Source: Thermoplasmatales archaeon (GTDB lineage: Archaea > Thermoplasmatota > Thermoplasmata > Thermoplasmatales > Thermoplasmataceae). Taken from it: a DNA stretch of 64,000 nucleotides. The position numbers and the translations under genes are program-made. Shown one piece after another: positions 1-64,000 of this stretch. The DNA lies in contig DAIDBH010000017.1 of NCBI GenBank assembly GCA_027310185.1, positions 1-64,000 on the forward strand. Direction: 5' to 3'. The number at the start of each line of letters is the position of its first letter. Within the stretch, counting starts at the first letter, position 1. Under the pieces are notes generated by a model. The model had not been told where the DNA came from. It was given only the letters and a program-made list of their open reading frames with translations, and searched no databases.

Positions 1-2
1 GA

Positions 3-47
3 TTCGACATAATACCCTGAAAGAAGGGTGAATAGAAGGCTGTCGAA
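3..47 (+). ncRNA. Structured non-coding left end of IS110; candidate part of a bridge/seek RNA
   Basis: TTCGACA (3-9) pairs with TGTCGAA (41-47) and encloses the hairpin ACCCT-GAAAGA-AGGGT (14-29) plus an internal loop. IS110 ends are known to encode guide RNAs. Probably cut by the window edge. Confidence 0.4.
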
Positions 48-78
48 ATATCTCCTATTCTAAACAAACACCAACCAC

Positions 79-1236
79 TTGGAGGTGGTCAGAATACTGA
101 TTGGAATGGATGTACATAAACGTACCGTATACATTACGGAAATGAATGATGATGGAAACATCATGGAACAGTATGAGATTGCAAATACAGATGATTCATG
201 GACAGAATTCGGTAAAAGATATTTATGCATGAAACCTGAGATTGCACTGGAAGTGTCAACAACAGGAAAATACATTGCAGGAAAGCTGAGGGAAATGGGA
301 TTCTCTGTACATCCTGCAGATCCGGTGAAGCTCGCACTCATATTCAACACTTCGAAGAAGAATGACAGGGAAGATTCATACAAGCTTGCAAAACTATTGA
401 GATTGAATGAACTTCCAGAAGTTCATTTACCATCAAGGGAATCTGATGATCTGAGATTACTTGTAAGGTACAGGAGATCCATCGGCGAGGATATCACCAG
501 GATAAAGAACAGGATACATGCACTCCTGTCATCCCATGGAATTACATTGAGGCAGACAGACATATTTGGAAGATCAGGTCTTATGGAGATTGAAAGGCAA
601 TCCACAAAGTTAAGTGCATCAGAAAGAATAGTGCTGAATTGCATGCTGTCCTCTGTGATCCATCTGAGGAAGGATGCCATTGAAATAGAGGATCAGATGG
701 CCAGGCATGGCAATGTTAGAGAGGATGTAAGGTTGCTCATGACAGTTCCAGGAATAAATGTCTATTCTGCAGTTGCAATAGTATCTGAGATAGATGACAT
801 AAGAAGATTCAGTTCAAAGGAGAAGCTTGCATCATATTCAGGCTTAACACCACGACAGGATCAATCAGGATCAAGAGACATAAGAGGTCACATATCAAAG
901 CATGGTCCTTCAATGCTCAGATTCATACTTGTGACAGCTGCCCATTCTGTGATAAAATATTCACGAAGAATGAGGCAGAAGTACATGCATATTGTAAGGA
1001 GGACAGGAATGAAGAGGGCAATTATTGCAGTTGCACGCATACTTGCTGAAACAGTATACACCATGTTGTCAAGGAATGTTGAATTCATGGATTCCATGGA
1101 TGAACTTACAGAGAGAAAGATCGCTTCCATGTCCAGCAGGGCAAAGAAGCAGTATCAGCCAGAAGACATATCACAGACAATAAAGTTATTAAGATTGCAG
1201 AAGATCGGGAGGATGTCAGGAGAACTTTTTTCATAG
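79..1236 (+). mobile_element. IS110-family transposase (DEDD recombinase)
   Basis: N-terminal IGMDVHK, ALE and KNDREDS acidic residues; C-terminal LMTVPGI...LASYSGLTPRQDQSG...GHISKHG typical of Transposase_20. True start may be slightly downstream of 79. Confidence 0.95.
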
Positions 1237-1256
1237 AAGAACTTTTTTCATAGAAG
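1221..1256 (+). repeat. 17-bp tandem duplication at the IS110 right end
   Basis: AGAACTTTTTTCATAGA at 1221-1237 and 1238-1254, followed by AG; spans the transposase stop codon. Confidence 0.9.
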
Positions 1257-1635
1257 TCTTGGAATATGGTCACCTCCATGGAAGTTATTCTCAGGAGGAT
1301 TTCCAGGGGTGAGCAATGGCTTAAAGGAGGCAACTTATGTAGGAGTGACTATTTATCCTGGGCAAAGCCTGACTCTGAGAGGCATTGAACTAATTGATAT
1401 TCCACAACGCATAATTGGACTTAATGCTCCACCATATCTTATGGGATTCGGTTCTTTTCCACCCGTATTTTGGGCCCCAACTTCTCTACCAAACAAGATT
1501 ACGGCACCGCTCAAAGCTAATGAGAGATATACACTTATAGTATCGTTATACTATGAAGAGGCGAAGAAACCAGTGATTTCAAATTTCATCATAGCCTATG
1601 ATTCCAAATCTACTTTACTTACCCTTATAAAATGA
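1255..1635 (+). pseudogene. Probable 3' part of a hypothetical gene interrupted by IS110
   Basis: The frame of ORF 1309..1635 stays open back to the IS end (SLGIWSPPWKLFSGGFPGV...) with no ATG start. Confidence 0.45.
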
Positions 1636-1699
1636 CAAGGTTTCTCGCTCAAATTTCTTGCAGCATTCCTAAATTTACAAACTTGGATAGTACTTTTAA

Positions 1700-1906
1700 T
1701 GTAAAGCGGAAGAGAAGCTTGCCATCATAAAAGAAGTAAGGAAGAAAATCGGGACTGCTCTCAAAATATCCAGAACAAGTGGAGGAAAGTACATATATCC
1801 CAAGAAGGTATTAGAACTAAAAGAGAAAGGGATGAGCATGAGAGCCATCGCAAAACTGATGGACTGCTCTATAACACCAGTAAGAAGAATACTATGCGAG
1901 GCTTAG
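1700..1906 (+). pseudogene. Resolvase/Hin-type C-terminal HTH fragment
   Basis: Start-less frame ...KKVLELKEKGMSMRAIAKLMDCSITPVRRILCEA* resembles the HTH tail of serine recombinases; not in the ORF track. Confidence 0.55.
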
Positions 1907-2086
1907 ATAAAAATGGGAAATAGAAAAAACGTTGAGTTTGTATCATCTATTAGCACACTTACTTCAGATAGAAGGAATCTGAAAATGATCATGGGTGATT
2001 CGACAGATAAAAAAAGGAAAGCGAGGTCGATGTGAATATCCTCCAATAGTCAAGATGAGACATGGCTAAATAGACTTTGCATTTTA

Positions 2087-2884
2087 TTGGAACATTATGT
2101 AGATAAAATGGTAATAGATAATTTCTTATCACGTGACTTCCCGGTTCACTGTACAGACGATCCTAAACTTGTTTATGCTTGTGATCAGGGAAGACTGAAG
2201 GAAGTGTTTTACGCCGACAAAGGCATAAAATATGATGAAATTTGGGAGTATCCCGACGAACAGAAATTATTTTCATTAATCGAATTTCTTTATGTTCATT
2301 CTAGTGAACCTATACAACTGAGGCAACACCCCTTTTTCAACCACGAAGATATTAATAAATTTTCAGTTCAATCAGGGTGTGAGAAATTTACAAACGGAAT
2401 TAATGACATTTTTAAAAACGTGAAAGCACCGTTTCAATTGATTTCAGGGAGAGTCACAAATGCGGTTAATGAAATTTTTGAGACAATAGTTGATAAAAAT
2501 ATTTTCAACACAGGAGATAAGACGACAGACGAACTCCTTAAATCTTCTGTCAACTTATTCAAAGATACAAGCAACGCAAATAAGAAGAGGGCATTAGAGG
2601 ACCTATGGAAATCATGGGAACGTATAAAAACCTTGGAAAACGCCAACAAGAAAACAGGACTTGAGAAAATTCTCAAAGAAGCGGTACCTAGCAACGAACT
2701 CCGTAAAGAAATAGAAAAAGATGCAATGAGTTTGACAGAAATTGGAAACCATTTTCAAATTAGACATTATGAGAATAGTTCAATTCCCATAAGAGATGAA
2801 GACATGGACTATCTCTATTTCAGACTGTATAATTTGATATATAAAATTTTATTAGGAACTAATCGAATCTCACATGAGACGTAA
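2087..2884 (+). CDS. AbiJ-related / HEPN-like putative anti-viral protein
   Basis: C-terminal LEDLWKSWERIKTL...LTEIGNHFQIRH...DYLYFRL pattern recalled from AbiJ-NTD/Abi_C-type proteins; AT-rich; frame open upstream to 2036. Confidence 0.6.
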   Translation: MEHYVDKMVIDNFLSRDFPVHCTDDPKLVYACDQGRLKEVFYADKGIKYDEIWEYPDEQKLFSLIEFLYVHSSEPIQLRQHPFFNHEDINKFSVQSGCEKFTNGINDIFKNVKAPFQLISGRVTNAVNEIFETIVDKNIFNTGDKTTDELLKSSVNLFKDTSNANKKRALEDLWKSWERIKTLENANKKTGLEKILKEAVPSNELRKEIEKDAMSLTEIGNHFQIRHYENSSIPIRDEDMDYLYFRLYNLIYKILLGTNRISHET

Positions 2885-2926
2885 TAAAAATGTCATTCTG
2901 TCGTGAATGATGCGACTGACTTAAAT

Positions 2927-2954
2927 CTTCCATACTAACTAGTTTTTCTGAAAT
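2927..2954 (-). CRISPR. Single orphan CRISPR repeat
   Basis: CTTCCATACTAACTAGTTTTTCTGAAAT (minus strand ends ...GTATGGAAG) resembles Thermoplasma/Picrophilus repeats from memory; lies downstream of a cas2 fragment and an AT-rich leader; no second copy seen. Confidence 0.65.
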
Positions 2955-3142
2955 CCGTCACTCATTATTTCCATGTATTTGGATATTTTGAAATTTGTGA
3001 GGTTTTGAAAGCAAACTAATATTACTCCATTCTTAAATGTAGTCACTAGAAGTTTCATTTAGACCTTATTTTTACAGTGTTTACAAACTGTCAACCGGTA
3101 AGGTTACTTTTCCATCATCCTTTATATAACCTGACCTTTTAT
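2955..3142 (-). promoter_or_regulatory. Putative CRISPR leader
   Basis: AT-rich non-coding stretch of about 190 bp between the cas2-like stop and the repeat, the canonical leader position. Confidence 0.5.
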
Positions 3143-3310
3143 TCATAAAACGTTATGAATATCCTGATCCTGTTTTCCGATTTTAACTCGCTGCAAATAG
3201 CTCTCAGTTTTTAACTGGTATATTAGTATCCTGTCTTCTGGTTCTATAATTTTTTTAATTCCCTTCTTCATACTCTCAATTGTAGTTCTTTTTCTGTGAT
3301 CCTAAATATG
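3143..3310 (-). pseudogene. cas2: cas2 C-terminal remnant, frameshifted and 5'-truncated
   Basis: Minus strand reads ITEKEL, then in another frame IESMKKGIKKIIEPEDRILIYQLKTESYLQRVKIGKQDQDIHNVL*, matching the second half of type I-B-like Cas2; the N-terminal YDV motif is absent. Confidence 0.7.
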
Positions 3311-3344
3311 ATTATGTTCTAATACGAATTCCTCACTTACTATT

Positions 3345-3815
3345 ACTAACCCACATTGATACCCTTAAAACTCAGTTCAATATTGTTGTTTGTCATGATG
3401 ATTCTTGCACCATACCTTGTTTAACCTCTCATGCCATATGACAACTTGGCAATGTAATTCTGGGCCATATACCGATGCCACATGCCTCTGGAAAGTTTCT
3501 GTTTTTTGCTTTCACATCAATAGAATAATTGGAGCGTTTTTCCAATGATACATAGATGAACTCATCCGGTTCGCAAACTATCTCTGTTGCATCACCCTCT
3601 CTAGAAAATGCACTTCCTCCTACCGATGGTTCGGTGATCTTTTCCCTAGTCATATGCCTTGATGGCCGTTTATGTGTATTCTCATGAAAAAGCAGTCTCT
3701 TCCCCATGGATTAGATCTCCCCCCTTAGTGTTTCATTCTCATCCGTAAGTTTAATTAGAGTGCTTTCCAGTTCCATAATATATTTCTCAGCATCAATCTC
3801 TTCTTGAATTACCAT
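3345..3815 (-). pseudogene. Degenerate IS66-family transposase N-terminal fragment
   Basis: ATG at 3815 gives the coiled coil MVIQEEIDAEKYIMELESTLIKLTDENETLRGEI, an in-frame TAA (3711-3713), then HENTHKRPSR...ATEIVCEPDEFIYVSLEK, resembling the YENPHTPPS...GATR..PDE pattern of archaeal IS66 transposases. Confidence 0.6.
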
Positions 3816-3985
3816 GTGATGTCATGATACGCTCATGAGAATACTTTTCGGTTCAGCATATAACAATTTACGACAATCAAATTGATGAAAGGAATTAAAT
3901 CGGAGCTAAACAAGTACAAATTATGAATTCACCTATCATCTTTGGAGCATGGGTAGATTTAAGTTTGATTTTCTATTCACGACCT

Positions 3986-4984
3986 ATGTTGCTTGCCATT
4001 GACGGCGGTTCAACAAAGACCATTGCTGTCATTTTTGATGATAATAAGGGTGAAATAATCTCAGCTGGCCTGGGTGGATCTGCAAATTATACCACCAATA
4101 GTGTGGAGAGTGCTATTTCAAATCTTACAAAGGCCATAAATAATGCTTTGAGTGGTGCTCAGATCCGGATGGATTCTGTTCATGAGATCATAGTGTCCAT
4201 TGTTGGAATAGGGGATTCCCAGGAAGCGACTCTTATGGGCGAAAAAATTCTTTCAGACATACTAAAAGGAAAAAAATACAGTGCCATTAATGATGGTCTT
4301 GCAGCCTATTATCTCGGGAACGGTTCCGAAAATGGGATAGTCTTCGCCCCCGGTACAGGCAGTGTGGGATATATAAAAACAGGAAGTGAGATGAAAAGGT
4401 TCGGTGGCTGGGGATGGAGCATTGGAGATATGTCCTCTGCAACCTGGTTCAGCAAGAAAGCCATTGAGATTGCCATGATGGAAATGGATTCAGAACAGGA
4501 GGAAAAACCTTTTCTTGAACACCTCCAGAGGCATTTTAAGATGCCACTCAGGGATATTGCCTGGCAAGTTGAAACCAGAAAAATGCCGAAAGAAGATCTT
4601 GCGTCTTTCTCAACCAATCTGTCCCCAATGGCATCTTCTGGAAACAGTGAGGCACTTTCACTCTATGAACAATCAGCCATATACATGGGAAATGTAGTTA
4701 GGGGCATCAAAAGGAGATATCCAGATGCAACGAGGGTTTCCATAATGGGCGGGACAATGCAGGCAGGCGAATTTTATTACGAAAAGATAAGAAAACACAT
4801 ACCTGATGTGAATATATATTTCGGTTATGAGATTATAGCTGGAGCCATAATGCATCGTAAGAATGATGTATCATTCAAATTCAGGGATAAATTGCTTGAA
4901 CAGCTAGACAGTGCACTGAGAGCCATACCTGAAGCTGATCTTAAGAAATACCTTAATATAGAGAGGCCATTGCATCTTCCATGA
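3986..4984 (+). CDS. BadF/BadG/BcrA/BcrD-family sugar (GlcNAc-type) kinase
   Basis: AIDGGSTKT, IND, PGTGS, FGGWGWSIGD motifs; start moved to ATG 3986. Confidence 0.9.
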   Translation: MLLAIDGGSTKTIAVIFDDNKGEIISAGLGGSANYTTNSVESAISNLTKAINNALSGAQIRMDSVHEIIVSIVGIGDSQEATLMGEKILSDILKGKKYSAINDGLAAYYLGNGSENGIVFAPGTGSVGYIKTGSEMKRFGGWGWSIGDMSSATWFSKKAIEIAMMEMDSEQEEKPFLEHLQRHFKMPLRDIAWQVETRKMPKEDLASFSTNLSPMASSGNSEALSLYEQSAIYMGNVVRGIKRRYPDATRVSIMGGTMQAGEFYYEKIRKHIPDVNIYFGYEIIAGAIMHRKNDVSFKFRDKLLEQLDSALRAIPEADLKKYLNIERPLHLP

Positions 4985-6010
4985 TCATTTCTTCTCAAAA
5001 TTAAAGGTACCCACTGACATCCTTATATCCTCCAGAGTGGCATTTTTTCCACCCACGCTTAACTCACCATTTTCTGTTCGAATTATCAGCGCCTGCTGCA
5101 GTCCCGGTATCCTCTGGACAGATATTACTTCCGCTTCAATAGAAACGGGTCCGCTAGAATCGTATCCCTCAATTTCTACAAAGGACCTGTAACCCTTCGA
5201 TGTCATATTTTCTATAAGTTCACAGGCCAGCCATGAAGAGGATATCTTTATATTTTCCATCCCTTCAAAATCTGAATAATACCTGGATGAAGTCCAGTTC
5301 ATGTTGAAGTAGTAGAAATCCAGCACATCAACGAGTTCCTCTTCCTGTATGAATATGGAATAATCTGAGCCTTGCGAAAGTGAATTGGCATTGAGGAAGG
5401 CCATTTTTCTATCCACGACCACTATCTCTACTGGCATGACATTCCTGATTCTGAGAACACCAAGTTCACACAGGCTAGTCACGTTTTGGTCACCTATATT
5501 TTCCTTCATAACTGAACATATGGTAACGCCCTTTTTTCTCTTCCTCCTGAGGGCCGGTAAGAGATCTGTAAGTTTGCCATATTCCATGGAAAGAAGTATT
5601 TCTGATTCCGCCTGTGAAATCATGTCTTCTAGTTTGACCATCACACTTTTACTATTTTCTATAAACCATACGTTTGGTGCCCTGATTTCGAAACTCCTCC
5701 TGTTCTCCCTTACGTATTCCTCAAGACTATCTAAGTAATTATTCATGGATTCGACATGGTGCCTGAGTGCTGCAGATGGCATCACTGCCTCATATGTTTT
5801 CTGTATGCTTGAATTCATGATTATGAGCCCCTTTCTCTGAAGTTTTCCCAGAACATCATATGTTCTCGGCTGCGGGATTCCAGTTTCCCTTATTATTTCA
5901 CTGGCTCGCATTGGACCTCTTATTAAGAGTGAAGAATATGCTTTTATTTCATAGTTGGATAACTGAAATTTTTCCAGGTCTCTAAATGCATCAGAATCCA
6001 AGTCCATCAT
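4985..6010 (-). CDS. trmB: TrmB-family sugar-sensing transcriptional regulator
   Basis: LSNYEIKAYSSLL...GIPQPRTYDVLGKLQRKG wHTH; C-terminal SVGGKNATLEDI sugar-binding motif. Confidence 0.93.
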   Translation of the reverse strand: MMDLDSDAFRDLEKFQLSNYEIKAYSSLLIRGPMRASEIIRETGIPQPRTYDVLGKLQRKGLIIMNSSIQKTYEAVMPSAALRHHVESMNNYLDSLEEYVRENRRSFEIRAPNVWFIENSKSVMVKLEDMISQAESEILLSMEYGKLTDLLPALRRKRKKGVTICSVMKENIGDQNVTSLCELGVLRIRNVMPVEIVVVDRKMAFLNANSLSQGSDYSIFIQEEELVDVLDFYYFNMNWTSSRYYSDFEGMENIKISSSWLACELIENMTSKGYRSFVEIEGYDSSGPVSIEAEVISVQRIPGLQQALIIRTENGELSVGGKNATLEDIRMSVGTFNFEKK

Positions 6011-6059
6011 CCGGATTATGCTTTAAAAATATATAATGATCCACATTGCCATAAACCTT

Positions 6060-7949
6060 TCATGAATCCATAACTTCTACCTTAACCTTCCTGTGACCTG
6101 TGGATATCTCTCTATTATGATCATTATGAGATATATTGAACTCCCCATCCATGAAAATTTTGAATGAACCCTTTCCATAGACATATATATTATGGTCATA
6201 AATTACTGCCGAATTGTTTTTTATGAATATTGGAAAGAGATCATCAACTTTTAAATATGCAGGTCCCGAAACCGTTTCACCTGTGCTGAAATGAATCCAT
6301 TTTCCTTCAGGCAGGTATAATTCTCTCCCCTGTGTGTTTTCCAGGTTAGGTGCGTATATTATGTTGTCACCCAGCATGTACTGATCCTGGATATGTATGG
6401 CGGTTTCATCGTTCCAGTAATAGAATGACATAGGTGCAACAGTTGGCTTCAGGTATTTATGTGAGAAGTATATTGACTGGTAAATTTGATCCTGAAATTT
6501 GTAACGCATTTTCACGCTCTGTATGATGTTTTCCCTGATTCTTGGAGGCTGAAGGAAAATTTCCTGCTCGTTTCCTGCTTTATCCTTGTGGTTCCTGTAT
6601 AATGGAAATAGAAGAGCCATCCTGTAATAGGCAGCCAGAAGATCGGGTGTGCCATTGTTGAAAAAACCCCCAAGGTCGCAGCCGCATGAGGTCACTCCAC
6701 TGATAGAAAGTGATGGGACCATGGACATCTGAAGGTAAAGATCATCAACAGATGATATATTATCTCCCGACCACATGGCTGCATATTTCTGGATGCCAGA
6801 ATATCCTGACCGTGTAAGAATAAATGGATTGGAGAACTTCTCAGCCATCGATTCGTATGTTGCCTTGGCCTGAAAGTTTGGATAGGCGTTCCTTATTTCT
6901 CTGTGCTTCCTCACCATTCCATCATCTGTTCTGTGCAGAGCGTTTCCCTCTATAATTTTGTCATCCTTGAGCACTGTTGGTTCATTCATGTCGAGCCAGA
7001 TTCCATCCACGCCGTATTCAAGCCATCTCTTAATTTCTTCACCCCATTTCCTCCTGGCTTCCATGTTGAAAAAATCCGGAAAGGCAGAAATTCCCGGCCA
7101 CATGGGACCTGTATATATCTCATTTTTTTCCGTTTCCATGTATGTTCCATTCAATCTGTTGAAAACGTCATATTCCTGATCTACCTTCACCGACGGATCT
7201 ATAATTGTCACGATTTTTGTATCCCTTTCATGAAGCTTGTTTATGAATGCTTCGGGTTCTCTAAAACGATCCCTGTCCCAGGTGAACAGCTTGTAATCCT
7301 TCATGTGATGTATATCAAAATACATTGAATCTACTGGAACAAACTCCCTGTACATGTCAAGAACCTCCAGTGCAACATTATCCGGGTAGTATGTATATCG
7401 TGAGATGGAATGACCTGTTGCCCATTTTGGAATGAGCACAGGTTCCCCGGTCAGCCTCATATACTGCTCAAGAATTTCCTCAGGTGTCCTGCCACTGAAC
7501 ACAAAGAAATCAAATTCACTGGATTCAACTTCTATATTGATTTTATTGTATATATCTACACCAAAGTCAAAAACTATTTTTCCAGGATAATCCACGAAAT
7601 ATCCATATGCCCTGTTTCCTGCAATCAGGGTGAAGAATGGAATGGATGAATAAATTGGATCTTCACCCCTTTTATATGTGTCAGGGTCCCTGTTCATGGA
7701 TACCAACTTCCTTCTTTTCCTGTCCACAGGAAATGCCTTTTCACCAAGTCCAATTATGTGGGATTTCACAGGGAGATCTATCTGAATTGATGTACCATCA
7801 CCCTGCAGATCGAATGTTGCATTGCCAGGAAGTTTAATCGAATTTTTTTCGGATGAGCTCTCATCATTCTTTCTAAAATTCATTATGGATCTGTATCCAT
7901 TGAAATTTACCACCGTGTAATCATGATTTAAATAAACTGCAAATGACAT
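6060..7949 (-). CDS. GH31 alpha-glucosidase
   Basis: DGIWLDMNEP nucleophile motif, WSGDN acid/base, GCDLGGF, YRNH. Confidence 0.95.
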   Translation of the reverse strand: MSFAVYLNHDYTVVNFNGYRSIMNFRKNDESSSEKNSIKLPGNATFDLQGDGTSIQIDLPVKSHIIGLGEKAFPVDRKRRKLVSMNRDPDTYKRGEDPIYSSIPFFTLIAGNRAYGYFVDYPGKIVFDFGVDIYNKINIEVESSEFDFFVFSGRTPEEILEQYMRLTGEPVLIPKWATGHSISRYTYYPDNVALEVLDMYREFVPVDSMYFDIHHMKDYKLFTWDRDRFREPEAFINKLHERDTKIVTIIDPSVKVDQEYDVFNRLNGTYMETEKNEIYTGPMWPGISAFPDFFNMEARRKWGEEIKRWLEYGVDGIWLDMNEPTVLKDDKIIEGNALHRTDDGMVRKHREIRNAYPNFQAKATYESMAEKFSNPFILTRSGYSGIQKYAAMWSGDNISSVDDLYLQMSMVPSLSISGVTSCGCDLGGFFNNGTPDLLAAYYRMALLFPLYRNHKDKAGNEQEIFLQPPRIRENIIQSVKMRYKFQDQIYQSIYFSHKYLKPTVAPMSFYYWNDETAIHIQDQYMLGDNIIYAPNLENTQGRELYLPEGKWIHFSTGETVSGPAYLKVDDLFPIFIKNNSAVIYDHNIYVYGKGSFKIFMDGEFNISHNDHNREISTGHRKVKVEVMDS

Positions 7950-7993
7950 ATTCTTACCTCTATTTAATTAAATGAGTTGACAGCAAATGTCAC

Positions 7994-9055
7994 TCAATTT
8001 TTATCTATCCTCTCTCCACCTGTTCCAAACAAATATATCTCCGACATTGGAATATAAAGAATTAACTCCGATGCGGGATACATTTCTGGGGTTTCTGTTA
8101 GCCTGACCCTGACCTCCTTCCCGGATTTTGTCCTGCCTATAATTACGGAATATGAGCCGAAACTTTCAATTGTCTGCGGGTTGATCCTGATTTCTATATC
8201 CGTATCGTTCTCCTTTTTCAGCTTTATGGATTCTGGTCTAACACCCAGATTTATCTCCTTCTCCTGAATAGTGATTCCTTTTACATTAAGATCGTCCGAA
8301 CTGTATGCGTCAGAAACTTTGACAAGATCGAAGAAGTTGATGGCAGGTTCTCCAAGGAAAGCGGCCACATAATCATTTACAGGATTCCTGTATACATCCA
8401 TAGGCGCACCTACCTGTTCAAGCTTTCCGTTTCTCAGAATTGCTATGTGATCTCCAAGGGACATGGCTTCCTGCTGGTCATGTGTGACATAAATGAATGT
8501 TTTTCCAAGATTTTCCTGTATTAATTTTAATTCGACCCTTATCTGGTTCCTTATTTTTGCATCCAGGTTCGAGAGGGGTTCATCAAGAAGAAATATACCC
8601 GGGTCCCGTACCAGTGCCCTTCCCAGGGATACCCTCTGTGCCTGCCCACCGGATAGTTCCCTTGGATATCTGTCCAGATATTGCTCCAGTCCCAGCGTGT
8701 TTGATACTTCATCCACCTTCTTTGCTATTTTGTCCTTCGGAAACTTTCTCATTCTCAGAGGGAATGCGATGTTATTTCTCACGGTGAGGTGAGGATAAAG
8801 CGCGTAATCCTGAAAGACCATTGCGATGCCACGCTGGACAGGACTCAGGTGATTTACTATCTTGCCATCGAACATGATGTCGCCTGATGTTGCCTTTTCC
8901 AGGCCTGCTATTATATTAAGTGTTGTTGACTTGCCAGAGCCTGACGCACCAAGAAGGATGAAAAACTCCTTGTCCTCAACATCGAGATTCAAATCTTTTA
9001 ACACCACTGTGCTTGAAAACTTTTTGCTAATATTTGCTAATTTAACTGAAACCAT
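7994..9055 (-). CDS. Sugar ABC transporter ATP-binding protein (MalK-like)
   Basis: GASGSGKST, LSGGQAQR, LLDEPLSNLDAK, YVTHDQ. Confidence 0.96.
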   Translation of the reverse strand: MVSVKLANISKKFSSTVVLKDLNLDVEDKEFFILLGASGSGKSTTLNIIAGLEKATSGDIMFDGKIVNHLSPVQRGIAMVFQDYALYPHLTVRNNIAFPLRMRKFPKDKIAKKVDEVSNTLGLEQYLDRYPRELSGGQAQRVSLGRALVRDPGIFLLDEPLSNLDAKIRNQIRVELKLIQENLGKTFIYVTHDQQEAMSLGDHIAILRNGKLEQVGAPMDVYRNPVNDYVAAFLGEPAINFFDLVKVSDAYSSDDLNVKGITIQEKEINLGVRPESIKLKKENDTDIEIRINPQTIESFGSYSVIIGRTKSGKEVRVRLTETPEMYPASELILYIPMSEIYLFGTGGERIDKN

Positions 9056-9059
9056 ATTT

Positions 9060-9884
9060 TCACCCTTTTACTCCTCCTACGGAGAACGCTTTTATAAGAT
9101 ATTTTTGTGCGAATATGTATAGAACCAGCGCTGGAATCATATATATTACAGAGGCTGCTGCGAGTTGATTGTACTGAACAGAATATGCACCAAAGTAAGT
9201 ATAGATGTAAACGGCTATGGGAAAAAGATTTCTGGAGCTCAACAGAATGTATGGCACATAGAAATTTCCCCAGTTTGTTATGAAATCTAGCAGTATGAGT
9301 ACAGCAATGGTTGGAAATGCCATTGGCAGGAAGACGTATAAAATAGACTGAACAGGAGACGCTCCGTCAACTAAAGCTGCCCTCTCGATAGATCTCGGTA
9401 TCTGGTCAAATGAATTCTTCATTATCCAGATTGTAATTGGAAGATTCAGCACACCGAGGAATAGAATGACACCTATCTGGGTATTGTAAAGATTGACGTT
9501 CTGGTAGAACACATACATGGGTATTAGCAATGAAAATACTGGAAAACCGGTAAAGAACAGAATTGTGAGTATGAGTGCAATCCTGAAAGGAAACCTCTTT
9601 CTTGAGAATACATAGGCAGCAAAGACTGCCAGAACTATTGAGAATGCAGTTCCTCCAAGGGACTGTATTAAACCGTTCTCTATGGATAATGAAAAGTATT
9701 TATTTGCGAATATTGCCTCATATGCCCCGATTGTAAAAGCTCCAAAATTGCCAAAACCTTCATTGCTTATGGATGCGAATCCTTCTACAAATATCCATAC
9801 AAATGGTATCAGGAAAAATATTGCTAGAGCTGTTAACAGGATGTAGGAAAGCACACTCTTTAGGTTAATAATTTCAGTCTTCAA
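9060..9884 (-). CDS. Sugar ABC transporter permease (MalG-like)
   Basis: Six TM helices; EAA loop IPRSIERAALVDGAS. Confidence 0.93.
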   Translation of the reverse strand: MKTEIINLKSVLSYILLTALAIFFLIPFVWIFVEGFASISNEGFGNFGAFTIGAYEAIFANKYFSLSIENGLIQSLGGTAFSIVLAVFAAYVFSRKRFPFRIALILTILFFTGFPVFSLLIPMYVFYQNVNLYNTQIGVILFLGVLNLPITIWIMKNSFDQIPRSIERAALVDGASPVQSILYVFLPMAFPTIAVLILLDFITNWGNFYVPYILLSSRNLFPIAVYIYTYFGAYSVQYNQLAAASVIYMIPALVLYIFAQKYLIKAFSVGGVKG

Positions 9885-10776
9885 TTTTTATCACCCGTAT
9901 ATATACCAGGGACATTACCACGCCTGCGAGAATGATCATTACACCTATGGTATTTGCCAGACCTATGTTAAAAACAGAGAATGCAGTATGATATTGATAT
10001 ATTGTCAGAATGTTTGTTGCATCTGAAGGACCTCCATGCGTCAGTACATAAATAAGCGTGAAAGCTCCCAGAGTCCAGAGTGTGATGAGTATTAAATCAG
10101 TTAGAATGGTCTGTTTTAACATAGGCATTATGATCCTGAAAAATCTTGAAAATGGCCCGGCTCCATCCACAACTGTTGCCTTTATAATTGACGGATTGAT
10201 GTTTTTTATTGCAGAACTGAAGATCAGTACGGAAAATCCCATTCCAAGCCAGGCGTTTGCGATGATTATCATATATAGAGCGTTGTGGAATGATAGGAAA
10301 TGAATTGGAGCTCCTCCCAGACCTGTTATGATGTAATTTGCCAGTCCCATGGGCACATAGCTTAGTGTGCTGTACCACGTAATTCCACTCACCACCTGTG
10401 GGGTTGCCCATGCCATCAGGATTGTTAATGTAACAAGGGTTCCAAATAGTTTTTTTGTTCCGTTTATCGTATAGGCAACGACAGCTCCCATAAACATCTG
10501 CCCTAAAATTGCTGAAAATACAAAAAAAACTATGGTTATAATAACAGACTGTTCAAAAACAGAGCTTGTAAAAAGTCTTTCATAATTAAATATACCAACA
10601 AAGCTGAAGTGATTAATATTTAGTAGGGATATATTGGTAAAAGAATAATAAACAGAAAGTGCAAGTGGATATATGAAAAAAATTCCCAGATACAGAAATG
10701 CTGGAATTAAAGCCAGTATGTAAAATGTAGTAGAATCTTCCCTGCTGCCTGTTGATTTATTCCCCATTTTGAACAT
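9874..10776 (-). CDS. Sugar ABC transporter permease (MalF-like)
   Basis: YYSFTN, FVGIFNY, INPSIIKATVVDGAG, LTHGGP motifs. Confidence 0.93.
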   Translation of the reverse strand: MFKMGNKSTGSREDSTTFYILALIPAFLYLGIFFIYPLALSVYYSFTNISLLNINHFSFVGIFNYERLFTSSVFEQSVIITIVFFVFSAILGQMFMGAVVAYTINGTKKLFGTLVTLTILMAWATPQVVSGITWYSTLSYVPMGLANYIITGLGGAPIHFLSFHNALYMIIIANAWLGMGFSVLIFSSAIKNINPSIIKATVVDGAGPFSRFFRIIMPMLKQTILTDLILITLWTLGAFTLIYVLTHGGPSDATNILTIYQYHTAFSVFNIGLANTIGVMIILAGVVMSLVYIRVIKIED

Positions 10777-10798
10777 GTTTTACCTCTATTAAAAAAAG

Positions 10799-12352
10799 TT
10801 AGTTTTTAGAAATTATGTAAAGATTGTTATAAAATCTTACTGTGGGTGATTGAATATTTCTGGCGGATGAATCACCTGTATGAATAACAGATGATATAAC
10901 AACTGATGGACCCACGGTTGGATGTGTTACAATCTGAACCTTTGAACTTCCGAAATCTGTTACAAGGGCTGAGTCATATGCACTGAGAGCACTGGATACA
11001 CTCTTTCCGCCTACAACAACATCACTCATGGCTGCCTGAAGAGCAGTTGAAACTGTTGGATAGGTTGAGACTGGTGGCCTGTAGCTTCCATACTTTAATG
11101 CGTTTGCGTAAAATGTATCAAGCTGTGGTGCATTAGGCATCAAATTCTTGAAGAGTGGGTTGCTTGAAGCGCTTGTAGTTGCAGGTAATCCCCCTGCCAG
11201 TGCCTGTCCAGGTAGATTTATGTTTATCTGGTTCGTTGTGTTGTCCATTGCCTGCATGAATGAATATACCAGGGACTTGTTACTAACGCCACTGTACATT
11301 GCCCATCCCCATCCACCTACCATGGAGTTGTAGTAAGGGGCCTGGCCGAACTCTGTCGGAATGTATGCAACTCCTATGTATTTCGTGAAGTTGTGTATCT
11401 CATGCGAACCTGATGCCCACTGGTAGCCATACATCCAGCTACCGTCTACAGCAATTCCTAATTTTCCTTCCTGAAGATACTGGCCTGTTGTTATGTAAGG
11501 TGTTGTACTCAAATCAACGGTTGCCAGATTATCTGTAACAAATGCAGTCTTATAGAAATTTAGTGTTGCATTTAATCCTGGATTGTTTCCATACCACTGC
11601 CCGCTGCTGAAGTTATAAAGACCCCATCCGGTTCCGTAGAGTAAGCCTTCAAATCCTGTAAAGCTTGCTGCTTCTCCTCCTCTTGTATCTGTATATATGT
11701 TCATGGGAACAAATCCATTAATTGAAGATAGATTTGACTTGAGTTCCATTGCTGTATGCAGAAGATCAGCCCAGCTCGTTGGCTGCCAGGGTGTCTTTAT
11801 GCCTGCCTTCTGGAAAAGAGACATGTTATAATAAATCAGTGTGTCAGTTACCTGAGTTGGCATGCCGTATATGGTTCCATTTATTTCCATTTGCCCAAGT
11901 GCTGATGGGAAAAATGAATTCTTTTCTGTGCTGTTTATATAGCTATTCAAGGGAGCTATCACATTTTCATGTGCATATGTTGCAGTATAGAACATGTCCT
12001 CAAGCATTACATCTGGTGCTGTGAATGCTTTTGATGTCATAAGATCCAGTTTATCATAGTACTGAGCTTCACTACTGGCATCTGAGGGGCCTACAAATTT
12101 TATTACCACATTCGGATGTGCCTGCTGCCACTTTGCGGTAGCATTATTTATGAAGTTCTCCCAGATATTTGTGCTCGAACTATAAACCGGTGCCGCCACT
12201 GTAATTGTCACCGTTTTGCTCGTTGTTGTCGGATGGTTAGTTATAATAAAATATGTTCCGACACCAGCCGCAATAAGAACGATTACCACAGCTATTGCTA
12301 TTATAGCTTTCTTGCTGCTTCCTCCTGTTTTTATATTGCCACTACTTTCCAT
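10799..12352 (-). CDS. Sugar ABC transporter substrate-binding protein
   Basis: N-terminal TM anchor after KK, APDV, IYYNMSLFQKAGI, GGWGWAM; start moved to ATG 12352. Confidence 0.92.
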   Translation of the reverse strand: MESSGNIKTGGSSKKAIIAIAVVIVLIAAGVGTYFIITNHPTTTSKTVTITVAAPVYSSSTNIWENFINNATAKWQQAHPNVVIKFVGPSDASSEAQYYDKLDLMTSKAFTAPDVMLEDMFYTATYAHENVIAPLNSYINSTEKNSFFPSALGQMEINGTIYGMPTQVTDTLIYYNMSLFQKAGIKTPWQPTSWADLLHTAMELKSNLSSINGFVPMNIYTDTRGGEAASFTGFEGLLYGTGWGLYNFSSGQWYGNNPGLNATLNFYKTAFVTDNLATVDLSTTPYITTGQYLQEGKLGIAVDGSWMYGYQWASGSHEIHNFTKYIGVAYIPTEFGQAPYYNSMVGGWGWAMYSGVSNKSLVYSFMQAMDNTTNQININLPGQALAGGLPATTSASSNPLFKNLMPNAPQLDTFYANALKYGSYRPPVSTYPTVSTALQAAMSDVVVGGKSVSSALSAYDSALVTDFGSSKVQIVTHPTVGPSVVISSVIHTGDSSARNIQSPTVRFYNNLYIISKN

Positions 12353-12891
12353 AGTATAACACATGTTTAAAATACTATATATGTGTTTTGACTGGTTTAT
12401 ATACCTAAGAATTTTCATTTTAGAATTGCCTGGAAAGACTAAATTAATGTTATTGTTAATCACTTATGATACCGCTGATAAATCTGCTGAAAATGAGGTT
12501 CATTTTCATTGTACATTTTAGGCATGCTTAGATATGCCAATGCCTCGCCCGAATTACTGTGGTGTAGAGTGGAAGGAGTTATGATAAGCAGGAAATCTGC
12601 CATTATGTTCACAAATATTCTTCTGGGAGCTGACTAGTAGCTGGCTGTTGATCGGTTACAGATTCTTTTGACGGGCTTTCTTGCACGAAAGATCGATGAA
12701 GTATGTGTTCATACATATAAGTGAGCTTTTAGGGATTTTAAAGTAGTTATAAAAATCACAGTTCTATGGATAGTGTATATGAGTTCCAAATATAAACTGC
12801 TTAGAAATAATCCATTAAAGAGACCTTTCAGCGTAATCGAATGAGAATGAAACATTAAATACACACAAACGCATTATTATAAGGTATTTCC

Positions 12892-13896
12892 ATGAGCTCT
12901 GAGCTTTTTGATGTGTTGAAGGATTTTGGACTTACAGATTACGAAGCTAGGGTTATGGAGGCATTACTCATGAACGATTCCCTCAGTCCGGGAGAAATAG
13001 TATCCATATCGGGCATACCTCAGCCAAGGGTTTACGATGTTCTTGGTAAACTCAAGGAAAAGGGCATGGTGGATGAAAGCCCTGGAAAGAAAAAGATGTA
13101 CAGGGCAAGGGACATTGAGGCATCCCTGGGCATGAGGGTGAAGGAGCTCAACAGTGGAATAGGGAGGATCAAGAAGATAGTGCAGAAGAACAGGTCCTCA
13201 AATCCCAATTCAAAGCCCTATCTCTGGCTCATGGAAACTGAAAGAGTTATCATAAACGAGATGAGGAAGAGGGTTGATAGCGCAAAGGACGAAATCATCA
13301 TATCCTGCAGCAAGACAAGGCTGATCAAGATGAGGGAAAACCTGATCAGGGCAATTTCAAGGGGCGTAACAGTAGCAATTGTCCTGTTTCCGGAGCCTGA
13401 TAAGCGGCTGCTTGATGACTTCAAGGGCGCTATAATAAAGGTAAGGAACGGAATGACCTCTGAAGTTCTTATCACAGACAGGTCGATGGCCATAATAAGC
13501 ATCGGTAAGACAATAGAAAGGAAGGACTACGCAGTTCTCAATGAAGAGGATGAGATAATTCATATCACAGGCTATTTCTTCTACCACACTATCTGGGATC
13601 CTTCCTATTATTTTTCAACGCCGGAGAACCTTTCGAAGCACAGGTTCAGAACCATGTGGCTTCTCTGTGACGCACTGAACAAAACATACAGTGTACCAGA
13701 GGGTATAAGGTGCAAACTAAGTGGATGGAGGAACGGCACAGAAATAACAATGAATGGAATGATCAACAGGATTGATATTGTGAATGGACTGAAGCATTCC
13801 ATCTATGTAACTAGAGGAAAGAAGACCTACTCCGTGGGTGGAAAGACTGCCAGGGAGGAAGACATAGCACTGAAGAGGATAGAGATACTGAGCTGA
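12892..13896 (+). CDS. trmB: TrmB-family regulator (MalR-like)
   Basis: FGLTDYEARV...GIPQPRVYDVLGKL; C-terminal SVGGKTAREEDI. Confidence 0.94.
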   Translation: MSSELFDVLKDFGLTDYEARVMEALLMNDSLSPGEIVSISGIPQPRVYDVLGKLKEKGMVDESPGKKKMYRARDIEASLGMRVKELNSGIGRIKKIVQKNRSSNPNSKPYLWLMETERVIINEMRKRVDSAKDEIIISCSKTRLIKMRENLIRAISRGVTVAIVLFPEPDKRLLDDFKGAIIKVRNGMTSEVLITDRSMAIISIGKTIERKDYAVLNEEDEIIHITGYFFYHTIWDPSYYFSTPENLSKHRFRTMWLLCDALNKTYSVPEGIRCKLSGWRNGTEITMNGMINRIDIVNGLKHSIYVTRGKKTYSVGGKTAREEDIALKRIEILS

Positions 13897-13996
13897 TTAT
13901 CCTTGAATACATAACCTGAACAAAATTTTAATGCGTGGTTGATCAATATTATCCAGAAGTGAGTGTATAATCTGCAAATGTATTTTTCAAGATAAT

Positions 13997-14011
13997 ACTA
14001 CTGTGAGTTGT
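13997..14011. promoter_or_regulatory. Candidate TrmB/MalR operator ACTACT-N3-AGTTGT
   Basis: Near-palindrome upstream of the GH31 gene at 14143; related to identical motifs at 19115 and 22596. Confidence 0.5.
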
Positions 14012-14142
14012 CTATTATATGTTATATCAATTATTATTATATTATATTTAAATATAATGAGAACAACCATTTTCACGTATTAACAGATGATTCATGATAA
14101 AGTTTTAAAAAGAATTATATCCCTTTTATGACTTAGCCCTCA

Positions 14143-16047
14143 ATGGATATAAAATGCTGGTCAAACAGCGTTTATTTTAGGTATAATGTTAACAGTAATG
14201 AACCGCTTGTATCATTCAACGGTGAAAATGAAACCTCGATGGAACAGAATCTGAAGGATTTTGGCATTGAAATAAGGGAAAATCCTGAAGAACTTCTTCT
14301 TCTGATCCCATTGCCACTCAATGCCCATATACTTGGACTGGGAGAAAGAGCAGTGGGCATGGACAGGAAGAGGAAGAGGTTGATATCAAAGAACAGGGAC
14401 CCTGGTGGATATGGAAGAAATAATGATCCGCTGTACATTTCAATCCCTTTCTATTACCAGGTTGTTGATGGAAAATCAATGGGTGTATTCATAAACTATC
14501 CTGGTGAAATCATATTTGACTTCGGTGTTGAGGTATACAACAAGACAAAGATCACCGTGAAATCAGGATCAGTTGAATTCTTCATCTTCACAGGCAATTC
14601 CCCTTCGGAAATACTGAAATCCTATTCAGGCCTGACCGGGAATACATTCATGCCACCAAAATGGGGCATTGGGCATGCAATCTCAAGATACACCTATTAT
14701 CCCTCTGATGTTGCGGTTGAGGTTGTAAAGAGATACAGGGAATTCCTTCCCGTTGAATCCATTTACCTGGATATCCACTACATGGAGAACTACAAGCTCT
14801 TCACATGGAACAACGAACGTTTTGGTGACGGCTCGGATTTCATCAAGAGGATCCATGACATGGGCGTAAAGGTTATCCCCATCGTTGATCCTTCCATAAA
14901 GGCTGAGCAGAATTACGATATTTTCAGGAGAGGCCTGGGGTCCTATGTTGAGGATATAAACAGGGACATCTACACAGACAAGATGTGGCCTGGAAAGTCT
15001 GTGTTCCCTGATTTCATAAACACCAATGGCCAGAATTTCTGGAAGGAGGAGGTCAGGTCATGGATGAAGCAGGGCGTGGACGGCATCTGGCTTGACATGA
15101 ATGAACCAACAATTCTTACGGAAGACCACATGTTCGATCCTGAATCCCTGCATAGATTGGATAATGGCAAGATGATCTCACATAAGAAAGTGAGGAATGC
15201 ATATCCATATCTCCAATCAAAGGTGACTTATGAGGCAATGGAAGACTCTGGCAAGCAGCCATTCATCCTCAGCAGGTCCGGATATTCAGGCATCCAGAAA
15301 TATGCAGCCATATGGACAGGAGATAACATGTCCACATGGGATGATGTGAAGCTGCAGATTTCCATTGTAACCAACCTTTCCATATCTGGAGTTGCAGTTG
15401 TGGGATGCGACCTTGGAGGCTTCTTCGGAAGCAGCACTCCTGAGTTGATCGCAGCATATTACAGGATGGCCCTTCTATTCCCATTATACAGGAACCACAA
15501 GTCAATGGATGGCAATGATCAGGAGGTGTTCCTGTTATCAAACAGGGCCAAGAGCGACATAGAGACAAGTGTTCACCTGAGATATGATTTCCTTGACCAG
15601 ATATACAATGTAATACATCAGTCCCACAAACTTGGGACGCCATCAGTTTCACCTGTTTCGTTCCAGGACTTCAGGGATAACGAGAGCTTCTTCATAGAGG
15701 ATGAATACTATCTGGGTGACAATATCATATATGCACCCCAGATCTATGAAAATGCCGCTGAAAGAACGGTATACCTGCCTGAAGGTAGATGGTATGACTT
15801 CGAGAAGGAGATAATGATAGATGGCAACTGCTATTTCAAGACAGAGAATAATTATCCCATATATGTGAAGGATAACTCATACTTCATCTTCAGGGGAGAG
15901 GTTGTTGTCATAGGTTCAGGCAAATTTACCTTATTCTATAATGAGAAGGAATATGAGGTCACATCTGAATCTGGAAAGGTTACTGTAACCCCGGATGGGC
16001 TGAAGGCAAAGATTATAAAGGGCAGGAAAAATACTGATCATGACTGA
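14143..16047 (+). CDS. GH31 alpha-glucosidase (paralog of 6060..7949)
   Basis: DGIWLDMNEP, WTGDN, GCDLGGF, YRNHK. Confidence 0.95.
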   Translation: MDIKCWSNSVYFRYNVNSNEPLVSFNGENETSMEQNLKDFGIEIRENPEELLLLIPLPLNAHILGLGERAVGMDRKRKRLISKNRDPGGYGRNNDPLYISIPFYYQVVDGKSMGVFINYPGEIIFDFGVEVYNKTKITVKSGSVEFFIFTGNSPSEILKSYSGLTGNTFMPPKWGIGHAISRYTYYPSDVAVEVVKRYREFLPVESIYLDIHYMENYKLFTWNNERFGDGSDFIKRIHDMGVKVIPIVDPSIKAEQNYDIFRRGLGSYVEDINRDIYTDKMWPGKSVFPDFINTNGQNFWKEEVRSWMKQGVDGIWLDMNEPTILTEDHMFDPESLHRLDNGKMISHKKVRNAYPYLQSKVTYEAMEDSGKQPFILSRSGYSGIQKYAAIWTGDNMSTWDDVKLQISIVTNLSISGVAVVGCDLGGFFGSSTPELIAAYYRMALLFPLYRNHKSMDGNDQEVFLLSNRAKSDIETSVHLRYDFLDQIYNVIHQSHKLGTPSVSPVSFQDFRDNESFFIEDEYYLGDNIIYAPQIYENAAERTVYLPEGRWYDFEKEIMIDGNCYFKTENNYPIYVKDNSYFIFRGEVVVIGSGKFTLFYNEKEYEVTSESGKVTVTPDGLKAKIIKGRKNTDHD

Positions 16048-17896
16048 ACCCATGCTGGGAAGGCAGGTTTTATTTTCAATACCCTTTGAGGAGGGTGATG
16101 AATCATGCTACCTGAAAGGAACCTTCGACTGCAATGGTGATGGAAGCATTGAACTCCTGAAGACCCATGATGGGACCAGATGGGAGAAGACTGTCAGCCT
16201 GCTGCCTGGAACCCATAAATATTTTTACTCAATAAATCAGTTTAATCTTTTCAATGAACGGAGAAAGAGAATAAGGAAGCCTGTTACTCTTGACATAAGA
16301 CAGGAGTGCTTCCTTCATGATCCTAACTCTTCCCATTTCTTTTCCAGAACGGGAGGATTCTATGTGATCAGGTGCATAACTCCTCCGGGTTTCAAGTCTG
16401 TCAAAATTGAACAGGAAGGTAACAGGAAGAGAAACAGCGATTTCTCCTACAGGTCAAAGAATTACAATCTCTTTGAATTTGTTACTAGAAGCGATGGAAA
16501 GTATTCATTCATGGATGACTGGGGAAATAAATATGGTCCATTTACTGTGCCTGGAATAGATGAACCGGTAAGACAGGCCGATGTGATATACCAGATCTTC
16601 CCTGACAGGTTCAACCGGGAAGGCAAACTTGAGGACGGTCTCACGAAATGGGGTGAAAAGCCGGAGAGAAATTCATTCTTCGGAGGGAACATTGAGGGGA
16701 TCATTGAAAAGATACCATACCTGAAGGATCTTGGAGTGAATCATCTTTATCTTACTCCTTTCTACAGGTCCAGAAGCAATCACAGGTACGATATAGATGA
16801 TTATTTTTCCATAGATGAAAGATTCGGAACCATGGATCAGCTGATCAGTTTATCCAGAAAGCTCAAAGAAAATGGAATTTCAATGATCCTGGACATGGTT
16901 TTCAATCACACGTCCATCTATTTTCCTCAGTTCGTGAGTGAACTCAAAAAGAAATTGCCACATGATCAGAGCTGGTATAAATTCATAAAAGATACAGATG
17001 AGGGGATGAGGATAAGATGGCCGGTGAAACATGGTATAACAGATGCATATTATGAATCGTTCCTTGAAAATGGAGGAATGCCAAAGCTGAATCACAGGAA
17101 TGATTCTGTGAAAGAATTCATGCTCAGGGTGATGGAATACTATTCTGGCAGGTTAAATGTGTCTTTCCTGAGATATGATGTTGCAGATTCAATAAATCTG
17201 GAGAGCATGAAAGAAATATTCGCAAAATTCATGAAAGAATTTCCAGAAGTGGGACATATTGCTGAAGTATGGTGCATTTCAGACATATTCTTCCGTGATG
17301 GACTATACACGTCATCCATGAACTACCAGTTGAGAAAGCTGATCATCTCATTGCTGAATGGAGAGATCAACACAGCAAAAATGAACAGTGAACTCCTCAA
17401 CATGCGGTTCATACTTGGTGAAGATGTATACACAAAGATGATGAATATAGCAGGTTCACATGATACACCAAGGATCAGAACCCTGCTTGATAGCGAGAAA
17501 CTGGCAATGGCTTCCTATGGAATACTCATGATGATGAACGGGATGCCCAGTATATATTATGGGGATGAGCTGTCAATGGAAGGCGGTCCAGATCCAGATT
17601 GCAGGCGAACAATGGAATGGGACAGGGTTGGAAACGAATTCTATATTAAGTTCAGGGATATAGTCAGATTACGGAAGACTAATCCGGCGACCTATAATGG
17701 AATAATCAAGTTCAGCAGGAAAAGAAATGGATTGATAGATATAATCAAGTATTCAAGTGAACAGAAAGTGGAAATGATATTCAATCCTGTTAAAAAAATG
17801 AACAAAAATGAAAAAACCGGAACCAAAATTGAAGATCCTCATAATACAGGATCATGGAGGCCTGCTCCCGGGGAATTCTCCATTCAGGTTTCCTGA
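16040..17896 (+). CDS. GH13 neopullulanase/cyclomaltodextrinase-like glycosidase
   Basis: YQIFPDRF, SNHRYD, DMVFNH, RYDVA, AEVW, GSHDT, IYYGDE, PDCRRTM. Confidence 0.93.
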   Translation: MTEPMLGRQVLFSIPFEEGDESCYLKGTFDCNGDGSIELLKTHDGTRWEKTVSLLPGTHKYFYSINQFNLFNERRKRIRKPVTLDIRQECFLHDPNSSHFFSRTGGFYVIRCITPPGFKSVKIEQEGNRKRNSDFSYRSKNYNLFEFVTRSDGKYSFMDDWGNKYGPFTVPGIDEPVRQADVIYQIFPDRFNREGKLEDGLTKWGEKPERNSFFGGNIEGIIEKIPYLKDLGVNHLYLTPFYRSRSNHRYDIDDYFSIDERFGTMDQLISLSRKLKENGISMILDMVFNHTSIYFPQFVSELKKKLPHDQSWYKFIKDTDEGMRIRWPVKHGITDAYYESFLENGGMPKLNHRNDSVKEFMLRVMEYYSGRLNVSFLRYDVADSINLESMKEIFAKFMKEFPEVGHIAEVWCISDIFFRDGLYTSSMNYQLRKLIISLLNGEINTAKMNSELLNMRFILGEDVYTKMMNIAGSHDTPRIRTLLDSEKLAMASYGILMMMNGMPSIYYGDELSMEGGPDPDCRRTMEWDRVGNEFYIKFRDIVRLRKTNPATYNGIIKFSRKRNGLIDIIKYSSEQKVEMIFNPVKKMNKNEKTGTKIEDPHNTGSWRPAPGEFSIQVS

Positions 17897-17940
17897 TAGG
17901 CGTTATACACTATTCATCCAGTGACCAGAGGTACTGTAAA

Positions 17941-19062
17941 TCAGTTAACTGCCTTTGGCACTTCCTCTTCCTGGTATTTCTTCCGTCCGTATTTATAGAT
18001 CAGGTTTCCTGTATTGGTCTCGAACAGATATATGGATTTTGGATCAATCGTTACCATTGCCCTGTCGCCAAGCACAAGCTTTGAACTCTCTATATCCTGC
18101 CTCACAATATTATCTCCATGCTGTGTCTTGAAATACTCAAATATACTCCTTCCAAGGTTCTGTATGAGGTTCAGTTCAACAGGTATTCCCTCATCACCAA
18201 GCAATACATCTTCTGGCCTCATTCCAACCATAACGTCCCTTGGTGTTTCCCTTTCTGTATGGATATCCGGCATTTCTACTGAGAAATCTTCGGTTGCCAG
18301 GTAAGTTTTTCCATCCTTTACGGTGATTTCTCCGGGTATCATGTTCATTGCAGGATCTCCGAGGAATGTTGCAGAGAACATGTTAATGGGCAGTGTGTAA
18401 AGATCGTTTGGGTTTCCCATCTGCACTATTTTACCACCGTTCATGAGGCATGCCCTATCGGCAAGCGTTGTTGCTTCAACCTGATCATGCGTCACATACA
18501 CAGTTGTTGTGTTGAATTCCCTCTGCAACCTCTTTAGTTCGACCCTCATCTGTCCCCTGAGCTTTGCATCCAGGTTGCTGAGTGGTTCATCCATGAGGAA
18601 AAGACTCGGTTCCCTGACCAGTGACCTTGCCAGTGCAACCCTCTGCTTCTGTCCTCCTGATATCTCTCCAGGCTTCCTGTCCATGAGTTCAGATATTCCA
18701 AGTGTCTTTCCAATTTCCTGCACTTTCTGCTCCATCTCGGATTTTGGCATCTTGAGTATTTTAAGCGGGAAAAGTATATTGTCCTTGACGCTCATGAATG
18801 GATAAAGTGCATAATTCTGGAAGACCATGGATATGTTCCTCAGTTTTGGTGGAAAATTTGTGATCTCCCTCTCATCAAGAAATATATGACCGCTATCCAC
18901 TGTTTCCAGGCCTGCAATCATTCTCAGTGTTGTTGTTTTTCCGCATCCGCTTGGACCCAATATAACAAAGAATTCACCTTCCTTAACTTCAAGATTTACT
19001 CCAAGAACACCAACGTTCTTCTTGAATACCCTCACAATGTCCTGTAATACAAGTTTCTCCAT
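17941..19062 (-). CDS. malK: Maltose/maltodextrin ABC ATP-binding protein
   Basis: GPSGCGKTT, ISGGQKQR, MDEPLSNLDAK; clustered with GH13/GH31. Confidence 0.92.
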   Translation of the reverse strand: MEKLVLQDIVRVFKKNVGVLGVNLEVKEGEFFVILGPSGCGKTTTLRMIAGLETVDSGHIFLDEREITNFPPKLRNISMVFQNYALYPFMSVKDNILFPLKILKMPKSEMEQKVQEIGKTLGISELMDRKPGEISGGQKQRVALARSLVREPSLFLMDEPLSNLDAKLRGQMRVELKRLQREFNTTTVYVTHDQVEATTLADRACLMNGGKIVQMGNPNDLYTLPINMFSATFLGDPAMNMIPGEITVKDGKTYLATEDFSVEMPDIHTERETPRDVMVGMRPEDVLLGDEGIPVELNLIQNLGRSIFEYFKTQHGDNIVRQDIESSKLVLGDRAMVTIDPKSIYLFETNTGNLIYKYGRKKYQEEEVPKAVN

Positions 19063-19114
19063 ACGTTATCCCTTACAGATATCATTCTACTTATATCAGT
19101 TTTTCGAAAAACAA

Positions 19115-19129
19115 ACTATTTTAAGTAGT
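19115..19129. promoter_or_regulatory. Candidate TrmB/MalR operator ACTATTTTAAGTAGT
   Basis: The same 15-mer occurs at 22596-22610; this copy is 53 bp upstream of malK. Confidence 0.6.
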
Positions 19130-19161
19130 AAAAAAAGGTGTTTTAAATTATTTATAAAAGT

Positions 19162-20079
19162 TTACTTGTACGTGGAAAGGCTGAATCCCGATACAAGATA
19201 TCTCTGGAACACGAAGAACAGTATGAATATTGGTATTCCCATGAGCACAGCGAATGCAGAATAGGTACCGTAATTTATCACTATGTCTCCCTGGGAAACA
19301 TAATACAGTCCTATGGCCATTGTATACAGGCTCTTAGATGTGATGAACTGTCCTGCCAGTGCATAATCAGTGTATGGACCCATAAATGCTATGAGCATTG
19401 CAAAGATGATCACAGGTTTCGACATGGGTACAAGTATCCTGAAAAGGGCCGATCTCCTGCTCAATCCATCAATCTGTGCAGCCTCCTCATAATCCTTAGG
19501 CAGGTTATCAACATAATTCTTTATCAGGTATGATGAATATATGAGTGCTCCTGCCGAGTATGGGATGATCAGGCCGATGTATGAATCCAGGAGGTGCAGC
19601 TGGGCGAACATGAAGTAGTACGGGATTACCATCATGGTGAATGGGAACAGTGTAAGGATCAGGAGCATGTAAAGGAATGCATGCTTGAGTGGTATATTGA
19701 ACCTTGAAAGGGCAAGGCCCGATGTTATTGATAGCAGGACTCCTATAATTGTCGAAACACCTGTCAGTATGAGCGTGTTCTTCAGCCAGAGGAAGAATGG
19801 ATGGTGGTAAAGGATGCTTATGTAATTGGCAAGACTGGAGTGTGCAGTTGGAAGAAGGTCACTCAGGCTAGCCTCAGCCAGTGAACCGATGCTGTTCAGT
19901 GATGTTATAACCACGTAATATATTGGAAAGACGGCAAAAATTGCAAAGATAATCAGAACCAGATGGGAGACTACCCTCTTTACAATCTTTATCCTCTTGT
20001 AATAATTATTCATCCTGTACACATTTTCCAGGCTGTTTTCGGCAACCGTCTTATTTTTATTTGAAAATTTGTTTTCCAT
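19162..20079 (-). CDS. malG: Maltose/maltodextrin ABC permease
   Basis: LPKDYEEAAQIDG EAA motif, FQRYLVSG C-terminus. Confidence 0.9.
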   Translation of the reverse strand: MENKFSNKNKTVAENSLENVYRMNNYYKRIKIVKRVVSHLVLIIFAIFAVFPIYYVVITSLNSIGSLAEASLSDLLPTAHSSLANYISILYHHPFFLWLKNTLILTGVSTIIGVLLSITSGLALSRFNIPLKHAFLYMLLILTLFPFTMMVIPYYFMFAQLHLLDSYIGLIIPYSAGALIYSSYLIKNYVDNLPKDYEEAAQIDGLSRRSALFRILVPMSKPVIIFAMLIAFMGPYTDYALAGQFITSKSLYTMAIGLYYVSQGDIVINYGTYSAFAVLMGIPIFILFFVFQRYLVSGFSLSTYK

Positions 20080-20088
20080 TTTTTCACC

Positions 20089-21003
20089 TCAGTCCAGTAT
20101 AGTCATCATCTTGGTGTAGTGGTTTGCCACAACCACGAAAACCAGCAGTATAACTATGGATATTACCGCGTATGCGGCACCAAGTGCGTAGTTAGAGTAT
20201 GAGAATGCCTGGAGATATGAATATGTGATCAGTATTTCTGTTGAAATTCCCGGGCCTCCACCTGTCAGCAGGAACGGTACGTAAAAGTTGTTCCATGTGA
20301 ATATAAACCCGAAGATTGTGATGAAGGCAATCTGCCTCCTCAATAAAGGCAGTGTTACTGTTGTAAGTGTTCTCAATGAACCATAGCCATTCACTTCAGC
20401 AGCCTCGTATAGCTCCTGTGGTATACTCTGCACAGCAGATGTGTAAACAAAGGTGTAATATGGGAATGATAGCCAGAAATTCACAAGGATCAGGGATATC
20501 ATTGCATATTTGGGTGAGGTCAGCCAGTCAAGAGACTTGAATCCCATTACATTGAGAAGTTCATTGGCAACACCTCCCGTATATGCAAGCATGTTTGACC
20601 ATACCAGTATGGTGATGAAAGCTGGGAATGCCCACGGAAAAAGATACATTGTCCTGTAGATGGTTTTTCCCCTCATCTTCTTCTGGTTCATGACCAGTGC
20701 CAGTGCGAATCCTGCAGGAACCATCACTGCTGTGCTACCAATGCTCCATACCAGAGTGTTTCCGATAACAGTCCAGAGATCAGAGCTTGTGAAGACATAA
20801 ATGAAATTTGCAAGACCTACATAACCATAATTGAAGAAGTGCAGGGAATTGAAATCTGTCAGGGAGTAATACACACTTTCAAAAATGGGATAGAAATCAA
20901 GGAAAACCAGGACAATTATTGCAGGTAGAATGTAAACTATGCCTCTGTACTCAACCTTCTTTTTTTTCACTTTATATTCTTCTGTTTCAACCATATAACT
21001 CAC
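20089..21003 (-). CDS. malF: Maltose/maltodextrin ABC permease
   Basis: PWAFPAFI, QSIPQELYEAAEVNG, FTWNNF, LLTGGGP. Confidence 0.9.
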   Translation of the reverse strand: MSYMVETEEYKVKKKKVEYRGIVYILPAIIVLVFLDFYPIFESVYYSLTDFNSLHFFNYGYVGLANFIYVFTSSDLWTVIGNTLVWSIGSTAVMVPAGFALALVMNQKKMRGKTIYRTMYLFPWAFPAFITILVWSNMLAYTGGVANELLNVMGFKSLDWLTSPKYAMISLILVNFWLSFPYYTFVYTSAVQSIPQELYEAAEVNGYGSLRTLTTVTLPLLRRQIAFITIFGFIFTWNNFYVPFLLTGGGPGISTEILITYSYLQAFSYSNYALGAAYAVISIVILLVFVVVANHYTKMMTILD

Positions 21004-21036
21004 TTTAAAAATTTAAAAAAAAATAGGGTATTAAGA

Positions 21037-22572
21037 TTAGTTTTTCTTTTTTCTCACATATACGAAGCTGGCCGCTGCAACAATTATTATCACTGCAGCC
21101 ACAATTCCCAGTATTTCATAGAGACTTATGCTCAGCTTTGCAGATGTTGGCGTGGATGAGACTTCATTGATCTCGCTTACCACGGCCTTCTGGAAATTGT
21201 TCATGACCTGTGAAACATTGTTTGTTCCATTGTCATAAAGATTACCAACGTATGTGTGGAAGTTTGGCCAGTAATAGTTCATGTTCACGAATCCTGGCTG
21301 TGGCATTGTGTGGTTTTCCTGTGCAAGCCATCCCTTTATTAATGGATCGTTGTTGCTGTGTGCAGTTATGTAGCTTCCTGCTGCCAGGGATGATGGAAAG
21401 TCTCCTGCCTTATCGAACAGATGTACCTGGGCTGTCTCATTTGTCAGCATCTCAATGAATTTCAGTGAAGCCCATATCTGTGAAGATGTTATCCCACTTG
21501 CCTGTGGTGAGGATATGAAATATCCGACTGATCCCCATATGGGTGTTGGCCATAATCCCGTAACGTTGTTGAATGGAAGTGCAGTTACATGGAGATTTGA
21601 ACCGAGATAGTGAGTGTATGTGCTCTGGTCCCACGGACCGTCTATCATGAAGGCACTTTGATTGTCTTCAAACAGATTGTACTGTTCTGTCATGGATGTG
21701 AGTCCTGTTGGACTTATCTTGTATTTGTATGTCAGGTTATACAGGAAAGATATGGCATTTATGTCAGCTGTTGAGTTGAGGACTGGCATCTGCTTTGAGT
21801 TGAATATTGTTCCACCGAATGCCGGGAACCATGCTGCGGATCTGTATCCAGAGTCAGTGCCCAGACCATATGCAAGACCCCATACTTTTGTGGCTGATCC
21901 TGCCGGGTTTAGCGTTGTGTTATGTGTCACGTTCAATGAATCCTGGATCATCTGGTAAATGGTCTTTGGAGCAGTCTTTACCAGCGCACTGTTATAATAG
22001 AGTCCGACACCATTGGTGTTGACCGGTATACCATACAGGGAGTTGTTTGCACTCCAGGCGGTTATTGTTCCCGGACTGAAGCTGTTTATGTACGTGCTGT
22101 TCAGGTATTTGTTCAATGCCAGTACTGTGCCTTCTGCATAAAGAACTCCTGCATTATCGCTGCTGTCCCTGTATATATCAGGGGCTGTTCCAGCATGTGC
22201 AGCACTTGTATATGTTGTAGAGGCTATACCAACCGCTGGACTGTCATCCACAGTCACGTTTGGATAAACCTGTTCAAAATATGCAAGAGTGCTGTTGAAA
22301 ACATCAGCCTCTCCTCCCGGTGAGCCGGATCCCCAAACGGTGATCGTTACCTTGCTCCCGGATGATGCACTTGGTACTGCTATTCCCGATGATCCTAATG
22401 ATGGGTGATCATATACTGTCACAAAAGCAGTCAGTACAAAAATTCCCACTACCATTAAAACTGAAAGAACCTTGAGTTTATTCCTCACGGAACTTCCAGC
22501 TATTTTTTTCCGTTTTAATTTAATATTATTATTGGTCATAATAACATCTCCTGTAGATATTATTAAGACCAT
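21037..22572 (-). CDS. malE: Maltose/maltodextrin ABC substrate-binding protein
   Basis: APDI, LYGIP..GLYYN, IDGPWD, MNYYWP; N-terminal signal and C-terminal TM anchor ending RKKKN; start may be 22539. Confidence 0.88.
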   Translation of the reverse strand: MVLIISTGDVIMTNNNIKLKRKKIAGSSVRNKLKVLSVLMVVGIFVLTAFVTVYDHPSLGSSGIAVPSASSGSKVTITVWGSGSPGGEADVFNSTLAYFEQVYPNVTVDDSPAVGIASTTYTSAAHAGTAPDIYRDSSDNAGVLYAEGTVLALNKYLNSTYINSFSPGTITAWSANNSLYGIPVNTNGVGLYYNSALVKTAPKTIYQMIQDSLNVTHNTTLNPAGSATKVWGLAYGLGTDSGYRSAAWFPAFGGTIFNSKQMPVLNSTADINAISFLYNLTYKYKISPTGLTSMTEQYNLFEDNQSAFMIDGPWDQSTYTHYLGSNLHVTALPFNNVTGLWPTPIWGSVGYFISSPQASGITSSQIWASLKFIEMLTNETAQVHLFDKAGDFPSSLAAGSYITAHSNNDPLIKGWLAQENHTMPQPGFVNMNYYWPNFHTYVGNLYDNGTNNVSQVMNNFQKAVVSEINEVSSTPTSAKLSISLYEILGIVAAVIIIVAAASFVYVRKKKN

Positions 22573-22595
22573 TGATAAACTTTTCTTAATTACAT

Positions 22596-22610
22596 ACTAT
22601 TTTAAGTAGT
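22596..22610. promoter_or_regulatory. Candidate TrmB/MalR operator ACTATTTTAAGTAGT
   Basis: Identical to 19115-19129; lies in the divergent malE/MFS promoter region. Confidence 0.6.
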
Positions 22611-22718
22611 GACTTTATTGACAGAGTTTATCACCCTGAAATGCATGATTTGAAAATTTCCTGAAATACTGGAGAAAAATAAGGTAAAATATCCATAAAA
22701 CTCAAAGGAGCAATATGA

Positions 22719-23999
22719 ATGAAATCTAAGGGAAAGGGATCTTATGTTTACGGGAAGATTAAGGATTATACAGTTTCATCAGACGATGTCATAAAGACAA
22801 CTGCAAATCTGTCAGTGACAGATGGGCTTTTCTGGTCCATATATTCCAGCCTGACAACACCTTTTGTTATTCCCCTTTCCATATTTCTTCTCGGCCAGAA
22901 TGCGCCTGTTGGTTATATTACGGGTTTCCCGGTTCTTGTGGTTCCCCTGGCACAGTATCTTTCCAGATATTTTTCAAGGAAGGTGAAAGACCTCAAGAAA
23001 CTCACCGTATATACAACCCTCCTGGATAGATTGCTGTGGCTGCCTGTTGTCTTTCTTGTATTTGTCCACGGGCTTCTCCTGACATATCTGCTTCTCATAA
23101 TCCTTCTTTCAGCCAGGACATTCTTTGCATCATTCAGCGGTACAACATGGACCCTCTGGGTACCGGGCGTCATACCGGCAAGGAGGAGATCGAGCTACTT
23201 TGCATCCAGGAACTTTGTAATGAAGGTCTTTTCACTTGTTGGATATGCACTCGCACTTGGAATATTTCTTGGAATAACAGATGAGGAAATAGCATTCATC
23301 GTGGTTTTCCTTTCGGGTGCTCTCATATTCTCATCAATTTCCCTTTTCATAATGACCAGGATCAGCCCGTATTCCATCCCGGATTCAGAAAGAAATTCTG
23401 CAAGAAAAAAATGGACAAGAGCATTCGGCTATTTCGTCATATTCTCACTTGTATGGAATCTGGGCTACAGCATGGTCATGCCATATTTCCAGCTATATCT
23501 TGTATCTCCACAGTATCTCGGCCAGAGCGAGAGCTTCTATACAATTGTCTACGTTGTGATAGCCATTTCATTCATAGCTTCACAGATATTCTGGGGGAAG
23601 CTTGCAAATAAATTTGGGAATTTCAGGATCATCCTCATGAATTCTTTTATAATCATCTTCTCAGCTTTGCTTATTCCTCTAATTCACAGTCCTGTACTTA
23701 TTTTCATACCGTCCATATTGTATGGGGTTGGGCAGTCTGGCCTTACACTTTCCATGTTCAACGAGATGCTTGGAAGAACTGAGTCTTCCAGGATAAATTC
23801 CATATCAATGTATAATCTTGTTCAGTCCATATCAGTTGGACTAGGGCCCATATTTGCCAATTTCCTGATCGAGATCTTTGATGTTGACATCCATTTCGTC
23901 TTTGAGGTTTCCATAGGATTCATGTTCTCCTCACTCCTGTATTTCGTACTCAGCCAATTCAATCTCAGGAAATCAGGTAATCAACTGACGGTAGATTGA
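22719..23999 (+). CDS. MFS transporter
   Basis: About 12 hydrophobic helices, WGKLANKFGN motif-A-like loop. Confidence 0.85.
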   Translation: MKSKGKGSYVYGKIKDYTVSSDDVIKTTANLSVTDGLFWSIYSSLTTPFVIPLSIFLLGQNAPVGYITGFPVLVVPLAQYLSRYFSRKVKDLKKLTVYTTLLDRLLWLPVVFLVFVHGLLLTYLLLIILLSARTFFASFSGTTWTLWVPGVIPARRRSSYFASRNFVMKVFSLVGYALALGIFLGITDEEIAFIVVFLSGALIFSSISLFIMTRISPYSIPDSERNSARKKWTRAFGYFVIFSLVWNLGYSMVMPYFQLYLVSPQYLGQSESFYTIVYVVIAISFIASQIFWGKLANKFGNFRIILMNSFIIIFSALLIPLIHSPVLIFIPSILYGVGQSGLTLSMFNEMLGRTESSRINSISMYNLVQSISVGLGPIFANFLIEIFDVDIHFVFEVSIGFMFSSLLYFVLSQFNLRKSGNQLTVD

Positions 24000-24047
24000 T
24001 CTGAAGATTAGTAATAACTGTTTTCAGTAGAGAGTTTCAGCAATGAA

Positions 24048-25493
24048 TCATGTGAACCTTTCTCCGAGCCACTCTATTTCCTCTGGAACACCAGATTTTT
24101 CAGATATTTCCCTGAAGACGAACGCACTGGGTCGTATGGATCGCTTCTTTGTTTTATAATCCACCCTTAGAAGCCCGAACTTCTTGCTGAAGCCGCTGGA
24201 CCATTCATAATTGTCTGTCAGTGACCAGTGAAGATAACCTTCCACCTTAGCACCATCCTTTATTGCCTTTTCTATCACCTTCATATGGGATACGAGAAAC
24301 CCGGGCCTGTATCTGTCCATATCATCGGCAATACCATTTTCTGTGACCATCATTGGCAGGTTATATCTCTCATGGTATCCCATCAGAACCACATATAACC
24401 CCCTTGGATATATTTCCCACCCCATCTCCGAAACTATCCTGCCATCCTTTGATTTTTCGTATCCGGAACATTGGAATCCATATCCATCCACAGCCTCGAA
24501 CCCTTTCTCACTCCGCCTAACAACATACCTGCTGTAGTAATTGACCCCTATCCAGTCCAGCCTGTTTTCAAAATCCTTTCTTAGAATGCTTTTCTCAGGC
24601 CACCTATCATTGTAGTTCATATTCCTGACGCTGAATGTTTTCCCAGATGTAATAGAGTCAATGAATGAATAGCGATTCCTCCATGTAACCTCTTCCACAA
24701 GATCTTGATCACTGTTTTCCAGTGATTCTATATGCTCGTTGGCGTAAATGATGCCTATCCTCTTCCTGCTGACGGCTCTTATGCAGTCATATGCCCTGGC
24801 ATGTGCTTCTATGAAGAATTTCATTTTTGAATAGTATTCCCTTTCTGACCTGTTATTCCCTCCTGAAAAGACAACATTTGGCTCGTTCATTGTAGAATAT
24901 GAATCCACGAGATCATCGAATGAGTATGCTGCAAACGCTGCAAGTTTTGCGAATTCTATGACAGAATTGTTATTGAAATAATTTCCAAGATTATTGCCCT
25001 TCGAAATATCTCTCTTTCGTGGATCATTTATCCACAGTGGCATGCTCCAGTGGAATAAATTCAGTATTACATAGAAATTCCTGTTCTTTAGGTCGCTGAA
25101 TATTTCCCTGTATCTTTTAACCGCATCCAGATTACATATTTTTTTCAGTTTCTCAAGATCTGCCTTCTCTACTGTTACACCTGTTATATTGTCTCCGTCT
25201 GTATCAACCCTTACTCTGATTTCTTCCGTGGATACTGGAAATATCCTTGACCACTCTATCCCGATCCTTGCCGAATTCATTCCCATGTATTCTGCCATTT
25301 CGTGGTCCTTCCTGAACAGTTCCCAGTATGCTGCACCATCCTCAGGAAAATCTCCGGAAACTATTCCGTTTTTTATGTTGTAATCATCATGGCACCACTG
25401 GTACCAGTCAGTGTTCTCGTCCTTTCCTGACAAACCCATTTCCGACTGGAATCCCGCAAGGGAAAAACCAAATTTGAATCCTTCTGGAAGCAT
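24048..25493 (-). CDS. GH1 beta-glycosidase (archaeal LacS/BgaS type)
   Basis: [47 protein letters not shown]. Confidence 0.95.
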
Positions 25494-25582
25494 TTATGAT
25501 CATGTTTCCCTTATACTTACGGGTTATCCCGATACATATATCATTGAAAAATCAAGGACTTTCTTTTATTCTCATCCAGGTA

Positions 25583-25666
25583 TTACCGAGATAAGATTAA
25601 CAGAACAATGAGTATAAGTGGTATTCCCACTATAAGAATCAAAACTACCCATGACCACATATTGGA
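25583..25666 (-). repeat. Copy of the 3' end of the DUF1648 gene (26854-26937)
   Basis: 84 bp, about 79/84 identical by eye; frame and stop codon preserved. Confidence 0.92.
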
Positions 25667-25747
25667 GATTTTGATATTTCTAAAAGAATAAATCTAACAC
25701 TAACGCCACCTGAAGAACAATAGACTTGCTTAATATTTATGTGGTTA

Positions 25748-26382
25748 TTATTTTCTTTTTGAATTTAGCTTCATAAAGCTCTTTATTTCAGAAAGCCTTT
25801 CTTTATAATAGGATGAAATATCTTTTAACTGATTGATTGAATCCGGATAAATATCGCTTCCTATCCAGTATTCGAGTATAGTTTGAACTATTTCAGGTTT
25901 ATTTCTTTGAAATGATATTTTTCTTAGTTTTTCTAACATATCAATATCCACTTCAATTATTTGAATTGCCTTTCTGGTTTCTGTTATGGGGACAGTGCGA
26001 AATCTGATCCATTTAACAATATTATTTATTAGTGTTTGAATTGAATCATTTTCAAGATTTGTAATTCTTGCAACCTTTATAGTAAACCTTACAGAACTTA
26101 ATGACTTTATGAATAAATGGTTGTTTTCTAAAAGATATTCTTCAATCGAAGCTAATGCTGTGCGTTTGTTGCCATCTATGAATGGATGAAGCCGTATTAT
26201 CCCTTCAAATAAATAAGCACTCTTCTCGAAGATGGTAGGATATATCTCCTTGTTGTTATACTGCCTTTCCATACCTACACATATAGATTTTAAGGAATCC
26301 CTATCCTTGTAACCCCTTTTATGCCAAATCTATTTATGAGATATTCGTGGATTTTATCGATCTGTGACGCATTAAAGCTCAT
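25748..26382 (-). pseudogene. doc: Doc/Fic-family toxin with N-terminal frameshift
   Basis: HPFIDGNKRTA Fic motif and YPTIFEKSAYL. Upstream ATG 26382 gives MSFNASQIDKIHEYLINRFGIK, one base out of frame at AAAAGGGG with GYKDRDSLKSI... Confidence 0.8.
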
Positions 26383-26394
26383 AAAATTATATTT

Positions 26395-26502
26395 TTAAAA
26401 TTTCCCCAGTCTTTCATAAACAATTTTACCTATGGGATCGTCTTTAGTAAAAAAATCAAGGTTGGTTTTAAGATCATCTTTTAGTCTTTTCTTTCTTTCC
26501 AT
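26395..26502 (-). CDS. 35-aa peptide, candidate Doc antitoxin
   Basis: MERKKRLKDDLKTNLDFFTKDDPIGKIVYERLGKF*, ending 12 bp upstream of the doc ATG. Confidence 0.5.
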   Translation of the reverse strand: MERKKRLKDDLKTNLDFFTKDDPIGKIVYERLGKF

Positions 26503-26744
26503 CTATAACAGTAATTAAATAGATGTTATAACCCCTTCCTTGGTTGAAGCATAGTGTATTAAATCTGCTTTAAAATTGAAAAGATCCTGTGCAATTCAGA
26601 TTTTAGATGTTTGAAATATGTGAAATCAAATAAAAAGTAACCAGGAAAATAATAACAATTTTGTAAAGAATAAAATGGACTGAAAGACGGGATTAGTTGA
26701 ACATTTCCTCAATCATATAATGAAGCTGCGAGCGAAGAAACAGA

Positions 26745-26831
26745 TACCAGTCGGTGTTTTCGTCCTTTCCTGACAAACCCATTTCCTACTGGAATCCTGC
26801 AAGGAAAAAACATATTTGAATCATTCTGGAA
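26745..26831 (-). repeat. Degenerate copy of the 5' end of the GH1 gene (25402-25489)
   Basis: About 87 bp at roughly 90% identity by eye (TACCAGTC...CCTTTCCTGACAAACCCATTTCC...TTCTGGAA); lacks the ATG. Confidence 0.92.
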
Positions 26832-26853
26832 AAAAGTTGCTGTCACACAAATG

Positions 26854-27951
26854 TTACCGAAGTGAGATTAACAGAACAATGAGTATAAGTGGTATTCCCA
26901 CTATAAGAATCAAAACTACCCATGACCACTTGTTGGATAAGTTGAATGTGTATCCTACTCCATATCTTTTTGGAACGAGGATCTTGCTGTCATTTTTGTT
27001 ATGATATACGAGTCCCCCGTCCCACTCTCTGTCATCATCTAAAGTATTATCCTTGCCATCTGTATCATTCAGGTTCTGGTACATTTTCCAGCCGGTCTGT
27101 CCTGAACTGGCTGCGAACCAGAATACCAGAGGTAGAATTACTATCACTGGAAGGGGGACAATGAAGGTGTAAGATGAGGAAATCACATTCCATACAATCA
27201 GGGAACTGAGAAATAGTGTTACCAGAATGATCATGTTTATGCCAACAAGCAATTTGACGATTCTTGCATTGAACCCCTTCATCTGGATGGATGATTTCTT
27301 GGGTTGTGCATTGTTGCTTCCTGGTCTTGTCCTCTGAATTGCGTATGAAATAACCTCCAGAAGAACTGTAAGCGGGATGGCGGTAAACACAAGAAGCGAG
27401 AATACAGAGAAGATGGATTTTGTGGAGTATTCGTCAGGCTTGCCATTCAGTCCGAAATGGGTTGCAAACCGGTCTGGAATGGAAGGATAATATAATATTC
27501 CTATAACTATGAATATAACAAGCTCAATCCATGGAAGGACATACCAAAGTGCATTCACGTTCGGACCTGATTTGGGAATGTATGCTGAAACTGTGCTGTT
27601 TCTCTGGTTTTCTTCTCCTGCCTCATCCTTCAGGTGTTTTGTAATATCCCTGAAATGGAAATATACAAGTGTCAACGGTACAAGTTCCAGGATGGGAAAC
27701 AGGGATGCTATAAATGCTGAGATATATATTGATAATATTACAGCTAAAACAATGAAAACTAATGAGATGGAAATATCGTAAATTATATTTCTTTTTTTCA
27801 GTCCATTGATAATTGGATCATAATTCTCGTGGTCCATGAACCTGATGCCAAATATGAGTTCAGGCCTAGTAAAATATGGAATGAATGCAAAAAATAATCC
27901 TATGAACAGGACAACTGGAAGAACCGTTGAAAGAAGCAGTAGAGATATCAT
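26854..27951 (-). CDS. DUF1648/DUF5808 membrane protein
   Basis: YPSIPDRFATHFGLNGKPD (DUF1648) and DDDREWDGGLVYHNKND..LVPKRYGVGYTFN (DUF5808). Confidence 0.88.
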   Translation of the reverse strand: MISLLLLSTVLPVVLFIGLFFAFIPYFTRPELIFGIRFMDHENYDPIINGLKKRNIIYDISISLVFIVLAVILSIYISAFIASLFPILELVPLTLVYFHFRDITKHLKDEAGEENQRNSTVSAYIPKSGPNVNALWYVLPWIELVIFIVIGILYYPSIPDRFATHFGLNGKPDEYSTKSIFSVFSLLVFTAIPLTVLLEVISYAIQRTRPGSNNAQPKKSSIQMKGFNARIVKLLVGINMIILVTLFLSSLIVWNVISSSYTFIVPLPVIVILPLVFWFAASSGQTGWKMYQNLNDTDGKDNTLDDDREWDGGLVYHNKNDSKILVPKRYGVGYTFNLSNKWSWVVLILIVGIPLILIVLLISLR

Positions 27952-27955
27952 CTGA

Positions 27956-28426
27956 TCACTTCTTCTGGACCACTATGTCCTCAATGAGCTCGTTAATTCT
28001 CTTCCTTATCTGGTCCACTGAAAATCCCTTTGATATGGATTCAAGGAGAAGATTCCTTATCTGCATTTCCCACATCTGGTCCATCTTCCTTTCCTTCCTG
28101 TCCCCTATCTCATTTACAATGATGTGTTTCCTGCGATCCTGAAATATGTATTCTTCCATTTCCAGGTAAATGTAGGCCTTATTCACCGTGTGATAATTTA
28201 TGCCAAGTATTGATGAAAGTTCTCTTGAAGATGGCAGCCTGTCACCTTTCTTCAGTATTCCCATGGCAATATTCTTCACAATGTCATTGAATATCTGCCT
28301 GTAGATTGGTTCGGGAGATGATAGATCGATGGTCATCCTGAACCCTTCATTTTCATCAGACATATCCTTCACTTCTGATCTGTATTCTCTACTGTTTCCA
28401 AAGTCGTGGTTTATGGATTCTGGCAT
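27956..28426 (-). CDS. GntR-family regulator, YtrA subfamily
   Basis: IDLSSPEPIYRQI...GDRLPSSRELS..LGINYHTVNKAY; short C-terminal domain. Confidence 0.92.
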   Translation of the reverse strand: MPESINHDFGNSREYRSEVKDMSDENEGFRMTIDLSSPEPIYRQIFNDIVKNIAMGILKKGDRLPSSRELSSILGINYHTVNKAYIYLEMEEYIFQDRRKHIIVNEIGDRKERKMDQMWEMQIRNLLLESISKGFSVDQIRKRINELIEDIVVQKK

Positions 28427-28438
28427 ATCTTAACACTC

Positions 28439-28459
28439 TGTTATAGAGTATGTATAACA
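28439..28459. promoter_or_regulatory. YtrA/GntR-type operator palindrome
   Basis: Perfect TGTTATA-N7-TATAACA immediately upstream of the GntR start. Confidence 0.65.
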
Positions 28460-28537
28460 TATACTTAAATGTTTTATAAAGGAATGCATGAGGGATAAGT
28501 TAAAAAATTAAATTGTGACTGCTTGTTGAGTCACCTA

Positions 28538-29659
28538 TCACTTGCTTTCTGGACTGGCCTCTTCCTTCTTTTCTTCCTTCGGACTTCCTTCAGCCTTTTT
28601 CTCTGTTGTTGCCAGCTCATATTTCTTTTTCCTTATGGCCTCTGTAAGCTTAGGCAGAACCTCATAGAGATCAGCGTTAATTATATAATCAGAGATGCTG
28701 TTTATCTCAGCCTCTGGATCAGTGTTTATTGAGACGATATTCTCACTGAGCTTCATTCCCATCAGGTGCTGTGCCTTTCCAGATATACCGCATGCAATGT
28801 ACAGTTTTGGCCTCACAGACTGGCCTGTCTGGCCGACCTGGTGATCCTTTCCAATCCATCCCATATCGACTGTGGGTCTCGATGCGCCAACGTATGCGCC
28901 TATCTCGTCTGCCAGCTCCTGGATCAGCTTGAATCCTGAAGCCTTGCCCAGTCCAAGGCCTCCACTAACTATGTATTTTGCCGATGTGAGATCTACTGCT
29001 GTCTTTGGCTTGAAATCCACTACCTCCTTCTTGAGATATTCCTTCTTGATCTTTGCCTTCCTTATCTCGCTTTCATATTTCGCATCCCTGTTCCTTTCAG
29101 GTACCGGGAAAATTCCTGGCCTTGCCGTTGCCATCTGTGGCCTGTGGCTCTTGCACAGGATCTCCGCCAGTGTGCTTTCTCCATATGTTGGTCTCCTTGC
29201 CTGCAGGATTCTTCCATTGGGATCAACATCCAGTTCTGTACAGTCAGCGGTCACACCTGTTCTTGACCTCACAGCAATCCTTGAAGCAAGATCTCTTCCA
29301 TTCCTTGTTGCCGGAATTAATAATATATTTGGCTTAAGTTCCTGTATCAGGTCACTTAACAGCGTTGCATATGGAATTGTCCTGAAATCCTTGAGATCGG
29401 GTGATTCATATCCTATCACCCTGTCGCATCCATATTCACCTGCCTCCTTGACCATTGTTCCTACTTTTTCACCGAATGTTATGCCGATGAGTATTTCATT
29501 GACCTTGTGGGCCATGCTTGCTCCGACAGAAATCATCTCAAGGCCAGGCTTCTTTATCTTCCCATCCCTGGCTTCAAGGAATATCATCACGTTCTTGTAT
29601 TCGTCCAGGTTTTCTGGCTTCTCAGCATTGATAAGTCCTACCATCTCACTCACCCCCAA
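28538..29659 (-). CDS. fixB: Electron transfer flavoprotein alpha subunit
   Basis: GVTADCTEL, RPQMATARPG, QVGQTGQSVRPKLYIACGISG. Confidence 0.94.
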   Translation of the reverse strand: MGVSEMVGLINAEKPENLDEYKNVMIFLEARDGKIKKPGLEMISVGASMAHKVNEILIGITFGEKVGTMVKEAGEYGCDRVIGYESPDLKDFRTIPYATLLSDLIQELKPNILLIPATRNGRDLASRIAVRSRTGVTADCTELDVDPNGRILQARRPTYGESTLAEILCKSHRPQMATARPGIFPVPERNRDAKYESEIRKAKIKKEYLKKEVVDFKPKTAVDLTSAKYIVSGGLGLGKASGFKLIQELADEIGAYVGASRPTVDMGWIGKDHQVGQTGQSVRPKLYIACGISGKAQHLMGMKLSENIVSINTDPEAEINSISDYIINADLYEVLPKLTEAIRKKKYELATTEKKAEGSPKEEKKEEASPESK

Positions 29660-30455
29660 ACTTTAGTATTTCCTTTGATACCAGCTCATCAACAAACTTG
29701 TCCATTTCGTCAACTCCGAACTTCTTTCCCTCCCTCTTCTTCTCATTTATCGTTCTCATTGACTTGACAATTGTTGGTGATCCTTTCAGGCCTACCCATT
29801 CAGGCTTTAGGTTTATATCAGCCAGTGTCCATGTCTCTATGCCTTTCTTAAGGGCATCAATCTTCATCCTCAGTGTTGCTTCCCTGGGTATGTTTGCATT
29901 CGTAAGCACTGTTATAAGGCATGGAGGCTCCATCTTCACGGTTTCAACCCCATCCTCCAGCTGCCTCTCAGCAAAAACTGAGCCGTCATCAACCCATGAG
30001 TTTGATGTGTACGATGCCTGCTCAATTCCGAGAAATTCAGCCACACCGGGTCCCACGTGACCGGTTGATGAATCTGTTGATTCCTCACCTGCATATATGA
30101 TGTCAAACTTGCCGATCTTTGTGATTGTTGCTGCCAGTGTCAGGCCAGTAGGATAGGTATCTGCTCCTGCGAATGCCCTGTCAGTGACAAGTATTGCCCT
30201 GTCAACCCCTCTTGCCATGCAGTCCAGAAGTGCGGTTTCTGCAAAGGGTGGACCCATTGTTATAACCGTAATATGGGTATCAGGATTCTTGTCCTTTATA
30301 AGGAGAGCCTGCTCCACTGCATTCTCGTCTGCGGGATTTATGACATTCCTGGCTGCACCCCTGTTAAGAGTGAATGTGACAGGATCTATCACGACCTCTG
30401 AACTGTCCGGTACCTGTTTTATCATAACTATTATTTCCAGTCCCATTTCCATCAT
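29646..30455 (-). CDS. fixA: Electron transfer flavoprotein beta subunit
   Basis: IKQVPD, NPADENAVE, TMGPP, DRAFAGADTYPT, GLKGSPT. Confidence 0.94.
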   Translation of the reverse strand: MMEMGLEIIVMIKQVPDSSEVVIDPVTFTLNRGAARNVINPADENAVEQALLIKDKNPDTHITVITMGPPFAETALLDCMARGVDRAILVTDRAFAGADTYPTGLTLAATITKIGKFDIIYAGEESTDSSTGHVGPGVAEFLGIEQASYTSNSWVDDGSVFAERQLEDGVETVKMEPPCLITVLTNANIPREATLRMKIDALKKGIETWTLADINLKPEWVGLKGSPTIVKSMRTINEKKREGKKFGVDEMDKFVDELVSKEILKFGGE

Positions 30456-30727
30456 CCGTATTTGTATTTTACTCCGTGGCCGCCCTTTGTATTTGTCCAG
30501 AGAACACTGCCATGAGAGCAGGCAATATCACATGTTCCGCATTCCACACAGTCCTCGTACTTGAAATTCAACTGTCCATCTATGAGTGTGTAGCATTTTG
30601 CGGGGCATGCAAATGTGCAGAAATGATCCGGGCACACTGCACAGATGTCGTGGTTCACCGTTATATGCTCATAGGACTTGTCTATCTTGTAGTTCAACAA
30701 CGATAATCTGTCTTCTATTTTTGTCAT
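30452..30727 (-). CDS. fixX: FixX-like ferredoxin
   Basis: CPAKCY, CVECGTCDIAC, GVKYKYG. Confidence 0.93.
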   Translation of the reverse strand: MTKIEDRLSLLNYKIDKSYEHITVNHDICAVCPDHFCTFACPAKCYTLIDGQLNFKYEDCVECGTCDIACSHGSVLWTNTKGGHGVKYKYG

Positions 30728-30728
30728 T

Positions 30729-32015
30729 TTACAACCTCTTCATCATTCTATAAACATCCACAATCATGTCCTTTCTCTTCTGCTTGTTCTTAAGGGCAGA
30801 TTCCATGACTATCCTGGAAAGATGCTTCTTTGGCTCCCCATTCTCTGAGAATATATTCAGCATTATCTCTTCCGCCATTGCCGGTACCGTGTTGTGAATA
30901 CTTTCGCTCCATGTGACCCTATCTGACCCTTTGAATGTTTCCATGTCCTTCAATACAAATGTTTTCTTCAATGAATCCCTGTATAATTCGTATCTGTCCG
31001 CAGAAGTACTTCCCTTGGTTGCAATATATGCGTCTGCTGCCATTATACCAGATACTATGGCATAGTTCATTCCCTGAAGTACAAGACCGTTGCTGAATGT
31101 AAATCCTGCCGCATCTCCAGCTATCATGTATCCATCTCCATATATCTGGTCAACTGACTGGCCTGCCTCAGGCACAAGATGGGCGCTGTATTCCTCAACT
31201 CTACCATCTGCAAGGAGTGGTGCTATGAACGGATGCTCCTTGAACTGTTCTATAATATTAAATGAATATGTCTGGTTGTTCTTCCTCAAATCTTCCATGG
31301 AAATTACAGCGCCAATTGATATGGATTCCTTGTTTGTATAAAGGAATCCACCTGCCTTCACTCCACCTTCCAGGAAGCCCAGGACATACTCAGATGCATA
31401 TCCCCTCTTTGCACTTGTGAGGTTGAATCTTTCAGTGATGGTCTTTTCTGGTAATTTTATAACTTCCTTCACGCCGATGGCCATGTGCCTGTCGTCAGGT
31501 TTTTTCTTAATACCTGAATCTATGGCTACTCTTGAATTTGCTCCTTCTGCAAGAATCACGGTGTCTGCTGTAACAGTTTCACCGTTCTGCATAACGCCTG
31601 TTACCTTCTTGCCTTCCATTGCCAGCTTGTCCACAGTAACGCCAGATACTACCATTGCACCTGCATCCTTTGCCTTCTTTGCAAGCCATGCATCAAACTT
31701 GGTTCTCAGTACAGTATAACCACTCTTCACTTCCCCGAATCTTGTTGACCTGAAATCCAGGGCAATCTTTGAATCCTTTGTGAGAAATGTAACGCCCTTT
31801 GCCTCAACGTATCTTTCAAGCATATTGCTCTTTTCCCAGTCCGGAATGACCTGGCCGAGGGAATCTCCCCAGAGAACCCCACCAGACACATTCTTGCTTC
31901 CTGGGGGGTCTGCCCTATCTATAAGTAAAACGTTGGCCTTAGCAGAAGCTAACCTTATGGCTGCTGCAGAACCGGCTGGTCCGGCACCAACTACAATGAC
32001 ATCAAACTCACTCAT
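30729..32015 (-). CDS. fixC: FixC-like FAD-dependent ETF:quinone oxidoreductase
   Basis: GAGPAG, PGSKNVSGG, LRTKFDAWLA, EYSAHLVPE, GDAAG. Confidence 0.93.
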   Translation of the reverse strand: MSEFDVIVVGAGPAGSAAAIRLASAKANVLLIDRADPPGSKNVSGGVLWGDSLGQVIPDWEKSNMLERYVEAKGVTFLTKDSKIALDFRSTRFGEVKSGYTVLRTKFDAWLAKKAKDAGAMVVSGVTVDKLAMEGKKVTGVMQNGETVTADTVILAEGANSRVAIDSGIKKKPDDRHMAIGVKEVIKLPEKTITERFNLTSAKRGYASEYVLGFLEGGVKAGGFLYTNKESISIGAVISMEDLRKNNQTYSFNIIEQFKEHPFIAPLLADGRVEEYSAHLVPEAGQSVDQIYGDGYMIAGDAAGFTFSNGLVLQGMNYAIVSGIMAADAYIATKGSTSADRYELYRDSLKKTFVLKDMETFKGSDRVTWSESIHNTVPAMAEEIMLNIFSENGEPKKHLSRIVMESALKNKQKRKDMIVDVYRMMKRL

Positions 32016-32400
32016 TAAACCTACCTGTTATGTGTTAATTACTCCTGACGTAATAACTGTTTTCCAAATATTTAAATCATTTCGTATAGATTGATTACCG
32101 GATATTGGATTTCTTCCCTTTATGGTTATGTTTCATATTTAAACACCACAGTAGTTTTATTTTCCTGGATAGAGTCTTTATATGATACTTTTTGAAATAC
32201 TCTCCATCATAAAGGATTGCACATTTTCAGTTTTAGCAAATCAATCATGGAAATCAATGTACATATTAAATCTCGCCTGGGTTCAGTGTTTAGACACTGA
32301 TAAAGTTAATTCCCGGTGATAACAGAACTTCAAATATATTTTCCAGCATGAAATGAGGAATTAATTACTGCCCCACAGATCTCCGGCTGGATGGCAATCA

Positions 32401-32868
32401 CTACCTTGATGAATGCTCCAGTTTTGCCCCACTCCCCAATCTTTCCTTACAGTAAGCATACAGGGCATCATATAGTGGAAATTGTAGCTTCATGTTCTCA
32501 AAATCATCCTTGGCAATGGCTCTGAAACCAAGAGCGGCCGCCTCCAATCCTGCTGATTCGACCGGTGCGTCAGGTATGGATGCATCTGCCCCTCTCACTA
32601 TATGTGCAAGTTCTGATAAGGCCTGGTCCCTGATCTCATATTTCCTGATTATTGCATCAAAACTGACGTACTCCATTCCATTTTCCCTGTAATGCATCAG
32701 TTCAACACCCGGAAAGTCAAATGGAGTTGCGTTCTCTCTCTTTGCAGTTTCCATGACTTTATCCTTTGGAACGAATAAAAATACTGCTTCCCTATCTACA
32801 AATCTGGAGATCAACCATGGACATGCAATCCTGTCGACTTTTGCGTTTTCTCTTGTTACCCATTTCAT
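32401..32868 (-). CDS. Chromate resistance protein ChrB C-terminal-domain protein
   Basis: MKWVTRENAKVDRIACPWLISRFVD...SFDAII...IVRGAD...LYDALY; start moved to 32868. Confidence 0.88.
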   Translation of the reverse strand: MKWVTRENAKVDRIACPWLISRFVDREAVFLFVPKDKVMETAKRENATPFDFPGVELMHYRENGMEYVSFDAIIRKYEIRDQALSELAHIVRGADASIPDAPVESAGLEAAALGFRAIAKDDFENMKLQFPLYDALYAYCKERLGSGAKLEHSSR

Positions 32869-33024
32869 ATGAAACGTTTCTTCCATCCCCGTGAGGTATA
32901 TAAATATCTTTATGGGTGACCGGCTGGACCTAAACAACTTCTTGTTTCATAGCTGCCACAAATTCAGGATATGAAGAAATCTGGTTCCTGTGAAAAGATG
33001 AGTTAATTCTAAATAATCTGAGAT

Positions 33025-34182
33025 TTATTGCTTCCTGTACAGTGAATCCCTGTTTAGTTCTTTCAGGTTTTTAAATCCAGATAATCCCATCTCAAGATCC
33101 ATTTCTGCCAGTACCTGCTCGAGATATAATTCTATGCCTTCCTGGCCTGCAACTGACAGCGCATATGCATAGGGTCTTCCAATCAGTATCCCACCTGCGC
33201 CAAGAGCCATTGCCTTCATTGCATTTGCTGCGTGCCTGAATCCACTGTCAAACAGGATTTCCCCCTTAAGGTCATCCCTCCCTGAAATCGCTTCAAGTGC
33301 GTCCAGTGACGAGATGGCACCATCTACCTGCCTGCCACCGTGATTTGAAATAACCACTGCTTTTGCACCGGAGTTAAATGCCATTTGAACATCATCCTCG
33401 TGAGTTATGCCCTTCAGGATTACAGGTAATTCTGTAGATCTGCATATTTCCCTGAAATCTTCCCATGAAAATGATGGATTTACATACACGGAGATGAATT
33501 CCATTATGGCCTTTATCAGATCCTCTTCAGGTGGTTTTTCCAGTCTCTTGAGGAAAGCTGGATCCGAGAAGAAATTTGCCAGTCCCTCACCTCTTAGAAA
33601 TGGCAGGTATGCGTTATTCAGGTCCCTTTCTCTCCAGCCTAGCATTGTTGTGTCAGCAGTGACAACAATTGCCCTATAGCCTGATTTCTCAGCTCTCCTT
33701 ATGAAACTCCTGACTATGTTTTTGTCCTTTGATGGATAGAGCTGAAGCCACTTCTCGCCATCTGGAGATTTTTTCGCGATTTCTTCCATCGTGATTGATG
33801 ATACAGTGCTGAGGTTAAACGGCATGTTCATTTTTGCCGCAGCTCTTGCACTTGCAATCTCGCCATCCTTATGCAGTATGGATTGCACTCCTATGGGAGC
33901 AAGTATGAATGGTGATTCATGATTTATGCCAAGGAATTCTGCATCCAGTGATCTCGTGGAAACATCCCTCAGGTATCTTGGCCTTATGCGCCATTTCCTG
34001 AATGCCGACCTGTTTTCCTGCACAGTATCTTCCTCTCCTGCGCCTCCCTCAAGATAATCCCATGCATCCTTTGTGAGAGTATTTTTCGCTCTTTCCCTCC
34101 ATTCATCAACTGACTGTGGCAGCTTCCTGTTTTCTGCACCTGTGAATACCCTTGTCTGGTATTTTGTTCCCTGATCTGTCAT
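33025..34182 (-). CDS. FMN-dependent alpha-hydroxy acid oxidase (lactate 2-monooxygenase-like)
   Basis: LAPIGVQ, WLQLY, DTTMLGWRERDL, LKGI, SNHGGRQVDG. Confidence 0.92.
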   Translation of the reverse strand: MTDQGTKYQTRVFTGAENRKLPQSVDEWRERAKNTLTKDAWDYLEGGAGEEDTVQENRSAFRKWRIRPRYLRDVSTRSLDAEFLGINHESPFILAPIGVQSILHKDGEIASARAAAKMNMPFNLSTVSSITMEEIAKKSPDGEKWLQLYPSKDKNIVRSFIRRAEKSGYRAIVVTADTTMLGWRERDLNNAYLPFLRGEGLANFFSDPAFLKRLEKPPEEDLIKAIMEFISVYVNPSFSWEDFREICRSTELPVILKGITHEDDVQMAFNSGAKAVVISNHGGRQVDGAISSLDALEAISGRDDLKGEILFDSGFRHAANAMKAMALGAGGILIGRPYAYALSVAGQEGIELYLEQVLAEMDLEMGLSGFKNLKELNRDSLYRKQ

Positions 34183-34267
34183 TGTGATTCACATGCCTTC
34201 AGAAGTATATTTTATTTAGGGGAAACGTTAATTTGTCTATTTCCTTATTTGCCTGATTATCCTCGCT

Positions 34268-35287
34268 TCAGTGCATAAGAAGGTATTTTTCTCTTTCCTC
34301 CTCTGTAATCCTGCTGATCTGTTTCTCCAATGATTTTACCTCACTGGCAGGATCAAAATTCATTTCCCTGTTTTCCTCCTTGAGTGTGAGGTATATGGAT
34401 CCGATTACTGCGTGATACCCATAAAGCGGGTCGGTTGGAATCATTTCCGGATATTGTTCCAGCACATCGCTCCTGACCTTTTTCCAGTAGAGGTTTGATG
34501 CCCTGAATAATCCACCGTAACCGCTGAAATGTACTTCCTCATCGCCAAACATTGTTTTCCTCAGTGATATTATGCACTTTGCTGCCTCTGTGGCTGATTC
34601 TTCCAAGAGTTCAGTTGCAAGTTCATCCCCTTTTTCAGCCAGTTTAGCTACAATGCCTGTAAATGATGCTATCCTGCCTATGTCTGGTGGATTTGTGTAC
34701 ACCTGGTTCACAATTTCCTTCAGATCATCTACATGAAAAAACTCCTTCACAGAATCCGGGATTTTACTCCTGATCACAGATCGACCATCATAAATCTTCA
34801 TTGTTTCCTGTAATGCTCTTCTGGCTGTGTAAAATGCTCCACCTTCATCACCCAGTATCCAGCCCCATCCACTTACTCTCCGGAATGCTGTTCCCTTCCT
34901 TCCATAGGAAACCATTCCTGTACCAGGGCATATCACAATGCCATCCTTTCCTGGAAATCTGCAATCAAATCCAGCCTCTCCATCATTGAGCACCCTTACC
35001 ATTGATATCTTTTCATGATCAACGACCCTGCCTATAAGTTCATTTTTCAGATTAGAGTCTTTCACACCCGCCAGTGCAATTGAAAATTTTGCTATATTAT
35101 TTATAACTATATCTGCCCGTCCTACGGCCCTTGAGATCGCTTCCTTTATGTTTTTTCCTGCTTCTTCAATTCCCCTTGTCCTGTAATTGCTTGGACCGGA
35201 AATACCCATCCCGTGAATGGAGCCATCTTCTGAGTAGCAAACCGCCACGGTCTTCGTCGCACCACCATCCACGGAAACAAACATCAT
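34268..35287 (-). CDS. BadF-family N-acetylmuramate/N-acetylglucosamine kinase (MurK-like)
   Basis: VDGGATKT, GPSNY, LND, PGTG, SGWGWILGDEGGA; context with murQ/nagA. Confidence 0.85.
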   Translation of the reverse strand: MMFVSVDGGATKTVAVCYSEDGSIHGMGISGPSNYRTRGIEEAGKNIKEAISRAVGRADIVINNIAKFSIALAGVKDSNLKNELIGRVVDHEKISMVRVLNDGEAGFDCRFPGKDGIVICPGTGMVSYGRKGTAFRRVSGWGWILGDEGGAFYTARRALQETMKIYDGRSVIRSKIPDSVKEFFHVDDLKEIVNQVYTNPPDIGRIASFTGIVAKLAEKGDELATELLEESATEAAKCIISLRKTMFGDEEVHFSGYGGLFRASNLYWKKVRSDVLEQYPEMIPTDPLYGYHAVIGSIYLTLKEENREMNFDPASEVKSLEKQISRITEEEREKYLLMH

Positions 35288-35317
35288 TATTACTGGTAAT
35301 ATTCAGGAATACATAAA

Positions 35318-36427
35318 TCAATCTGAATTGTTGAGAACAGAGAATACAAAGTTGTGGAATCTTCTCCTGAATTTCAGTATCCTGATATTTTCCCTTGTTG
35401 GGTATACCCTGTTGCTCAGCACTATTGCATAGGCACCTGTCTTTGGATCTATGCAGATGGATGTCCCGGTAAACCCTGTGTGGCCAAATGCACCATAGTT
35501 GACTGTTTCACCCATGAATGCGTTGTACCCGAATGACGGTCCTGGAACTGGTGGCCTTGGTACCTTGATCATCCACCCAAGGCCGAACATTCCTCCTACA
35601 TTCTGGTTCTGTGGCGTTACCATCATGCTCAATGTTTCCTTCCTGACAATTTTTCCACTTAACAGTGCTTCAGTAAAAATGCCCATGTCATGGGTGTTGC
35701 TGAACAACCCAGCATGCCCACATACGCCGCCGTAAAAATACGACTTCTCATCATGTACCTTTCCCCATACCGGCATTCCTCTTTCTGGATCCTCTTCAGT
35801 TGGTGCAATTTTTTCCTTTGCCACAGATGGATTAAAGAAAGAGCTATTCATTGACAGGGGTGAGAATAACTTCTCCTTTGCCAGAACATCCAGGGGTTTT
35901 CCAGATATCTCCTCAAGAAGGAAGGCGAGAAGTATGAAATTGAGATCACTGTATTCTTCTGTTGCAGGAAGCGTATCATGCTGGTGCATCAATCCAATTG
36001 TTCGCAGGTAATCTTCCTTTGTCTTTCCATATTTGTAAAGGGGGAATGTTGAGATCAATCCAGAAGTGTGTGTGATCAGCTGCCTGACTGTCAGGTTGGA
36101 TATGATCAGATCCTGGTTGTAAAGACCAAGAGAACCAAGGCTGTCCTCCAGGCTAAGCTCTCCCCTTTCAATATATTTCATTACCAGGCTTGCTGTTACC
36201 ACTGGCTTTGTTAGAGATGCCATGTCATAAATGGTATCCTCACTGTATTTGAAGTTAAGTTCTTTTATCTTTCCCTTGAAATATGACGTTTTATATGACC
36301 CCTTTCCTACCAGAACATTCATTCCTGAGGATACGCCTTCGAGATTTTTATCGACGAATTCCTTTAATTCTTCCGTGAAATTATCCATGTTCTTCCCCTT
36401 CATTCGATTTGCCCCCATATTCACCAT
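35318..36427 (-). CDS. Beta-lactamase-fold serine hydrolase, AmiE-like MurNAc-L-Ala amidase candidate
   Basis: DMASLTK (SxxK), LITHTSG, YSDLNF, GKVHDE, GHAGLFS, GHTGFTGTS, LSNRVYP. Confidence 0.8.
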   Translation of the reverse strand: MVNMGANRMKGKNMDNFTEELKEFVDKNLEGVSSGMNVLVGKGSYKTSYFKGKIKELNFKYSEDTIYDMASLTKPVVTASLVMKYIERGELSLEDSLGSLGLYNQDLIISNLTVRQLITHTSGLISTFPLYKYGKTKEDYLRTIGLMHQHDTLPATEEYSDLNFILLAFLLEEISGKPLDVLAKEKLFSPLSMNSSFFNPSVAKEKIAPTEEDPERGMPVWGKVHDEKSYFYGGVCGHAGLFSNTHDMGIFTEALLSGKIVRKETLSMMVTPQNQNVGGMFGLGWMIKVPRPPVPGPSFGYNAFMGETVNYGAFGHTGFTGTSICIDPKTGAYAIVLSNRVYPTRENIRILKFRRRFHNFVFSVLNNSD

Positions 36428-37407
36428 CTCACAACCTTGCTCAGGTTTGATGGATGATCAGGATCCATGCCCATGTTTACGGCCTTGAAATTTGCAAGAA
36501 GCTGGATGTATACAAGCGAGTTGAAGACCTTTTGAAACGGGTTTGTTTCATTGATCTTCAGGACTGCATCCCCATTCCCAATGGTTATGACCTCCCCTGA
36601 TAACGCCTTCAATTTTTCCATTATTTTCCTGTTGGGAAAACTACCCTCAGTCAACCAGATTACAGTTGTATCCCCATCCAGCCTGTGCACCGGGCCGTGA
36701 AAATATTCCCGCGTTGGATATGACTCTGTGACAACGCCAGATGTTTCCTTGAACTTAAGACCGCCTTCAAGAGCAACAGGGTAGCACTTTTCTGAACCGA
36801 GAAAAACAACCTTATTCCTGATTTTTGTAGATACTGAACCTACTTCATCTATAGCTGAAACGATCTTTGCAATGCCATTACATATATCATCCACTTCCTC
36901 ACTTATGTTTTTATCATTCCTGAGCCTGTAGTCTATGAGCATTGAGACTGCTACCTGGACAGCATGGGACTTGGTTGCTGCAATTGATTTTTCCTTTCCA
37001 GCGTGTGTGAGAATTGAATTATCAGATTCCCTGAAGAGCTGACTTTCCCTCTCATTGGTTATTCCTATCACTGTAAAACCGTATTTCTTTGAAAGCTTTT
37101 GGTTGGAGATTGCATCAGTACTCTCTCCTGACTGGCTAAAGATTATGTTCGTTATATCTCCATGAAGGTTCTTTATGAGGTTTTCGCTGTATTCTGATGA
37201 TGTAATGGCCATGGATCTTATGCCATTCTCAAGTAATGTATAATTTAACATTAGTGCAGCGTTATAGCTTGTTCCACTACCTGTTACAAAGACAAATGAT
37301 GATTTCCTTATCTGATCTATTATGGAATCAATTCTGTCAGCGTTCTCATTGATAGTTTTCCTTATTGCCTCTGGCTCTTCCCGGATCTCTTCATACATGA
37401 CAGTCAT
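36421..37407 (-). CDS. Double-SIS glucosamine-6-phosphate deaminase (GlmD/NagB-II type)
   Basis: MYEEIREEP, GSGTSYNA, SQSGES, ATKS, EGGLKFKE, HGP, DPDHPSNLSKV; GlmS isomerase half without a glutaminase domain; start moved to 37407. Confidence 0.88.
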   Translation of the reverse strand: MTVMYEEIREEPEAIRKTINENADRIDSIIDQIRKSSFVFVTGSGTSYNAALMLNYTLLENGIRSMAITSSEYSENLIKNLHGDITNIIFSQSGESTDAISNQKLSKKYGFTVIGITNERESQLFRESDNSILTHAGKEKSIAATKSHAVQVAVSMLIDYRLRNDKNISEEVDDICNGIAKIVSAIDEVGSVSTKIRNKVVFLGSEKCYPVALEGGLKFKETSGVVTESYPTREYFHGPVHRLDGDTTVIWLTEGSFPNRKIMEKLKALSGEVITIGNGDAVLKINETNPFQKVFNSLVYIQLLANFKAVNMGMDPDHPSNLSKVVRW

Positions 37408-37717
37408 ATGGAGTTGTATTGGTATTAACGCTATAAATCTTCTTTTGCTGCCCTTTTGCATATATATCAATTCATGATTCAATTTCTGGAAGTGGTAAAA
37501 AACGCTCATCACAATTTTGTATGAAAAATTGCTATGGGAACCACTTGGATATAATTTTTTACACAATGCTTCAACAACAATGCTTTAATACGAGCGAAAA
37601 CATGTTCAAAAAATTGTAGCATTATGCTTAGAACTGAAACTAAGAATAATACAAATTTGAAAGTTTGGACACCCAAAATAAACACCTTATATACATAGAT
37701 AAACTCACATTAGTAGA

Positions 37718-38878
37718 GTGATTAATCTGGAGAGCAGTATTCTTCTGAAGAGGATCGTTACACCGAATGGATATGTGGATGACTGCTATCTCAATATAAA
37801 AGATGGTGTTATACACAGCATAACGAGAAAGGGAATATTTGGCAATGAGATTATAGATTATTCAAATCTCACTGCAATTCCAGGATTCATAGATATACAC
37901 ACCCATGGGTATTTTGGAATTGATGCAACCTATTCATCAGAGGATGAGATTCACATGTGGGCCTCCATGCTAGCCAGGAAAGGCATTACCTCCTTTATTC
38001 CCACATGCGTCTCACTTCCACTTGAGACCATGATCAAATTCGTAAATAAGATCAAAACAGCATCACTTCATCAAAAGAAAAATGAGGCGAGAATACTGGG
38101 AATGAGAAGCGAGGGACCGTATATCAGTCTGGAGCAGAAAGGGGCACATAACACACTATACCTGAGGAAACCAGATGTTGAAGAACTGAAAAAAATAGTT
38201 CACGCTGCTGGTGATTCCACGTTTCTGATTGATATGGCTCCAGAGCTTGAAAATTTCATGGAATCAATGGAATATCTGCTGGAGAATGACAAGATTGTAT
38301 CCCTTGGACATTCAAATGCCTCATACGTCCAGGCCAGGAAAGGAATTGAATCTGGCGCGAAACTGATGACACACTTTTTTAATGCAATGTCTCCCCTGAA
38401 ACACAGGGAGGTTGGCATGGTTGGGGCCGGTCTTTTATCAGATTCAGTATATCTGGAACTCATAGGAGATATGCATCATGTGTCAAGGGAGGCAATTGAG
38501 ATTCTACTGAAAACAAGAGATATTGATCACATAGTGGGAATTACAGATTCACTTTCCATAGGAGGTACTACCACAGCAGAAGTTAAACTTGGAGGCCTTG
38601 ATGTCATAAAAAAGGATGGTGTTGCATGGATCAAGGATACAAACACCATCGCAGGAAGCATCCTCACAATGGATGCTGCATTCCGGAATCTTAATGAGAT
38701 TATCCCAGATCTCATGAGCCTGACGAAGATTTTTTCGACTAACCCCTCAAGGGTATTGAGCCTGAAAAACCTGGGATATATAGATGCTGGAATGAATGCA
38801 GACCTGAATTTTATTGATGAACATATGAATGTGAAAGCCACGATGATAGGTGGGTATCTTGCTGGTGATGAGAAATGA
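37718..38878 (+). CDS. nagA: N-acetylglucosamine-6-phosphate deacetylase
   Basis: PGFIDIHTHG, EGPYI...KGAH, GHS, THFFNAM, ITD, IAGS. Confidence 0.96.
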   Translation: MINLESSILLKRIVTPNGYVDDCYLNIKDGVIHSITRKGIFGNEIIDYSNLTAIPGFIDIHTHGYFGIDATYSSEDEIHMWASMLARKGITSFIPTCVSLPLETMIKFVNKIKTASLHQKKNEARILGMRSEGPYISLEQKGAHNTLYLRKPDVEELKKIVHAAGDSTFLIDMAPELENFMESMEYLLENDKIVSLGHSNASYVQARKGIESGAKLMTHFFNAMSPLKHREVGMVGAGLLSDSVYLELIGDMHHVSREAIEILLKTRDIDHIVGITDSLSIGGTTTAEVKLGGLDVIKKDGVAWIKDTNTIAGSILTMDAAFRNLNEIIPDLMSLTKIFSTNPSRVLSLKNLGYIDAGMNADLNFIDEHMNVKATMIGGYLAGDEK

Positions 38879-38921
38879 GAATATTTAAGGGGCAGAACTA
38901 TCTGGTAAGAAGGTATAAGAT

Positions 38922-39743
38922 ATGACGTCATCCACTGAAGACATAAACCCATTTTCTGTAAACATACATGAGTGGGATGAAGAAACAATTAGCTCATTTA
39001 TTCACCTCTCAGATATAGCTGCCTATGAGGCAGTTGGAAAAGCGATGGATGAAATTTCCAAAGCATGCCGGATGATTCTGGAATCCCTTGAAAAAGGTGG
39101 GAGAGTCATTTACCTTGGTGCAGGTACAAGTGGAAGGGTTGCTGCCCAGGATGTTGTTGAACTGCTTCCAACATACGATCTCGGAACAGATTACTTTGAT
39201 TTCATACTGGCTGGAGGTGTCGGATCACTTGTTAAATCTGTTGAGGGCGCAGAGGATGACAGGAACGGATCAGTGAATGAGTTGAAGCAGAGGAGGCTAA
39301 ATTATAAGGACACTGTTGTTGGAATATCAGCATCAGGCACTACCCCATTCGTCCTTGGTGGCATGGACTACGCAAGAACACTGGGATGCAGGACAATTGG
39401 AATAACAAATAATCATGGCAAGAAGATAGAGAAATCATCTGATCTATGCATTGAACTGCTGACAGGCCCGGAAGTTATTCAGGGTTCAACCAGGATGAAG
39501 GCAGGGACTGCTCAGAAGATGGCACTGAATATAATTTCTACCACTGTAGCGGTAAGGCTTGGAAGAACCTACAGGAATACCATGTCCCACATGGGATCAT
39601 GGTACAATGAAAAACTGAAGAAAAGATCGGTTAACATACTTGTTACCCAGTTTTCAATGACTGAATCTGATGCAGAGAAAATGCTTACTGAAAATAATTA
39701 CAACATTAACAGGTGCATAGAAATTCTGAAGAACAGTAGATAA
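38922..39743 (+). CDS. murQ: N-acetylmuramic acid 6-phosphate etherase
   Basis: YLGAGTSGR, EGAEDD, GISASGTTP, GPEVIQGSTRMKAGTAQKM. Confidence 0.96.
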   Translation: MTSSTEDINPFSVNIHEWDEETISSFIHLSDIAAYEAVGKAMDEISKACRMILESLEKGGRVIYLGAGTSGRVAAQDVVELLPTYDLGTDYFDFILAGGVGSLVKSVEGAEDDRNGSVNELKQRRLNYKDTVVGISASGTTPFVLGGMDYARTLGCRTIGITNNHGKKIEKSSDLCIELLTGPEVIQGSTRMKAGTAQKMALNIISTTVAVRLGRTYRNTMSHMGSWYNEKLKKRSVNILVTQFSMTESDAEKMLTENNYNINRCIEILKNSR

Positions 39744-39795
39744 GTGAGAAACTGCTCCAATCAACTTAATATTGCCAGTTATTATGCTCCGGTAG

Positions 39796-40872
39796 ATGAT
39801 AAAATCAGTAAAATTTAAAAAACTGAATCTTGAGATGAAGAAACCTTTCAAGATTGCTTTGGGCTCAACAGATTTTTATGAGGGATTCCTGGTTTCCATT
39901 GAGACAGATGATGGCATAACAGGATACGGTGAGGCTACCACAACACCATTCATTACAGGAGATACCATGGGCTCAATAGAGAGCGAACTTTCATTCTTCT
40001 CAAAGAAGCTGATCGGAGAGGAAGAATCACCTGAGATTGTAAATACAAAGATGAAGGCGTGGATGAGATCATCCAAGGCAAGCAGGAATGCAATTGACTG
40101 TGCACTCTGGGACATCATAGGAAAGAGGGCAAACATGAACCTTGTAAAATTGCTGGGAAATCATAAGAAATCAATCCTGACTTCATACACCGTTGATCTG
40201 GTTGATGCAGAGACTGCGAAATCACAGGCTAAGGAGCTGTTATCACAGGGTCTCAGGGTTTTCAAGATAAAAGTCGGATCCGGGATTGAGGAAGATTTGA
40301 AAAGAGTAAAGGTTGTGAGGGATGTGGTTGGGGAAGATAAGATGATCTACATAGACTTCAACCAGGCATATAACGTTAAAAATGCTGTCAGGATATCAAG
40401 ATTACTGGAACCTTACAATATAGAATTCATGGAACAACCCATTGCTTCCACAGATATTTCTGGATTGCGTTTTATAAGGGATCATTCTGAAATTCCTGTC
40501 TATGCAGACGAGACCATTTTCACGCCACAGGATGTTTCTGAAGTTCTTAGAAGGGAAGCTGTGGATGGAATAAATATCAAGCTGATGAAATCTGGAGGAA
40601 TCTCAGATGCAATGCAGATGGCAAACACTGCAAAATCATTTGGTGTGCCAGTGATGATAGGATGCATGGTTGAAACGAGGATTGCGAACACTTCTGGCCT
40701 CATAGTTGCACTGAGCAACTCTGCAGTTAAATATGCTGATCTTGACGGATACAATAACATAAAGGAGGACCCTGTTACAGAAGGAATTCTGATGAATAAG
40801 GGAGAAGTGAGCTTATCAGCAAATCTACCTGGAACAGGTATAGCTGTGAGGGAGAAATTCCTTAAAGCATGA
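39796..40872 (+). CDS. L-Ala-D/L-Glu dipeptide epimerase (enolase superfamily)
   Basis: KIK, DFNQ, EQP, ADE, NIKLMKSGG, GCMVE and the DLDG motif typical of dipeptide epimerases (YcjG/YkfB). Confidence 0.9.
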   Translation: MIKSVKFKKLNLEMKKPFKIALGSTDFYEGFLVSIETDDGITGYGEATTTPFITGDTMGSIESELSFFSKKLIGEEESPEIVNTKMKAWMRSSKASRNAIDCALWDIIGKRANMNLVKLLGNHKKSILTSYTVDLVDAETAKSQAKELLSQGLRVFKIKVGSGIEEDLKRVKVVRDVVGEDKMIYIDFNQAYNVKNAVRISRLLEPYNIEFMEQPIASTDISGLRFIRDHSEIPVYADETIFTPQDVSEVLRREAVDGINIKLMKSGGISDAMQMANTAKSFGVPVMIGCMVETRIANTSGLIVALSNSAVKYADLDGYNNIKEDPVTEGILMNKGEVSLSANLPGTGIAVREKFLKA

Positions 40873-40880
40873 ACTGAGCG

Positions 40881-42290
40881 TCAACTCATAAATCCAAATG
40901 CCTTCATTATTGCTCCAACTATTACTGAAGGCTTCTTTGAATATGCACTTATATATCCCATATTTTCTGAAATTATTCCAAGATCGCCGTCAAAGCTTGT
41001 GGATATGAATACGCATATGTTTCTTTCTGAAATCTCATTCAGTAACTTCACCCTTGACCTCAGATGCTCGTTCCTCCCTACAAAGATAATCTGTCTTCCT
41101 GCATCTTTCATGTTCTCTAAGAACTCTATGCCATAATGTAATTTCAGATCCAGGTTCAAACTACCAAGATGGGAAGATACAAGATTTGTAGATTTTGTTA
41201 TTTCAGCCACCTGGCTTTCGTCCTTTGAATCCATCAGAACAAGATCAGTTTCCTTCTCGGGATCAAGCATCTTCACTCTTCTTACAATAGGGGAAACAGT
41301 CTCAACGGACTTCAGGAGATATGGGGATGGCCTGTGTGACATTTTCCTGACCGGTTCCATGAATTCAAGGATTCTCTGTTCCTTCTTTTTCAATAATGCA
41401 TTATCTATCTTCTGAATTTCTTCATAGAATTCCATGGAGCCTACAATATCTGCATTCTCCAGTACATCAACCTCATTTTTAATGGAACCCTTGATAATTT
41501 CTGAAACGTCATACCTTCCCTTTATTGCCTTCATGTCCATGGAATCTGAAATTATGAGGTTCTTATAATTGAAATCCTTTCTGAGCAATTTCTGTACTGC
41601 TGATGACAGAGTGGCTGGATAGTTATCATCCAGGGAATTGTAGAGAACATGAGAAAGCATTATGGAACTGACGCCCGCTTCAGCTGCCTTCCTGAATGGA
41701 TATGCATCGTTTATTATGGATTCTATATTCCTCCTATCTTCAGGTAAATCAACGTGGGAATCAACCATTACAGATCCATGACCGGGGAAGTGCTTTGCTG
41801 TTGCCCGAACACCATAGGACTGAATACCCCTGATGAATTCCACGCCATGCTTTGCAATGAGTTCAAGATCAGATCCAAAGGATCTCTCAAGAATTACTGG
41901 ATTGTATCCATTTAGGGTATCCAGAACAGGAGCCAGGTTCCATCTTATTCCCAGGGAGTTTAGCTGGTATCCGGTGAGTCTTCCAACATAATTTGTGAAT
42001 TTAGGATCATCAAGCTTTCCAAGGAACAGGTTGCTCGGGTTGTAATCAATCCATGGAATCCTTACCACGTTTCCCCCTTCCTGATCCACTGCAATGAAAG
42101 GTGCATCAACATTGTTTTCCACAACGTATATGTGGTTTATCTTCTTTATCAGTTCAGCCAGTTCCTTCTCATCCCTGAAATCATTGCTGAACAGCACTAC
42201 AGATAGGGGCAACATCTTCGAGACATACCTCAGGCTTTCTTCCCTCTCTACACCTCTGAGGCCTGTCTGAATGAATAATCCTGATCTCAT
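40881..42290 (-). CDS. nagZ: GH3 beta-N-acetylglucosaminidase
   Basis: VDQEGGNV, APVLD, ERSFG, KHFPGHG..VDSH NagZ signature, SDSMDM. Confidence 0.92.
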   Translation of the reverse strand: MRSGLFIQTGLRGVEREESLRYVSKMLPLSVVLFSNDFRDEKELAELIKKINHIYVVENNVDAPFIAVDQEGGNVVRIPWIDYNPSNLFLGKLDDPKFTNYVGRLTGYQLNSLGIRWNLAPVLDTLNGYNPVILERSFGSDLELIAKHGVEFIRGIQSYGVRATAKHFPGHGSVMVDSHVDLPEDRRNIESIINDAYPFRKAAEAGVSSIMLSHVLYNSLDDNYPATLSSAVQKLLRKDFNYKNLIISDSMDMKAIKGRYDVSEIIKGSIKNEVDVLENADIVGSMEFYEEIQKIDNALLKKKEQRILEFMEPVRKMSHRPSPYLLKSVETVSPIVRRVKMLDPEKETDLVLMDSKDESQVAEITKSTNLVSSHLGSLNLDLKLHYGIEFLENMKDAGRQIIFVGRNEHLRSRVKLLNEISERNICVFISTSFDGDLGIISENMGYISAYSKKPSVIVGAIMKAFGFMS

Positions 42291-42333
42291 GCATCACCAA
42301 TTGCCCTGATTTATTAAATCTATTCCATTATCA

Positions 42334-43977
42334 CTATTTTGATTGATTATCCATGACCTGAATTTCAACAGATGATGGAAACTGATTTCCATGGAAAACG
42401 TTCTGTTCTGCAATTTTATAATTTCCAGTATCATACTGCTTTCCTGTTAGATTCTGGTTCCTGGCATATTTTGGAAAGGCACTGGATGATATTTCAATCC
42501 TCATTCTGTGATCTTCCCTTATTTCATGTAGCATATACCACATGTCAATGTCTATCCTGATGATTTTTCCAGGTTCATATGGGATTTCCTCAAATGGGCC
42601 ATTTCTATACCTCAATCTTGTTATACCGTCCTGAAGCCTCTGGGCATATCCATCAGGATGCACATCCAGAATCTTCATGGTAAAGTCGGTATCCTCACAA
42701 TCTGAGGATACATATATTCTTCCTGTGATTCTTCCGGCAATTATCAATCCACCTTCCATTTTCCCCGAAGTGTAGACCAGGATATCCTTCCTCTTTTCTA
42801 TTTCGGAATAATCATCCGGCCCCCCAATCTGGGCAAATCCCTCACCAGACAGGTATGGAACTGGATTCATTGGATCATATGAGAACTGATCATTTCTCAT
42901 TCCATACGAAGGTATATCCAAACTCAGGCTCCCATCACCCAGTATGCTTGATGCACTTTTTTCTGATGACAGGTACATATTAACGATTTTACAGTTTTTG
43001 AGTGGCCATTCATTGGATTTTATCCACCTGTTAGGTCCCATGGCAAAAACCCTGACTCTATCCTCATCCCTCACATTCCTCTTTTCAAGGATTGTGTTGA
43101 TCCATTCAGATTCTATTTCAACAAGATCTAGCTTAGAGTCCTTTCCAAAATCAATGTGATCATTCTTTATGTCCCTGTTAACTGCATGTCCCCATGGACC
43201 TATTATGAGACTCTGATTATTCCTTGAAAATTCACTTCTGGAATTTTTTCTCATATTCTCATAATTTATGAATGTGCCTATCTGCTCATCATCGTACCAT
43301 CCTGAAATATGCATTACCGGAAGATCAAGGGAATTCATCTTTCCCTGGTAAAATAGAGGTTTCCAGAATTCACTTTCCGGCCTGTTTATGAAATACTGCC
43401 TCCAGAATGGGATATCAACTCCAATTTTTTCAGGCATGGAAATTAATGGTAAATGTCTGTAGACTTCTTCCCAGTCCACGCTGTTGATATTCTGCATTCC
43501 TCTTCCCCTGAGTGAGAACAGCCATGAGAGGTTCATGGGTGAAGTGTAAACTGATGGATTCTCAACAAAGGGATCTGATGGTGGGACAATACTTATCATT
43601 CCCCTAAGATGTTCAGGTTTCCTCAATGCAGTGAGCCACTGGATCCTTCCTGAATAGGATGCTCCCCATGTGATCACGTTCCCGTTGGACCATGATTTGG
43701 TGGCGAATTCTTCAATGAGCCTGGAACCATCTTCTGCCTCTGAAAAATATGGCGTGAATGTTCCATCTGATTCTCCCCTTCCCCTCACGTCATTTGCAAT
43801 GAATACGAAACCCATTTTGTTGAATTCCATTGCTGTGTTTAGCAACTCGTCTGAGTTCTTTCCGTATGGAGTCCTGAAAAGTATTACCGTGTTCCTTCCC
43901 TTTTCTACTGGTAGGTAGATATCTGAGGACAATTCGATTCCGTCCCGCATTTTAGTTCTTTCATCATAAATAATCAT
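42334..43977 (-). CDS. CocE/NonD-family hydrolase (S15 peptidase-like)
   Basis: MRDGIELSSDIYLP, RTPY, DVRGRGESDG, GASYSG, GWYD, GPWGH, SSSAFP. Confidence 0.92.
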   Translation of the reverse strand: MIIYDERTKMRDGIELSSDIYLPVEKGRNTVILFRTPYGKNSDELLNTAMEFNKMGFVFIANDVRGRGESDGTFTPYFSEAEDGSRLIEEFATKSWSNGNVITWGASYSGRIQWLTALRKPEHLRGMISIVPPSDPFVENPSVYTSPMNLSWLFSLRGRGMQNINSVDWEEVYRHLPLISMPEKIGVDIPFWRQYFINRPESEFWKPLFYQGKMNSLDLPVMHISGWYDDEQIGTFINYENMRKNSRSEFSRNNQSLIIGPWGHAVNRDIKNDHIDFGKDSKLDLVEIESEWINTILEKRNVRDEDRVRVFAMGPNRWIKSNEWPLKNCKIVNMYLSSEKSASSILGDGSLSLDIPSYGMRNDQFSYDPMNPVPYLSGEGFAQIGGPDDYSEIEKRKDILVYTSGKMEGGLIIAGRITGRIYVSSDCEDTDFTMKILDVHPDGYAQRLQDGITRLRYRNGPFEEIPYEPGKIIRIDIDMWYMLHEIREDHRMRIEISSSAFPKYARNQNLTGKQYDTGNYKIAEQNVFHGNQFPSSVEIQVMDNQSK

Positions 43978-44027
43978 ATAATTTTCAGATCATAAATTGA
44001 ACTAAATATATAAAAGAAACATTGTTC

Positions 44028-45239
44028 TTAATACAGCATTATTTCTTTTATCTTTTCCCTGTATCTCCTCAAATCTTCCTGATAATTTTCTATAATATCT
44101 ACAGGATTCGCTCCTGATATGGTCCCATTTCTTATTTCCCGGTTTCCTGCAACAGAATCGAAATAGTGATCATGGAATTCTATCTTATCAGGGTGCAATC
44201 CATATATGGATGATATTAGATGGACCACAAATTCAAATGGCCTGAAAATATTCCTGTTGATCACGTTGATCATAAGTCCATTGCACTTCTCACCGGTGTA
44301 CTTGGAAAAATATGGCTTGAATCTTATCTCATTGAGCATGACTCCTGCAGGATTATGTTTCTCAAGATCGGAGATCAGCTTTCCTGCATCAAGCCATGGA
44401 GCTCCTATAATCTCAAATGGCTTTGTTGTTCCCCTTCCCTCCGATATGTTTGTTCCTTCTAGGAGGACACACCCTGGATACACTGTGGCTGTATTCAAAG
44501 TTGGCATATTTGGGGAAGGCATGGTCCATGGGATTCCCAGCTGATCATACCACATATCTCTTTTCCATTCCTTCATTTTAACTACGTTTAGCCTGACCGT
44601 TTCCTTTGCCATATTACGATTGAAGAATGTTGCAATTTCCCCTACTGTTAAGGAGTGTTTTACTGGTACTGGCATAGCACCGATAAAGGATTGAAGATTA
44701 TCCAGAAGCAATGGTCCATCAGGATTGTTTCCACTCAAAGGATTTGGCCTGTCAAGAACAATAAAATCTATGTCAGTGCCGCCCGTTATTTCCATGGCAT
44801 ATACCATGGTAGCAATATATGTATAAATCCTGCATCCCACGTCCTGAAGATCGAATATCAGGGTGTCAAACTGATCAATGATCTCTCTTGAAATCAATTT
44901 TGAGGAGTCCTTGATTGAATCGGTCTCCCTCATTTCCCTGTCAATATCATTAGAACCTGAACTATTTTTAGAATCAGGTTTCCTGTAAAGACTTTCTACC
45001 TGAACCCCAAGTGCAGAATCATAATATGATTCGACAGTCTCTCCAGACTGGTAATCACCAAAATAACCGTGCTCAGGAGTGAGGAGGGTAAGGCTTTTGT
45101 AACCACCAACTTTCTTCACTATCTCAAGGGATGATTTTCCTTCCCGGTTTCTTGCAGAGTTGTTTGTTATCAGGCCAACTCTCTTGCCTTCGATGAATTT
45201 TTCCCTTATGGAACCTATCTGGTCAATTCCCATCAGCAT
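44028..45239 (-). CDS. namZ: Exo-beta-N-acetylmuramidase NamZ (DUF1343, GH171)
   Basis: GLITN, PEHG, FDLQDVGCRIYTY, LDRPNP, PSPNMP, EGTNISEGRGTTKPFE; start moved to 45239; no signal peptide. Confidence 0.93.
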   Translation of the reverse strand: MLMGIDQIGSIREKFIEGKRVGLITNNSARNREGKSSLEIVKKVGGYKSLTLLTPEHGYFGDYQSGETVESYYDSALGVQVESLYRKPDSKNSSGSNDIDREMRETDSIKDSSKLISREIIDQFDTLIFDLQDVGCRIYTYIATMVYAMEITGGTDIDFIVLDRPNPLSGNNPDGPLLLDNLQSFIGAMPVPVKHSLTVGEIATFFNRNMAKETVRLNVVKMKEWKRDMWYDQLGIPWTMPSPNMPTLNTATVYPGCVLLEGTNISEGRGTTKPFEIIGAPWLDAGKLISDLEKHNPAGVMLNEIRFKPYFSKYTGEKCNGLMINVINRNIFRPFEFVVHLISSIYGLHPDKIEFHDHYFDSVAGNREIRNGTISGANPVDIIENYQEDLRRYREKIKEIMLY

Positions 45240-45298
45240 GGCTGCATATTGGTAGGAAGAATTTAAATTATAATGTTTGTTGTTTCCCTCGCAAACAA

Positions 45299-45988
45299 TC
45301 ACAGGCTTTTTGTGACCCGACCTATCTTTTCAAATATTTCATGAAGACTTTTTGAGTATTTACTTCCATCAAAAAGATTATTCACCGACACGCTTGCAGA
45401 ATTTCCATTGGCATGTATCATGTTCCCATCACCAAGGTAGAGACCCACATGACCCTTGAAAAATACAAGGTCTCCCGGTTTTGCGTTGTCAAAGCTGTCA
45501 ATGGTGGTGGTGAAATCCCTCTGTGCCCCAGAATTCCTTGGAATCTGTATACCTGTGAATTTATAAAGCCGTTGAACAAAACCTGAACAGTCATAACCAA
45601 ATTCAGAGGTTCCTCCCCATAGGTATGGTACACCAATAAACTCCTTGGAAAGATCACAAACAGAGAAATTGTTGTCTGAAAACCTGATAAGCTTATTATC
45701 AGGTATACTGTATTTTTCAGCCTCTTCCTTGCTTACATAGGAACCGAATGGTAGTTTTATTTCTGGGTGGCTGTGGAATCTTCTTAACTTGAATGCTTTC
45801 TCAGTGTGTTCAGTTATTATATTTGTCTTCACGTATCCTTTAACATGATCCTGGGTTTGAATTAAAGAATAGGCGTCTCCCCTTTCCAGGAGGTCAAATC
45901 TTTCTCCAAAAACTACCTGTGTTTCTCTTTCAGATTCAAACATTGCCTTACTTCTTAAATCTCCTACACCTATCCGTACCTGATACAT
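45299..45988 (-). CDS. SH3-like + NlpC/P60 gamma-D-glutamyl endopeptidase (YkfC-like)
   Basis: ETQVVFGE, GVPYLWGG...YDCSGFVQ, PRNS, PGDLVFF.GHVG, MIHA. Confidence 0.92.
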   Translation of the reverse strand: MYQVRIGVGDLRSKAMFESERETQVVFGERFDLLERGDAYSLIQTQDHVKGYVKTNIITEHTEKAFKLRRFHSHPEIKLPFGSYVSKEEAEKYSIPDNKLIRFSDNNFSVCDLSKEFIGVPYLWGGTSEFGYDCSGFVQRLYKFTGIQIPRNSGAQRDFTTTIDSFDNAKPGDLVFFKGHVGLYLGDGNMIHANGNSASVSVNNLFDGSKYSKSLHEIFEKIGRVTKSL

Positions 45989-46206
45989 CGTGCAAGATAT
46001 CCCTTAGGGATATGAAACTTATTATTGCTTACTGATCTCTTTAATACCTGAATTTTGGAATTATATAAAGGTAGATTCGAATCAATAGAGTCACTATGGT
46101 TATCTTTCCTAATTTCAATGTTGGAAAGATAACATCACACCTATGGAATTAAGACTAAGGTATTATATTAAAGAAGCACTTTTAGTAAGGAACCTGTGAG
46201 AAGAAC

Positions 46207-46737
46207 ATGAATGTTGTAAATGTGATAATTTTGCTGGGATGCCGATCATCTGGATGCGCCCCCACTGAAGAGCTTAAGGGTAGGGCAGGAGAAGCAGTGA
46301 ATTTATATAGGTCCCTCAATGGAGAAGCAATTATAATCCCATCAGGCGGAGTCACGGAGAAGGGATGCGGAATATCAGAAGCTGAATTTATGTTAAGAGA
46401 ACTTTTGAAATATGGCATCCCCAGAGAAAAGATAATTATGGAGGAAAAAGCTGGAACCACTATCGGAAACGCATTCTTTTCAAAATTGCTTTTGGAGAGA
46501 AATGGAATCGAGTACGAGAAGATTCATATTATCAGTTCATGCTATCACATGAAGAGATCAGAGTATATTTTCAAAAATATATTTTCTATAGATGATATTG
46601 GAACTGGTTATTGCTTTGGAGAGTCAATGGAAAGAGAAAGTGAAACAGAAAAACTCCGTAGGGACTCCATGATTTTGAAAAATATCAGAGGAAGATCTAC
46701 AGAAGAGGTGGAGAATAATTTCAGGGAATATCTCTGA
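46207..46737 (+). CDS. YdcF/ElyC/SanA (DUF218) family protein
   Basis: IILLG, SGG...SEAEFM, EEKAGTTIGNA, SSCYHMKRS. Confidence 0.9.
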   Translation: MNVVNVIILLGCRSSGCAPTEELKGRAGEAVNLYRSLNGEAIIIPSGGVTEKGCGISEAEFMLRELLKYGIPREKIIMEEKAGTTIGNAFFSKLLLERNGIEYEKIHIISSCYHMKRSEYIFKNIFSIDDIGTGYCFGESMERESETEKLRRDSMILKNIRGRSTEEVENNFREYL

Positions 46738-46776
46738 AGATTGAAAATATTTTTTTAATCGTAAGATATTGTGCCG

Positions 46777-48069
46777 CTACTCATATTTTTTAGCAATTTC
46801 ATGGAATTTTGTGTGCCTAACAAGATCCTCGAAATTATCCCCTTCCCTTATTGTTATAATTTTCCCATCTGTGAACAGTAATTCTCTTGGAAGAAGCCTG
46901 CCATTGTAATTGCTTGCCATTGACATTGTATACGCCCCGCAGTTGAAAACAGCAACCGTATCTCCAGTGTGTGGTTCTGGCAATATAATATCCTTTCCTA
47001 TCCTGTCAGTATTTTCACATATTTGCCCTGTGACATCTGTTTTAAATGTTCTTTCCTCATCCATCCTGTTTGCTATTAGTATATGATGATAAGCACCGTA
47101 AAGAGCGGGCCTCATGAGCAGGTTCATGCCTATATCTGTACCTGTAAAGTTTGACTCCTGAATTTTCACATCTGTAATCTTCCCGATTAACAACCCCATG
47201 TTGGAACTTATATATCTCCCAGGTTCAATCACAAGCCTGGGCAATTGTCGACCTTTTCCAGAGTAAAAAGCCGTAAATATTTCTGCTATGTTTTTTGCAG
47301 TGGCAATGATGTCTAATTCCTCTTCCTCCGGCCTGTATGGTACTCCAAATCCACCTCCAATGTCCACGAATTCAAATTCTATACCCAGCTCTTCCTCAAA
47401 ATTTTTTACAACTTCAAGAATCTTTTGAGATACTAATTTGAAGTGGTCCGCGTTTCTAACATTGGATCCGGCCATAACATGTATTCCAAATCTCCTGCAC
47501 CCCTTCTCCTTTGCTTCCCTGTATCCCTGTAATGCGAATTCCGGAATTTCGCCAAATTTAGCACCCTTGCCTGCCGTCTTGATGCCAGGAAACTCCCCCT
47601 TTCCATAATCGATCTTAATCCTGAAACTCACTATTTCTGGTAAGTGATCACCTGCCAATCTGAACTGAGATAGAGAATCAAAGTTAATGGTTATATTCCT
47701 GTCTATTGCATATCTCATTTCCTCTGGTGTAACATTATTTGGTGTAAATGATATATTATCGGGAGATACGCCACTTACAAGAGCTATTTTAATTTCGTTT
47801 AATGATGATGCATCCATTCCACATCCTTCCCGTGCAAGTAAGGAGATCAGTGAAGGGTTGAAATTTGATTTTATTGCAAAATCTATGGAAATATTTTTGA
47901 AATACCTAAAGAAAGCATCTCTTATTCGTTTATAATTAGAAATAAGAATCTTTTCAGAATAAAGGATGGAAGGTGTTCCATAGTCCCTTGCAACCTTTAA
48001 AACGTCAATTCCATCCCAGAATAAATTTCCATTTCTGTTTTCCGCATAACGTGGCAGGATTTCATCCAT
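46777..48069 (-). CDS. lysA: Diaminopimelate decarboxylase
   Basis: FAIKSN (PLP lysine), KFG, HVMAGS, DIGGGFG, EPGRY, RPALYGAYH, ICENTD, GAY..MASNYN. Confidence 0.93.
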   Translation of the reverse strand: MDEILPRYAENRNGNLFWDGIDVLKVARDYGTPSILYSEKILISNYKRIRDAFFRYFKNISIDFAIKSNFNPSLISLLAREGCGMDASSLNEIKIALVSGVSPDNISFTPNNVTPEEMRYAIDRNITINFDSLSQFRLAGDHLPEIVSFRIKIDYGKGEFPGIKTAGKGAKFGEIPEFALQGYREAKEKGCRRFGIHVMAGSNVRNADHFKLVSQKILEVVKNFEEELGIEFEFVDIGGGFGVPYRPEEEELDIIATAKNIAEIFTAFYSGKGRQLPRLVIEPGRYISSNMGLLIGKITDVKIQESNFTGTDIGMNLLMRPALYGAYHHILIANRMDEERTFKTDVTGQICENTDRIGKDIILPEPHTGDTVAVFNCGAYTMSMASNYNGRLLPRELLFTDGKIITIREGDNFEDLVRHTKFHEIAKKYE

Positions 48070-48242
48070 TTTATGTCATTTTATCTAGGTTATTTAACAT
48101 ATCTAGTGAGTGTCAAATCCCTGCCTTCACTGCCCTGGAAATAAGAGGTTAAAAGTAATAGAAATTTTCTCATGGAATCTAAAATCAATTGCAAGTTTTT
48201 GTGGACAGTTTATGTTTATATTTTGCTGGCCGAACTAAATTT

Positions 48243-49253
48243 CTAAATTCTGGAATGGATCATCTTTTTCATCTTCAGATATCGATATTCCAGGATAGTT
48301 TTAGTTAAAGCGGCTTCGGGAATCACATATTCAAAACCATGGAATATGCCCTCATAAACATGCAGATCCACCCTTCTCTTAGAGTTAAGAATTCTACTGG
48401 CAAATGCAACTGATTCGTCCCTGAAAACCTCATCAAACCCAACTTCTATATAAGTTTCTGGAAAACCTTCCAGATCAGTTGCAAGTGATGGAGAAGCAAG
48501 TTCTGATACCTCTTCCTGTGAACCAAGATAGCCTTTCCATCCAAGTTTGTTATAGTATGTTGACCAGAATGGCCAGTTACCATCATACTGTGTGCTTGAA
48601 AGGCTATTGTTCTTGTAATCAAGCATCGGTGCCATAAGAAAAAGGTTCCTTATTTGGGGGCCATTTTCCCTGATTGAGCGTATAGCGACGGATGCTGCAA
48701 GACCTCCTCCAGCGCTTTCTCCCATTACAGATAATCTTTCAGCATCAATTCCAAGTTTCTCAGCATTGTTGTAACAGTATTGAAATCCAATATAACAGTC
48801 ATCTTGAGGTGTGGGGAATTTAAATTCAGGAGCCAGCCTGTATTCTATGTCCATAATGATGCAGTCCAGTGTCTTTGAAATTAAGGCCATCCTATTTATG
48901 TCCTCATCTATTCCTCCAACGAGTAGACCCCCGCCATGTATATGATATATGCATGGAAGATGATCTCTTGCCCCAGCTGGTGAATAGACCTTTGCCCTGA
49001 TGTGCGTGCCAGGAGATAAATCATCTATATCTTTGATATCAACTGCAGGCACTGCAACTGATTCTGAAGTGTCCTCTGAAGATTTTCTAGAATCCAGTAA
49101 ATATTGCTTGAATTTCTCAACCCTTTCATCCACGTTAGAGATTTTGTCTAAATTTTCAATGTTCTTTCCAACAACCAGAGACCTCCTTTCTGCCTCTCCT
49201 TTAACTTCCTCCACAAGGTCGTATACCTTGGGATGAATTCGGTCTGCTTCCAT
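48243..49253 (-). CDS. HSL-family alpha/beta hydrolase (esterase)
   Basis: HGGG, YRLAPE, GESAGG, D...HGF; start probably 49253. Confidence 0.92.
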   Translation of the reverse strand: MEADRIHPKVYDLVEEVKGEAERRSLVVGKNIENLDKISNVDERVEKFKQYLLDSRKSSEDTSESVAVPAVDIKDIDDLSPGTHIRAKVYSPAGARDHLPCIYHIHGGGLLVGGIDEDINRMALISKTLDCIIMDIEYRLAPEFKFPTPQDDCYIGFQYCYNNAEKLGIDAERLSVMGESAGGGLAASVAIRSIRENGPQIRNLFLMAPMLDYKNNSLSSTQYDGNWPFWSTYYNKLGWKGYLGSQEEVSELASPSLATDLEGFPETYIEVGFDEVFRDESVAFASRILNSKRRVDLHVYEGIFHGFEYVIPEAALTKTILEYRYLKMKKMIHSRI

Positions 49254-49579
49254 TGGAAGTATAATGCTTCCTGAATGAATAATTATTCTCATTAATGCTC
49301 AGTGAGATGCTTTAAACGCGAAATTCAACATCGCATCTCAAATATTCAGACAAATATTAAAGCGCACAAACAATTATTTAGAATAAAATTAAATAGTCTC
49401 ATTTCAGGGGTGGAGGTTATTCTTTTAATCGATGTGAAAAATGGGTGAAGATTAGTATTGATAGTGATAGGAAAAAATCTGTTGAATTTTAGATGTGATT
49501 ATTACAAAGGCGATTATATGGAGGAATTAAGGATATCCTGGGATAAATAATATTATTATGTTAATTCAGATACAATCCA

Positions 49580-50680
49580 ATGCCATTTAATCTTGGAATT
49601 GAAAATCTTGCAAGGAATAACGTGAATGAGAATGCAGCCCTATTAACAAATGCAAGCGGAGTCATTCAGCATTTAGAGCAGAATGTTGATTTCCTGCTGA
49701 AGAAGGGCTTTAAAATAAAGAAGATATTTACAGCAGAGCATGGATTTTATGGAACGCTTAATGATGGGGATGATGTCAAAAATGAGACCTATAACGGAAT
49801 CGGTGTCATATCAATATATTCTGCAGATAGAAAGTCCATAAAACCAGAAGAACTTGAAGATGTGGATACAGTCGTATATGACCTGCAGGATGCCGGAACA
49901 AGACCATATACATTCATCTCTTCCCTTAAAAATCTGTTGATTACCGCCTCAGAGCTTGGAAAGAAAGTTGTTGTGTGTGATCGGCCAAATCCGCTTTCCA
50001 ATGTTATAGAAGGACCTGTTTTGAAAAGAGAATTCGTTTCATTTGTTGGTGCCGATGAATTCCCACTGAGATACGGGATGACCATTGGAGAATTAGCTCA
50101 ATTCATGAATAGAAACATAAGTTCAGATCTAAGTATATCAAAGATGACGGATTATGATCCTTCTAGATATTATGATTATCATTTGAAATATTATGTCCCA
50201 CCGTCACTGAATCTCAATTCGCTGGATTCAATGTTCAATTTTTCCGGGATGGTATTGCTGGAAGCAGCTAAAGTAAGTGTTGGCAGAGGGACTCCCTATC
50301 CATTCCTGCAGTTCGGTATGGAAAATCTACCAGACCTGAAACCAGATGAATTCGAAGGTGTGATTCTGCGGAAGACCTCATTTATCTCATTGCTTGATCC
50401 TCTTAAAGATAAGAAACTCAAAGGGTATTTTATCCATATAAAGGATAGAAAACTTTACAGCAGCATAAGGATGGTTGCTTCCGTCATGAAGAAGATCTAT
50501 GAGATGGACAGGACCCTGATCAATTTCAAAAAGTTGAATCTCAATTACGGTTCTGATGAGATGTCAAAATGGCTGGAGAGAAATGGAACAGTGCTGGAAC
50601 TTTATGAGCAGATGGATTCAGAATGTGCTGGGTTCTTGAATACCAGAAAAGATTACGCACTTTACAAGTCACCTTCTTAA
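49580..50680 (+). CDS. namZ: Second NamZ/DUF1343 paralog
   Basis: LLTN, AEHG, YDLQDAGTRPYTF, DRPNP, RYGMTIGELA, VGRGTPYPF. Confidence 0.88.
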   Translation: MPFNLGIENLARNNVNENAALLTNASGVIQHLEQNVDFLLKKGFKIKKIFTAEHGFYGTLNDGDDVKNETYNGIGVISIYSADRKSIKPEELEDVDTVVYDLQDAGTRPYTFISSLKNLLITASELGKKVVVCDRPNPLSNVIEGPVLKREFVSFVGADEFPLRYGMTIGELAQFMNRNISSDLSISKMTDYDPSRYYDYHLKYYVPPSLNLNSLDSMFNFSGMVLLEAAKVSVGRGTPYPFLQFGMENLPDLKPDEFEGVILRKTSFISLLDPLKDKKLKGYFIHIKDRKLYSSIRMVASVMKKIYEMDRTLINFKKLNLNYGSDEMSKWLERNGTVLELYEQMDSECAGFLNTRKDYALYKSPS

Positions 50681-50730
50681 AGTGTCCAAAATCTCCCTGT
50701 ACCAGGATTGCTTTGACTTTTCGCCTTTTT

Positions 50731-51702
50731 TCACTCAACCATGGATTCCATAGGTTCAATATATGGTTCTGATTCTGTTATTCTGACCCTCAGATTGAGT
50801 GGGATTAACATCTGTTCATTTCCATGCCCAAAAGGTGCCATTGCAAGGGAGGGTTTTGCATTCTTTACCATGTATTCCTTAATCACATCTTCAATAGATG
50901 GCTTCCCTTCTCCCGAGGTTGATCTATTTTTGAATTCGCCGAATACAAATCCTGAGAGCTGGTTGATAGTGCCATTAAGCGTCATTATATCCAGATATCT
51001 TTCTATATCAACCGATCTTTCATTCGTGTCCTCGCAGAATAGAACCTTTCCATTGAATTCTGGCATATATGGCGTGCCAGTTAGGGATGAAAAGACGGAC
51101 ATGTTGGTTCCCATGGACCTCCCCTGTGCACTTCCTTCAACCACATATTTTACCAGTCTTTTTATGTAAGGCTTCAGATCTGACAGTTCTCCCCTGAAAA
51201 TCCTGAACATTATTTCCAGTTTTTCTCCACGAAATTCTTCTGTATCCGTATCTGGCATTGGACCATGGAATGTAACAAGTCCGGAAAGCTTATTTATGGC
51301 CATATGAAGATTTGTTATATCACTGTAGCCCATGAATATCTTGGGGTGCTCACGTATAACATCAAAGTCAAGAAACGGTAAAGTCTGTCTTGCACCATGG
51401 CCTCCTCTTGCACAGAATATTGCCTTTACATTATCGTCCGTAAAGGCATCCATTAATTCCTTAGCCCTTAATTCAGGGTTTGCAGAATGGTAATTATCCT
51501 GGTTAAGCTTTTTCACGTTGATGCCGTAAGTGACTCTATAACCAAGTTTAGTTATTTCTTCTGCAGATTGACTTAGAGGTATAATTTCAGGGTAACTTGA
51601 GGGAGCGATTATTCTTATTTCTTCACCTATTTTCAGTCTAGATGGTTTTATTACCTCTTTCTGTTCCTTATAATCTTCATAGCTTCCTTTCATTTTATTC
51701 AA
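50731..51702 (-). CDS. ldcA: S66 muramoyl-tetrapeptide LD-carboxypeptidase
   Basis: IIAPSS, ARGGHG, GYSDIT, FHGPM, CED, FGHG (Ser-Glu-His triad). Confidence 0.92.
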   Translation of the reverse strand: MNKMKGSYEDYKEQKEVIKPSRLKIGEEIRIIAPSSYPEIIPLSQSAEEITKLGYRVTYGINVKKLNQDNYHSANPELRAKELMDAFTDDNVKAIFCARGGHGARQTLPFLDFDVIREHPKIFMGYSDITNLHMAINKLSGLVTFHGPMPDTDTEEFRGEKLEIMFRIFRGELSDLKPYIKRLVKYVVEGSAQGRSMGTNMSVFSSLTGTPYMPEFNGKVLFCEDTNERSVDIERYLDIMTLNGTINQLSGFVFGEFKNRSTSGEGKPSIEDVIKEYMVKNAKPSLAMAPFGHGNEQMLIPLNLRVRITESEPYIEPMESMVE

Positions 51703-51901
51703 TTTGTAATATGGACTCCATATAATAAATTTTTAATTGGCTAAAAGAAACCTTTTACTAACTTCCTTGGAATAAATAATAAACAGAGTTTTTTAAATTC
51801 AAACACTGAATCCCCAAAAACTCTGTCAATAATATAATAGTAGAAATTGAAATTGAGCTTACAATAACATGATAAAATAAAAAAGTGATAAAGATTTGTT
51901 A

Positions 51902-51924
51902 TGCCAGAAATTATTTATCTGGCA
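51902..51924 (-). terminator. Hairpin followed by T-rich tract downstream of the peptide-binding protein gene
   Basis: TGCCAGA-N9-TCTGGCA about 15 bp after the stop; followed on the minus strand by CTTTTATCACTTTTTTATTTT. Confidence 0.5.
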
Positions 51925-51939
51925 CAATAGTTTTAAAAA

Positions 51940-54900
51940 TTAGTTTTTAGGTATTTTCGGTTTTCTAATGAGGAAAACACCAGCTACAGCTACGATTGCT
52001 ATAACAGCAACCACAACACCAACCACGACGTAAAGATAGGTACTTGATGTTGGCTTAACAACCTTCTCATTTACAGTGTAATTGACATATGTATATGCTG
52101 GAAGTATAGAACTGCCTGATGTGCTTGCCATTGCAACAATGCTTTCGTTGACGTCCACATATGTGCCCTTGCCAGTTGTTGAATTCCCAACTTTGAATGA
52201 GAATACCGCCACACCTGCGCTATTTGTTGTCAAGTTTAACCCGCTACTACCTACCGTTATTCCCTTCAGATCATAGGATGTTATATTCACGAAAGCTCCT
52301 GAAACCGGAGTCCCGTTCTTAGTAACTGTGAAAGTTATTTCACCTTTCTGACCTGTAGTGTAATTAGTGCTTCCTATTGAATATGACATTACAAGTGATG
52401 GGTTCATGACGAAGACGTTGTTGTATGTATATCCCGCACCTGTTTGGTTCTGATTTCCTACAGATGCAACTGCAGTGATGTTTATCTGCTGGTAATATAG
52501 ATACATTGGATTTCCTGATGAACCAATTGTTGTCATTAGTTTGGAAAGTGCTCTGGGAATTGTGAATGTGAAGTTTGTACTGTTTCCTGTAGATGTGTTG
52601 AAAGTGAATGCGCTGCTACTTATGCTTCCCGGTATTCCAGTCATTACTACAGTTATATTTGCATCTGTTACATTTGCTCCCGTATTGTTTTGAACAGTAT
52701 ACATGATAGTACCACTATTGCCTGCATAGAGATGAGAGTTCCCTGAATATTTAGAAGTGACTGACAGACTATTTTTCTCGTTTGTATTCAAGAGTTCTAT
52801 ATTAAGGTAAGTTGATGTTGTAGTTGTGTGAATATCCTTTGCTGGTGGGTTGACTGTTGCAGAAATGTTAACCTCTTCGTTAGGTAAATTGATAATCTGA
52901 CCACTTGATGATGTTGTTTGTAGAAGCAGGTTGAGATTATTGAATACCTGATACTTCCAGATTGCCTGTCCAGCTGAATTTGTGATGAGCTGGTTTGAAG
53001 TTGTGTTAATCAGACCTCTAGCTATGGATGAGACAGATATACTTACAATTGCCCCCTGCACTGGCATTCCTGTGGTCTTGTTAATAACGGTATAGGTTAT
53101 GCTTCCAGAGTTCCCTTCCTTTTCAACTAGAGCACCACTTAATTTCTGCTGCACCTCAATGTTGTACTTGTAGCTTACAGATGATGTTATCTTTGCCTTG
53201 TATACTTCTGTCAGGGTAAAGTAAAGACTGAAAAGGCTGTTGGAGTTTTCTGTTGTAAAGTTTGAGAATTGGCCTGTCTGGAATGCTTCCATATTAGTGA
53301 AATATCCAAGGTTTATGAGAGTTGCTTCTTCATTGATTAATGTCTGAATTTCCTTTGATAAATGAACTGCCTGTTGTATGGTCTCAGCCTGCAGTAATTC
53401 ATTTGATAGATTTGTTAGAAGTGAAGTAACCTGCTGACCTGAAAGATGCTTTCCGTTAAAGTTCAAAGAGGTATATGGTCCGAGCGTGCAACCAACACTG
53501 AAATAGGCTGGAGCATCATTAATGAATAGTGCACAAAGGTCGGCTGGATCGCCAGATTCTGTCCCCTGTCCATATATTGCCATCTGGTAGAAGTTTCCCT
53601 TCCCAGTTACGGTTTGGTATATATTGTCAAACATGGTTGAATATGCCTCTTCCTTTATGATCGTCTTGATCCCAAGAGCTGCGAATGATGTTGACATCTC
53701 ATTAGCAATTTCAACTGCACAGGGAGTTTCACTTCCAGGTGCGATCTGGAGTTCTATGCTTACCTGCTTTCCATTGTAGGTCAATGTGCCTGATTGATTG
53801 CTCATTCCAGGAATACTCTTGATCATGGAACTTGCCTTTTGCATATTATAGGTATATTGAGGACTAGTTGAATTATACCAAAGTACATTACATGGTGGTA
53901 CAGTGTTCGACGAAGGTGTTAAAAGTCCGTCATAGACTGTACCATCAATGGTTTGATAGGGTGTTGCATAACTCAAAGCCTGCCTGAAAGTGGTGATATT
54001 CAATGGAGTTTCGTTCTCATTGATTCTCACAGCACAGAATACCTGAGATGGCTTTACGTAAATATATGCTCCCGGTGTTCCTTTAACCAGTGAAAGGAAA
54101 GACGGAGATACTGGAAGGAGATCTAGCTGTCCCTTTGTGAAAGCGGCAACCATTGAAGACTGCGAAGAATAGTATGGCTGATAGAACTCATATATTTTTG
54201 GAGAGTATTGTCTCAAGCCACTGCTTTTGTTTGCATATTGAGCGAAGAAGTAAGGATTGACATAGTATTTATTATATTGATTTGGCAAGATTCCTCCTTC
54301 CGGCATTCCGTATCCATTGTTTACCATGAAAGGCCCATCCCCTACCAATCCCGGAGCAGAACCTGTTGCAGTGTTCCAGCCAAGGTCCCATCCATAATAA
54401 CCATTTCCTGATGAAATGCCAGGAGTATAGTTGAAAAGTCCTTTTACACTTGTAAAGTCATGGTGAACCCATATGTGGTAAGGAAGTATGTAAGATTCAA
54501 GAGAACTTGAACGTATTAACAGTGTTGGCTTCGGTACGAATATCTTGACAGAAAGGTTTCCATTTGGAATTACATTGACTACTCCTGGCCACCCTCCCAG
54601 TGCAGACTCCATTCTCCAGCTAAGAACAACATCAGCAGACTGCAGATAATACTTTTTCATAACGGTTGGTGAATAGCTTGTATATGTGTGTGTGAAAGGT
54701 GCTCCTGTTGCATTGTTATAATCAACCTTGTTCGAGAAGGTGTATGTTTGTGAAGCATTTGCTTTTGACCAGTCCGTCCACTGGACATACGGTCTCAGAT
54801 TTACCGTGTATACATATGAGTAATTTACCATGCTACCTGTTTCAATGTCAAAGGTTTTATTGTTTGACGTGACGTGAGTTAATGTATAGTTTGTTGCCAG

Positions 54901-55254
54901 CCATGGTTCAATCTGTCCATTAGGCATTGTTTTGTATAAACTTCCATATATTAACTGATAGATAAACAAATCACCAAATGTTATACCTGTGAATGTATTC
55001 AAATCGCCTATAGTATAGTCTAAACCACAGGTGAACGTTCCATTGGTATAACCGGGCTCTTGCATGGTAGTTGTTGGCATTTGCCACGGAGTTGCTGATG
55101 AACTTTCAGGCTGCGCACCCAACTGACTAATCTGACTAATACCAGTATTTGCTGAGGATGTATTAATTGGTACTGATGCTCCAAATACAAAAAATGCGGA
55201 GCCTACCATTAACAATACCATAAATACTGATAAAACAATTTTCTTATTTATCAT
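51940..55254 (-). CDS. Large ABC family-5 (OppA/DppA-like) peptide-binding protein with C-terminal beta-rich stalk and TM anchor
   Basis: Signal peptide; LIYGSL..PWLA, SADVVLSW, ILPYHIW, GDGPF, PLNITTFRQAL; repeated PVxGAxV...TNSAG Ig-like units; C-terminal TM helix. Confidence 0.88.
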   Translation of the reverse strand: MINKKIVLSVFMVLLMVGSAFFVFGASVPINTSSANTGISQISQLGAQPESSSATPWQMPTTTMQEPGYTNGTFTCGLDYTIGDLNTFTGITFGDLFIYQLIYGSLYKTMPNGQIEPWLATNYTLTHVTSNNKTFDIETGSMVNYSYVYTVNLRPYVQWTDWSKANASQTYTFSNKVDYNNATGAPFTHTYTSYSPTVMKKYYLQSADVVLSWRMESALGGWPGVVNVIPNGNLSVKIFVPKPTLLIRSSSLESYILPYHIWVHHDFTSVKGLFNYTPGISSGNGYYGWDLGWNTATGSAPGLVGDGPFMVNNGYGMPEGGILPNQYNKYYVNPYFFAQYANKSSGLRQYSPKIYEFYQPYYSSQSSMVAAFTKGQLDLLPVSPSFLSLVKGTPGAYIYVKPSQVFCAVRINENETPLNITTFRQALSYATPYQTIDGTVYDGLLTPSSNTVPPCNVLWYNSTSPQYTYNMQKASSMIKSIPGMSNQSGTLTYNGKQVSIELQIAPGSETPCAVEIANEMSTSFAALGIKTIIKEEAYSTMFDNIYQTVTGKGNFYQMAIYGQGTESGDPADLCALFINDAPAYFSVGCTLGPYTSLNFNGKHLSGQQVTSLLTNLSNELLQAETIQQAVHLSKEIQTLINEEATLINLGYFTNMEAFQTGQFSNFTTENSNSLFSLYFTLTEVYKAKITSSVSYKYNIEVQQKLSGALVEKEGNSGSITYTVINKTTGMPVQGAIVSISVSSIARGLINTTSNQLITNSAGQAIWKYQVFNNLNLLLQTTSSSGQIINLPNEEVNISATVNPPAKDIHTTTTSTYLNIELLNTNEKNSLSVTSKYSGNSHLYAGNSGTIMYTVQNNTGANVTDANITVVMTGIPGSISSSAFTFNTSTGNSTNFTFTIPRALSKLMTTIGSSGNPMYLYYQQINITAVASVGNQNQTGAGYTYNNVFVMNPSLVMSYSIGSTNYTTGQKGEITFTVTKNGTPVSGAFVNITSYDLKGITVGSSGLNLTTNSAGVAVFSFKVGNSTTGKGTYVDVNESIVAMASTSGSSILPAYTYVNYTVNEKVVKPTSSTYLYVVVGVVVAVIAIVAVAGVFLIRKPKIPKN

Positions 55255-55488
55255 TCGACTGGAATCTAATTACATATTAATAAACATTTTCATGAATTTT
55301 TTTACAACATAAAAATTTTAATAGGCGTAAGCAATTCGGTTTTTATCGTTAATTTATAAATTCTATGTGTTGATTGCCAGTTTCAAATTATTAAACTTTT
55401 TACAAAATAATAACTAATTATTTTATACATTCCATCGTATTCCTTATTCAATTTCAAAAATTTAATTATTTGATTCCCATTTCTTTTT

Positions 55489-56598
55489 ATGGAAATACAT
55501 AAAAATAATTTGATTTCTTACTGTTTTATGGATTCGGATGGTAATGAACTCCAGTCAATTAATGGAGACTTGCCACTGATACCTGCTTCAAATATGAAAT
55601 TGGTAACCTCCCTATGTGCACTGGAATTACTTGGACCTGATTATGTGTTTACCACAAAGTTTTATTCGGCGAAAAAAGATCTGCACATTTCTGGAGATCC
55701 GACTTTCTTTTTGAACAGAAGTGAATGCAAGAATATAATGAAGGAATTAGACACAAAAAATCCAGACCCTATTCATTTTGAAATGCCGAGAATTGACAGG
55801 GAGTTTTACAACAGTGACTGGGTTTATGGTGATTCAAAATATAGTTATCAACCAAGAATTTCAAATTTTTTCGTTGATGAGAATTGCGAGATTAAAAAGG
55901 ATTTCAAATTCGATGATGCTGATTTCAACTATATTCATCAGAATGAACATTTATTTCTGCCTGTTAAAAATCCTGATAGGAATTTAGTAGAGGCATTTTC
56001 AGGCCAGAAAGATGTGAAAATAATGAGGCCCAGTGCGTCTATAGGTAACAATTTTCAAAAAATAAGTGTTCATAAGGCAAATATAAGGGATGTTCTGAGA
56101 CATATTCTTTATGAAAGCTGTAATTTTTATGCTGAAGTCATATTCAAGTATCTTTCCAGTTCAGAGAAATCAAAGGGAACATGGAAAGACTCGTCTAGTC
56201 TGATTATGGATTATCTTTCTAAGATAAGAGGATCTGAAAATGTAAGAATTACAGATGGGTCTGGACTTAGCAGGGAGAATTATCTAACTACTGGATTTCT
56301 CTCTAACATGCTTCTGTATGCAAGGAGAAATTTTGGTAAAAGTTTTATAGAATTGATGCCGACCTCAGGATATGGAACACTCAGGAAACGTCTAGATTCG
56401 TTGAAGGATTTTGGGATTTATGCAAAAACCGGAACCCTATCCGGTGTTTCTGCTCTCAGTGGTTATATTAGTTCATTGGACGTTACATTCTCAATAATTA
56501 TCAATAACAGCCTAGATGATGGAGCAATTCGCCAGAAAGAAATAGATGGAATTTTATCAGAGTTTATCAATGGGTATAAGAAAAAACATTATTCCTGA
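55489..56598 (+). CDS. dacB: D-Ala-D-Ala carboxypeptidase/endopeptidase, S13 (PBP4-like)
   Basis: PASNMK (SxxK), SCNFYAE (SxN), DGSGLSREN, GTLRKR, AKTGTL; no signal peptide. Confidence 0.92.
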   Translation: MEIHKNNLISYCFMDSDGNELQSINGDLPLIPASNMKLVTSLCALELLGPDYVFTTKFYSAKKDLHISGDPTFFLNRSECKNIMKELDTKNPDPIHFEMPRIDREFYNSDWVYGDSKYSYQPRISNFFVDENCEIKKDFKFDDADFNYIHQNEHLFLPVKNPDRNLVEAFSGQKDVKIMRPSASIGNNFQKISVHKANIRDVLRHILYESCNFYAEVIFKYLSSSEKSKGTWKDSSSLIMDYLSKIRGSENVRITDGSGLSRENYLTTGFLSNMLLYARRNFGKSFIELMPTSGYGTLRKRLDSLKDFGIYAKTGTLSGVSALSGYISSLDVTFSIIINNSLDDGAIRQKEIDGILSEFINGYKKKHYS

Positions 56599-56675
56599 AG
56601 ATGTAAATTTCTATTTTCCCTTTTTCATTTGAGCGGCAACTACTGGAAAAGAATTGTTGAAATAATTCATCTTTT

Positions 56676-57584
56676 CTATTTTTTATAATTGTCATGGTTC
56701 AAAAGTGATAATGACATTATCTGAAATTTTCTTGTGATCTTGAAACCGTATCTTGAATACAAATGGGAGGCCTTCTCTGATGTCCAGAGAAAATATGCAT
56801 GCCTGATCCCATTTGCTTTCATGTTGATCAGCGTGGTGGTTAATAACCTGCCCCCGATCCCCATGGATCGGTAAGCTTCCAGAACCTCGAAACAACCAAA
56901 TCTCTCGCCCGGAGAAAATTCAAATGGACCTTCTCCACTTGCGTACATGGAATAACCAACAATCCTATTATCCAGTTTTGCAATTGAGATTTGATCCAAG
57001 CTTCCATGTTTTATTACACCTTCAACTCTCAGATAGCAATCATAGGGAAAATTACTTCTTACCATTTTTAGAAGTTCTTCGGTTTCTTCAATTTTTAAGT
57101 TTCTGATCTCTGCTTCATTTTTTTCCTTTTGAGTATAGTGGATTTCTCCTATGTCTGCTTCCATAGCCAGGGCTTCTGAATCTAAACTGAAACCAAGTTC
57201 CGTGAGTAAGTCATAAAGCTCAGGATATTTCTCTTTATCGATGCCTGGAAAAAAATATCCAGGTGAAAAATTGGAATAATATATTCTTTCAATACCCATA
57301 TCCCTTGCATATTCTATTTGCTTCTTCAAAAGTTTAATAAATTCTATTCTATCGGTGAATCCAGCACAAATTACCCATGCTTCCTTCCCTGAATTTTCCT
57401 CTCTGGGCTCACCCCTTCTTTTACATAGAAGCGAGAAGGCACCTTCATTTACCTGCTCACCTATTGGAACCACATGTGGATTTTGAAAATATTTCCTTTC
57501 CAGCTGAAATAGGGATGTTGGATCAAATTTATAGAACTTATTCCAGATTTCCAGTATTCTTTCTCTTTCTATACCCTTAATCAT
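56676..57584 (-). CDS. Tandem GNAT acetyltransferase, GlmA-like glucosamine N-acetyltransferase candidate
   Basis: Two GNAT halves; FSPGYFFPGID..YP, ERFGCF, YRSMGIG, YFLWT..LYSRYGF. Confidence 0.75.
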   Translation of the reverse strand: MIKGIERERILEIWNKFYKFDPTSLFQLERKYFQNPHVVPIGEQVNEGAFSLLCKRRGEPREENSGKEAWVICAGFTDRIEFIKLLKKQIEYARDMGIERIYYSNFSPGYFFPGIDKEKYPELYDLLTELGFSLDSEALAMEADIGEIHYTQKEKNEAEIRNLKIEETEELLKMVRSNFPYDCYLRVEGVIKHGSLDQISIAKLDNRIVGYSMYASGEGPFEFSPGERFGCFEVLEAYRSMGIGGRLLTTTLINMKANGIRHAYFLWTSEKASHLYSRYGFKITRKFQIMSLSLLNHDNYKK

Positions 57585-57842
57585 TATTTTTGGAATCCTT
57601 AAGGCCTTAACTACATTTTCTATAAGTTTACCATGTGAGTGAACCTATCAAACTCTCGATTGTATTTATTTGAATTGCTTAACTTAAGGGAACTGAATTA
57701 AGAAGATGAAATGCAATAAAGTGGGAACGATTTGAAGCCTGAATGGATAAGACATACTGGTTATGAGTTTAGTGTTTTTGTGATATAAAAACTTTAATAA
57801 TAGAGATTGAATATTTATAAAGCACATCGAGATGTGGTTCTA

Positions 57843-58577
57843 ATGTGCCGCATGTTTTCTTTGTCTGGCGATTTCTCTAATGAATACCGAAAAATAATGA
57901 CATCTTTTCTTGACGTCACCAGACACGATCCTCTTTCTACGAACAGCGATGGAAGTTTCACGTCTCACGATCATGGTTATGGCTATGTCCACTATGATAA
58001 TTCTTCTCTGGAGTTTTTCAGATCAAAAACCCCTGTTTTTGAATCACTTATTTCAGACTTCACGTCAGGACAGTTTATCATGCATGCGAGAAAAGCAGCC
58101 CCTGGAGAACCAATTGGGACACTGGAGAGTCATCCACATTATGAAGTTGATGAAGATTATGAGGTATTTCTCGCGCACAATGGGTGGTTTGATAAAAAGG
58201 CAATTGCCATGGAGCTTGGCATTAATAACTATGGAAGATACGTGGACAGCCAGCTATTTCTTAAGTATGTTATTTCATTCGATGGTGAATTCAGAAATCG
58301 TCTGGAAAGAGCCCTCTCCTTTGCTAAGGAGAAAGAATTGATAAAGTCAACTGCCAATCTGATGATTCTCTCAATAGATCGTAACACCCGGGAATCAAGG
58401 CTATATTACTATACTGATGTTAAGGAAGGTCGGGAATATGGCGATTATGTGAGACTATACCACGGGAAGACTGACCGCTGGAATGGAGTGTTTTCCTCAA
58501 GCATTATACAATCTGATTTCTTCCCGAAAAATGTATCTACGGAAGAAGTGAAGAGAGGTGTTGTAAATGAATTATAA
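57843..58577 (+). CDS. Class II glutamine amidotransferase-fold (Ntn) hydrolase, EgtC/DUG3-like
   Basis: Starts MCRM (catalytic Cys2), HDHGYG, HARKA, HP, AHNG, DS; start moved to 57843. Confidence 0.85.
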   Translation: MCRMFSLSGDFSNEYRKIMTSFLDVTRHDPLSTNSDGSFTSHDHGYGYVHYDNSSLEFFRSKTPVFESLISDFTSGQFIMHARKAAPGEPIGTLESHPHYEVDEDYEVFLAHNGWFDKKAIAMELGINNYGRYVDSQLFLKYVISFDGEFRNRLERALSFAKEKELIKSTANLMILSIDRNTRESRLYYYTDVKEGREYGDYVRLYHGKTDRWNGVFSSSIIQSDFFPKNVSTEEVKRGVVNEL

Positions 58578-58814
58578 TTTTCTGTGAATTGAAAGAAAAC
58601 CTGTTTAACTAGAAGTGATGATATTTTAGCTGTTTTATTCCTTACTTCCTTAACAACGAGATTGACTAATAACGTTAGAAATTCATACTTTTTTAAAGAT
58701 TGGCCAAAAGAAAAATCATAAAACTTTGAACATGAAATTCATTTAAATAACATGAGGCTAAGACTAATATACAGTTTCCATTACTGTTAGGTATAATTAG
58801 GGTGGTGACAAGTT

Positions 58815-60107
58815 TTGGAAATTCCTTTGGAATTCAGATCATTGAATGAGATTGCAGGCCTGATAAAAAGTAAGGAAATTTCTCCGTGCTACATTTTGGA
58901 AAGACTCATTGAACGGATTGAAAAACTGGATACAAAAGTCCAAAGTTATGCAAGACTGAACTCAAACGCGCTGGAAGAATGCAGGAAGATAGTAAGGCTG
59001 TCAGAATATGTAATGCCAGTTTCAGTTAAAGATTTATTTGACACCAAGAACATTGAAACAAATTATGGTTCAATGATCTATAGAGGTAACATTCCCGGGA
59101 AAGATGCAACCGTGGTAAAAAATATCAGGAAAAAAGGTGGGATAATTATAGGCAAAACAGTAACCCATGAGTTTGCGCTTGGGATCACATCATCTCCTAC
59201 AAAGAACCCATGGGACCTTAGAAGAATTCCTGGAGGTTCAAGCGGGGGATCTGCTGCAGCTGTAGCAGCTGGAATGTCAGTGTTTGCTACTGGAACAGAT
59301 ACGGGTGGGTCCATAAGGATTCCAGCAGCAATGTGTGGTGTTACTGGCTTGAAACCAACTTATGAGTTAATATCGAGATCTGGGATTTTCCCTGAATCAT
59401 GGTCCCTTGATCACGCAGGTACCATAACGAGGTATGCAAGCGATCTGATTCTCGAACTGGAATTCATGACTGGAAAAATCTATTCCAGTAAAAGGGAGGG
59501 AACAGAAAACTTAAAAGTCGGAGTTGCCTGGGAATTGTTTGACTATTGTGAACCTGGGGTGCGGAAGGCTTCATTAGCTGCCCTTGAGAAAATTAGAGGT
59601 GAACTGAATATTGAATATACTGGTGTTAGAGAGGAGAACCTAAAATTTAAAGAAATGAAGAGACTTCATGAAATTATTGATACATGTGAAATAGCACTAA
59701 TTCACAGGGAGAACTATGCTAAATATCCAGACAGCTATTTGAAAAGTTCTATTGAGCAGATAGAAGAAGGTCTGTCCTTCAAAGCAGTGGAGTACATAAA
59801 TGCAAAAAGAAGCAGAAAAAAGTACAGGGAACTACTGGATGCAAAGTTTAGGAACCTGGATGTAATTTTAATCCCTACGCTGAAAGATGTGGCTCCAATC
59901 ATAGATAACAAAAAAAATACAAGTGAACATGATAATAATTCTGAAATAGATTTTCTTTCGCCATTGAATTATTCAGGAAACCCAGCAATATCTATTCCAG
60001 TTGGTTTTTCCAAGGAGCTCCCAGTTGGTATGCAGGTGATCGGCAGGAATAATTCGGACTTGAAATGCATTGAATTTGCTTCCCTTGTGCAGGACCGAAC
60101 AGATTGA
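58815..60107 (+). CDS. Amidase-signature family amidase
   Basis: VKDLFDT, GKTVTHEFA, PGGSSGGSAAAV, GTDTGGSIRIPA, LPVGMQ; last ~10 residues appear cut by a TGA. Confidence 0.93.
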   Translation: MEIPLEFRSLNEIAGLIKSKEISPCYILERLIERIEKLDTKVQSYARLNSNALEECRKIVRLSEYVMPVSVKDLFDTKNIETNYGSMIYRGNIPGKDATVVKNIRKKGGIIIGKTVTHEFALGITSSPTKNPWDLRRIPGGSSGGSAAAVAAGMSVFATGTDTGGSIRIPAAMCGVTGLKPTYELISRSGIFPESWSLDHAGTITRYASDLILELEFMTGKIYSSKREGTENLKVGVAWELFDYCEPGVRKASLAALEKIRGELNIEYTGVREENLKFKEMKRLHEIIDTCEIALIHRENYAKYPDSYLKSSIEQIEEGLSFKAVEYINAKRSRKKYRELLDAKFRNLDVILIPTLKDVAPIIDNKKNTSEHDNNSEIDFLSPLNYSGNPAISIPVGFSKELPVGMQVIGRNNSDLKCIEFASLVQDRTD

Positions 60108-60345
60108 CATAAAACGATTCCGCCTGGCTTTTCCTGAACAATGATCTCTTAGGCAGAGTATGACCAGATTTAGAAAATAATAAACACATATACCTCAAAA
60201 TTCCATTATATGACCAGAATCAAATACAGAAGGAGCACTTGCTTCTAATACACGACATGAAGATGCATCTGCCAGTTTATTGCCTATGAAAATTTTCATA
60301 TTTTTTTTAAATAAATTTATCGTTTCAAATAACATACTGGATTCA

Positions 60346-61131
60346 ATGGAAATTGAGACTGTAATTGATCCCGACAAAATGAAGAAAATGATCCCCATAA
60401 TAAAGTCGGCATGGGGGATGAACACCATGGATCAACTGGTGAAAGATATGATAGCTGCCATGAGATTCCACGGAGGATTGGCGCTTATAGCCATGGAAGA
60501 TGGCAATGCAATAGGAATGCATTTCAGCTTTACAGGAAGGAGAAATGGCAAGATATATCTATATTCCCATATGACTGGAGTTCTCAGTGATAAAAAGTAT
60601 TCAGGCGTAGGATTCAAATTGAAAATGAGGCAGAAGGAATGGGCTATGGAAAATGGATTTGATCTTATAGCATGGACATACGATCCATTAATGGGTTTGA
60701 ATGCAAATTTCAATATTCGTAAGATTGGCGCGATAGCCAGGACATATCTGAGAAATTTTTATGGAGATATGGAAGATTCCCTTAATTATGGGATTCCAAG
60801 TGACAGGTTTGTGGCTGAATGGCGGATCCTTGATGATAGGAAGGCACAGGGAAAGCCGATGCTTAATATCAATGCGTTGGAAGGAGATACGGAGTTAAAT
60901 GTAAAAGAACTGCCAGATGTGATATCGTTCAAAATTCCAGAAGATTTTCTATCAATGAAGAAGAATGATAAAGATGCCGCCTCTATGATAAGACTTTCCA
61001 CACGTACAATTTTGGAGAATTTATTTTCATCCGGATTCACAGTGACAGATTTTCATAGGGATTCCTCATCATATATCATGACAAGATGTGGTGAAGAAGA
61101 CCCCGATTTCCATGAAAATATTTTTAAATGA
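60346..61131 (+). CDS. GNAT, putative D-amino acid N-succinyltransferase
   Basis: YSHMTGV, LKMRQKEWA, WTYDPL..NANFN..K, YGDMEDSLN..PSDRF; family usually found beside NSAR/OSBS; start moved to 60346. Confidence 0.82.
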   Translation: MEIETVIDPDKMKKMIPIIKSAWGMNTMDQLVKDMIAAMRFHGGLALIAMEDGNAIGMHFSFTGRRNGKIYLYSHMTGVLSDKKYSGVGFKLKMRQKEWAMENGFDLIAWTYDPLMGLNANFNIRKIGAIARTYLRNFYGDMEDSLNYGIPSDRFVAEWRILDDRKAQGKPMLNINALEGDTELNVKELPDVISFKIPEDFLSMKKNDKDAASMIRLSTRTILENLFSSGFTVTDFHRDSSSYIMTRCGEEDPDFHENIFK

Positions 61132-61176
61132 TCTTGGTACATTGATACTCAAATATTTCAAATCTTAATTTTGGTG

Positions 61177-62277
61177 TCAGATATTGATTATCAGACTTAA
61201 AAGTGCCGAACGTTCTGGGAGAGTATCAACGAGTACATATTCATTTTCTGAATGAGCTCCGTCACCCACTGCACCTAGACCATCTATTACCGGACAATAT
61301 TTAGAACAGATATTACCATCGCTGGCTCCAGAAACAGAAACTTCATCCAGATTTATTCCAATTTGACTTGCCATAAGCTTCACTTTCTGGAAGAGTTCAC
61401 CTGTCAGCTTCGTCCTGATCATAGGTTCTCTCAATCTGTATTTGATTGATGCCACAGAGCCTTCTACATCTGGCTTTACTGATTTTAGAAATGATAATAC
61501 CCTTCCGGCAGCTTCTTCAGAACCGTATCTTAAGTCTATTCCAATTTCGCAGTAATCGGGTACCACATTTGTTCTCGTACCTCCACTGATTGTGCCTATA
61601 TTAATTAACGTGCCATCATCAATACCGGCATAAAAAACTCTAATCTTCTCGATTATAGAACTCATTGCATTTATTGCATTGACACCTTTATTCGGATCCA
61701 GCCCTGCATGTGCAGACTTCCCACTGGTGCTCAATGTTATGGTTCCGACCCCTTTTCTTTCTGTTTTTAGATTCCCATTGAGAGAAGCTTCCATGACCAG
61801 GGCAAATTTAGATCTTTTAGCTTCCTCTTCTATTATGGACCTGGAGAATGTGGAACCGATCTCTTCGTCTGATGTTACAAGCAAAACAACTCTGTTCTTA
61901 AGAGTCTTCTTACTTACTAGATAGTCCAGGGCAAAGAGGGTCTGTACCAGTCCTCCTTTCATATCAAAAACACCTGGTCCATAAGCCCGGCCATTTTCAA
62001 TCCTGAATGGATTTTTCAATGTTGTTCCCTCCCCAAAGACAGTATCATAATGAGTTAGGAGCAAAACCTGCTCGCTTGCATCTGGATTGAATACACAACG
62101 GAGATCGTTTCCAGCAGATTCAGATTTTATCAATTCGCATTCTACTCCATATAGCTTCCTTATTTTGGTTTGAAGGTAACCTGCAAAATCATCCAGAAGT
62201 TGTTTATTTGTTGAGGGGGTTTCCATGCTTACCATATCTCTGAGCATTTCTATCATTTCACCTTTTCTGGCTATCAT
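61177..62277 (-). CDS. M20 metallopeptidase (carboxypeptidase G2-like / desuccinylase)
   Basis: HYDTV, GPGVFDMKGG, DEEIGS, SAHAG, GGTRTNVVP, SDGN, GAHSENE. Confidence 0.92.
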   Translation of the reverse strand: MIARKGEMIEMLRDMVSMETPSTNKQLLDDFAGYLQTKIRKLYGVECELIKSESAGNDLRCVFNPDASEQVLLLTHYDTVFGEGTTLKNPFRIENGRAYGPGVFDMKGGLVQTLFALDYLVSKKTLKNRVVLLVTSDEEIGSTFSRSIIEEEAKRSKFALVMEASLNGNLKTERKGVGTITLSTSGKSAHAGLDPNKGVNAINAMSSIIEKIRVFYAGIDDGTLINIGTISGGTRTNVVPDYCEIGIDLRYGSEEAAGRVLSFLKSVKPDVEGSVASIKYRLREPMIRTKLTGELFQKVKLMASQIGINLDEVSVSGASDGNICSKYCPVIDGLGAVGDGAHSENEYVLVDTLPERSALLSLIINI

Positions 62278-62291
62278 ATTATCCAGTATTT

Positions 62292-63386
62292 CTATGATAA
62301 CACCCCTTCTTCAACTTTGAATTTGTTGAGCATCGATTCATTCAACTGCACTCCTATTCCTGGAGAATTGAATGGTTTAATAATTCCTTCATTCATTTCA
62401 AACAGCCTATCCACTATATCCTGGTTGAAATATCTCTCGTTAGGAGAAGTGTCACCCGGATAGTCTATATACTCACTGGATGCCATTGCTATGTTAAATG
62501 CTCTTCCAATTCCTGTTTCAAGCATACCACCGACCCATGAATGTCCCTTATTTTTTCTGGCAATTCGTGCTATGAGATTGGAATTATACAATCCACCAAC
62601 TCTACCGGGCTTAATGTTCACGACCTTACATGCACCCACTTCAAAAGCATTTTCTGCTATTTCTGGGGACGTAATGGATTCATCCAGGCATATTGGTGTT
62701 GAAAGCAATTTTGAAAGTTTCGAGTGGTAGATTATATCATCATGATAAAGTGGCTGTTCCAGATAGACTAAGTCAAATCTATCAATTTTTTCAAGCAGGT
62801 GAAAATCCTTAACAGTATAATCACTGTTGGCGTCCGCACTGAGAACTATATCGGGAAACTGATCTCTTATGGGCCTTAATATTGCAACTTCTTCCCCTTT
62901 CTTGATTTTTACTTTGATCCTTTTGTATCCTTTATCCAGTGATTCCTGAATTTTTTGCAGGGTAATATTTATTTTATCGATTCCTATGGAAATGCCAGCA
63001 TTTGCATAACCTCTTGGCTTCTCACCTAGAAACTCGAAAAGAGGTTTTTCCGCTATCTTGGAATGATAATCATAGAGCAACATTTCCATGGCTGCCTTTG
63101 CCATGTTGTTTCCCCTGATAAATTTGGAATCCTCATTGAACTTTTCAGGCAATGGCATTCCTTGAACCAATTTCACAAGATAACTCCTGATAATGTGAAA
63201 TGCTGTTGTATTATCCTCCGGCCCATAAAATGGATCCTCACTCGTAATTAATTCCGAGAATGCCCTGATCCCTTCATGATTCAGTTCAAAAATAATAACG
63301 TCCTTGTCCGAGGTAGTTCCAAAGCTAGTGGTGAACGGAGATTTCATCGGAATCTTCAACTTGTAATATTTCAGGTTCATGAACAA
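62292..63386 (-). CDS. menC: o-succinylbenzoate synthase / N-succinylamino acid racemase (NSAR/OSBS)
   Basis: PFTTSFG, KIK, DAN, EQP, LDES, NIKPGRVGG, GGMLETGIGRA, PGDTS. Confidence 0.9.
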   Translation of the reverse strand: MFMNLKYYKLKIPMKSPFTTSFGTTSDKDVIIFELNHEGIRAFSELITSEDPFYGPEDNTTAFHIIRSYLVKLVQGMPLPEKFNEDSKFIRGNNMAKAAMEMLLYDYHSKIAEKPLFEFLGEKPRGYANAGISIGIDKINITLQKIQESLDKGYKRIKVKIKKGEEVAILRPIRDQFPDIVLSADANSDYTVKDFHLLEKIDRFDLVYLEQPLYHDDIIYHSKLSKLLSTPICLDESITSPEIAENAFEVGACKVVNIKPGRVGGLYNSNLIARIARKNKGHSWVGGMLETGIGRAFNIAMASSEYIDYPGDTSPNERYFNQDIVDRLFEMNEGIIKPFNSPGIGVQLNESMLNKFKVEEGVLS

Positions 63387-63565
63387 TCGATTCAGGAAAT
63401 ATAGATAAAGATTTTGAAATGTTTTCCAGTGAATAAAAAAATTTTAACAATACAGATTTTGTTCCAACACAAGAATTCATTACCATTATCTTCAGGACTC
63501 TCATGCTATGAACATATTTACGTTTGGTAACAAACTTAATTTAACCAGGAAGAATCTTAAGAATT

Positions 63566-64000
63566 GTGTATAGTGATGTTAAGAGAGGAACTGTCGAGAC
63601 CAGAGAGATGCTCATAGATTCTCTTGATTCAGTTTTCAGGCCTGGAAATGTTACCGGTTCATCCATGGGGATTGAATTTCCTCATTTATTATCTGTTGAG
63701 AATATACAAAATACGTTCTACATTGACGATGGAAAAGTTCCTGTTAGCCAGGCAAGTGTGCTTCTATCCAAGGTATATATTAACGGTGCTATCCTGGATG
63801 TTGCTTCCCTGGGTTCAGTATCCACATTAAAGGAACACAGGCATAAAGGACTCTCTACGAGAATCATCACTGAAATGACTGAATTCTACAGAGATTCCGG
63901 AATAGATCTACTACTGGTTTCTGGAGAGATCGAGCTGTATACAAAAATGGATTGCGTCAAAACTGGATCTGATTACTTAGCTGTGATTGATAAAACAGTA
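63566..64000 (+). CDS. Eis-like GNAT acetyltransferase (partial, runs off the window)
   Basis: GTG at 63566 opens a frame to the window end: ...VFRP..SMGIEFPHLL...ASLGSVSTLKEHRHKGLS...LLLVSGEIELY; not in the ORF track. Confidence 0.8.
   Translation, partial: MYSDVKRGTVETREMLIDSLDSVFRPGNVTGSSMGIEFPHLLSVENIQNTFYIDDGKVPVSQASVLLSKVYINGAILDVASLGSVSTLKEHRHKGLSTRIITEMTEFYRDSGIDLLLVSGEIELYTKMDCVKTGSDYLAVIDKTV

What the first reader, a model, noticed from the sequence alone, without database searches (positions are those of the whole stretch)
34268..64000. Near-complete bacterial peptidoglycan salvage island in an apparently wall-less archaeon
Seen in sequence: motif-supported nagZ, two namZ, an AmiE-like hydrolase, a BadF kinase, murQ, nagA, a SIS deaminase, dacB, ldcA, NlpC/P60, an Ala-Glu epimerase, lysA, three GNATs, NSAR, M20 and a peptide-binding protein within about 30 kb. 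Established: in Bacillus subtilis (nagZ-amiE-namZ-murQ; ykfABC) and Clostridium acetobutylicum (murK, glmA, nagZ) these families recycle the cell's own wall. Thermoplasmatales have no peptidoglycan, and no Mur ligase or synthetic PBP gene appears in this window. Inference: the locus dismantles foreign murein, taking the glycan to Fru-6P, acetate, ammonia and D-lactate and the stem peptide to L-amino acids. That would be a bacterial-necromass feeding (or predatory) system. I know of scattered archaeal PG hydrolases but not of a described complete catabolic cluster like this.
Basis: partly seen in the sequence, partly recalled or inferred. Interest (0 to 1): 0.97.

Follow-up and report, generated by a model that had tools for sequence, protein, structure and literature searches.

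The report
Archaeal island for eating bacterial wall
A wall-less, acid-loving archaeon carries about 24 adjacent genes that together look like a complete system for importing fragments of bacterial cell wall and burning both the sugars and the peptides, which bears on whether archaea feed on bacteria.

Summary
In window 34268-64000 (the island ends at contig base 64675), 23 of 24 ORFs match a Pfam family. They include MurQ, NagA, a NagZ-type GH3, two NamZ, LdcA, a YkfC-like SH3-NlpC/P60, an Ala-Glu-epimerase-like enzyme, LysA, an S13 DD-peptidase, an OSBS/NSAR enzyme with M20 and GNAT neighbours, and a 1104-aa peptide-binding protein. I found two GNATs, not three.

The contig is archaeal and not chimeric. 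All 29 proteins tested are collinear in two genomes of the same genus, one of them a single contig. Composition is typical of the genome. A Kae1-Bud32 fusion lies 4 kb downstream.

The genome has no transpeptidase, no FtsW/RodA, and none of five classic lytic wall-hydrolase families. Only the binding protein looks extracellular.

My reading is cytoplasmic catabolism of imported soluble murein fragments, meaning scavenging and not predation.

Rearranged versions of the cluster occur in 25 Thermoplasmatota loci, often with AnmK and an Opp transporter. Their MurQ proteins form one clade.

Ten literature searches found no description of this in archaea. This scan has already noted similar islands on other archaeal DNA.

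Everything about function is inferred. Nothing was assayed.

The parts
34268..35287 (-). BadF/BcrAD-type sugar kinase. Candidate MurNAc/GlcNAc 6-kinase, taking the place of the bacterial PTS.
   Evidence: PF01869, 118 bits. The best solved relatives are an archaeal hexokinase (2e2n, E 1.9e-34) and then an 'N-acetylmuramic acid/N-acetylglucosamine kinase' (8zo3, E 3.9e-22). NCBIfam NagK scores 87, cut-off 370.
35318..36427 (-). Beta-lactamase-fold (S12-type) serine hydrolase. Candidate MurNAc-L-Ala amidase or D-peptidase.
   Evidence: PF00144, 155 bits. The best NCBIfam name is PBP4B, 114 bits against a cut-off of 385. PDB relatives are D-peptidases at E 1e-13. It sits in 19 of 25 archaeal MurQ loci. 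Sources name its homologues only 'serine hydrolase'.
36421..37566 (-). Double-SIS glucosamine-6-phosphate deaminase (GlmS C-terminal / NagB-II / GlmD type). The true start is probably internal to this ORF.
   Evidence: PF01380 with two matched stretches. GlmS C-terminal half 188 bits, NagB-II 121 bits, GlmD 112 bits, all below their cut-offs. Relatives align over 328-341 of the 381 residues.
37718..38878 (+). NagA, GlcNAc-6-phosphate deacetylase.
   Evidence: TIGR00221 scores 282.7, cut-off 225.65.
38922..39743 (+). MurQ, MurNAc-6-phosphate etherase.
   Evidence: NF003915 scores 308.2 (cut-off 168) and NF009222 scores 257.4 (cut-off 255). E80 and E111 are invariant in 7 archaeal sequences.
39796..40872 (+). 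Enolase-superfamily enzyme. Candidate L-Ala-D/L-Glu epimerase.
   Evidence: MR_MLE_N and MR_MLE_C. The best NCBIfam name is L-Ala-D/L-Glu epimerase, 225 bits against a cut-off of 500.
40881..42290 (-). NagZ-type GH3 beta-N-acetylglucosaminidase.
   Evidence: PF00933, 177 bits. NF003740 scores 161, cut-off 207. The best PDB hits are GH3 beta-N-acetylglucosaminidases, and KHFPGHG....DSH is present.
42334..43977 (-). CocE/NonD (S15) serine hydrolase. Its role is unassigned, but it is a conserved member of the cluster.
   Evidence: TIGR00976 scores 295, cut-off 66. The closest solved protein is cocaine esterase, E 2e-59. It is in 13 of 25 archaeal loci.
44028..45302 (-). NamZ copy 1, exo-beta-N-acetylmuramidase family (GH171).
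   Evidence: PF07075 scores 222 bits and PF20732 scores 153 bits. PDB 4k05, E 2.9e-61.
45299..45988 (-). SH3 + NlpC/P60 cysteine peptidase. Candidate gamma-D-Glu-diamino-acid endopeptidase (YkfC-like).
   Evidence: PF00877 and PF18348. The best solved relative is 3h41, with DCSGF and the His residues aligned.
46207..46737 (+). DUF218 protein, role unknown.
   Evidence: PF02698, 78 bits. It is in 8 of 25 archaeal loci.
46777..48069 (-). LysA, diaminopimelate decarboxylase. It is the only copy in the genome.
   Evidence: TIGR01048 scores 329.8, cut-off 297.9. tblastn finds no second copy. It is in 9 of 25 archaeal loci.
48243..49292 (-). Abhydrolase_3 esterase. De-O-acetylation is a possible role, but this is a guess.
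   Evidence: PF07859, 160 bits. It resembles hormone-sensitive-lipase-type esterases, below cut-off.
49580..50680 (+). NamZ copy 2.
   Evidence: PF07075 scores 195 bits and PF20732 scores 80 bits. It is 29-30% identical to copy 1.
50731..51702 (-). LdcA-type LD-carboxypeptidase (S66).
   Evidence: PF02016 and PF17676. NF008424 scores 103, cut-off 378. A 51%-identical paralogue lies on contig C6.
51940..55254 (-). Membrane-anchored extracellular solute-binding protein, family 5, 1104 aa, with no permease genes beside it.
   Evidence: PF00496, 105 bits. Hydrophobic peaks occur only at residues ~6 and ~1076. It is weakly similar to DppA, HbpA and OppA. A 47%-identical paralogue heads an Opp operon on C18.
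55489..56598 (+). S13 DD-carboxypeptidase/endopeptidase (PBP4/DacB type). It is short, with no signal peptide.
   Evidence: TIGR00666 scores 113.2, cut-off 107.8. SNMK, SCN and KTG align to 2wke/2ex2.
56676..57584 (-). GNAT acetyltransferase, 302 aa.
   Evidence: PF13508 and PF00583. It is in 6 of 25 archaeal loci.
57807..58577 (+). Weak class-II glutamine-amidotransferase-like protein.
   Evidence: PF13230 scores 24.1 bits, cut-off 23.
58815..60107 (+). Amidase-signature enzyme, substrate unknown.
   Evidence: PF01425, 289 bits. It scores below the cut-off of every NCBIfam family it matches.
60280..61131 (+). ORF of 283 aa with no family.
   Evidence: No Pfam or NCBIfam match. It is conserved at 76% identity in two same-genus genomes.
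61177..62277 (-). M20 metallohydrolase. Candidate N-acyl-L-amino-acid hydrolase or dipeptidase.
   Evidence: PF01546 and PF07687. The best NCBIfam names are 'hydrolase' and 'glutamate carboxypeptidase', below cut-off.
62292..63386 (-). OSBS/NSAR-family enolase-superfamily enzyme. Candidate N-succinylamino-acid racemase.
   Evidence: TIGR01928 scores 370, cut-off 200.65. No MenD scores over its cut-off anywhere in the genome.
63566..64000 (+). GNAT acetyltransferase, 369 aa. It runs on to contig base 64675.
   Evidence: PF13527.

Best explanation
The island is a catabolic system for fragments of bacterial peptidoglycan, in an archaeon that makes none.

Proposed route. The genes are shown. The order of steps and the substrates are inferred.

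Uptake. A membrane-anchored family-5 binding protein captures muropeptides or stem peptides outside the cell. It hands them to an Opp/Dpp-type ABC permease encoded elsewhere in the genome. All later steps are cytoplasmic.

Glycan arm:
1. NagZ removes GlcNAc.
2. The beta-lactamase-fold hydrolase frees MurNAc from its peptide. The S15 hydrolase is the alternative candidate for this step.
3. NamZ splits MurNAc-GlcNAc.
4. The BadF-type kinase makes MurNAc-6P and GlcNAc-6P. This replaces the bacterial PTS.
5. MurQ gives GlcNAc-6P plus D-lactate.
6. NagA removes acetate.
7. The SIS deaminase gives Fru-6P plus ammonia.

Peptide arm:
1. The S13 DD-peptidase opens cross-links and trims D-Ala.
2. LdcA removes the fourth D-Ala.
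3. The YkfC-like NlpC/P60 cuts gamma-D-Glu-DAP.
4. The epimerase turns L-Ala-D-Glu into L-Ala-L-Glu, which a dipeptidase can then cleave.
5. LysA turns meso-DAP into lysine.
6. The GNAT, NSAR and M20 trio converts D-amino acids to L.

This amounts to scavenging soluble wall debris, or turnover products shed by neighbouring bacteria. It is not killing. The gene set was acquired long ago and is shared, in rearranged forms, by many Thermoplasmatota.
For: - Families: 23 of 24 ORFs match a family. MurQ, NagA, LysA, the S13 peptidase and the OSBS/NSAR enzyme pass curated NCBIfam cut-offs.
- Active-site motifs are present in the GH3, the S13 peptidase and the NlpC/P60. Two glutamates are invariant in MurQ.
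- Location: only the binding protein has signal-like or anchor-like hydrophobic segments.
- No wall synthesis: 0 hits for PF00905 and PF01098 in a genome scored 99.54% complete.
- No secreted lysins: 0 hits for GH25, SLT, Amidase_2, Amidase_3 and GH73.
- Genuine archaeal locus. All 29 proteins tested are collinear in two same-genus genomes. The tetranucleotide distance is typical: 43% of 104 control windows lie further from the genome mean, and GC is 0.389 against 0.395. TrmB and Kae1-Bud32 genes flank the island.
- Conservation in 25 archaeal loci: MurQ 25, NagA 20, beta-lactamase-fold hydrolase 19, NamZ 17, deaminase 16, NlpC/P60 16, GH3 15, epimerase 14, S15 13, S13 11, LysA 9.
- The extra genes in those loci fit the same pathway: AnmK in 10, Opp permease and ATPase genes in 11, M19 dipeptidase in 5, and a GlcD/GlcF-type FAD oxidase in 4.
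- This genome has a GlcD/GlcF pair (49% and 45% identity) and three Opp systems elsewhere. One Opp system is headed by a 47%-identical paralogue of the island's binding protein.
- The MurQ proteins of 27 Thermoplasmatota rows form one clade with SH-aLRT 98.
- Contigs of RNA libraries from three studies carry these genes.
Against: - No enzyme was assayed and no substrate is known.
- Several assignments score below curated cut-offs: NagZ 161 vs 207, LdcA 103 vs 378, epimerase 225 vs 500, kinase 87 vs 370, deaminase 121 vs 430.
- The MurNAc-L-Ala amidase step has no proven enzyme. AmpD-type and Amidase_3 families are not found. The beta-lactamase-fold protein is closest to D-peptidases in the PDB and is named only 'serine hydrolase' by sources.
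- No permease lies in the island. The link between the binding protein and a distant Opp system is a guess from paralogy.
- No glycan or disaccharide importer is identified.
- A cytoplasmic NamZ and a cytoplasmic DD-peptidase imply import of fragments larger than those known importers are recalled to carry.
- My test of location is a hydropathy scan, not a trained predictor.
- LysA may simply be the biosynthetic enzyme, since a DapB homologue exists elsewhere.
- The kinase is closest to an archaeal broad-range hexokinase.
- RNA-library contigs do not prove transcription.
- Six island genes have no role in the scheme: S15, DUF218, the esterase, the amidase, the GATase-like protein and the ORF with no family.
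Confidence: 0.8

Rival explanations
1. Predation or active lysis. The island is the digestive half of a system that kills living bacteria and consumes their walls.
For: Archaea, including Thermoplasmatota, do encode peptidoglycan hydrolases, and some kill bacteria (PMC12352652, passages read). That paper leaves open whether the purpose is feeding. Nine of the 25 related loci carry a membrane-anchored extracellular protein of no known family, which could be an unrecognised lysin.
Against: This genome gave 0 hits for GH25, SLT, Amidase_2, Amidase_3 and GH73. No island enzyme has a signal-like N-terminus. The unknown extracellular protein has no homologue here by tblastn. M23 and other lysin families were not searched.
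Confidence: 0.07
2. General amino-sugar, D-amino-acid and peptide scavenging. The genes serve mixed necromass (chitin-derived GlcNAc, D-amino-acid peptides, proteins), and peptidoglycan is only one minor substrate.
For: NagZ, NagA, the deaminase and a broad hexokinase-like kinase would also handle GlcNAc from other sources. The binding protein resembles general di- and oligopeptide binders only weakly. Relatives in this order are described as scavengers of proteinaceous material (PMC5155288, passages read). The window upstream holds several other glycan-use modules.
Against: MurQ, two NamZ copies, LdcA, the YkfC-like endopeptidase and the S13 DD-peptidase act, by established family knowledge, on bonds that occur only in murein. 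They are the conserved core of the cluster. AnmK, specific for anhydro-MurNAc, joins the cluster in 10 of 25 loci.
Confidence: 0.1
3. Assembly or binning artefact. A bacterial fragment was joined to an archaeal contig.
For: All the enzyme families are typically bacterial. The genome is a 19-contig assembly.
Against: The island is collinear with the same archaeal flanks in a one-contig genome and in a second genome of the genus. GC and tetranucleotide use are typical of the genome. TrmB regulators lie upstream and a Kae1-Bud32 fusion downstream on the same contig. DNA runs of several studies hold most of the stretch. Twenty-five archaeal loci carry related clusters.
Confidence: 0.01
4. Turnover of one of the archaeon's own envelope components, such as an undescribed MurNAc- or D-amino-acid-containing glycoconjugate.
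For: One Mur-ligase-family gene exists. GNATs and a DUF218 protein, a family linked by recall to envelope biogenesis, sit in the island.
Against: No transpeptidase and no FtsW/RodA are found. The single Mur-ligase-family hit also occurs in wall-less or murein-less control archaea. The 2016 paper on wall-deficient relatives mentions no such polymer; 'muram' and 'glucosamin' each occur 0 times in its text.
Confidence: 0.02

Closest known systems
Bacillus subtilis murQ-murR-murP-amiE-nagZ-namZ operon (muropeptide rescue; PMC8054146, abstract and passages read)
   Same: MurQ, a NagZ-type GH3 and NamZ are clustered together with a beta-lactamase-fold hydrolase. The logic is the same: exo-acting removal of GlcNAc, peptide and MurNAc, then MurNAc-6P to GlcNAc-6P.
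   Different: In B. subtilis, NagZ, AmiE and NamZ are secreted. Here they lack signals. The island has no PTS MurP and no MurR; a BadF-type kinase stands in. The host makes no wall, so this is feeding and not recycling. The stem-peptide genes are fused into the same island. That paper's text does not mention archaea (0 occurrences).
Murein-peptide pathways: B. subtilis ykfABCD, and E. coli LdcA, MpaA, YcjG, PepD with MppA/Opp
   Same: An LD-carboxypeptidase, a YkfC-type SH3-NlpC/P60 (best solved relative 3h41) and an enolase-superfamily epimerase occur together. The orphan family-5 binding protein has a paralogue at an Opp operon, which recalls MppA borrowing OppBCDF.
   Different: MpaA was not looked for. 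The epimerase and LdcA score below curated cut-offs. The binding protein is 1104 aa with a C-terminal anchor. LysA and an S13 DD-peptidase are added.
Cytoplasmic peptidoglycan recycling of Gram-negative bacteria: AmpG, NagZ, AmpD, LdcA, AnmK, MurQ, NagA (recalled)
   Same: Whole fragments are imported and every bond is cut in the cytoplasm. AnmK is part of the cluster in 10 of 25 related archaeal loci.
   Different: This genome has no AnmK by tblastn and no AmpD-type amidase. AmpG was not tested. The products are burnt and not re-used for wall synthesis.
Kinase-dependent MurNAc route (MurK of Clostridium acetobutylicum, and Tannerella forsythia; recalled. The PDB entry 8zo3 is named 'N-acetylmuramic acid/N-acetylglucosamine kinase')
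   Same: Entry into the pathway is PTS-independent, through a BadF/BcrAD-family kinase next to MurQ. In 20 of the 39 bacterial loci that fetched, a weak kinase match was the only other island protein found beside MurQ.
   Different: The archaeal kinase is closer to an archaeal hexokinase (E 1.9e-34) than to 8zo3 (E 3.9e-22). It may therefore be a recruited archaeal enzyme.
Archaeal secreted peptidoglycan hydrolases that kill bacteria (PMC12352652, passages read)
   Same: Archaea, with Thermoplasmatota prominent among them, carry bacterial-wall-directed enzymes acquired from bacteria.
   Different: Those are secreted lysins studied as weapons. The paper asks, but does not answer, whether archaea feed on peptidoglycan. 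'Recycling' and 'catabol' each occur 0 times in its text. The island here is the catabolic half and has no lysin.
Laterally acquired pbp4b, NamZ, anmK, murQ and lysA in anaerobic ciliates (PMC13198582, passages read)
   Same: A murein-less host acquired the same bacterial enzyme set, and this was read as feeding on bacterial wall debris.
   Different: The hosts are eukaryotes and the genes are scattered transcripts. Here the genes form one conserved archaeal gene island that also includes the peptide arm.

Membership tests
MurQ (MurNAc-6-phosphate etherase) | Score over the curated family cut-off | tested here: met
   NF003915 scores 308.2 (cut-off 168) and NF009222 scores 257.4 (cut-off 255). 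The stricter TIGR00274 scores 259.1, below its cut-off of 302.
MurQ (MurNAc-6-phosphate etherase) | Two catalytic glutamates about 31 residues apart (positions recalled from E. coli MurQ) | tested here: met
   E80 and E111 are invariant in 7 archaeal sequences. The mapping to the E. coli residues is from recall and was not aligned here.
MurQ (MurNAc-6-phosphate etherase) | Etherase activity on MurNAc-6P | not testable with these tools
   Needs an enzyme assay.
NamZ / GH171 exo-beta-N-acetylmuramidase | Both NamZ domains over the Pfam cut-offs | tested here: met
   Copy 1 scores 221.7 and 152.8 bits. Copy 2 scores 194.8 and 80.5 bits. The cut-offs are 26.9 and 25. Copy 1 matches PDB 4k05 at E 2.9e-61.
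NamZ / GH171 exo-beta-N-acetylmuramidase | Secreted, as in B. subtilis | tested here: not met
   No hydrophobic N-terminal segment in either copy. B. subtilis NamZ has a signal peptide. This concerns location, not family membership.
NagZ-type GH3 | GH3 N-terminal domain plus the Asp-His dyad motif KH[FI]PG[HL]Gx4D[ST]H (motif recalled) | tested here: met
   PF00933 scores 177 bits. 'KHFPGHGSVMVDSH' aligns to a solved GH3 beta-N-acetylglucosaminidase. The NCBIfam equivalog NF003740 scores 161, below its cut-off of 207.
B. subtilis-type mur operon (murQ-murR-murP-amiE-nagZ-namZ) | PTS transporter MurP and regulator MurR in the cluster | tested here: not met
   None of the 24 island ORFs matches a PTS family or an RpiR/MurR HTH regulator. 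MurR appears only as a weak SIS-domain cross-match.
B. subtilis-type mur operon (murQ-murR-murP-amiE-nagZ-namZ) | AmiE, a MurNAc-L-Ala amidase with the beta-lactamase fold | tested here: inconclusive
   The fold is present (PF00144) and the position next to MurQ/NagA is conserved in 19 of 25 loci. No comparison with AmiE itself was possible. PDB relatives are D-peptidases and source names are generic.
Murein stem-peptide pathway (LdcA, YkfC, YkfB/YcjG) | S66 LD-carboxypeptidase | tested here: met
   PF02016 scores 127 bits and PF17676 scores 92 bits. The E. coli-type equivalog scores 103, below its cut-off of 378.
Murein stem-peptide pathway (LdcA, YkfC, YkfB/YcjG) | SH3 + NlpC/P60 endopeptidase with the Cys-His-His site | tested here: met
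   PF18348 and PF00877. The alignment to 3h41 shows DCSGF and the His-containing strands. The identity of 3h41 as a YkfC-type enzyme is recalled.
Murein stem-peptide pathway (LdcA, YkfC, YkfB/YcjG) | L-Ala-D/L-Glu epimerase specificity | tested here: inconclusive
   It is the best NCBIfam name, but 225 bits falls below the cut-off of 500. An N-acetyl-D-Glu racemase model scores 184.
Gram-negative cytoplasmic recycling (AmpG, AmpD, AnmK) | AnmK and an AmpD-type amidase present | tested here: not met
   AnmK gives no tblastn hit in this genome. Amidase_2 gives 0 hits. AnmK is present in 10 of 25 related loci. AmpG was not tested.
NSAR pathway for D-to-L amino-acid conversion (recalled from Geobacillus kaustophilus) | OSBS/NSAR-family enzyme next to an M20 hydrolase and a GNAT, in a genome with no menaquinone MenD | tested here: met
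   TIGR01928 scores 370, cut-off 200.65. The M20 and the GNAT are adjacent. The best MenD match scores 41 bits against a cut-off of 244. Racemase activity is not testable here.
Peptidoglycan-synthesising organism | Transpeptidase (PF00905) and SEDS polymerase (PF01098) | tested here: not met
   0 hits for each in a genome scored 99.54% complete. Both models ring in all 10 bacterial controls.

The most novel reading that the evidence does not exclude
Feeding on bacterial murein is an old, lineage-wide trophic trait of wall-less Thermoplasmatota, with two interchangeable entry routes.

- The AnmK route takes anhydro-muropeptides shed by growing Gram-negative neighbours. This would be cross-feeding on living bacteria.
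- The route through a recruited archaeal hexokinase-type kinase takes reducing-end MurNAc from dead walls.

Murein would supply sugar carbon, nitrogen and, through LysA, lysine. The conserved but unassigned members would be new peptidoglycan-catabolic activities. These are the S15 CocE-like hydrolase, DUF218, the GNAT and, in relatives, an anchored extracellular protein of no known family. One of them would be the missing MurNAc-L-Ala amidase.
Probability: 0.35. Interest if true: 0.82.

Novelty: new variant of a known kind. Interest (0 to 1): 0.7.

Why it matters
Peptidoglycan is a large, bacteria-specific pool of carbon and nitrogen. Who consumes it in archaea-rich habitats, such as acid mine biofilms, is poorly known.

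A 2025 paper showed that archaea make wall hydrolases that kill bacteria. It asked explicitly whether bacteria or their walls are food for archaea (PMC12352652). This island is the missing catabolic half of that question. It comes in a testable form, because same-order relatives are cultured (PMC5155288) and every enzyme can be expressed.

It also shows how a bacterial recycling pathway was rebuilt for feeding. The PTS was replaced by a kinase, secreted enzymes became cytoplasmic, and the sugar and peptide arms were fused into one island.

It nominates several conserved genes of unknown role as new wall-degrading activities. It gives a possible source of lysine and L-amino acids for organisms described as amino-acid-dependent scavengers.

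The limit is that all the enzyme families are known, and the evidence is comparative genomics plus RNA-library presence.

Tried and rejected
1. Chimera or contamination: rejected.

2. Recent horizontal insert: rejected. GC and tetranucleotide use are typical. There are no tRNA genes in the window. The only transposase is 33 kb away.

3. Donor lineage: not resolved. The bacterial rows in the MurQ tree were fetched with peptide patterns taken from the archaeal alignment. They are therefore a biased sample, mostly Clostridia at 37-44% identity. The tree shows only that the archaeal rows form one clade. Rows left out of that tree: L075 (a 143-aa fragment) and L088, L090 and L091 (matches under 220 aa).

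4. AmiE identity of the beta-lactamase-fold protein: neither the PDB nor the large protein search (1664 proteins at E<=1e-10, best 120 listed) gave any AmiE-named relative. Left open.

5. A third GNAT: not found, even at E<=1.

6. A shared operator motif in the island's intergenic spacers: I printed the 20 spacers, saw nothing obvious in AT-rich sequence and did not run a motif search.

7. The anchored 439-aa protein of related loci: no Pfam family. The Atlas gave no usable feature hit, and its structural matches had TM<=0.32. Nothing can be said about it.

8. LysA as a pure salvage enzyme: not established. A DapB_N homologue is present and DapF was not found. The alpha-aminoadipate route was not examined.

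9. Expression.
- RNA-library contigs at 100% identity cover 30 of 30 bins (X5) and 26 of 30 bins (X18), both from one sample.
- Contigs at 90-99% identity cover 23 of 30 bins (X19) and 11 of 30 bins (X20), from other studies.
- The tool warns that such libraries can hold DNA and that contig depth cannot rank genes.
- The X5 contigs end in intergenic spacers, and the figures per contig range from 16 to 1122. I treat these as weak hints only.
- Bins without cover in X18-X20 mean nothing.

10. The FMN-dependent L-2-hydroxy-acid dehydrogenase just upstream (33025-34182): I considered it as the lactate step and rejected it. By family knowledge it is L-specific, MurQ releases D-lactate, and one relative lacks it at that position.

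11. Supplementary files of the papers were closed. Table S2 of PMC12352652 may list hydrolases of this lineage, and I could not see it.

12. Literature. All ten searches are used. None returned a paper describing MurQ/NamZ-based murein catabolism in archaea. Subscription-only papers are not covered.

Full report
WHAT IS THERE

One search lists the ORFs. Between 34268 and the window end I took 24 non-nested ORFs, and 23 of them match a Pfam family at E<=0.001. Six pass curated NCBIfam cut-offs:
- MurQ: NF003915 scores 308, cut-off 168.
- NagA: TIGR00221 scores 283, cut-off 226.
- LysA: TIGR01048 scores 330, cut-off 298.
- The S13 DD-peptidase: TIGR00666 scores 113, cut-off 108.
- The CocE/NonD hydrolase: scores 295, cut-off 66.
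- The OSBS/NSAR enzyme: TIGR01928 scores 370, cut-off 201.

Others carry the right Pfam domains but score below the strict equivalog cut-offs. These are the NagZ-type GH3, LdcA, the Ala-Glu-epimerase-like enzyme, the BadF kinase and the SIS deaminase.

Active-site motifs are present wherever I could look:
- KHFPGHG....DSH in the GH3.
- SNMK, SCN and KTG in the S13 enzyme.
- DCSGF and the His strands in the NlpC/P60, whose best solved relative is 3h41.
- Two invariant glutamates in MurQ.

NamZ copy 1 matches PDB 4k05 at E 2.9e-61. The 'AmiE-like' label rests only on fold and position.

IS IT ARCHAEAL AND REAL?

The window is the first 64 kb of a 286-kb contig in a 1.88-Mb, 19-contig genome. The genome is scored 99.54% complete and 1.04% contaminated. 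It has a full-length match to the archaeal SSU model on another contig.

The window holds two TrmB regulators. Four kilobases past the island lie DUF3198 and a Kae1-Bud32 fusion.

All 29 proteins from the ETF genes to the last GNAT are found in the same order, at 68-98% identity, in two genomes of the same genus. One of those genomes is a single contig. Smaller, rearranged clusters occur in five more relatives, including another genus and another family.

The island's GC is 0.389, against 0.395 for the genome. Its tetranucleotide profile is ordinary: 43% of 104 control windows lie further from the genome mean. There is no tRNA gene in the window. DNA runs from several studies of mine drainage and tailings hold most of the stretch. 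I consider a chimera excluded and a recent insertion unlikely.

NO WALL, NO WEAPON

The genome gave 0 hits for the transpeptidase and FtsW/RodA families. Both families ring in all ten bacterial controls. One Mur-ligase-family gene exists, as it does in two murein-less control archaea.

GH25, SLT, Amidase_2, Amidase_3 and GH73 each gave 0 hits.

Hydropathy scans with 19-residue and 10-residue windows find a signal-like N-terminus and a C-terminal anchor only in the 1104-aa family-5 binding protein. In B. subtilis the NagZ, AmiE and NamZ counterparts are secreted (PMC8054146, passages). Here the enzymes look cytoplasmic.

THE WIDER FAMILY

A scan of one genome per species, using an alignment of seven archaeal MurQ sequences, returned 65 loci. 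Twenty-five are Thermoplasmata, Thermoplasmatales or Thermoplasmatota records at 46-84% identity; one of these is titled only 'uncultured archaeon' and one 'Methanobacteriota archaeon'. One locus is a Woesearchaeota MAG, and 39 are bacterial at 37-44% identity.

Counts in the 25 archaeal loci, many of which are cut by contig ends:

| Gene | Loci |
|---|---|
| MurQ | 25 |
| NagA | 20 |
| beta-lactamase-fold hydrolase | 19 |
| NamZ | 17 |
| deaminase | 16 |
| NlpC/P60 | 16 |
| GH3 | 15 |
| epimerase | 14 |
| S15 hydrolase | 13 |
| S13 peptidase | 11 |
| BadF kinase | 11 |
| LysA | 9 |
| DUF218 | 8 |

Clustering the remaining ORFs brought out genes that this genome's island lacks:
- AnmK in 10 loci.
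- Opp-type permease and ATPase genes in 11 loci.
- An M19 dipeptidase in 5 loci.
- A GlcD/GlcF-type FAD oxidase, a candidate D-lactate dehydrogenase, in 4 loci.
- An anchored extracellular protein of no known family in 9 loci.

AnmK and the BadF kinase largely alternate. Seven loci have AnmK only, eight have the BadF kinase only and three have both.

In the bacterial loci of this sample, MurQ has at most a weak kinase match beside it. One Epulonipiscium locus also has the GH3 and NamZ. Fusing the sugar and peptide arms into one island is therefore a feature of the archaeal clusters within this sample.

In a maximum-likelihood tree of 63 MurQ rows, the 27 Thermoplasmatota rows form one clade (SH-aLRT 98, stem length 0.7). 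The Woesearchaeota row falls among bacteria. The donor is unresolved because the bacterial sample is biased.

WHAT THIS GENOME SUPPLIES FROM ELSEWHERE

- There is no AnmK, no M19 dipeptidase and no homologue of the unknown anchored protein.
- There are three Opp/Dpp-type systems. The one on C18 is headed by a 47%-identical paralogue of the island's binding protein. This suggests that the island's orphan binder borrows that permease, much as MppA borrows Opp in E. coli (recalled).
- A GlcD/GlcF pair on C6 is 49% and 45% identical to the cluster-linked ones.
- A second LdcA lies on C6.
- LysA is single-copy and sits in the island.
- A DapB homologue exists, but DapF was not found. LysA may therefore serve both salvage and biosynthesis.
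- No MenD scores over its cut-off. This favours a racemase role over an o-succinylbenzoate-synthase role for the second enolase-superfamily gene, which sits between an M20 hydrolase and a GNAT.

EXPRESSION

Four RNA libraries from three studies hold the stretch or parts of it. Contigs of two libraries from one sample match at 100% identity and cover 30 of 30 and 26 of 30 bins of the 20 kb I laid. Two libraries from other studies give fragments at 90-99% identity in 23 and 11 of the 30 bins. The tool warns that DNA can be present in such libraries and that contig depth cannot rank genes. This result is consistent with transcription but does not prove it.

MECHANISM

I read the island as import followed by complete cytoplasmic breakdown of soluble murein fragments.

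Glycan arm:
1. GH3 removes GlcNAc.
2. An amidase frees MurNAc from the peptide. The candidates are the beta-lactamase-fold hydrolase and the S15 hydrolase.
3. NamZ splits MurNAc-GlcNAc.
4. The kinase phosphorylates the sugars.
5. MurQ acts on MurNAc-6P.
6. NagA removes acetate.
7. The deaminase yields Fru-6P. The overall by-products are acetate, ammonia and D-lactate.

Peptide arm:
1. The S13 DD-peptidase acts first.
2. LdcA follows.
3. The YkfC-like endopeptidase cuts next.
4. The epimerase and a dipeptidase finish the dipeptide.
5. LysA acts on DAP.
6. The GNAT, NSAR and M20 trio converts D-amino acids to L.

The genes are shown. The order of steps, the substrates and the transporter are inferred.

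Weak points: the amidase step, the missing glycan importer, the size of fragment that a cytoplasmic NamZ and a cytoplasmic DD-peptidase imply, and six genes with no assigned role.

COMPARISON AND NOVELTY

The parts match four known systems:
- The B. subtilis mur operon (PMC8054146).
- The ykfABCD and LdcA-YcjG peptide routes.
- The Gram-negative cytoplasmic recycling scheme.
- The kinase-dependent MurNAc route.

What differs is the host, the purpose, the location and the fusion into one island.

Two papers are close in spirit. PMC12352652 shows archaeal lysins that kill bacteria and leaves scavenging as an open question. PMC13198582 reports the same enzyme set acquired by ciliates. The 2016 description of wall-deficient relatives calls them scavengers of proteinaceous compounds with incomplete lysine synthesis. 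Its text never uses 'muram' or 'glucosamin'.

Ten full-text searches found no description of this pathway in archaea.

This scan has already reported similar islands in other archaeal genomes: Thermoplasmata, a Sysuiplasma, hot-spring archaea, Brockarchaeota and a hydrothermal-sediment archaeon. The present case is therefore one more, and an unusually complete, example. I did not check those notes, apart from seeing related clusters myself.

VERDICT

- I class it as a new variant of a known kind.
- Interest is 0.7.

Noticed in passing
window 3923-12463; L013 (G012) 3319-11692: A seven-gene module lies 22 kb upstream of the island here. It holds a second BadF-type kinase, a TrmB regulator, a GH31 glycosidase and a CUT1-type sugar ABC transporter. 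In the one-contig genome of the same genus it sits inside the island, between the epimerase and the GH3, at 68-91% identity. More distant GH31 + TrmB + ABC sets (25-44% identity) also lie near the clusters of two other relatives. It could be a mobile sugar module or a linked glycan importer.
   Followed up: partly
L031:287-1606 (-) and homologues in 9 of the 25 archaeal MurQ loci: A protein of about 400-440 aa has one N-terminal membrane anchor or signal and no Pfam family. It recurs next to the murein clusters of other Thermoplasmatota and has no homologue in this genome. The Atlas gave no usable match. It is a candidate extracellular component of unknown kind.
   Followed up: partly
L027-L051 (related loci): AnmK and the BadF-type kinase largely alternate among the archaeal clusters. 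Seven loci have AnmK only, eight have the BadF kinase only and three have both. This hints at two substrate pools, anhydro-MurNAc and reducing MurNAc. Many of the loci are cut by contig ends.
   Followed up: partly
window 14143-22572: A second glycan module: a GH31, an alpha-amylase-family enzyme and a MalK-type ABC transporter with its own TrmB regulator at 12892-13896. A GH1 lies at 24048-25493. The whole left half of the window is a carbohydrate-use region.
   Followed up: no
window 28538-34182: ETF alpha and beta subunits, an ETF-quinone oxidoreductase, a ChrB_C-domain protein and an FMN-dependent L-2-hydroxy-acid (lactate-type) dehydrogenase lie directly left of the island. The last two are missing at that position in one relative.
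   Followed up: partly
G000:C1:67914-69494 (L026 3914-5494, - strand): A Kae1 (TsaD) - Bud32 (RIO-type kinase) fusion protein of 526 aa, with a DUF3198 protein and a Ham1 NTPase beside it.
   Followed up: no
window 79-1236: An IS110-family transposase sits at the very start of the contig.
   Followed up: no
L077 (Woesearchaeota MAG contig): A DPANN-labelled MAG carries a MurQ that groups with bacterial sequences, on a long branch, and not with the Thermoplasmatota clade. This is either a separate acquisition or a binning error.
   Followed up: no
window 36421-37566: The longest ORF of the SIS deaminase overlaps the next gene by 7 bases. It begins about 40-55 codons upstream of where homologues start to align, so the annotated start is probably too early.
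   Followed up: no

Follow-up and report, generated by a model that had tools for sequence, protein, structure and literature searches.

The DNA analyzed, a window of 64,000 nucleotides from the genome of a Thermoplasmatales archaeon, includes seven genes that the original prediction described as an amino-sugar arm around a divergent promoter. The ORF list of the window placed the seven genes at the coordinates given there and confirmed their arrangement (Table 1). The genes for the SIS protein, the hydrolase and the kinase are located on the minus strand in this order of transcription, and diverge from a plus-strand run of nagA, murQ and the epimerase gene, which converges on the gene for a NagZ-type GH3 protein. 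The latter is the last gene of a minus-strand run, P60-NamZ-S15-GH3. An island of about 30 kb that reaches about 63.4 kb begins on the left with this cluster; it is flanked by TrmB regulators and also holds full peptide-degrading genes and DAP-decarboxylase genes. The host is archaeal, as judged by the match to the archaeal SSU model (1499.5 bits), and the nearest MurQ loci belong to records of Thermoplasmatales or Thermoplasmata archaea. Contigs from the RNA libraries of three studies overlie all seven genes, which is not proof of transcription.

Table 1. Features of the amino-sugar gene cluster and of other genes in the window
Feature	Position	Strand	Remarks
MFS gene	22719-23999		
BadF/BcrAD kinase	34268-35287	-	339 aa; candidate MurNAc (and GlcNAc) 6-kinase; PF01869
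Beta-lactamase-fold serine hydrolase	35318-36427	-	369 aa; PF00144; candidate AmiE-like MurNAc-L-Ala amidase or D-peptidase
Double-SIS protein	36421-37407	-	328 aa from likely ATG; listed ORF 36421-37566; candidate GlcN-6P deaminase
Divergent intergenic region	37408-37717	.	two back-to-back TATA-like boxes
NagA, GlcNAc-6-phosphate deacetylase	37718-38878	+	386 aa, GTG start; TIGR00221
MurQ, MurNAc-6-phosphate etherase	38922-39743	+	273 aa; NF003915
Dipeptide epimerase, enolase superfamily, L-Ala-D/L-Glu epimerase-like	39796-40872	+	358 aa; MR_MLE
GH3 beta-N-acetylglucosaminidase, NagZ-type	40881-42290	-	469 aa; PF00933
S15 CocE/NonD hydrolase	42334-43977	-	upstream of GH3
NamZ exo-muramidase	44028-45302	-	upstream of GH3
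SH3+NlpC/P60 endopeptidase	45299-45988	-	upstream of GH3
Second NamZ	49580-50680	+	
LD-carboxypeptidase (LdcA)	50731-51702	-	
Family-5 solute-binding protein	51940-55254	-	1104 aa; membrane segments N- and C-terminal
S13 DD-peptidase	55489-56598	+	

The divergent spacer is 310 bp long, counted from the ATG of the SIS gene at 37407. A minus-strand box, ctataaa, is found on the SIS side at 37431-37437 and another, ttatata, on the nagA side at 37687-37693. As read from the sequence, both TATA-like boxes lie approximately 24-25 nt from their start codons, and both operons are predicted to start from these back-to-back boxes. The two boxes and the nagA start codon GTG are retained in 4/4 congeneric loci, across which the length of the spacer between the boxes ranges from 137 to 487 bp. 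The ATG at 37407 is most likely the start of the SIS protein, rather than the TTG at 37566, because all matches to families and PDB entries start at residue 53-56, orthologues align from there, and the TATA-like box is located about 24 nt upstream.

Enzymes of the predicted pathway

The seven genes matched their families with E-values from 1e-17 to 1e-92, far past chance. MurQ and NagA cleared curated NCBIfam cut-offs, while the kinase, the SIS protein and the hydrolase scored below every equivalog cut-off. MurQ reached 308.2 bits against NF003915 (cut-off 168) and NagA 282.7 bits against the TIGR00221 equivalog (cut-off 225.65), which upheld the identities proposed for both genes. Against the stricter equivalog TIGR00274, MurQ scored 259.1 bits, below the cut-off of 302. 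The match to the Haemophilus influenzae MurQ (4lzj/1nri) was 184 bits, and both acidic motifs, ..vvEllPT.. and vEGAEDd, aligned with it. The MurQ family has a single SIS fold with two catalytic glutamates, the roles and numbering of which are reported in Hadi 2008, and both acidic positions match in the island protein. The island protein is thus named here as a member of the MurQ family with predicted etherase activity.

The SIS protein had been proposed to be a GlmD-type deaminase. Its two SIS domains and the lack of a glutaminase domain agree with this proposal; its scores against GlmD (NF041128, 112.4 bits, cut-off 580) and NagB-II (NF046059, 120.8 bits, cut-off 430) fall below both equivalog cut-offs. 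The C-terminal half of GlmS gave a higher score, 187.6 bits, than either deaminase model. The protein covers only positions 250-604 of the GlmS model, the ORF includes no N-terminal GATase domain, and at the GlmS isomerase site S-Q-S-G-E, K..E, H-G-P and the C-terminal K align with Escherichia coli GlmS. Among PDB entries it matched 1moq (108.8 bits) and 1j5x, a GlcN-6P deaminase (100.6 bits). GlmD, NagB-II and the Thermotoga 1j5x protein have two SIS domains and no glutaminase domain, as does the island protein, which differs from GlmD and NagB-II in scoring highest on the GlmS C-terminal half. A second SIS paralogue is located elsewhere in the genome (C4:11489-12418).

The hydrolase has a Beta-lactamase fold (PF00144, 155.5 bits). 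Its nearest model was PBP4B, with 114 bits and a cut-off of 385, and its best PDB matches were S12 D-peptidases. The motifs S-L-T-K and H-A-G are present, and Y-S-D is found in place of YxN. Unlike the secreted Bacillus subtilis AmiE, it has no signal peptide. The epimerase showed the domains MR_MLE_C (172 bits) and MR_MLE_N (59 bits), and scored 225 bits against the L-Ala-D/L-Glu epimerase model NF041118 (cut-off 500) and 127 bits against NF011708 (cut-off 343). We read it as a dipeptide epimerase that belongs to the peptide arm, and not as an amino-sugar enzyme. The GH3 protein scored 177 bits against PF00933 and 161 bits against the NagZ model, below the cut-off of 207, and matched the GH3 GlcNAcase 6k5j with 148 bits. 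Its stretch KHFPGHGSVMVDSH corresponds to K-H-[FI]-P-G-[HL]-G-x4-D-[ST]-H, the NagZ motif of the GH3 N-domain.

The kinase was expected to be of the MurK type. Membership in the BadF family was confirmed (PF01869 BcrAD_BadFG, 118 bits, cut-off 31.5), while orthology to the MurK of Clostridium acetobutylicum or Tannerella forsythia did not hold. The top PDB match was 2e2n, the hexokinase of Sulfurisphaera (Sulfolobus) tokodaii (122 bits, residues 1-270), followed by the MurNAc/GlcNAc kinase 8zo3 (82 bits, residues 4-282); no match to the T. forsythia MurK was found in the PDB at E<=0.001. The NagK model gave 87 bits, with a cut-off of 370. All the named proteins among the 120 listed relatives are archaeal, and the tree groups the island kinases in a single clade (SH-aLRT 96, 10/19 rows). 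Bacterial MurK orthology was therefore ruled out in favor of an archaeal BadF clade nearest to the Sulfolobus hexokinase. The C. acetobutylicum protein 8zo3 is a MurNAc/GlcNAc kinase (Reith 2011, as cited in PMC5790795), and such a dual role would fit the island. Its motifs aligned with those of the island kinase (DGGATKT, ND, GTG and GWGxxxGDEG), with which it has in common the BadF-type fold and the pattern DGGxTKT, N-D, GTG, GWGxxxGDEG, but it is a distant paralogue.

The putative sugar loop distinguishes these proteins. In the archaeal hexokinase 2e2n, the closest relative with a solved structure, H-D precedes the catalytic Asp and the loop reads A-G-L-D-S; the corresponding residues of the island clade are N-D and A-G-V-K-D-S. 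The loop Lys is present in 99/107 members of the clade, is replaced by Gly in paralogues, and aligns with the Asp in the A-G-x-x loop of 8zo3. Since 8zo3 accepts MurNAc with its Asp, this position is no simple specificity switch; the conserved Lys could pair with the lactyl carboxylate of MurNAc. Co-occurrence with MurQ, together with the failure to find other MurNAc-6P routes in the genome, supports by inference the kinase as a candidate MurNAc 6-kinase. We tentatively propose, at somewhat less than even confidence, that the MurQ-linked Thermoplasmatales kinases evolved independently into MurNAc kinases from archaeal hexokinase/GlcNAc-kinase stock, are marked by the loop Lys, and allow acidophiles that have no wall to import and fully burn bacterial peptidoglycan.

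Candidate genes were thus identified around one divergent promoter region for all four steps, MurNAc 6-kinase, MurQ etherase, NagA deacetylase and SIS-type GlcN-6P deaminase, which favors the PTS-free route from MurNAc to Fru-6P originally put forward. The genome, for which absences rest on an assembly of 99.5% completeness, had 0 matches to PTS EIIC, HPr, AnmK, classical NagB, MurB (MurB_C), Amidase_2 and Amidase_3. Neither murein synthesis of its own nor a competing source of MurNAc-6P was found in it.

Distribution and origin

The distribution of the genes was determined in 41 genomes, the host genome and 40 relatives. MurQ (E<=1e-70) was found in 8/41, a count that overstates independence when read as co-occurrence, as the genomes are kin. 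The same eight genomes have the island kinase (E<=1e-70), which was found in 0/33 MurQ-negative genomes, as well as the hydrolase and NagA (both E<=1e-30); the island-type SIS protein was found in these eight and two others. G012, G011 and G015 share exactly this layout, and the S15-NamZ-P60 genes are also syntenic there. The same genes are present, reshuffled, in G016, G006, G017, G034, G241 and G349, and in 5/6 of these (all except G017) the kinase gene adjoins that of NagA, NamZ or the hydrolase. The Picrophilus-like genome G112 has a kinase adjoining SIS-NagA-MurQ that belongs to another BadF clade and is devoid of the clade Lys; no island-clade kinase was found in G112.

In a sample of the phylum, murQ is rare (10/401 genomes). 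It arose there at least twice independently, once linked to a kinase and once to a PTS. Because of this rarity and these origins, the MurNAc trait is an acquired niche adaptation and not archaeal heritage. The island MurQ clade stands apart from bacterial MurQ in a bacterial sample that was limited and non-random. The predicted pathway is a mosaic, with a kinase that, judging from its sequence, derives from archaeal BadF sugar-kinase stock. That the cluster is DNA from a bacterium, placed in an archaeal genome by faulty binning or assembly, deserves hardly any credence. Its families are mostly typical of bacteria, but the island also occurs in the relative G012, a single contig of 1.94 Mb, and in nine other related genomes, TrmB regulators and archaeal-type TATA boxes accompany it, its GC content (0.39-0.44) matches the remaining window, and the kinase and the hydrolase each belong to an archaeal clade.

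Entry and fate of the sugars

A 19-residue Kyte-Doolittle scan and a reading of N-termini detected no hydrophobic N-terminus in 11/11 predicted island hydrolases and peptidases. NagZ, both NamZ proteins, the hydrolase, P60, LdcA and the S13 peptidase have no signal peptide, and therefore their substrates must enter the cytoplasm as oligomers or muropeptides. The S15 hydrolase has no signal peptide either. Of the 23 proteins scanned in the right-hand part of the island, only the family-5 binding protein has hydrophobic segments. The contig shows no ABC permease from 21 kb to 170 kb, and the island no secreted lytic enzyme. With 11 predicted hydrolases and peptidases devoid of signal peptides, intracellular digestion of muropeptides is the probable source of substrate for the arm.

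We consider it likely that the locus encodes the amino-sugar arm, cytoplasmic in location, of an island for the consumption of peptidoglycan, in a host that itself makes no murein. In the proposed mechanism, wall fragments would be imported, presumably with the participation of the binding protein, the only extracytoplasmic island protein. NagZ, NamZ and the hydrolase, the latter in a putative AmiE-like role, would dismantle them inside the cell, and the BadF kinase would use ATP to phosphorylate the freed MurNAc and probably GlcNAc. MurQ would then remove D-lactate to yield GlcNAc-6P, NagA, a family member by its score, would remove acetate, and the double-SIS protein would deaminate and isomerize GlcN-6P to Fru-6P. 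Since this gene set should turn MurNAc into an ordinary sugar phosphate in the cell, the archaeon probably feeds on bacterial cell-wall debris.

Other readings of the arm were considered. It is very unlikely to be a GlcNAc/hexosamine pathway only, with a GlcNAc/hexose kinase of the Sulfolobus-hexokinase type and a MurQ homologue that acts on another sugar-phosphate ether or is not supplied with MurNAc-6P. Such a pathway would explain a broad-specificity hexokinase as top PDB match, exclusively archaeal names among the listed kinase relatives, a SIS and BadF-kinase pair in the MurQ-negative genome G018, and a MurQ-adjoining kinase without the clade Lys in G112. It does not account for the presence of the island-clade kinase in 8/8 MurQ-positive and 0/33 MurQ-negative genomes, nor for two NamZ exo-muramidases that would free MurNAc, a MurQ that clears NF003915 with both acidic motifs kept, and the failure to find another MurNAc-6P route in the genome. 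The arm might otherwise salvage GlcNAc-6P and GlcN-6P for the cell's own glycoconjugates rather than serve energy, with the SIS protein running towards GlcN-6P. The GlcN-6P deaminase reaction is known to be reversible, full-length GlmS was not found in the genome, and GlmS was above its cut-off in only 1/25 genomes of family f1 searched (8/41 overall). Most f1 genomes, however, have neither GlmS nor the island, so the island is not a general fix for missing GlmS. The second SIS paralogue elsewhere in the genome also speaks against salvage, and the peptide-degrading and DAP-decarboxylase genes of the island point to bulk catabolism. We regard salvage, which overlaps with the explanation preferred here, as unlikely.

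Uptake of free MurNAc and GlcNAc, instead of muropeptides, by a secondary transporter such as T. forsythia MurT is quite unlikely as well. T. forsythia is known to use a route of transporter, kinase and etherase without a PTS (PMC5790795), the binding protein has no adjacent permease, and an MFS gene is present (Table 1). Against it, the enzymes listed above as free of signal peptides, together with an island that shows no secreted lytic enzyme, make entry by imported muropeptides more likely than entry by free MurNAc.

Comparison with known systems and meaning

Cytoplasmic murein recycling in E. coli uses AmpG, NagZ, AmpD, LdcA, AnmK/NagK, MurQ and NagA. The consumption of imported wall fragments proposed here would resemble it in that muropeptides are dismantled in the cytoplasm before the kinase, MurQ and NagA act. 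It differs in that AnmK, an AmpD-type amidase and AmpG were not found in the island genome, NamZ is present, and the island would serve feeding on foreign wall and not recycling of its own. The B. subtilis operon murQ-murR-murP-amiE-nagZ-namZ encodes secreted enzymes, and its sugars enter by the PTS (PMC8054146). NagZ, an AmiE-like protein, NamZ and MurQ, acting from the non-reducing end, are common to both; the island has no signal peptides, PTS or MurR, and a kinase takes the place of MurP. The murT-murK-murQ operon of T. forsythia is PTS-free, and its host cannot make MurNAc, according to PMC5790795; the structure of its MurK is described in PMC10465942. Gene clustering and an ATP-dependent PF01869 kinase feeding MurQ are shared with the island. 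Unlike in T. forsythia, the kinase is non-orthologous, the host is archaeal, a transporter of the MurT type was not observed, release of the substrates is probably intracellular, and the sugar would be burnt via NagA and the SIS deaminase, not used for wall synthesis.

A literature search found no publication on such an archaeal island. Large amounts of organic carbon and nitrogen are stored in peptidoglycan, the breakdown of which is generally attributed to bacteria. If the reading is true, some archaea without murein eat bacterial walls, and the island would be a clear case of a pathway put together from transferred bacterial parts and a recruited archaeal kinase, a case that is testable because the host genus appears to have cultured members. 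These archaea would then consume bacterial necromass, or live bacteria, in acid mine communities.

Gene content of the island and a proposed PTS-free MurNAc route

ORF calls and family matches placed all seven genes named in the original prediction at exactly the coordinates proposed there. They form the left end of the island, the right limit of which lies at about 63 kb, in a genome of 1.88 Mb (99.5% complete) whose SSU rRNA matched the archaeal model from end to end (1499.5 bits, profile search of the genome); the window opens contig C1. The strand of nagZ also carries, upstream of it, genes for an S15 hydrolase, NamZ and an SH3-NlpC/P60 protein. Further island genes encode a DUF218 protein, an Orn/DAP-type decarboxylase, a second NamZ, an LD-carboxypeptidase, the family-5 binding protein, an S13 DD-peptidase, an amidase, an M20 peptidase and a second MR_MLE protein. 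Searches for tRNA and Rfam families gave no match within the window.

Features of the island and its surroundings (coordinates in the window)
Feature	Coordinates	Strand	Evidence or remark
IS110-family transposase	79-1236		at contig start
Second BadF kinase	3923-4984		neighbours: TrmB regulator, GH31/ABC sugar genes; distance to island 30 kb
Short Fic/DOC-domain ORF	25748-26272		174 aa; domain matched in C-terminal part only
FMN-dependent 2-hydroxyacid (L-lactate-type) dehydrogenase, ChrB_C protein, FixC-FixX-EtfB-EtfA	28538-34182	-	directly 3' of island kinase
BadF/BcrAD kinase (island kinase)	34268-35287	-	family match
Beta-lactamase-fold hydrolase	35318-36427	-	family match
Double-SIS protein	36421-37566 as first read; likely start 37407	-	family match
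ctataaa box	37431-37437	- (reading)	24 nt upstream of SIS ATG 37407
ttatata box	37687-37693		25 nt upstream of nagA GTG start
NagA	37718-38878	+	TIGR00221, 282.7 bits vs cut-off 225.65
MurQ	38922-39743	+	NF003915, 308.2 bits vs cut-off 168
Enolase-superfamily dipeptide epimerase	39796-40872	+	family match
GH3 (nagZ)	40881-42290	-	family match; stretch KHFPGHGSVMVDSH; 148 bits vs solved GH3 beta-N-acetylglucosaminidase
Family-5 solute-binding protein	51940-55254		1104 aa; membrane segments at N- and C-terminus
ORF	57807-58577		256 aa; no Pfam match; 76-79% identity in relatives G012 and G011; among GNAT, amidase, M20 genes
ORF	60280-61131		283 aa; remarks as for 57807-58577

MurQ matched its H. 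influenzae counterpart with 184 bits and retains both acidic motifs. The SIS protein matches the isomerase half of GlmS only; E. coli GlmS aligns with it at the S-Q-S-G-E, K..E, H-G-P and C-terminal Lys positions, and the Thermotoga GlcN-6P deaminase is one of its top PDB matches. The epimerase gene is where it had been predicted; its product matches L-Ala-D/L-Glu epimerase models (225 bits, under the cut-off) and is assigned to the peptide arm.

No PTS EIIC, HPr, AnmK, classical NagB, Amidase_2, Amidase_3 or MurB was found in the genome, and in each of these searches the controls matched in the expected model organisms. Given these absences, that of MurB included, MurNAc must come from outside. 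The lack of PTS EIIC, HPr and AnmK leaves the sugar kinase as the sole candidate for making MurNAc-6P; that of Amidase_2 and Amidase_3 leaves the beta-lactamase-fold hydrolase as the sole candidate for freeing MurNAc from peptide, and that of classical NagB leaves the SIS protein as the island's sole deaminase candidate. A paralogue, a second stand-alone SIS protein, is encoded elsewhere in the genome (C4:11489-12418). With a candidate gene for each step and no PTS found, we infer, as originally proposed, a route from MurNAc to Fru-6P in which a kinase replaces the PTS; judged from its genes, this archaeon is quite likely to possess such a PTS-free MurNAc pathway. Full-length GlmS is lacking in this genome as well; it scored above the cut-off in one of the 25 genomes searched of family f1 and in eight of 41 overall. 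This absence was rejected as the island's reason, since almost every member of the family shares it.

Neither a hydrophobicity scan nor inspection of the N-termini revealed a signal peptide or a membrane segment in the enzymes of the island. The family-5 binding protein is the only one of these island proteins with hydrophobic segments, one per end; it is about twice the usual length, with a long extra region. There are no permease or ATPase genes near it, and no ABC permease genes were found on the contig between 21 kb and 170 kb.

The 2-hydroxyacid dehydrogenase gene also adjoins the kinase in G012 and G011 and is absent in G015. The lactate released by MurQ is the D-form, whereas FMN-dependent 2-hydroxyacid dehydrogenases are normally L-specific; a link between the two enzymes is therefore only a possibility.

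An archaeal kinase clade as a putative counterpart of MurK

The assignment of the kinase to the BadF family held, but bacterial MurK is not its orthologue. In the PDB search its best solved relative was the Sulfolobus-type hexokinase 2e2n (122 bits), followed by the C. acetobutylicum MurNAc/GlcNAc kinase 8zo3 (82 bits), and T. forsythia MurK was not matched; among the 120 relatives listed, every named one is archaeal. A tree of 19 rows grouped the island kinases in a single clade (SH-aLRT 96), separate from the genome's two other BadF paralogues (3923-4984 and C18:68676-69533).

The positions examined for specificity were those discussed for T. forsythia MurK in passages of PMC10465942. The sugar-binding loop of the clade reads A-G-[VM]-K-D-S, with Lys in 99 of 107 members, Gly in six and Arg in two; in the paralogues and in more remote relatives the position is Gly, Arg or a gap. 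With the conserved Gly as reference, the counterpart of this position in T. forsythia MurK is I69, which those passages describe as lining the lactyl pocket; the Sulfolobus enzyme has an Asp at the equivalent position, argued there to repel MurNAc. The Lys could pair with the lactyl carboxylate of MurNAc. Against this pairing, 8zo3, which accepts MurNAc, aligns an Asp at the same position, and in the Picrophilus-like genome G112, where no island-clade kinase was found, the kinase adjoining SIS-NagA-MurQ belongs to another clade and has Gly. The Lys position was thus not decisive for specificity, given the Asp opposite it in 8zo3, and the Asn before the catalytic Asp was uninformative, being common to 8zo3 and all paralogues.

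The orthologue of the second BadF kinase in G012 (locus L037, 2293-3321; 68% identity) lies inside the island, directly after the epimerase, and about 7.5 kb of inserted genes come after it. In the MurQ-negative relative G018 an island-type SIS gene abuts a BadF kinase gene (C1:1559855-1561749). This pair may represent an archaeal hexosamine module of older date, to which the bacterial wall genes were later joined.

Divergent promoters and expression

For the SIS gene, ATG 37407 is the most likely start, because all family and PDB matches begin at residues 53-56 of the longer reading and orthologues align from there; the TTG at 37566 (381 aa) was rejected on these alignments and on the conserved box ahead of the ATG. 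Both TATA-like boxes and the nagA GTG are kept in all four congeneric loci, where the spacer between the boxes varies from 137 to 487 bp. The divergent promoter of the original prediction can be refined: since the conserved boxes lie 24-25 nt from the start codons, they point to two back-to-back archaeal-type promoters, and the mRNAs of both operons are probably leaderless or near-leaderless. Comparison of the four loci revealed no conserved operator or palindrome in the spacer; besides the boxes, only a short ttcaatttc stretch is common.

Contigs of four RNA libraries (X5, X18, X19 and X20; three studies) map to all seven genes; identity is 100% for X5 and X18, and 90-99% for X19 and X20. This is consistent with expression and is not proof of it, as DNA can occur in RNA libraries. 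The X5 contigs end at 37399 and restart at 37726, so that precisely the divergent spacer has no cover, and X18 from the same sample lacks cover there too; in X19 a relative's contig enters the spacer, with unlike letters there. The gap would fit leaderless transcripts, but it was set aside as evidence because it appears in one study only and because of the X19 contig. At least half of the sampled words of the window occurred in 18 runs among the matches listed, mostly mine-drainage and mine-tailings metagenomes, and any part of it in 20 runs from seven studies; three of these runs may be the assembly's own source.

Distribution, origins and relation to known systems

MurQ orthologues (E<=1e-70) were present in eight genomes (G000, G006, G011, G012, G015, G016, G017 and G034) out of 41, namely this genome (G000) and 40 relatives; as these genomes are kin, their comparison gives a pattern and not a statistic. 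Exactly the same eight carry the island kinase (E<=1e-70), the hydrolase and NagA (both E<=1e-30); other matches in the kinase search were paralogues of at most 38% identity. The island-type SIS gene occurs in these eight plus G018 and G022. G012 (one contig of 1.94 Mb), G011 and G015 share exactly this island layout, and the same genes are reshuffled in G016, G006, G017, G034, G241 and G349. In five of these six reshuffled loci, G017 being the exception, the kinase adjoins NagA, NamZ or the hydrolase.

The proposed count of murQ in archaea, run on a sample of one phylum, gave matches above the cut-off in 10 of 401 genomes and 5 of 162 genera. The closest titled MurQ loci were from a Thermoplasmatales archaeon (84% identity) and a Thermoplasmata archaeon (53%); the genus of the present genome may be Cuniculiplasma or one near to it. 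In a tree of 38 rows, MurQs of Thermoplasmatales (families f1 and f3, 10 rows) formed one clade on a long branch with 100/100 support, those of family f30 and of genome G181 took separate positions among bacterial sequences, and the archaeal label required three changes; because the choice of bacterial rows was based on their resemblance to the query, the tree does not identify a donor. In G060, a genome of f30 (another Thermoplasmatota family), murQ is flanked by mannose-family PTS genes, IIB on one side and a fused IIC-IID on the other (locus L055, C58, 9079-12489): the protein exceeds the NCBIfam cut-off, and its gene directly follows the IIB gene, of sorbose type, opposite the fused mannose-family IIC-IID gene. 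The same contig encodes an archaeal TFB, and a tblastn search of 20 kb of it with 30 window proteins (island proteins, six flanking proteins and the second BadF kinase) matched MurQ only. Here MurQ is linked to a PTS, in an archaeal lineage other than that of the island.

Some archaeal proteins of this set are already labelled MurQ by public pipelines, such as P0260, named Picrophilus oshimae, and MupG-like proteins have been noted in Sulfolobales with a different function assumed (PMC6262408). No paper on MurQ, MurNAc or peptidoglycan catabolism in Thermoplasmata was found in the open-access full-text literature searched. T. forsythia has an established PTS-free MurT-MurK-MurQ route (PMC5790795), and B. 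subtilis the likewise established exo-lytic trio NagZ-AmiE-NamZ together with MurQ (PMC8054146, a paper in which the term archaea has 0 occurrences). The B. subtilis NagZ, AmiE and NamZ are secreted, as described in that paper, whereas the island enzymes have no signal peptide. Taken together, we infer that the island supports a mosaic, wholly cytoplasmic and PTS-free route in a murein-less archaeon, which would rely on a recruited archaeal kinase clade.

Follow-up and report, generated by a model that had tools for sequence, protein, structure and literature searches.

The window, by which is meant the whole analysed stretch of 64,000 nucleotides of contig DAIDBH010000017.1 (assembly GCA_027310185.1), comes from a Cuniculiplasma-like archaeon and contains a muropeptide-catabolic gene cluster of about 23 kb (34268-57584) that encloses a lysA gene. 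The gene families were assigned by Pfam and NCBIfam profile searches, in which 49 ORFs with a minimum length of 80-120 aa were scanned. At one end of the cluster, the minus strand carries genes for a BadF/BadG/BcrA/BcrD-family ATPase (34268-35287), a candidate amino-sugar kinase; for a protein matching the beta-lactamase/PBP4B-fold family (35318-36427), a candidate MurNAc-L-Ala amidase which we take to resemble B. subtilis AmiE; and for an SIS-domain protein (36421-37566) that is similar, below the cut-offs, to the isomerase half of GlmS and to GlcN-6-P deaminases. They are followed on the plus strand by the genes of the GlcNAc-6-phosphate deacetylase NagA (37718-38878; TIGR00221, 282.7 bits, cut-off 225.65), the MurNAc-6-phosphate etherase MurQ (38922-39743; NF003915, 308 bits, cut-off 168) and an enolase-superfamily dipeptide epimerase similar to L-Ala-D/L-Glu epimerases (39796-40872). 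The last of these contains MR_MLE domains and scores 225 bits with NF041118, below the cut-off of 500; its best matches among solved structures are the dipeptide epimerase 3jva (216.9 bits) and the L-Ala-D/L-Glu epimerase 1jpm (188.6 bits).

Profile matches on the minus strand then identify a NagZ-like GH3 beta-N-acetylhexosaminidase (40881-42290), an S15 CocE/NonD-family hydrolase (42334-43977) and a first copy of the exo-beta-N-acetylmuramidase NamZ (44028-45302). The adjacent gene (45299-45988, minus strand) encodes a YkfC-like peptidase combining SH3 and NlpC/P60 (C40) domains (NLPC_P60, 7.6e-27; SH3_16, 3.9e-06). Its best match of known structure is 3h41 (78.9 bits), the matches also include chains named 'dipeptidyl-peptidase VI', and some of its relatives bear the JGI name gamma-D-glutamyl-L-lysine dipeptidyl-peptidase. 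Among its relatives are also proteins labelled Parvarchaeota and Nitrososphaerota. It is proposed that this protein is an endopeptidase of the bond between gamma-D-Glu and meso-diaminopimelate (meso-DAP), which would set DAP free.

The lysA gene (46777-48069, minus strand) is convergent with a DUF218 protein gene (46207-46737, plus strand), which is kept beside it in genus mates, and has an Abhydrolase_3 esterase gene upstream (48243-49292, minus strand, profile matches). The remainder of the cluster comprises a second namZ recognised by its profile (49580-50680, plus strand), an LdcA-like LD-carboxypeptidase of family S66 (50731-51702, minus strand), an SBP_bac_5 solute-binding protein of 1104 aa (51940-55254, minus strand, profile match), which is a candidate muropeptide receptor, and an S13 D-Ala-D-Ala carboxypeptidase family protein (55489-56598, plus strand; TIGR00666, 113 bits, cut-off 107.8). 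The LdcA-like protein, predicted to convert tetrapeptides to tripeptides, matches both S66 domains (N-terminal 4.3e-37, C-terminal 3.9e-26) and reaches 103 bits with the LdcA model NF008424, for which the cut-off is 378. A GNAT protein, found by profile match, is also encoded within 34268-57584.

The original prediction described lysA as lying among peptidoglycan hydrolases with no dapA, dapB, dapD, dapE or dapF nearby. The second half of this description stood: none of the 49 scanned window ORFs matched the DapA, DapB, DapD or DapF families, and the M20 (ArgE/DapE-superfamily) hydrolase at 61177-62277 fell far under every DapE cut-off (for example, 73 bits with TIGR01246 against 361.8). The first half needs rewording, as the proteins of the cluster look like cytoplasmic dismantlers of muropeptides and not like wall-lytic enzymes. 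In a crude hydropathy scan, the SBP_bac_5 protein was the only cluster product with hydrophobic N- and C-terminal segments, and neither an ABC permease/ATPase partner for it nor a wall-lytic enzyme was identified within the cluster.

Identity and predicted active site of LysA

The lysA gene is an ATG-to-stop ORF of 430 aa occupying exactly 46777-48069 of the minus strand, and no second lysA was found in the genome. Its product scores 329.8 bits (E 1.8e-98) with the NCBIfam equivalog TIGR01048; a chance family match is excluded because this is above the curated cut-off of 297.9. Both expected Pfam domains are present, Orn_Arg_deC_N (PF02784, 2.4e-42) and Orn_DAP_Arg_deC (PF00278, 1.2e-19). The closest solved structures are all DAP decarboxylases, 1tuf giving 217 bits. 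The protein thus belongs to the same family, with the same fold-type III PLP architecture, as the biosynthetic LysA enzymes of M. jannaschii (1tuf/1twi) and T. maritima (2yxx), and the PLP lysine and the GGG, EPGR, RPxxY, CE and GAY motifs are common to them. By eye, a TTAAATA sequence about 22-28 bases upstream of the lysA ATG may be an archaeal TATA box.

Residues K67, D86, E282, R285, R320, C351-E352 and Y380 align with K46, D65, E246, R249, R285, C314-E315 and Y343 of T. maritima LysA, whose roles in PLP and DAP binding are described in the accessible text of PMC8277567. The PLP and phosphate motifs are kept, with K67 as the PLP lysine, G238-G240 (GGG), E282 (EPGR) and Y380 (GAY). The predicted distal site for DAP comprises R285 and R320, which would hold the carboxylate, and E352, which the partner subunit would contribute to hold the amine; the two arginines and the Cys-Glu pair are retained in all 38 aligned LysA sequences of the order Thermoplasmatales. 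The PLP-stacking histidine of the HxHxGS motif (His179 in T. maritima) is replaced by Met199 in the window protein ('GIHVMAGS'). Methionine occupies this position in 33 of the 38 order sequences, and histidine in all six sequences encoded beside dapF in other genomes of the phylum. The accessible portions of PMC12599289 and PMC8503589 state no role for the motif histidine.

LysA might have quite another role, either consuming protons as an acid-resistance decarboxylase paired with an exchanger or decarboxylating ornithine, lysine or arginine for polyamines. The hosts are extreme acidophiles, and the unusual exchange of histidine for methionine could go with a change of function. A preference for ornithine or arginine had been named originally as a finding that would count against salvage, and the predicted distal site points the other way: R285, R320 and E352 fit DAP, and ornithine and arginine decarboxylases have Asp in place of Glu at the position of E352, according to the accessible text of PMC8277567. 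The models of other decarboxylases are also matched far below their cut-offs (D-Orn/D-Lys decarboxylase 138.9 against 700 bits, speA 45 against 624, nspC 25 against 409), and the spermidine synthase gene lies on another contig (C1), unlinked to lysA. Such a role is considered improbable.

Most of lysA is covered by an RNA-library contig (run X10) that spans 46204-47987 with zero differences. The RNA-library contigs of this run break between genes, whereas the DNA run yields a single contig of even depth. Their depths of 16 to 1122, the greatest falling on the SBP_bac_5 gene (51940-55254), are unusable for ranking genes, and uncovered stretches such as 47988-48110 are uninformative. The contigs come from one sample, possibly the source of the window DNA, and RNA libraries can contain DNA. 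For C. divulgatum, protein amounts of LysA (CSP5_1681), the NlpC/P60 protein (CSP5_1679) and LdcA (CSP5_1596) are given in Table S2 of PMC7285479.

DAP and AAA pathway genes in the genome

The contigs of the genome, which is 99.54% complete, were searched with profiles of the DAP and AAA pathways. DapF had no match. The best DapL match (84 bits against 364.7; 223 against 593 with DapC_direct) was a generic aspartate-aminotransferase-like protein. The sole Ddh match, of 31.8 bits and N-terminal (C18:224310), belongs to an archaeal type II GAPDH (456.7 bits). DapD of the succinyl type gave no match, and that of the acetyl type gave 58 bits against 231.75. A single DapB (145 bits, cut-off 122) was found on a different contig from lysA. 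A DapA-family protein, also on another contig, has DapA as its best family and remains under the cut-off (148.8 against 206 bits), with a close score for KDG aldolase (129 bits). Asd is present elsewhere in the genome (354.9 bits). The description of lysA as an 'orphan' is correct in that no full DAP pathway was found, and has to be qualified by the lone DapB.

The front end of the AAA pathway, homocitrate synthase and homoisocitrate dehydrogenase, was not found in the genome. The only candidate for the former was an HMGL-like protein (C1:75431-76474; 162 bits against 413.55), whose gene is grouped with those of a family III CoA-transferase, a LeuCD-like hydratase and an MFS transporter; this group is read as a catabolic cluster and not as one for lysine synthesis. 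The sole Iso_dh member is the NADP-isocitrate dehydrogenase. The LysW cluster on C4 adjoins argG and is taken as serving arginine synthesis; it could have a role in lysine synthesis if 2-aminoadipate came from elsewhere. Thus, the genome-wide search suggested by the original prediction bore it out for both pathways, and we infer from the gene content that the archaeon is unable to make its own lysine by known routes. C. divulgatum likewise is without a complete lysine pathway in the accessible text of Golyshina 2016 (PMC5155288).

It could be supposed that Asd, the DapA-like protein and DapB lead to tetrahydrodipicolinate, that unrecognised enzymes carry it on to meso-DAP, and that LysA is the last step of this de novo route, its position in the cluster being incidental. 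DapB and Asd are recognised by their models, DapA is the best family of the third protein, and nine of the 15 genomes of the order with DapB also carry lysA. With these facts in view, DapB may have some link to DAP metabolism. Nevertheless, a complete route of this kind is improbable. DapF, DapL, Ddh and DapD were not found, the DapA-like protein stays under its cut-off and is matched almost equally well by a KDG aldolase model, and DapF is absent from all 121 order genomes. DapB is lacking in 30 of the 39 lysA genomes, lysA is missing from a genome with two DapB matches (G098), and in the nine genomes with both genes dapB is never on or near the lysA contig. Outside the order, DapF occurs in 27 of 151 genomes of the phylum, and each of these 27 has a lysA match no more than 170 bases from dapF.

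Distribution and neighbourhoods of lysA in the order

Among the 121 genomes of the order, which as relatives are non-independent observations, lysA is above the cut-off in 39 and MurQ in 18. The co-occurrence of lysA and murQ in archaea, proposed originally as a check, is strongly positive within the order: all 18 MurQ genomes contain lysA (16 above the cut-off, G103 and G021 as contig-end fragments), and in 12 of them the two genes share a contig, 1-31 kb apart. NlpC/P60 was detected in 29 genomes, 27 of which have lysA (26 above the cut-off, G103 as fragments); the two exceptions, G045 and G048, are both 82% complete. Thirteen of the 39 lysA genomes have neither NlpC/P60 nor MurQ.

Loci centred on lysA, 8-20 kb each, were fetched for 35 cases in the order. 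A YkfC-like NlpC/P60 gene, an L-Ala-D/L-Glu epimerase gene or both share the locus with lysA in 18 of them, and compact NlpC/P60-epimerase-lysA triads occur in five, three of which are from genomes without MurQ. This position beside peptidase and epimerase is kept across at least nine genera, and dap genes were never found beside lysA in the 35 loci. The phylogenetic trees (FastTree and IQ-TREE quick with LG+G4, in agreement) placed the LysA proteins of the order, the window protein included, in a single clade with support 100, separate from six sequences of lysA-dapF genes of the same phylum, and the genes linked to peptidoglycan catabolism are scattered through this clade. The alignment and trees exclude the lysA sequences of G114, truncated at the end of its contig, and G044 (internal TAG), as well as the sub-cut-off lysA-like genes of G076, G039, G107, G051, G059, G090, G110 and G092.

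An orthologous APC amino-acid permease of about 590 aa directly adjoins lysA in ten of the 35 loci, in three LysA clades. The arrangement is reminiscent of the decarboxylase/antiporter pairs of acid resistance and is equally consistent with uptake of free DAP. In the window, no permease adjoins lysA, and the closest homologue in the genome, 34% identical, is on C18.

The loss of the remaining pathway enzymes also raises the possibility that lysA is a decaying, functionless relic. The lower HMM score could be a sign of this, 330 bits for the window gene against 434-477 in 26 of the 29 genomes outside the order, yet the lysA-dapF genes of G195 and G260 score similarly low (341-347). The reading frame is intact, and the catalytic and DAP-binding residues are conserved in each of the 38 order sequences. 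The retention of the gene beside peptidase and epimerase in so many genera, the RNA-library contigs covering it and the listing of its orthologue in a proteome table also speak against decay. Within the genus of the window, lysA is present or absent jointly with the cluster; lysA, MurQ and NlpC/P60 are found in the same three of nine genomes. Decay is therefore very improbable.

Proposed salvage of meso-DAP

It is likely that LysA converts meso-DAP derived from imported muropeptides into lysine and thus acts in salvage and not as a biosynthetic endpoint. The reuse of the enzyme, as put forward in the original prediction, is supported by the genome-wide absence of the pathway, the DAP-site residues and the co-occurrence of lysA and murQ. 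Fragments of bacterial peptidoglycan would enter the archaeon, probably via the large SBP_bac_5 protein, and would be broken down in the cytoplasm, with NamZ and NagZ stripping the sugars and the beta-lactamase-fold amidase freeing the stem peptide. The S13 DD-carboxypeptidase and LdcA would trim the latter to L-Ala-gamma-D-Glu-meso-DAP. The YkfC-like SH3-NlpC/P60 peptidase would then cut the D-Glu/DAP bond, the L-Ala-D-Glu dipeptide would pass to the epimerase, and the free meso-DAP would be decarboxylated by LysA at its D-centre to L-lysine. Without LysA, an organism lacking a DAP pathway would have no further use for free meso-DAP. The enzymatic steps, the direction in which they run and their setting in the cytoplasm are those that we infer from the predicted protein families.

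The murein peptides of B. subtilis and B. cereus are catabolised by YkfA (LdcA), YkfB (L-Ala-D/L-Glu epimerase) and YkfC (gamma-D-Glu-diamino-acid endopeptidase), and those of E. coli by LdcA, MpaA and YcjG; in these bacteria the freed DAP returns to wall synthesis or to the resident DAP/lysine pathway. An S66 LD-carboxypeptidase, an SH3+NlpC/P60 peptidase and an enolase-type dipeptide epimerase are likewise grouped in the window, the epimerase and LdcA being of the right families and both under the curated equivalog cut-offs. In contrast to the bacterial systems, the archaeal host has no peptidoglycan of its own, so that the process would be foraging and not recycling, and the cluster adds LysA as a putative fourth step consuming the released DAP. 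The grouping of MurQ, NagZ, NamZ and the beta-lactamase-fold protein also resembles the MurNAc/muropeptide rescue genes of B. subtilis (murQ-murR-murP-amiE-nagZ-namZ). The archaeal cluster differs from them in that it encodes neither a PTS transporter nor a MurR regulator and that uptake is probably ABC-type through the 1104-aa binding protein, and in joining the enzymes of the peptide arm and lysA. The window LysA itself differs from biosynthetic LysA in lying outside any DAP pathway.

Anaerobic ciliates have laterally acquired lysA, murQ, namZ and pbp4b, according to the accessible text of PMC13198582. Like the archaeon, they are wall-less consumers of bacteria with lysA and amino-sugar catabolic genes; they are eukaryotes, and that text describes no clustering of these genes. 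It assigns ciliate lysA to the degradation of amino acids, with no link drawn to DAP salvage. A literature search, with most subscription journals outside its scope, returned no publication describing a peptidoglycan cluster with lysA in an archaeon.

Peptides, which the archaeon is described as scavenging, are a further source of lysine, and the gain from LysA may be the disposal or use of DAP and not the supply of lysine. A wider reading, that throughout the order LysA is no longer biosynthetic and is kept only for scavenging exogenous bacterial meso-DAP, fed by muropeptides and, for free DAP, by the APC permease, with the exchange of histidine for methionine marking the shift, is held tentatively, its chances being slightly short of even. 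The permease linked to lysA is in any case a candidate DAP transporter. The food would consist of DAP-type walls, which are those of Gram-negative bacteria and many Bacillota. Since C. divulgatum is in culture and possesses the same cluster (LysA 83% identical), feeding experiments are feasible.

A wall-less archaeon without a DAP pathway keeps one DAP enzyme that is probably tied to imported wall fragments. This connects bacterial necromass with the nutrition of archaea in a concrete way that can be tested, and it is a clear example of the last enzyme of a biosynthetic pathway outliving that pathway through new partners. If true, salvage would account for the 'orphan' lysA annotations throughout Thermoplasmatales and for lysine synthesis being scored 'incomplete' in genome-based pathway calls. 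It seems most likely that the archaeon obtains lysine from dead bacteria, and, if the order-wide reading is true, the bacterial cell wall would be a source of lysine for the wall-less, lysine-auxotrophic archaea of acid mine communities.

The diaminopimelate decarboxylase gene and its surroundings

The ORF scan of the window places lysA at 46777-48069 on the minus strand. A domain search of the 430-aa product revealed the two domains that make up a fold-type III basic-amino-acid decarboxylase, and the protein scores 329.8 bits against the NCBIfam equivalog for diaminopimelate decarboxylase (cut-off 297.9). It is the sole lysA match in a profile search across its own genome. The nearest named relative among the best 120 matches listed is a protein of a C. 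divulgatum MAG (83% identity); the source names of these matches include Thermoplasmata, Marsarchaeota, Micrarchaeota, Thermoprotei and one mine drainage metagenome label, and none is bacterial.

The sequence was aligned to T. maritima DAPDC (2yxx), with residue roles taken from the relevant part of PMC8277567. The alignment showed that K67 (Schiff base), D86, E282 and Y380 are kept, as are R285 and R320 (distal carboxylate) and C351-E352 (distal amine). According to the same part of that source, ODC and ADC carry Asp where DAP decarboxylase has the distal-amine Glu. The lone defining feature that differs is the PLP-stacking His (T. maritima His179), replaced by Met199. In 33 of 38 aligned LysAs of the order Thermoplasmatales (loci L014-L077), Met occupies this position of the HxHxGS motif, and four of these also have Gln in place of the first His; HxH is kept in all six sequences taken from genomes of the same phylum outside the order, where the gene adjoins dapF.

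The original prediction placed lysA among cell-wall genes, and this was confirmed: domain and equivalog searches found genes of bacterial muropeptide catabolism spanning 34268-57584. The sugar arm includes a BadF/BadG-type kinase, a SIS GlcN-6-P deaminase-like protein, NagA, MurQ, GH3 NagZ and two NamZ proteins. The peptide arm comprises a beta-lactamase/PBP4B-fold protein, an S13 DD-carboxypeptidase, an S66 LdcA, an SH3+NlpC/P60 peptidase and an enolase-type dipeptide epimerase. Other members are a 1104-aa SBP_bac_5 binding protein, a DUF218 protein, an esterase, an S15 hydrolase and a GNAT protein. The top solved-structure match of the NlpC/P60 protein is 3h41, with further matches to chains named dipeptidyl-peptidase VI; those of the epimerase are dipeptide epimerase 3jva and L-Ala-D/L-Glu epimerase 1jpm. 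In a crude hydropathy scan, hydrophobic segments at the N and C termini were confined, among cluster proteins, to the SBP_bac_5 protein, so the enzymes are probably cytoplasmic and act on fragments after import. The SBP_bac_5 gene (51940-55254) has no ABC permease or ATPase genes as neighbours.

The DUF218 gene (46207-46737) is convergent with lysA and occurs at the same place, with 72-74% identity, in two genus mates; by tblastn, the clusters of genomes G106, G035 and G082 contain weaker homologues. A weak GATase_4 (Ntn-type) protein (57807-58577) has homologues of 31-38% identity in the lysA/murQ loci of G094, G025, G024, G032, G056 and G036 and is thus conserved as a member of the cluster. 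The GNAT gene (56676-57584) lies in a group with those of a GatA-family amidase (58815-60107), an M20 hydrolase (61177-62277) and an enolase of the OSBS/N-succinylamino-acid-racemase type (62292-63386; TIGR01928, 370 bits, cut-off 200.65). This four-gene group (56676-63386) resembles an acylate-racemise-deacylate route from D- to L-amino acids, and could act on wall-peptide D-Ala or D-Glu. The stretch 79-26272 contains a transposase of the IS110 family at the start of the contig, a GH1 enzyme, a truncated Fic/DOC gene and two sugar ABC loci under TrmB control that include genes for GH31 and alpha-amylase; the wall-salvage cluster therefore sits in an accessory region rich in carbohydrate uptake genes.

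Lysine and diaminopimelate routes in the genome

It had been proposed that this LysA serves salvage without a DAP pathway, a reading supported by the absence of DapF from the genome and by the order-wide co-occurrence of lysA and MurQ. The genome (1.88 Mb, 19 contigs) is rated 99.54% complete, the window being the initial 64 kb of its contig C1, and profile searches of the genome found no full DAP pathway: DapF and the succinyl type of DapD gave no match. The best DapL match (84 bits vs 364.7) is a generic aminotransferase, the Ddh match (31.8 bits) is GAPDH, and the acetyl type of DapD reached 58 bits vs 231.75. Asd is present. A lone DapB (contig C7, 49511-50314; locus L007, 6512-7315; 145 bits, cut-off 122) is flanked by genes for an MFS transporter and for acetyl-CoA synthetase and has no dap neighbours, and a DapA-family protein on contig C12 (148.8 bits, below the 206 cut-off) adjoins ribosomal protein L7Ae.

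A LysW-ArgC/LysY-LysZ-LysJ-LysX-LysK cluster is located on contig C4 directly before argG, and profile searches of the genome did not find the front end of the aminoadipate route. The sole HMGL-like protein (162 bits vs 413.55) has a CoA-transferase, a LeuCD-like hydratase and an MFS transporter as neighbours, and the sole Iso_dh member is NADP-isocitrate dehydrogenase. The cluster just past the window (contig C1, 72485-77955; locus L093) encodes the large and small subunits of a LeuCD/homoaconitase-family hydratase, a family III CoA-transferase, a short HMGL-like lyase/synthase and an MFS transporter, and looks like C5/C6-dicarboxylate catabolism rather than leucine/lysine synthesis. The gaps in both routes indicate that, by known routes, the organism can make neither meso-DAP nor lysine, save lysine from DAP via LysA. 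The available part of Golyshina et al. 2016 (PMC5155288) describes C. divulgatum as a scavenger whose lysine pathway is incomplete; muramic acid and murein do not appear in that part of the account.

Distribution, gene neighbourhoods and phylogeny

The same sample of 121 Thermoplasmatales genomes was used for every family counted; the genomes are kin, and the co-occurrence counts are therefore descriptive, not a statistical test. DapF was found in none of the 121, NlpC/P60 in 29 and, above cut-off, lysA in 39, MurQ in 18 and DapB in 15 (nine of them with lysA). The suggested check of lysA-murQ co-occurrence came out positive within the order: all 18 MurQ genomes contain lysA (16 above cut-off; fragments cut by contig ends in G103 and G021), and for 12 of these genomes lysA and murQ map to a single contig at a distance of 1 to 31 kb. 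Among the 29 NlpC/P60 genomes, lysA is above cut-off in 26 and present as fragments in G103; the two without it (G045, G048) are both 82% complete. It is above cut-off in 13 of the 92 genomes without NlpC/P60. In the window's genus, lysA, MurQ and NlpC/P60 occur in the same three of nine genomes (the window's own, G023 and G047), and the pattern is seen again in several genera (g1, g15, g22). In the nine genomes with both lysA and dapB, the genes are 296 kb apart or on separate contigs; two DapB matches were seen in G098, which has no lysA, MurQ or NlpC/P60.

The situation outside the order is different. In a sample of 151 Thermoplasmatota genomes, seven of them from the order, DapF was found in 27 and in none of the seven, and NlpC/P60 in only five. 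Of the 33 genomes with lysA, four belong to the order and 29 do not; 27 of these 29 encode DapF (G211 and G160, the latter 63% complete, do not), and in 27/27 DapF genomes a lysA match lies <=170 bases from a dapF match. The lysA score is 434-477 bits in 26 of the 29 vs <=386 in the order, the exceptions being G195 and G260 (341-347 bits) and G140, with a second, separate lysA-like match of 266 bits, below cut-off.

Altogether, 35 lysA-centred loci (8-20 kb) and five murQ-centred loci were searched with the cluster proteins of the window (tblastn, E <=1e-10, query coverage of half or more). NlpC/P60 and/or the epimerase are present in 18 of the 35 lysA loci, five of which (G052, G085, G028, G036, G056) have a compact NlpC/P60-epimerase-lysA triad; in three more of the 18 (G025, G013, G037), lysA is flanked by NlpC/P60 and the epimerase, and several of the triad or flanked-lysA genomes have no MurQ. 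In two loci, the sole feature is a 32-34% identical epimerase-family match. Ten loci (L051, L053-L055, L057-L062; G108, G096, G027, G011, G015, G073, G043, G100, G031, G095) have an orthologous APC amino-acid permease of ~590 aa directly adjoining lysA, and the G108 locus also has a 31% epimerase-family match. These permease copies are 49-98% identical to one another and span three LysA clades; the protein could serve as a transporter of diaminopimelate or form part of a decarboxylase/exchanger pair. One locus (G097) has a pair of large SBP_bac_5 genes plus an M20 peptidase near lysA, one (G055) an M19 dipeptidase, and three (G063, G035, G082) none of these contexts.

Trees of the 38 order LysAs and the six dapF-adjoining sequences, built with FastTree and IQ-TREE (LG+G4, SH-aLRT), agree. 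Rooted with only these six outgroup sequences of the same phylum, the order LysAs form a single clade (support 100), across which the LysAs of NlpC/P60 genomes are scattered. The permease-linked LysAs form two nested clades, with G108 apart. Genera g3 and g13 each contain two LysA types, which suggests transfer within the order.

The SH3 + C40 peptidase (single SH3) has close relatives (43-50% identity) named as Thermoplasmata, Parvarchaeota and Nitrososphaerota, and all six organism-named matches among the 120 listed are archaeal. Salvage of murein peptides may accordingly extend further among archaea.

Expression and the putative salvage route

The window stretch was found in two RNA-library runs of one sample, from which this DNA may itself derive. 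The contigs of one run, X10, end between genes or gene pairs, with depths of 16 to 1122. Contig 46204-47987 spans the DUF218 gene and the greater part of lysA and shows 0 differences; the others cover 44058-45970, 48111-49241, 49599-51683, 51892-55235 and 55545-57418. The SBP_bac_5 gene (51940-55254) has by far the deepest contig, 1121.8 vs 16-80 for its neighbours. A DNA run over the same stretch gave one flat contig at depth 16.5. The RNA contigs fit transcription of the cluster and are no proof of it. The available part of Table S2 of PMC7285479 gives quantified C. divulgatum LysA (CSP5_1681; 0.035% of fmol in one row), NlpC/P60 (CSP5_1679) and LdcA (CSP5_1596).

Family membership suggests the chemistry, while gene content, context and conservation are what was observed. 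The SBP_bac_5 protein would bind muropeptides for import, and NamZ and NagZ, with the kinase, MurQ, NagA and the deaminase, would direct the sugars to glycolysis. The amidase-like protein would release the stem peptide, the DD-carboxypeptidase and LdcA would trim it to the tripeptide, and the YkfC-like peptidase would set meso-DAP free. The epimerase would yield L-Ala-L-Glu, a substrate of ordinary dipeptidases, and LysA would convert meso-DAP to L-lysine.

The YkfABC, LdcA-MpaA-YcjG and MurQ/NamZ/NagZ routes are bacterial recycling pathways; here these routes are found in a wall-less archaeon, and LysA is attached. Literature searches found no paper on a wall-salvage cluster with lysA in a wall-less archaeon. 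A 2026 ciliate paper (PMC13198582) reports, in its available part, lateral acquisition of lysA, murQ, namZ and pbp4b, and that part makes no tie between lysA and DAP salvage. The interpretation that LysA, a terminal biosynthetic enzyme, was retained for foraging is supported.
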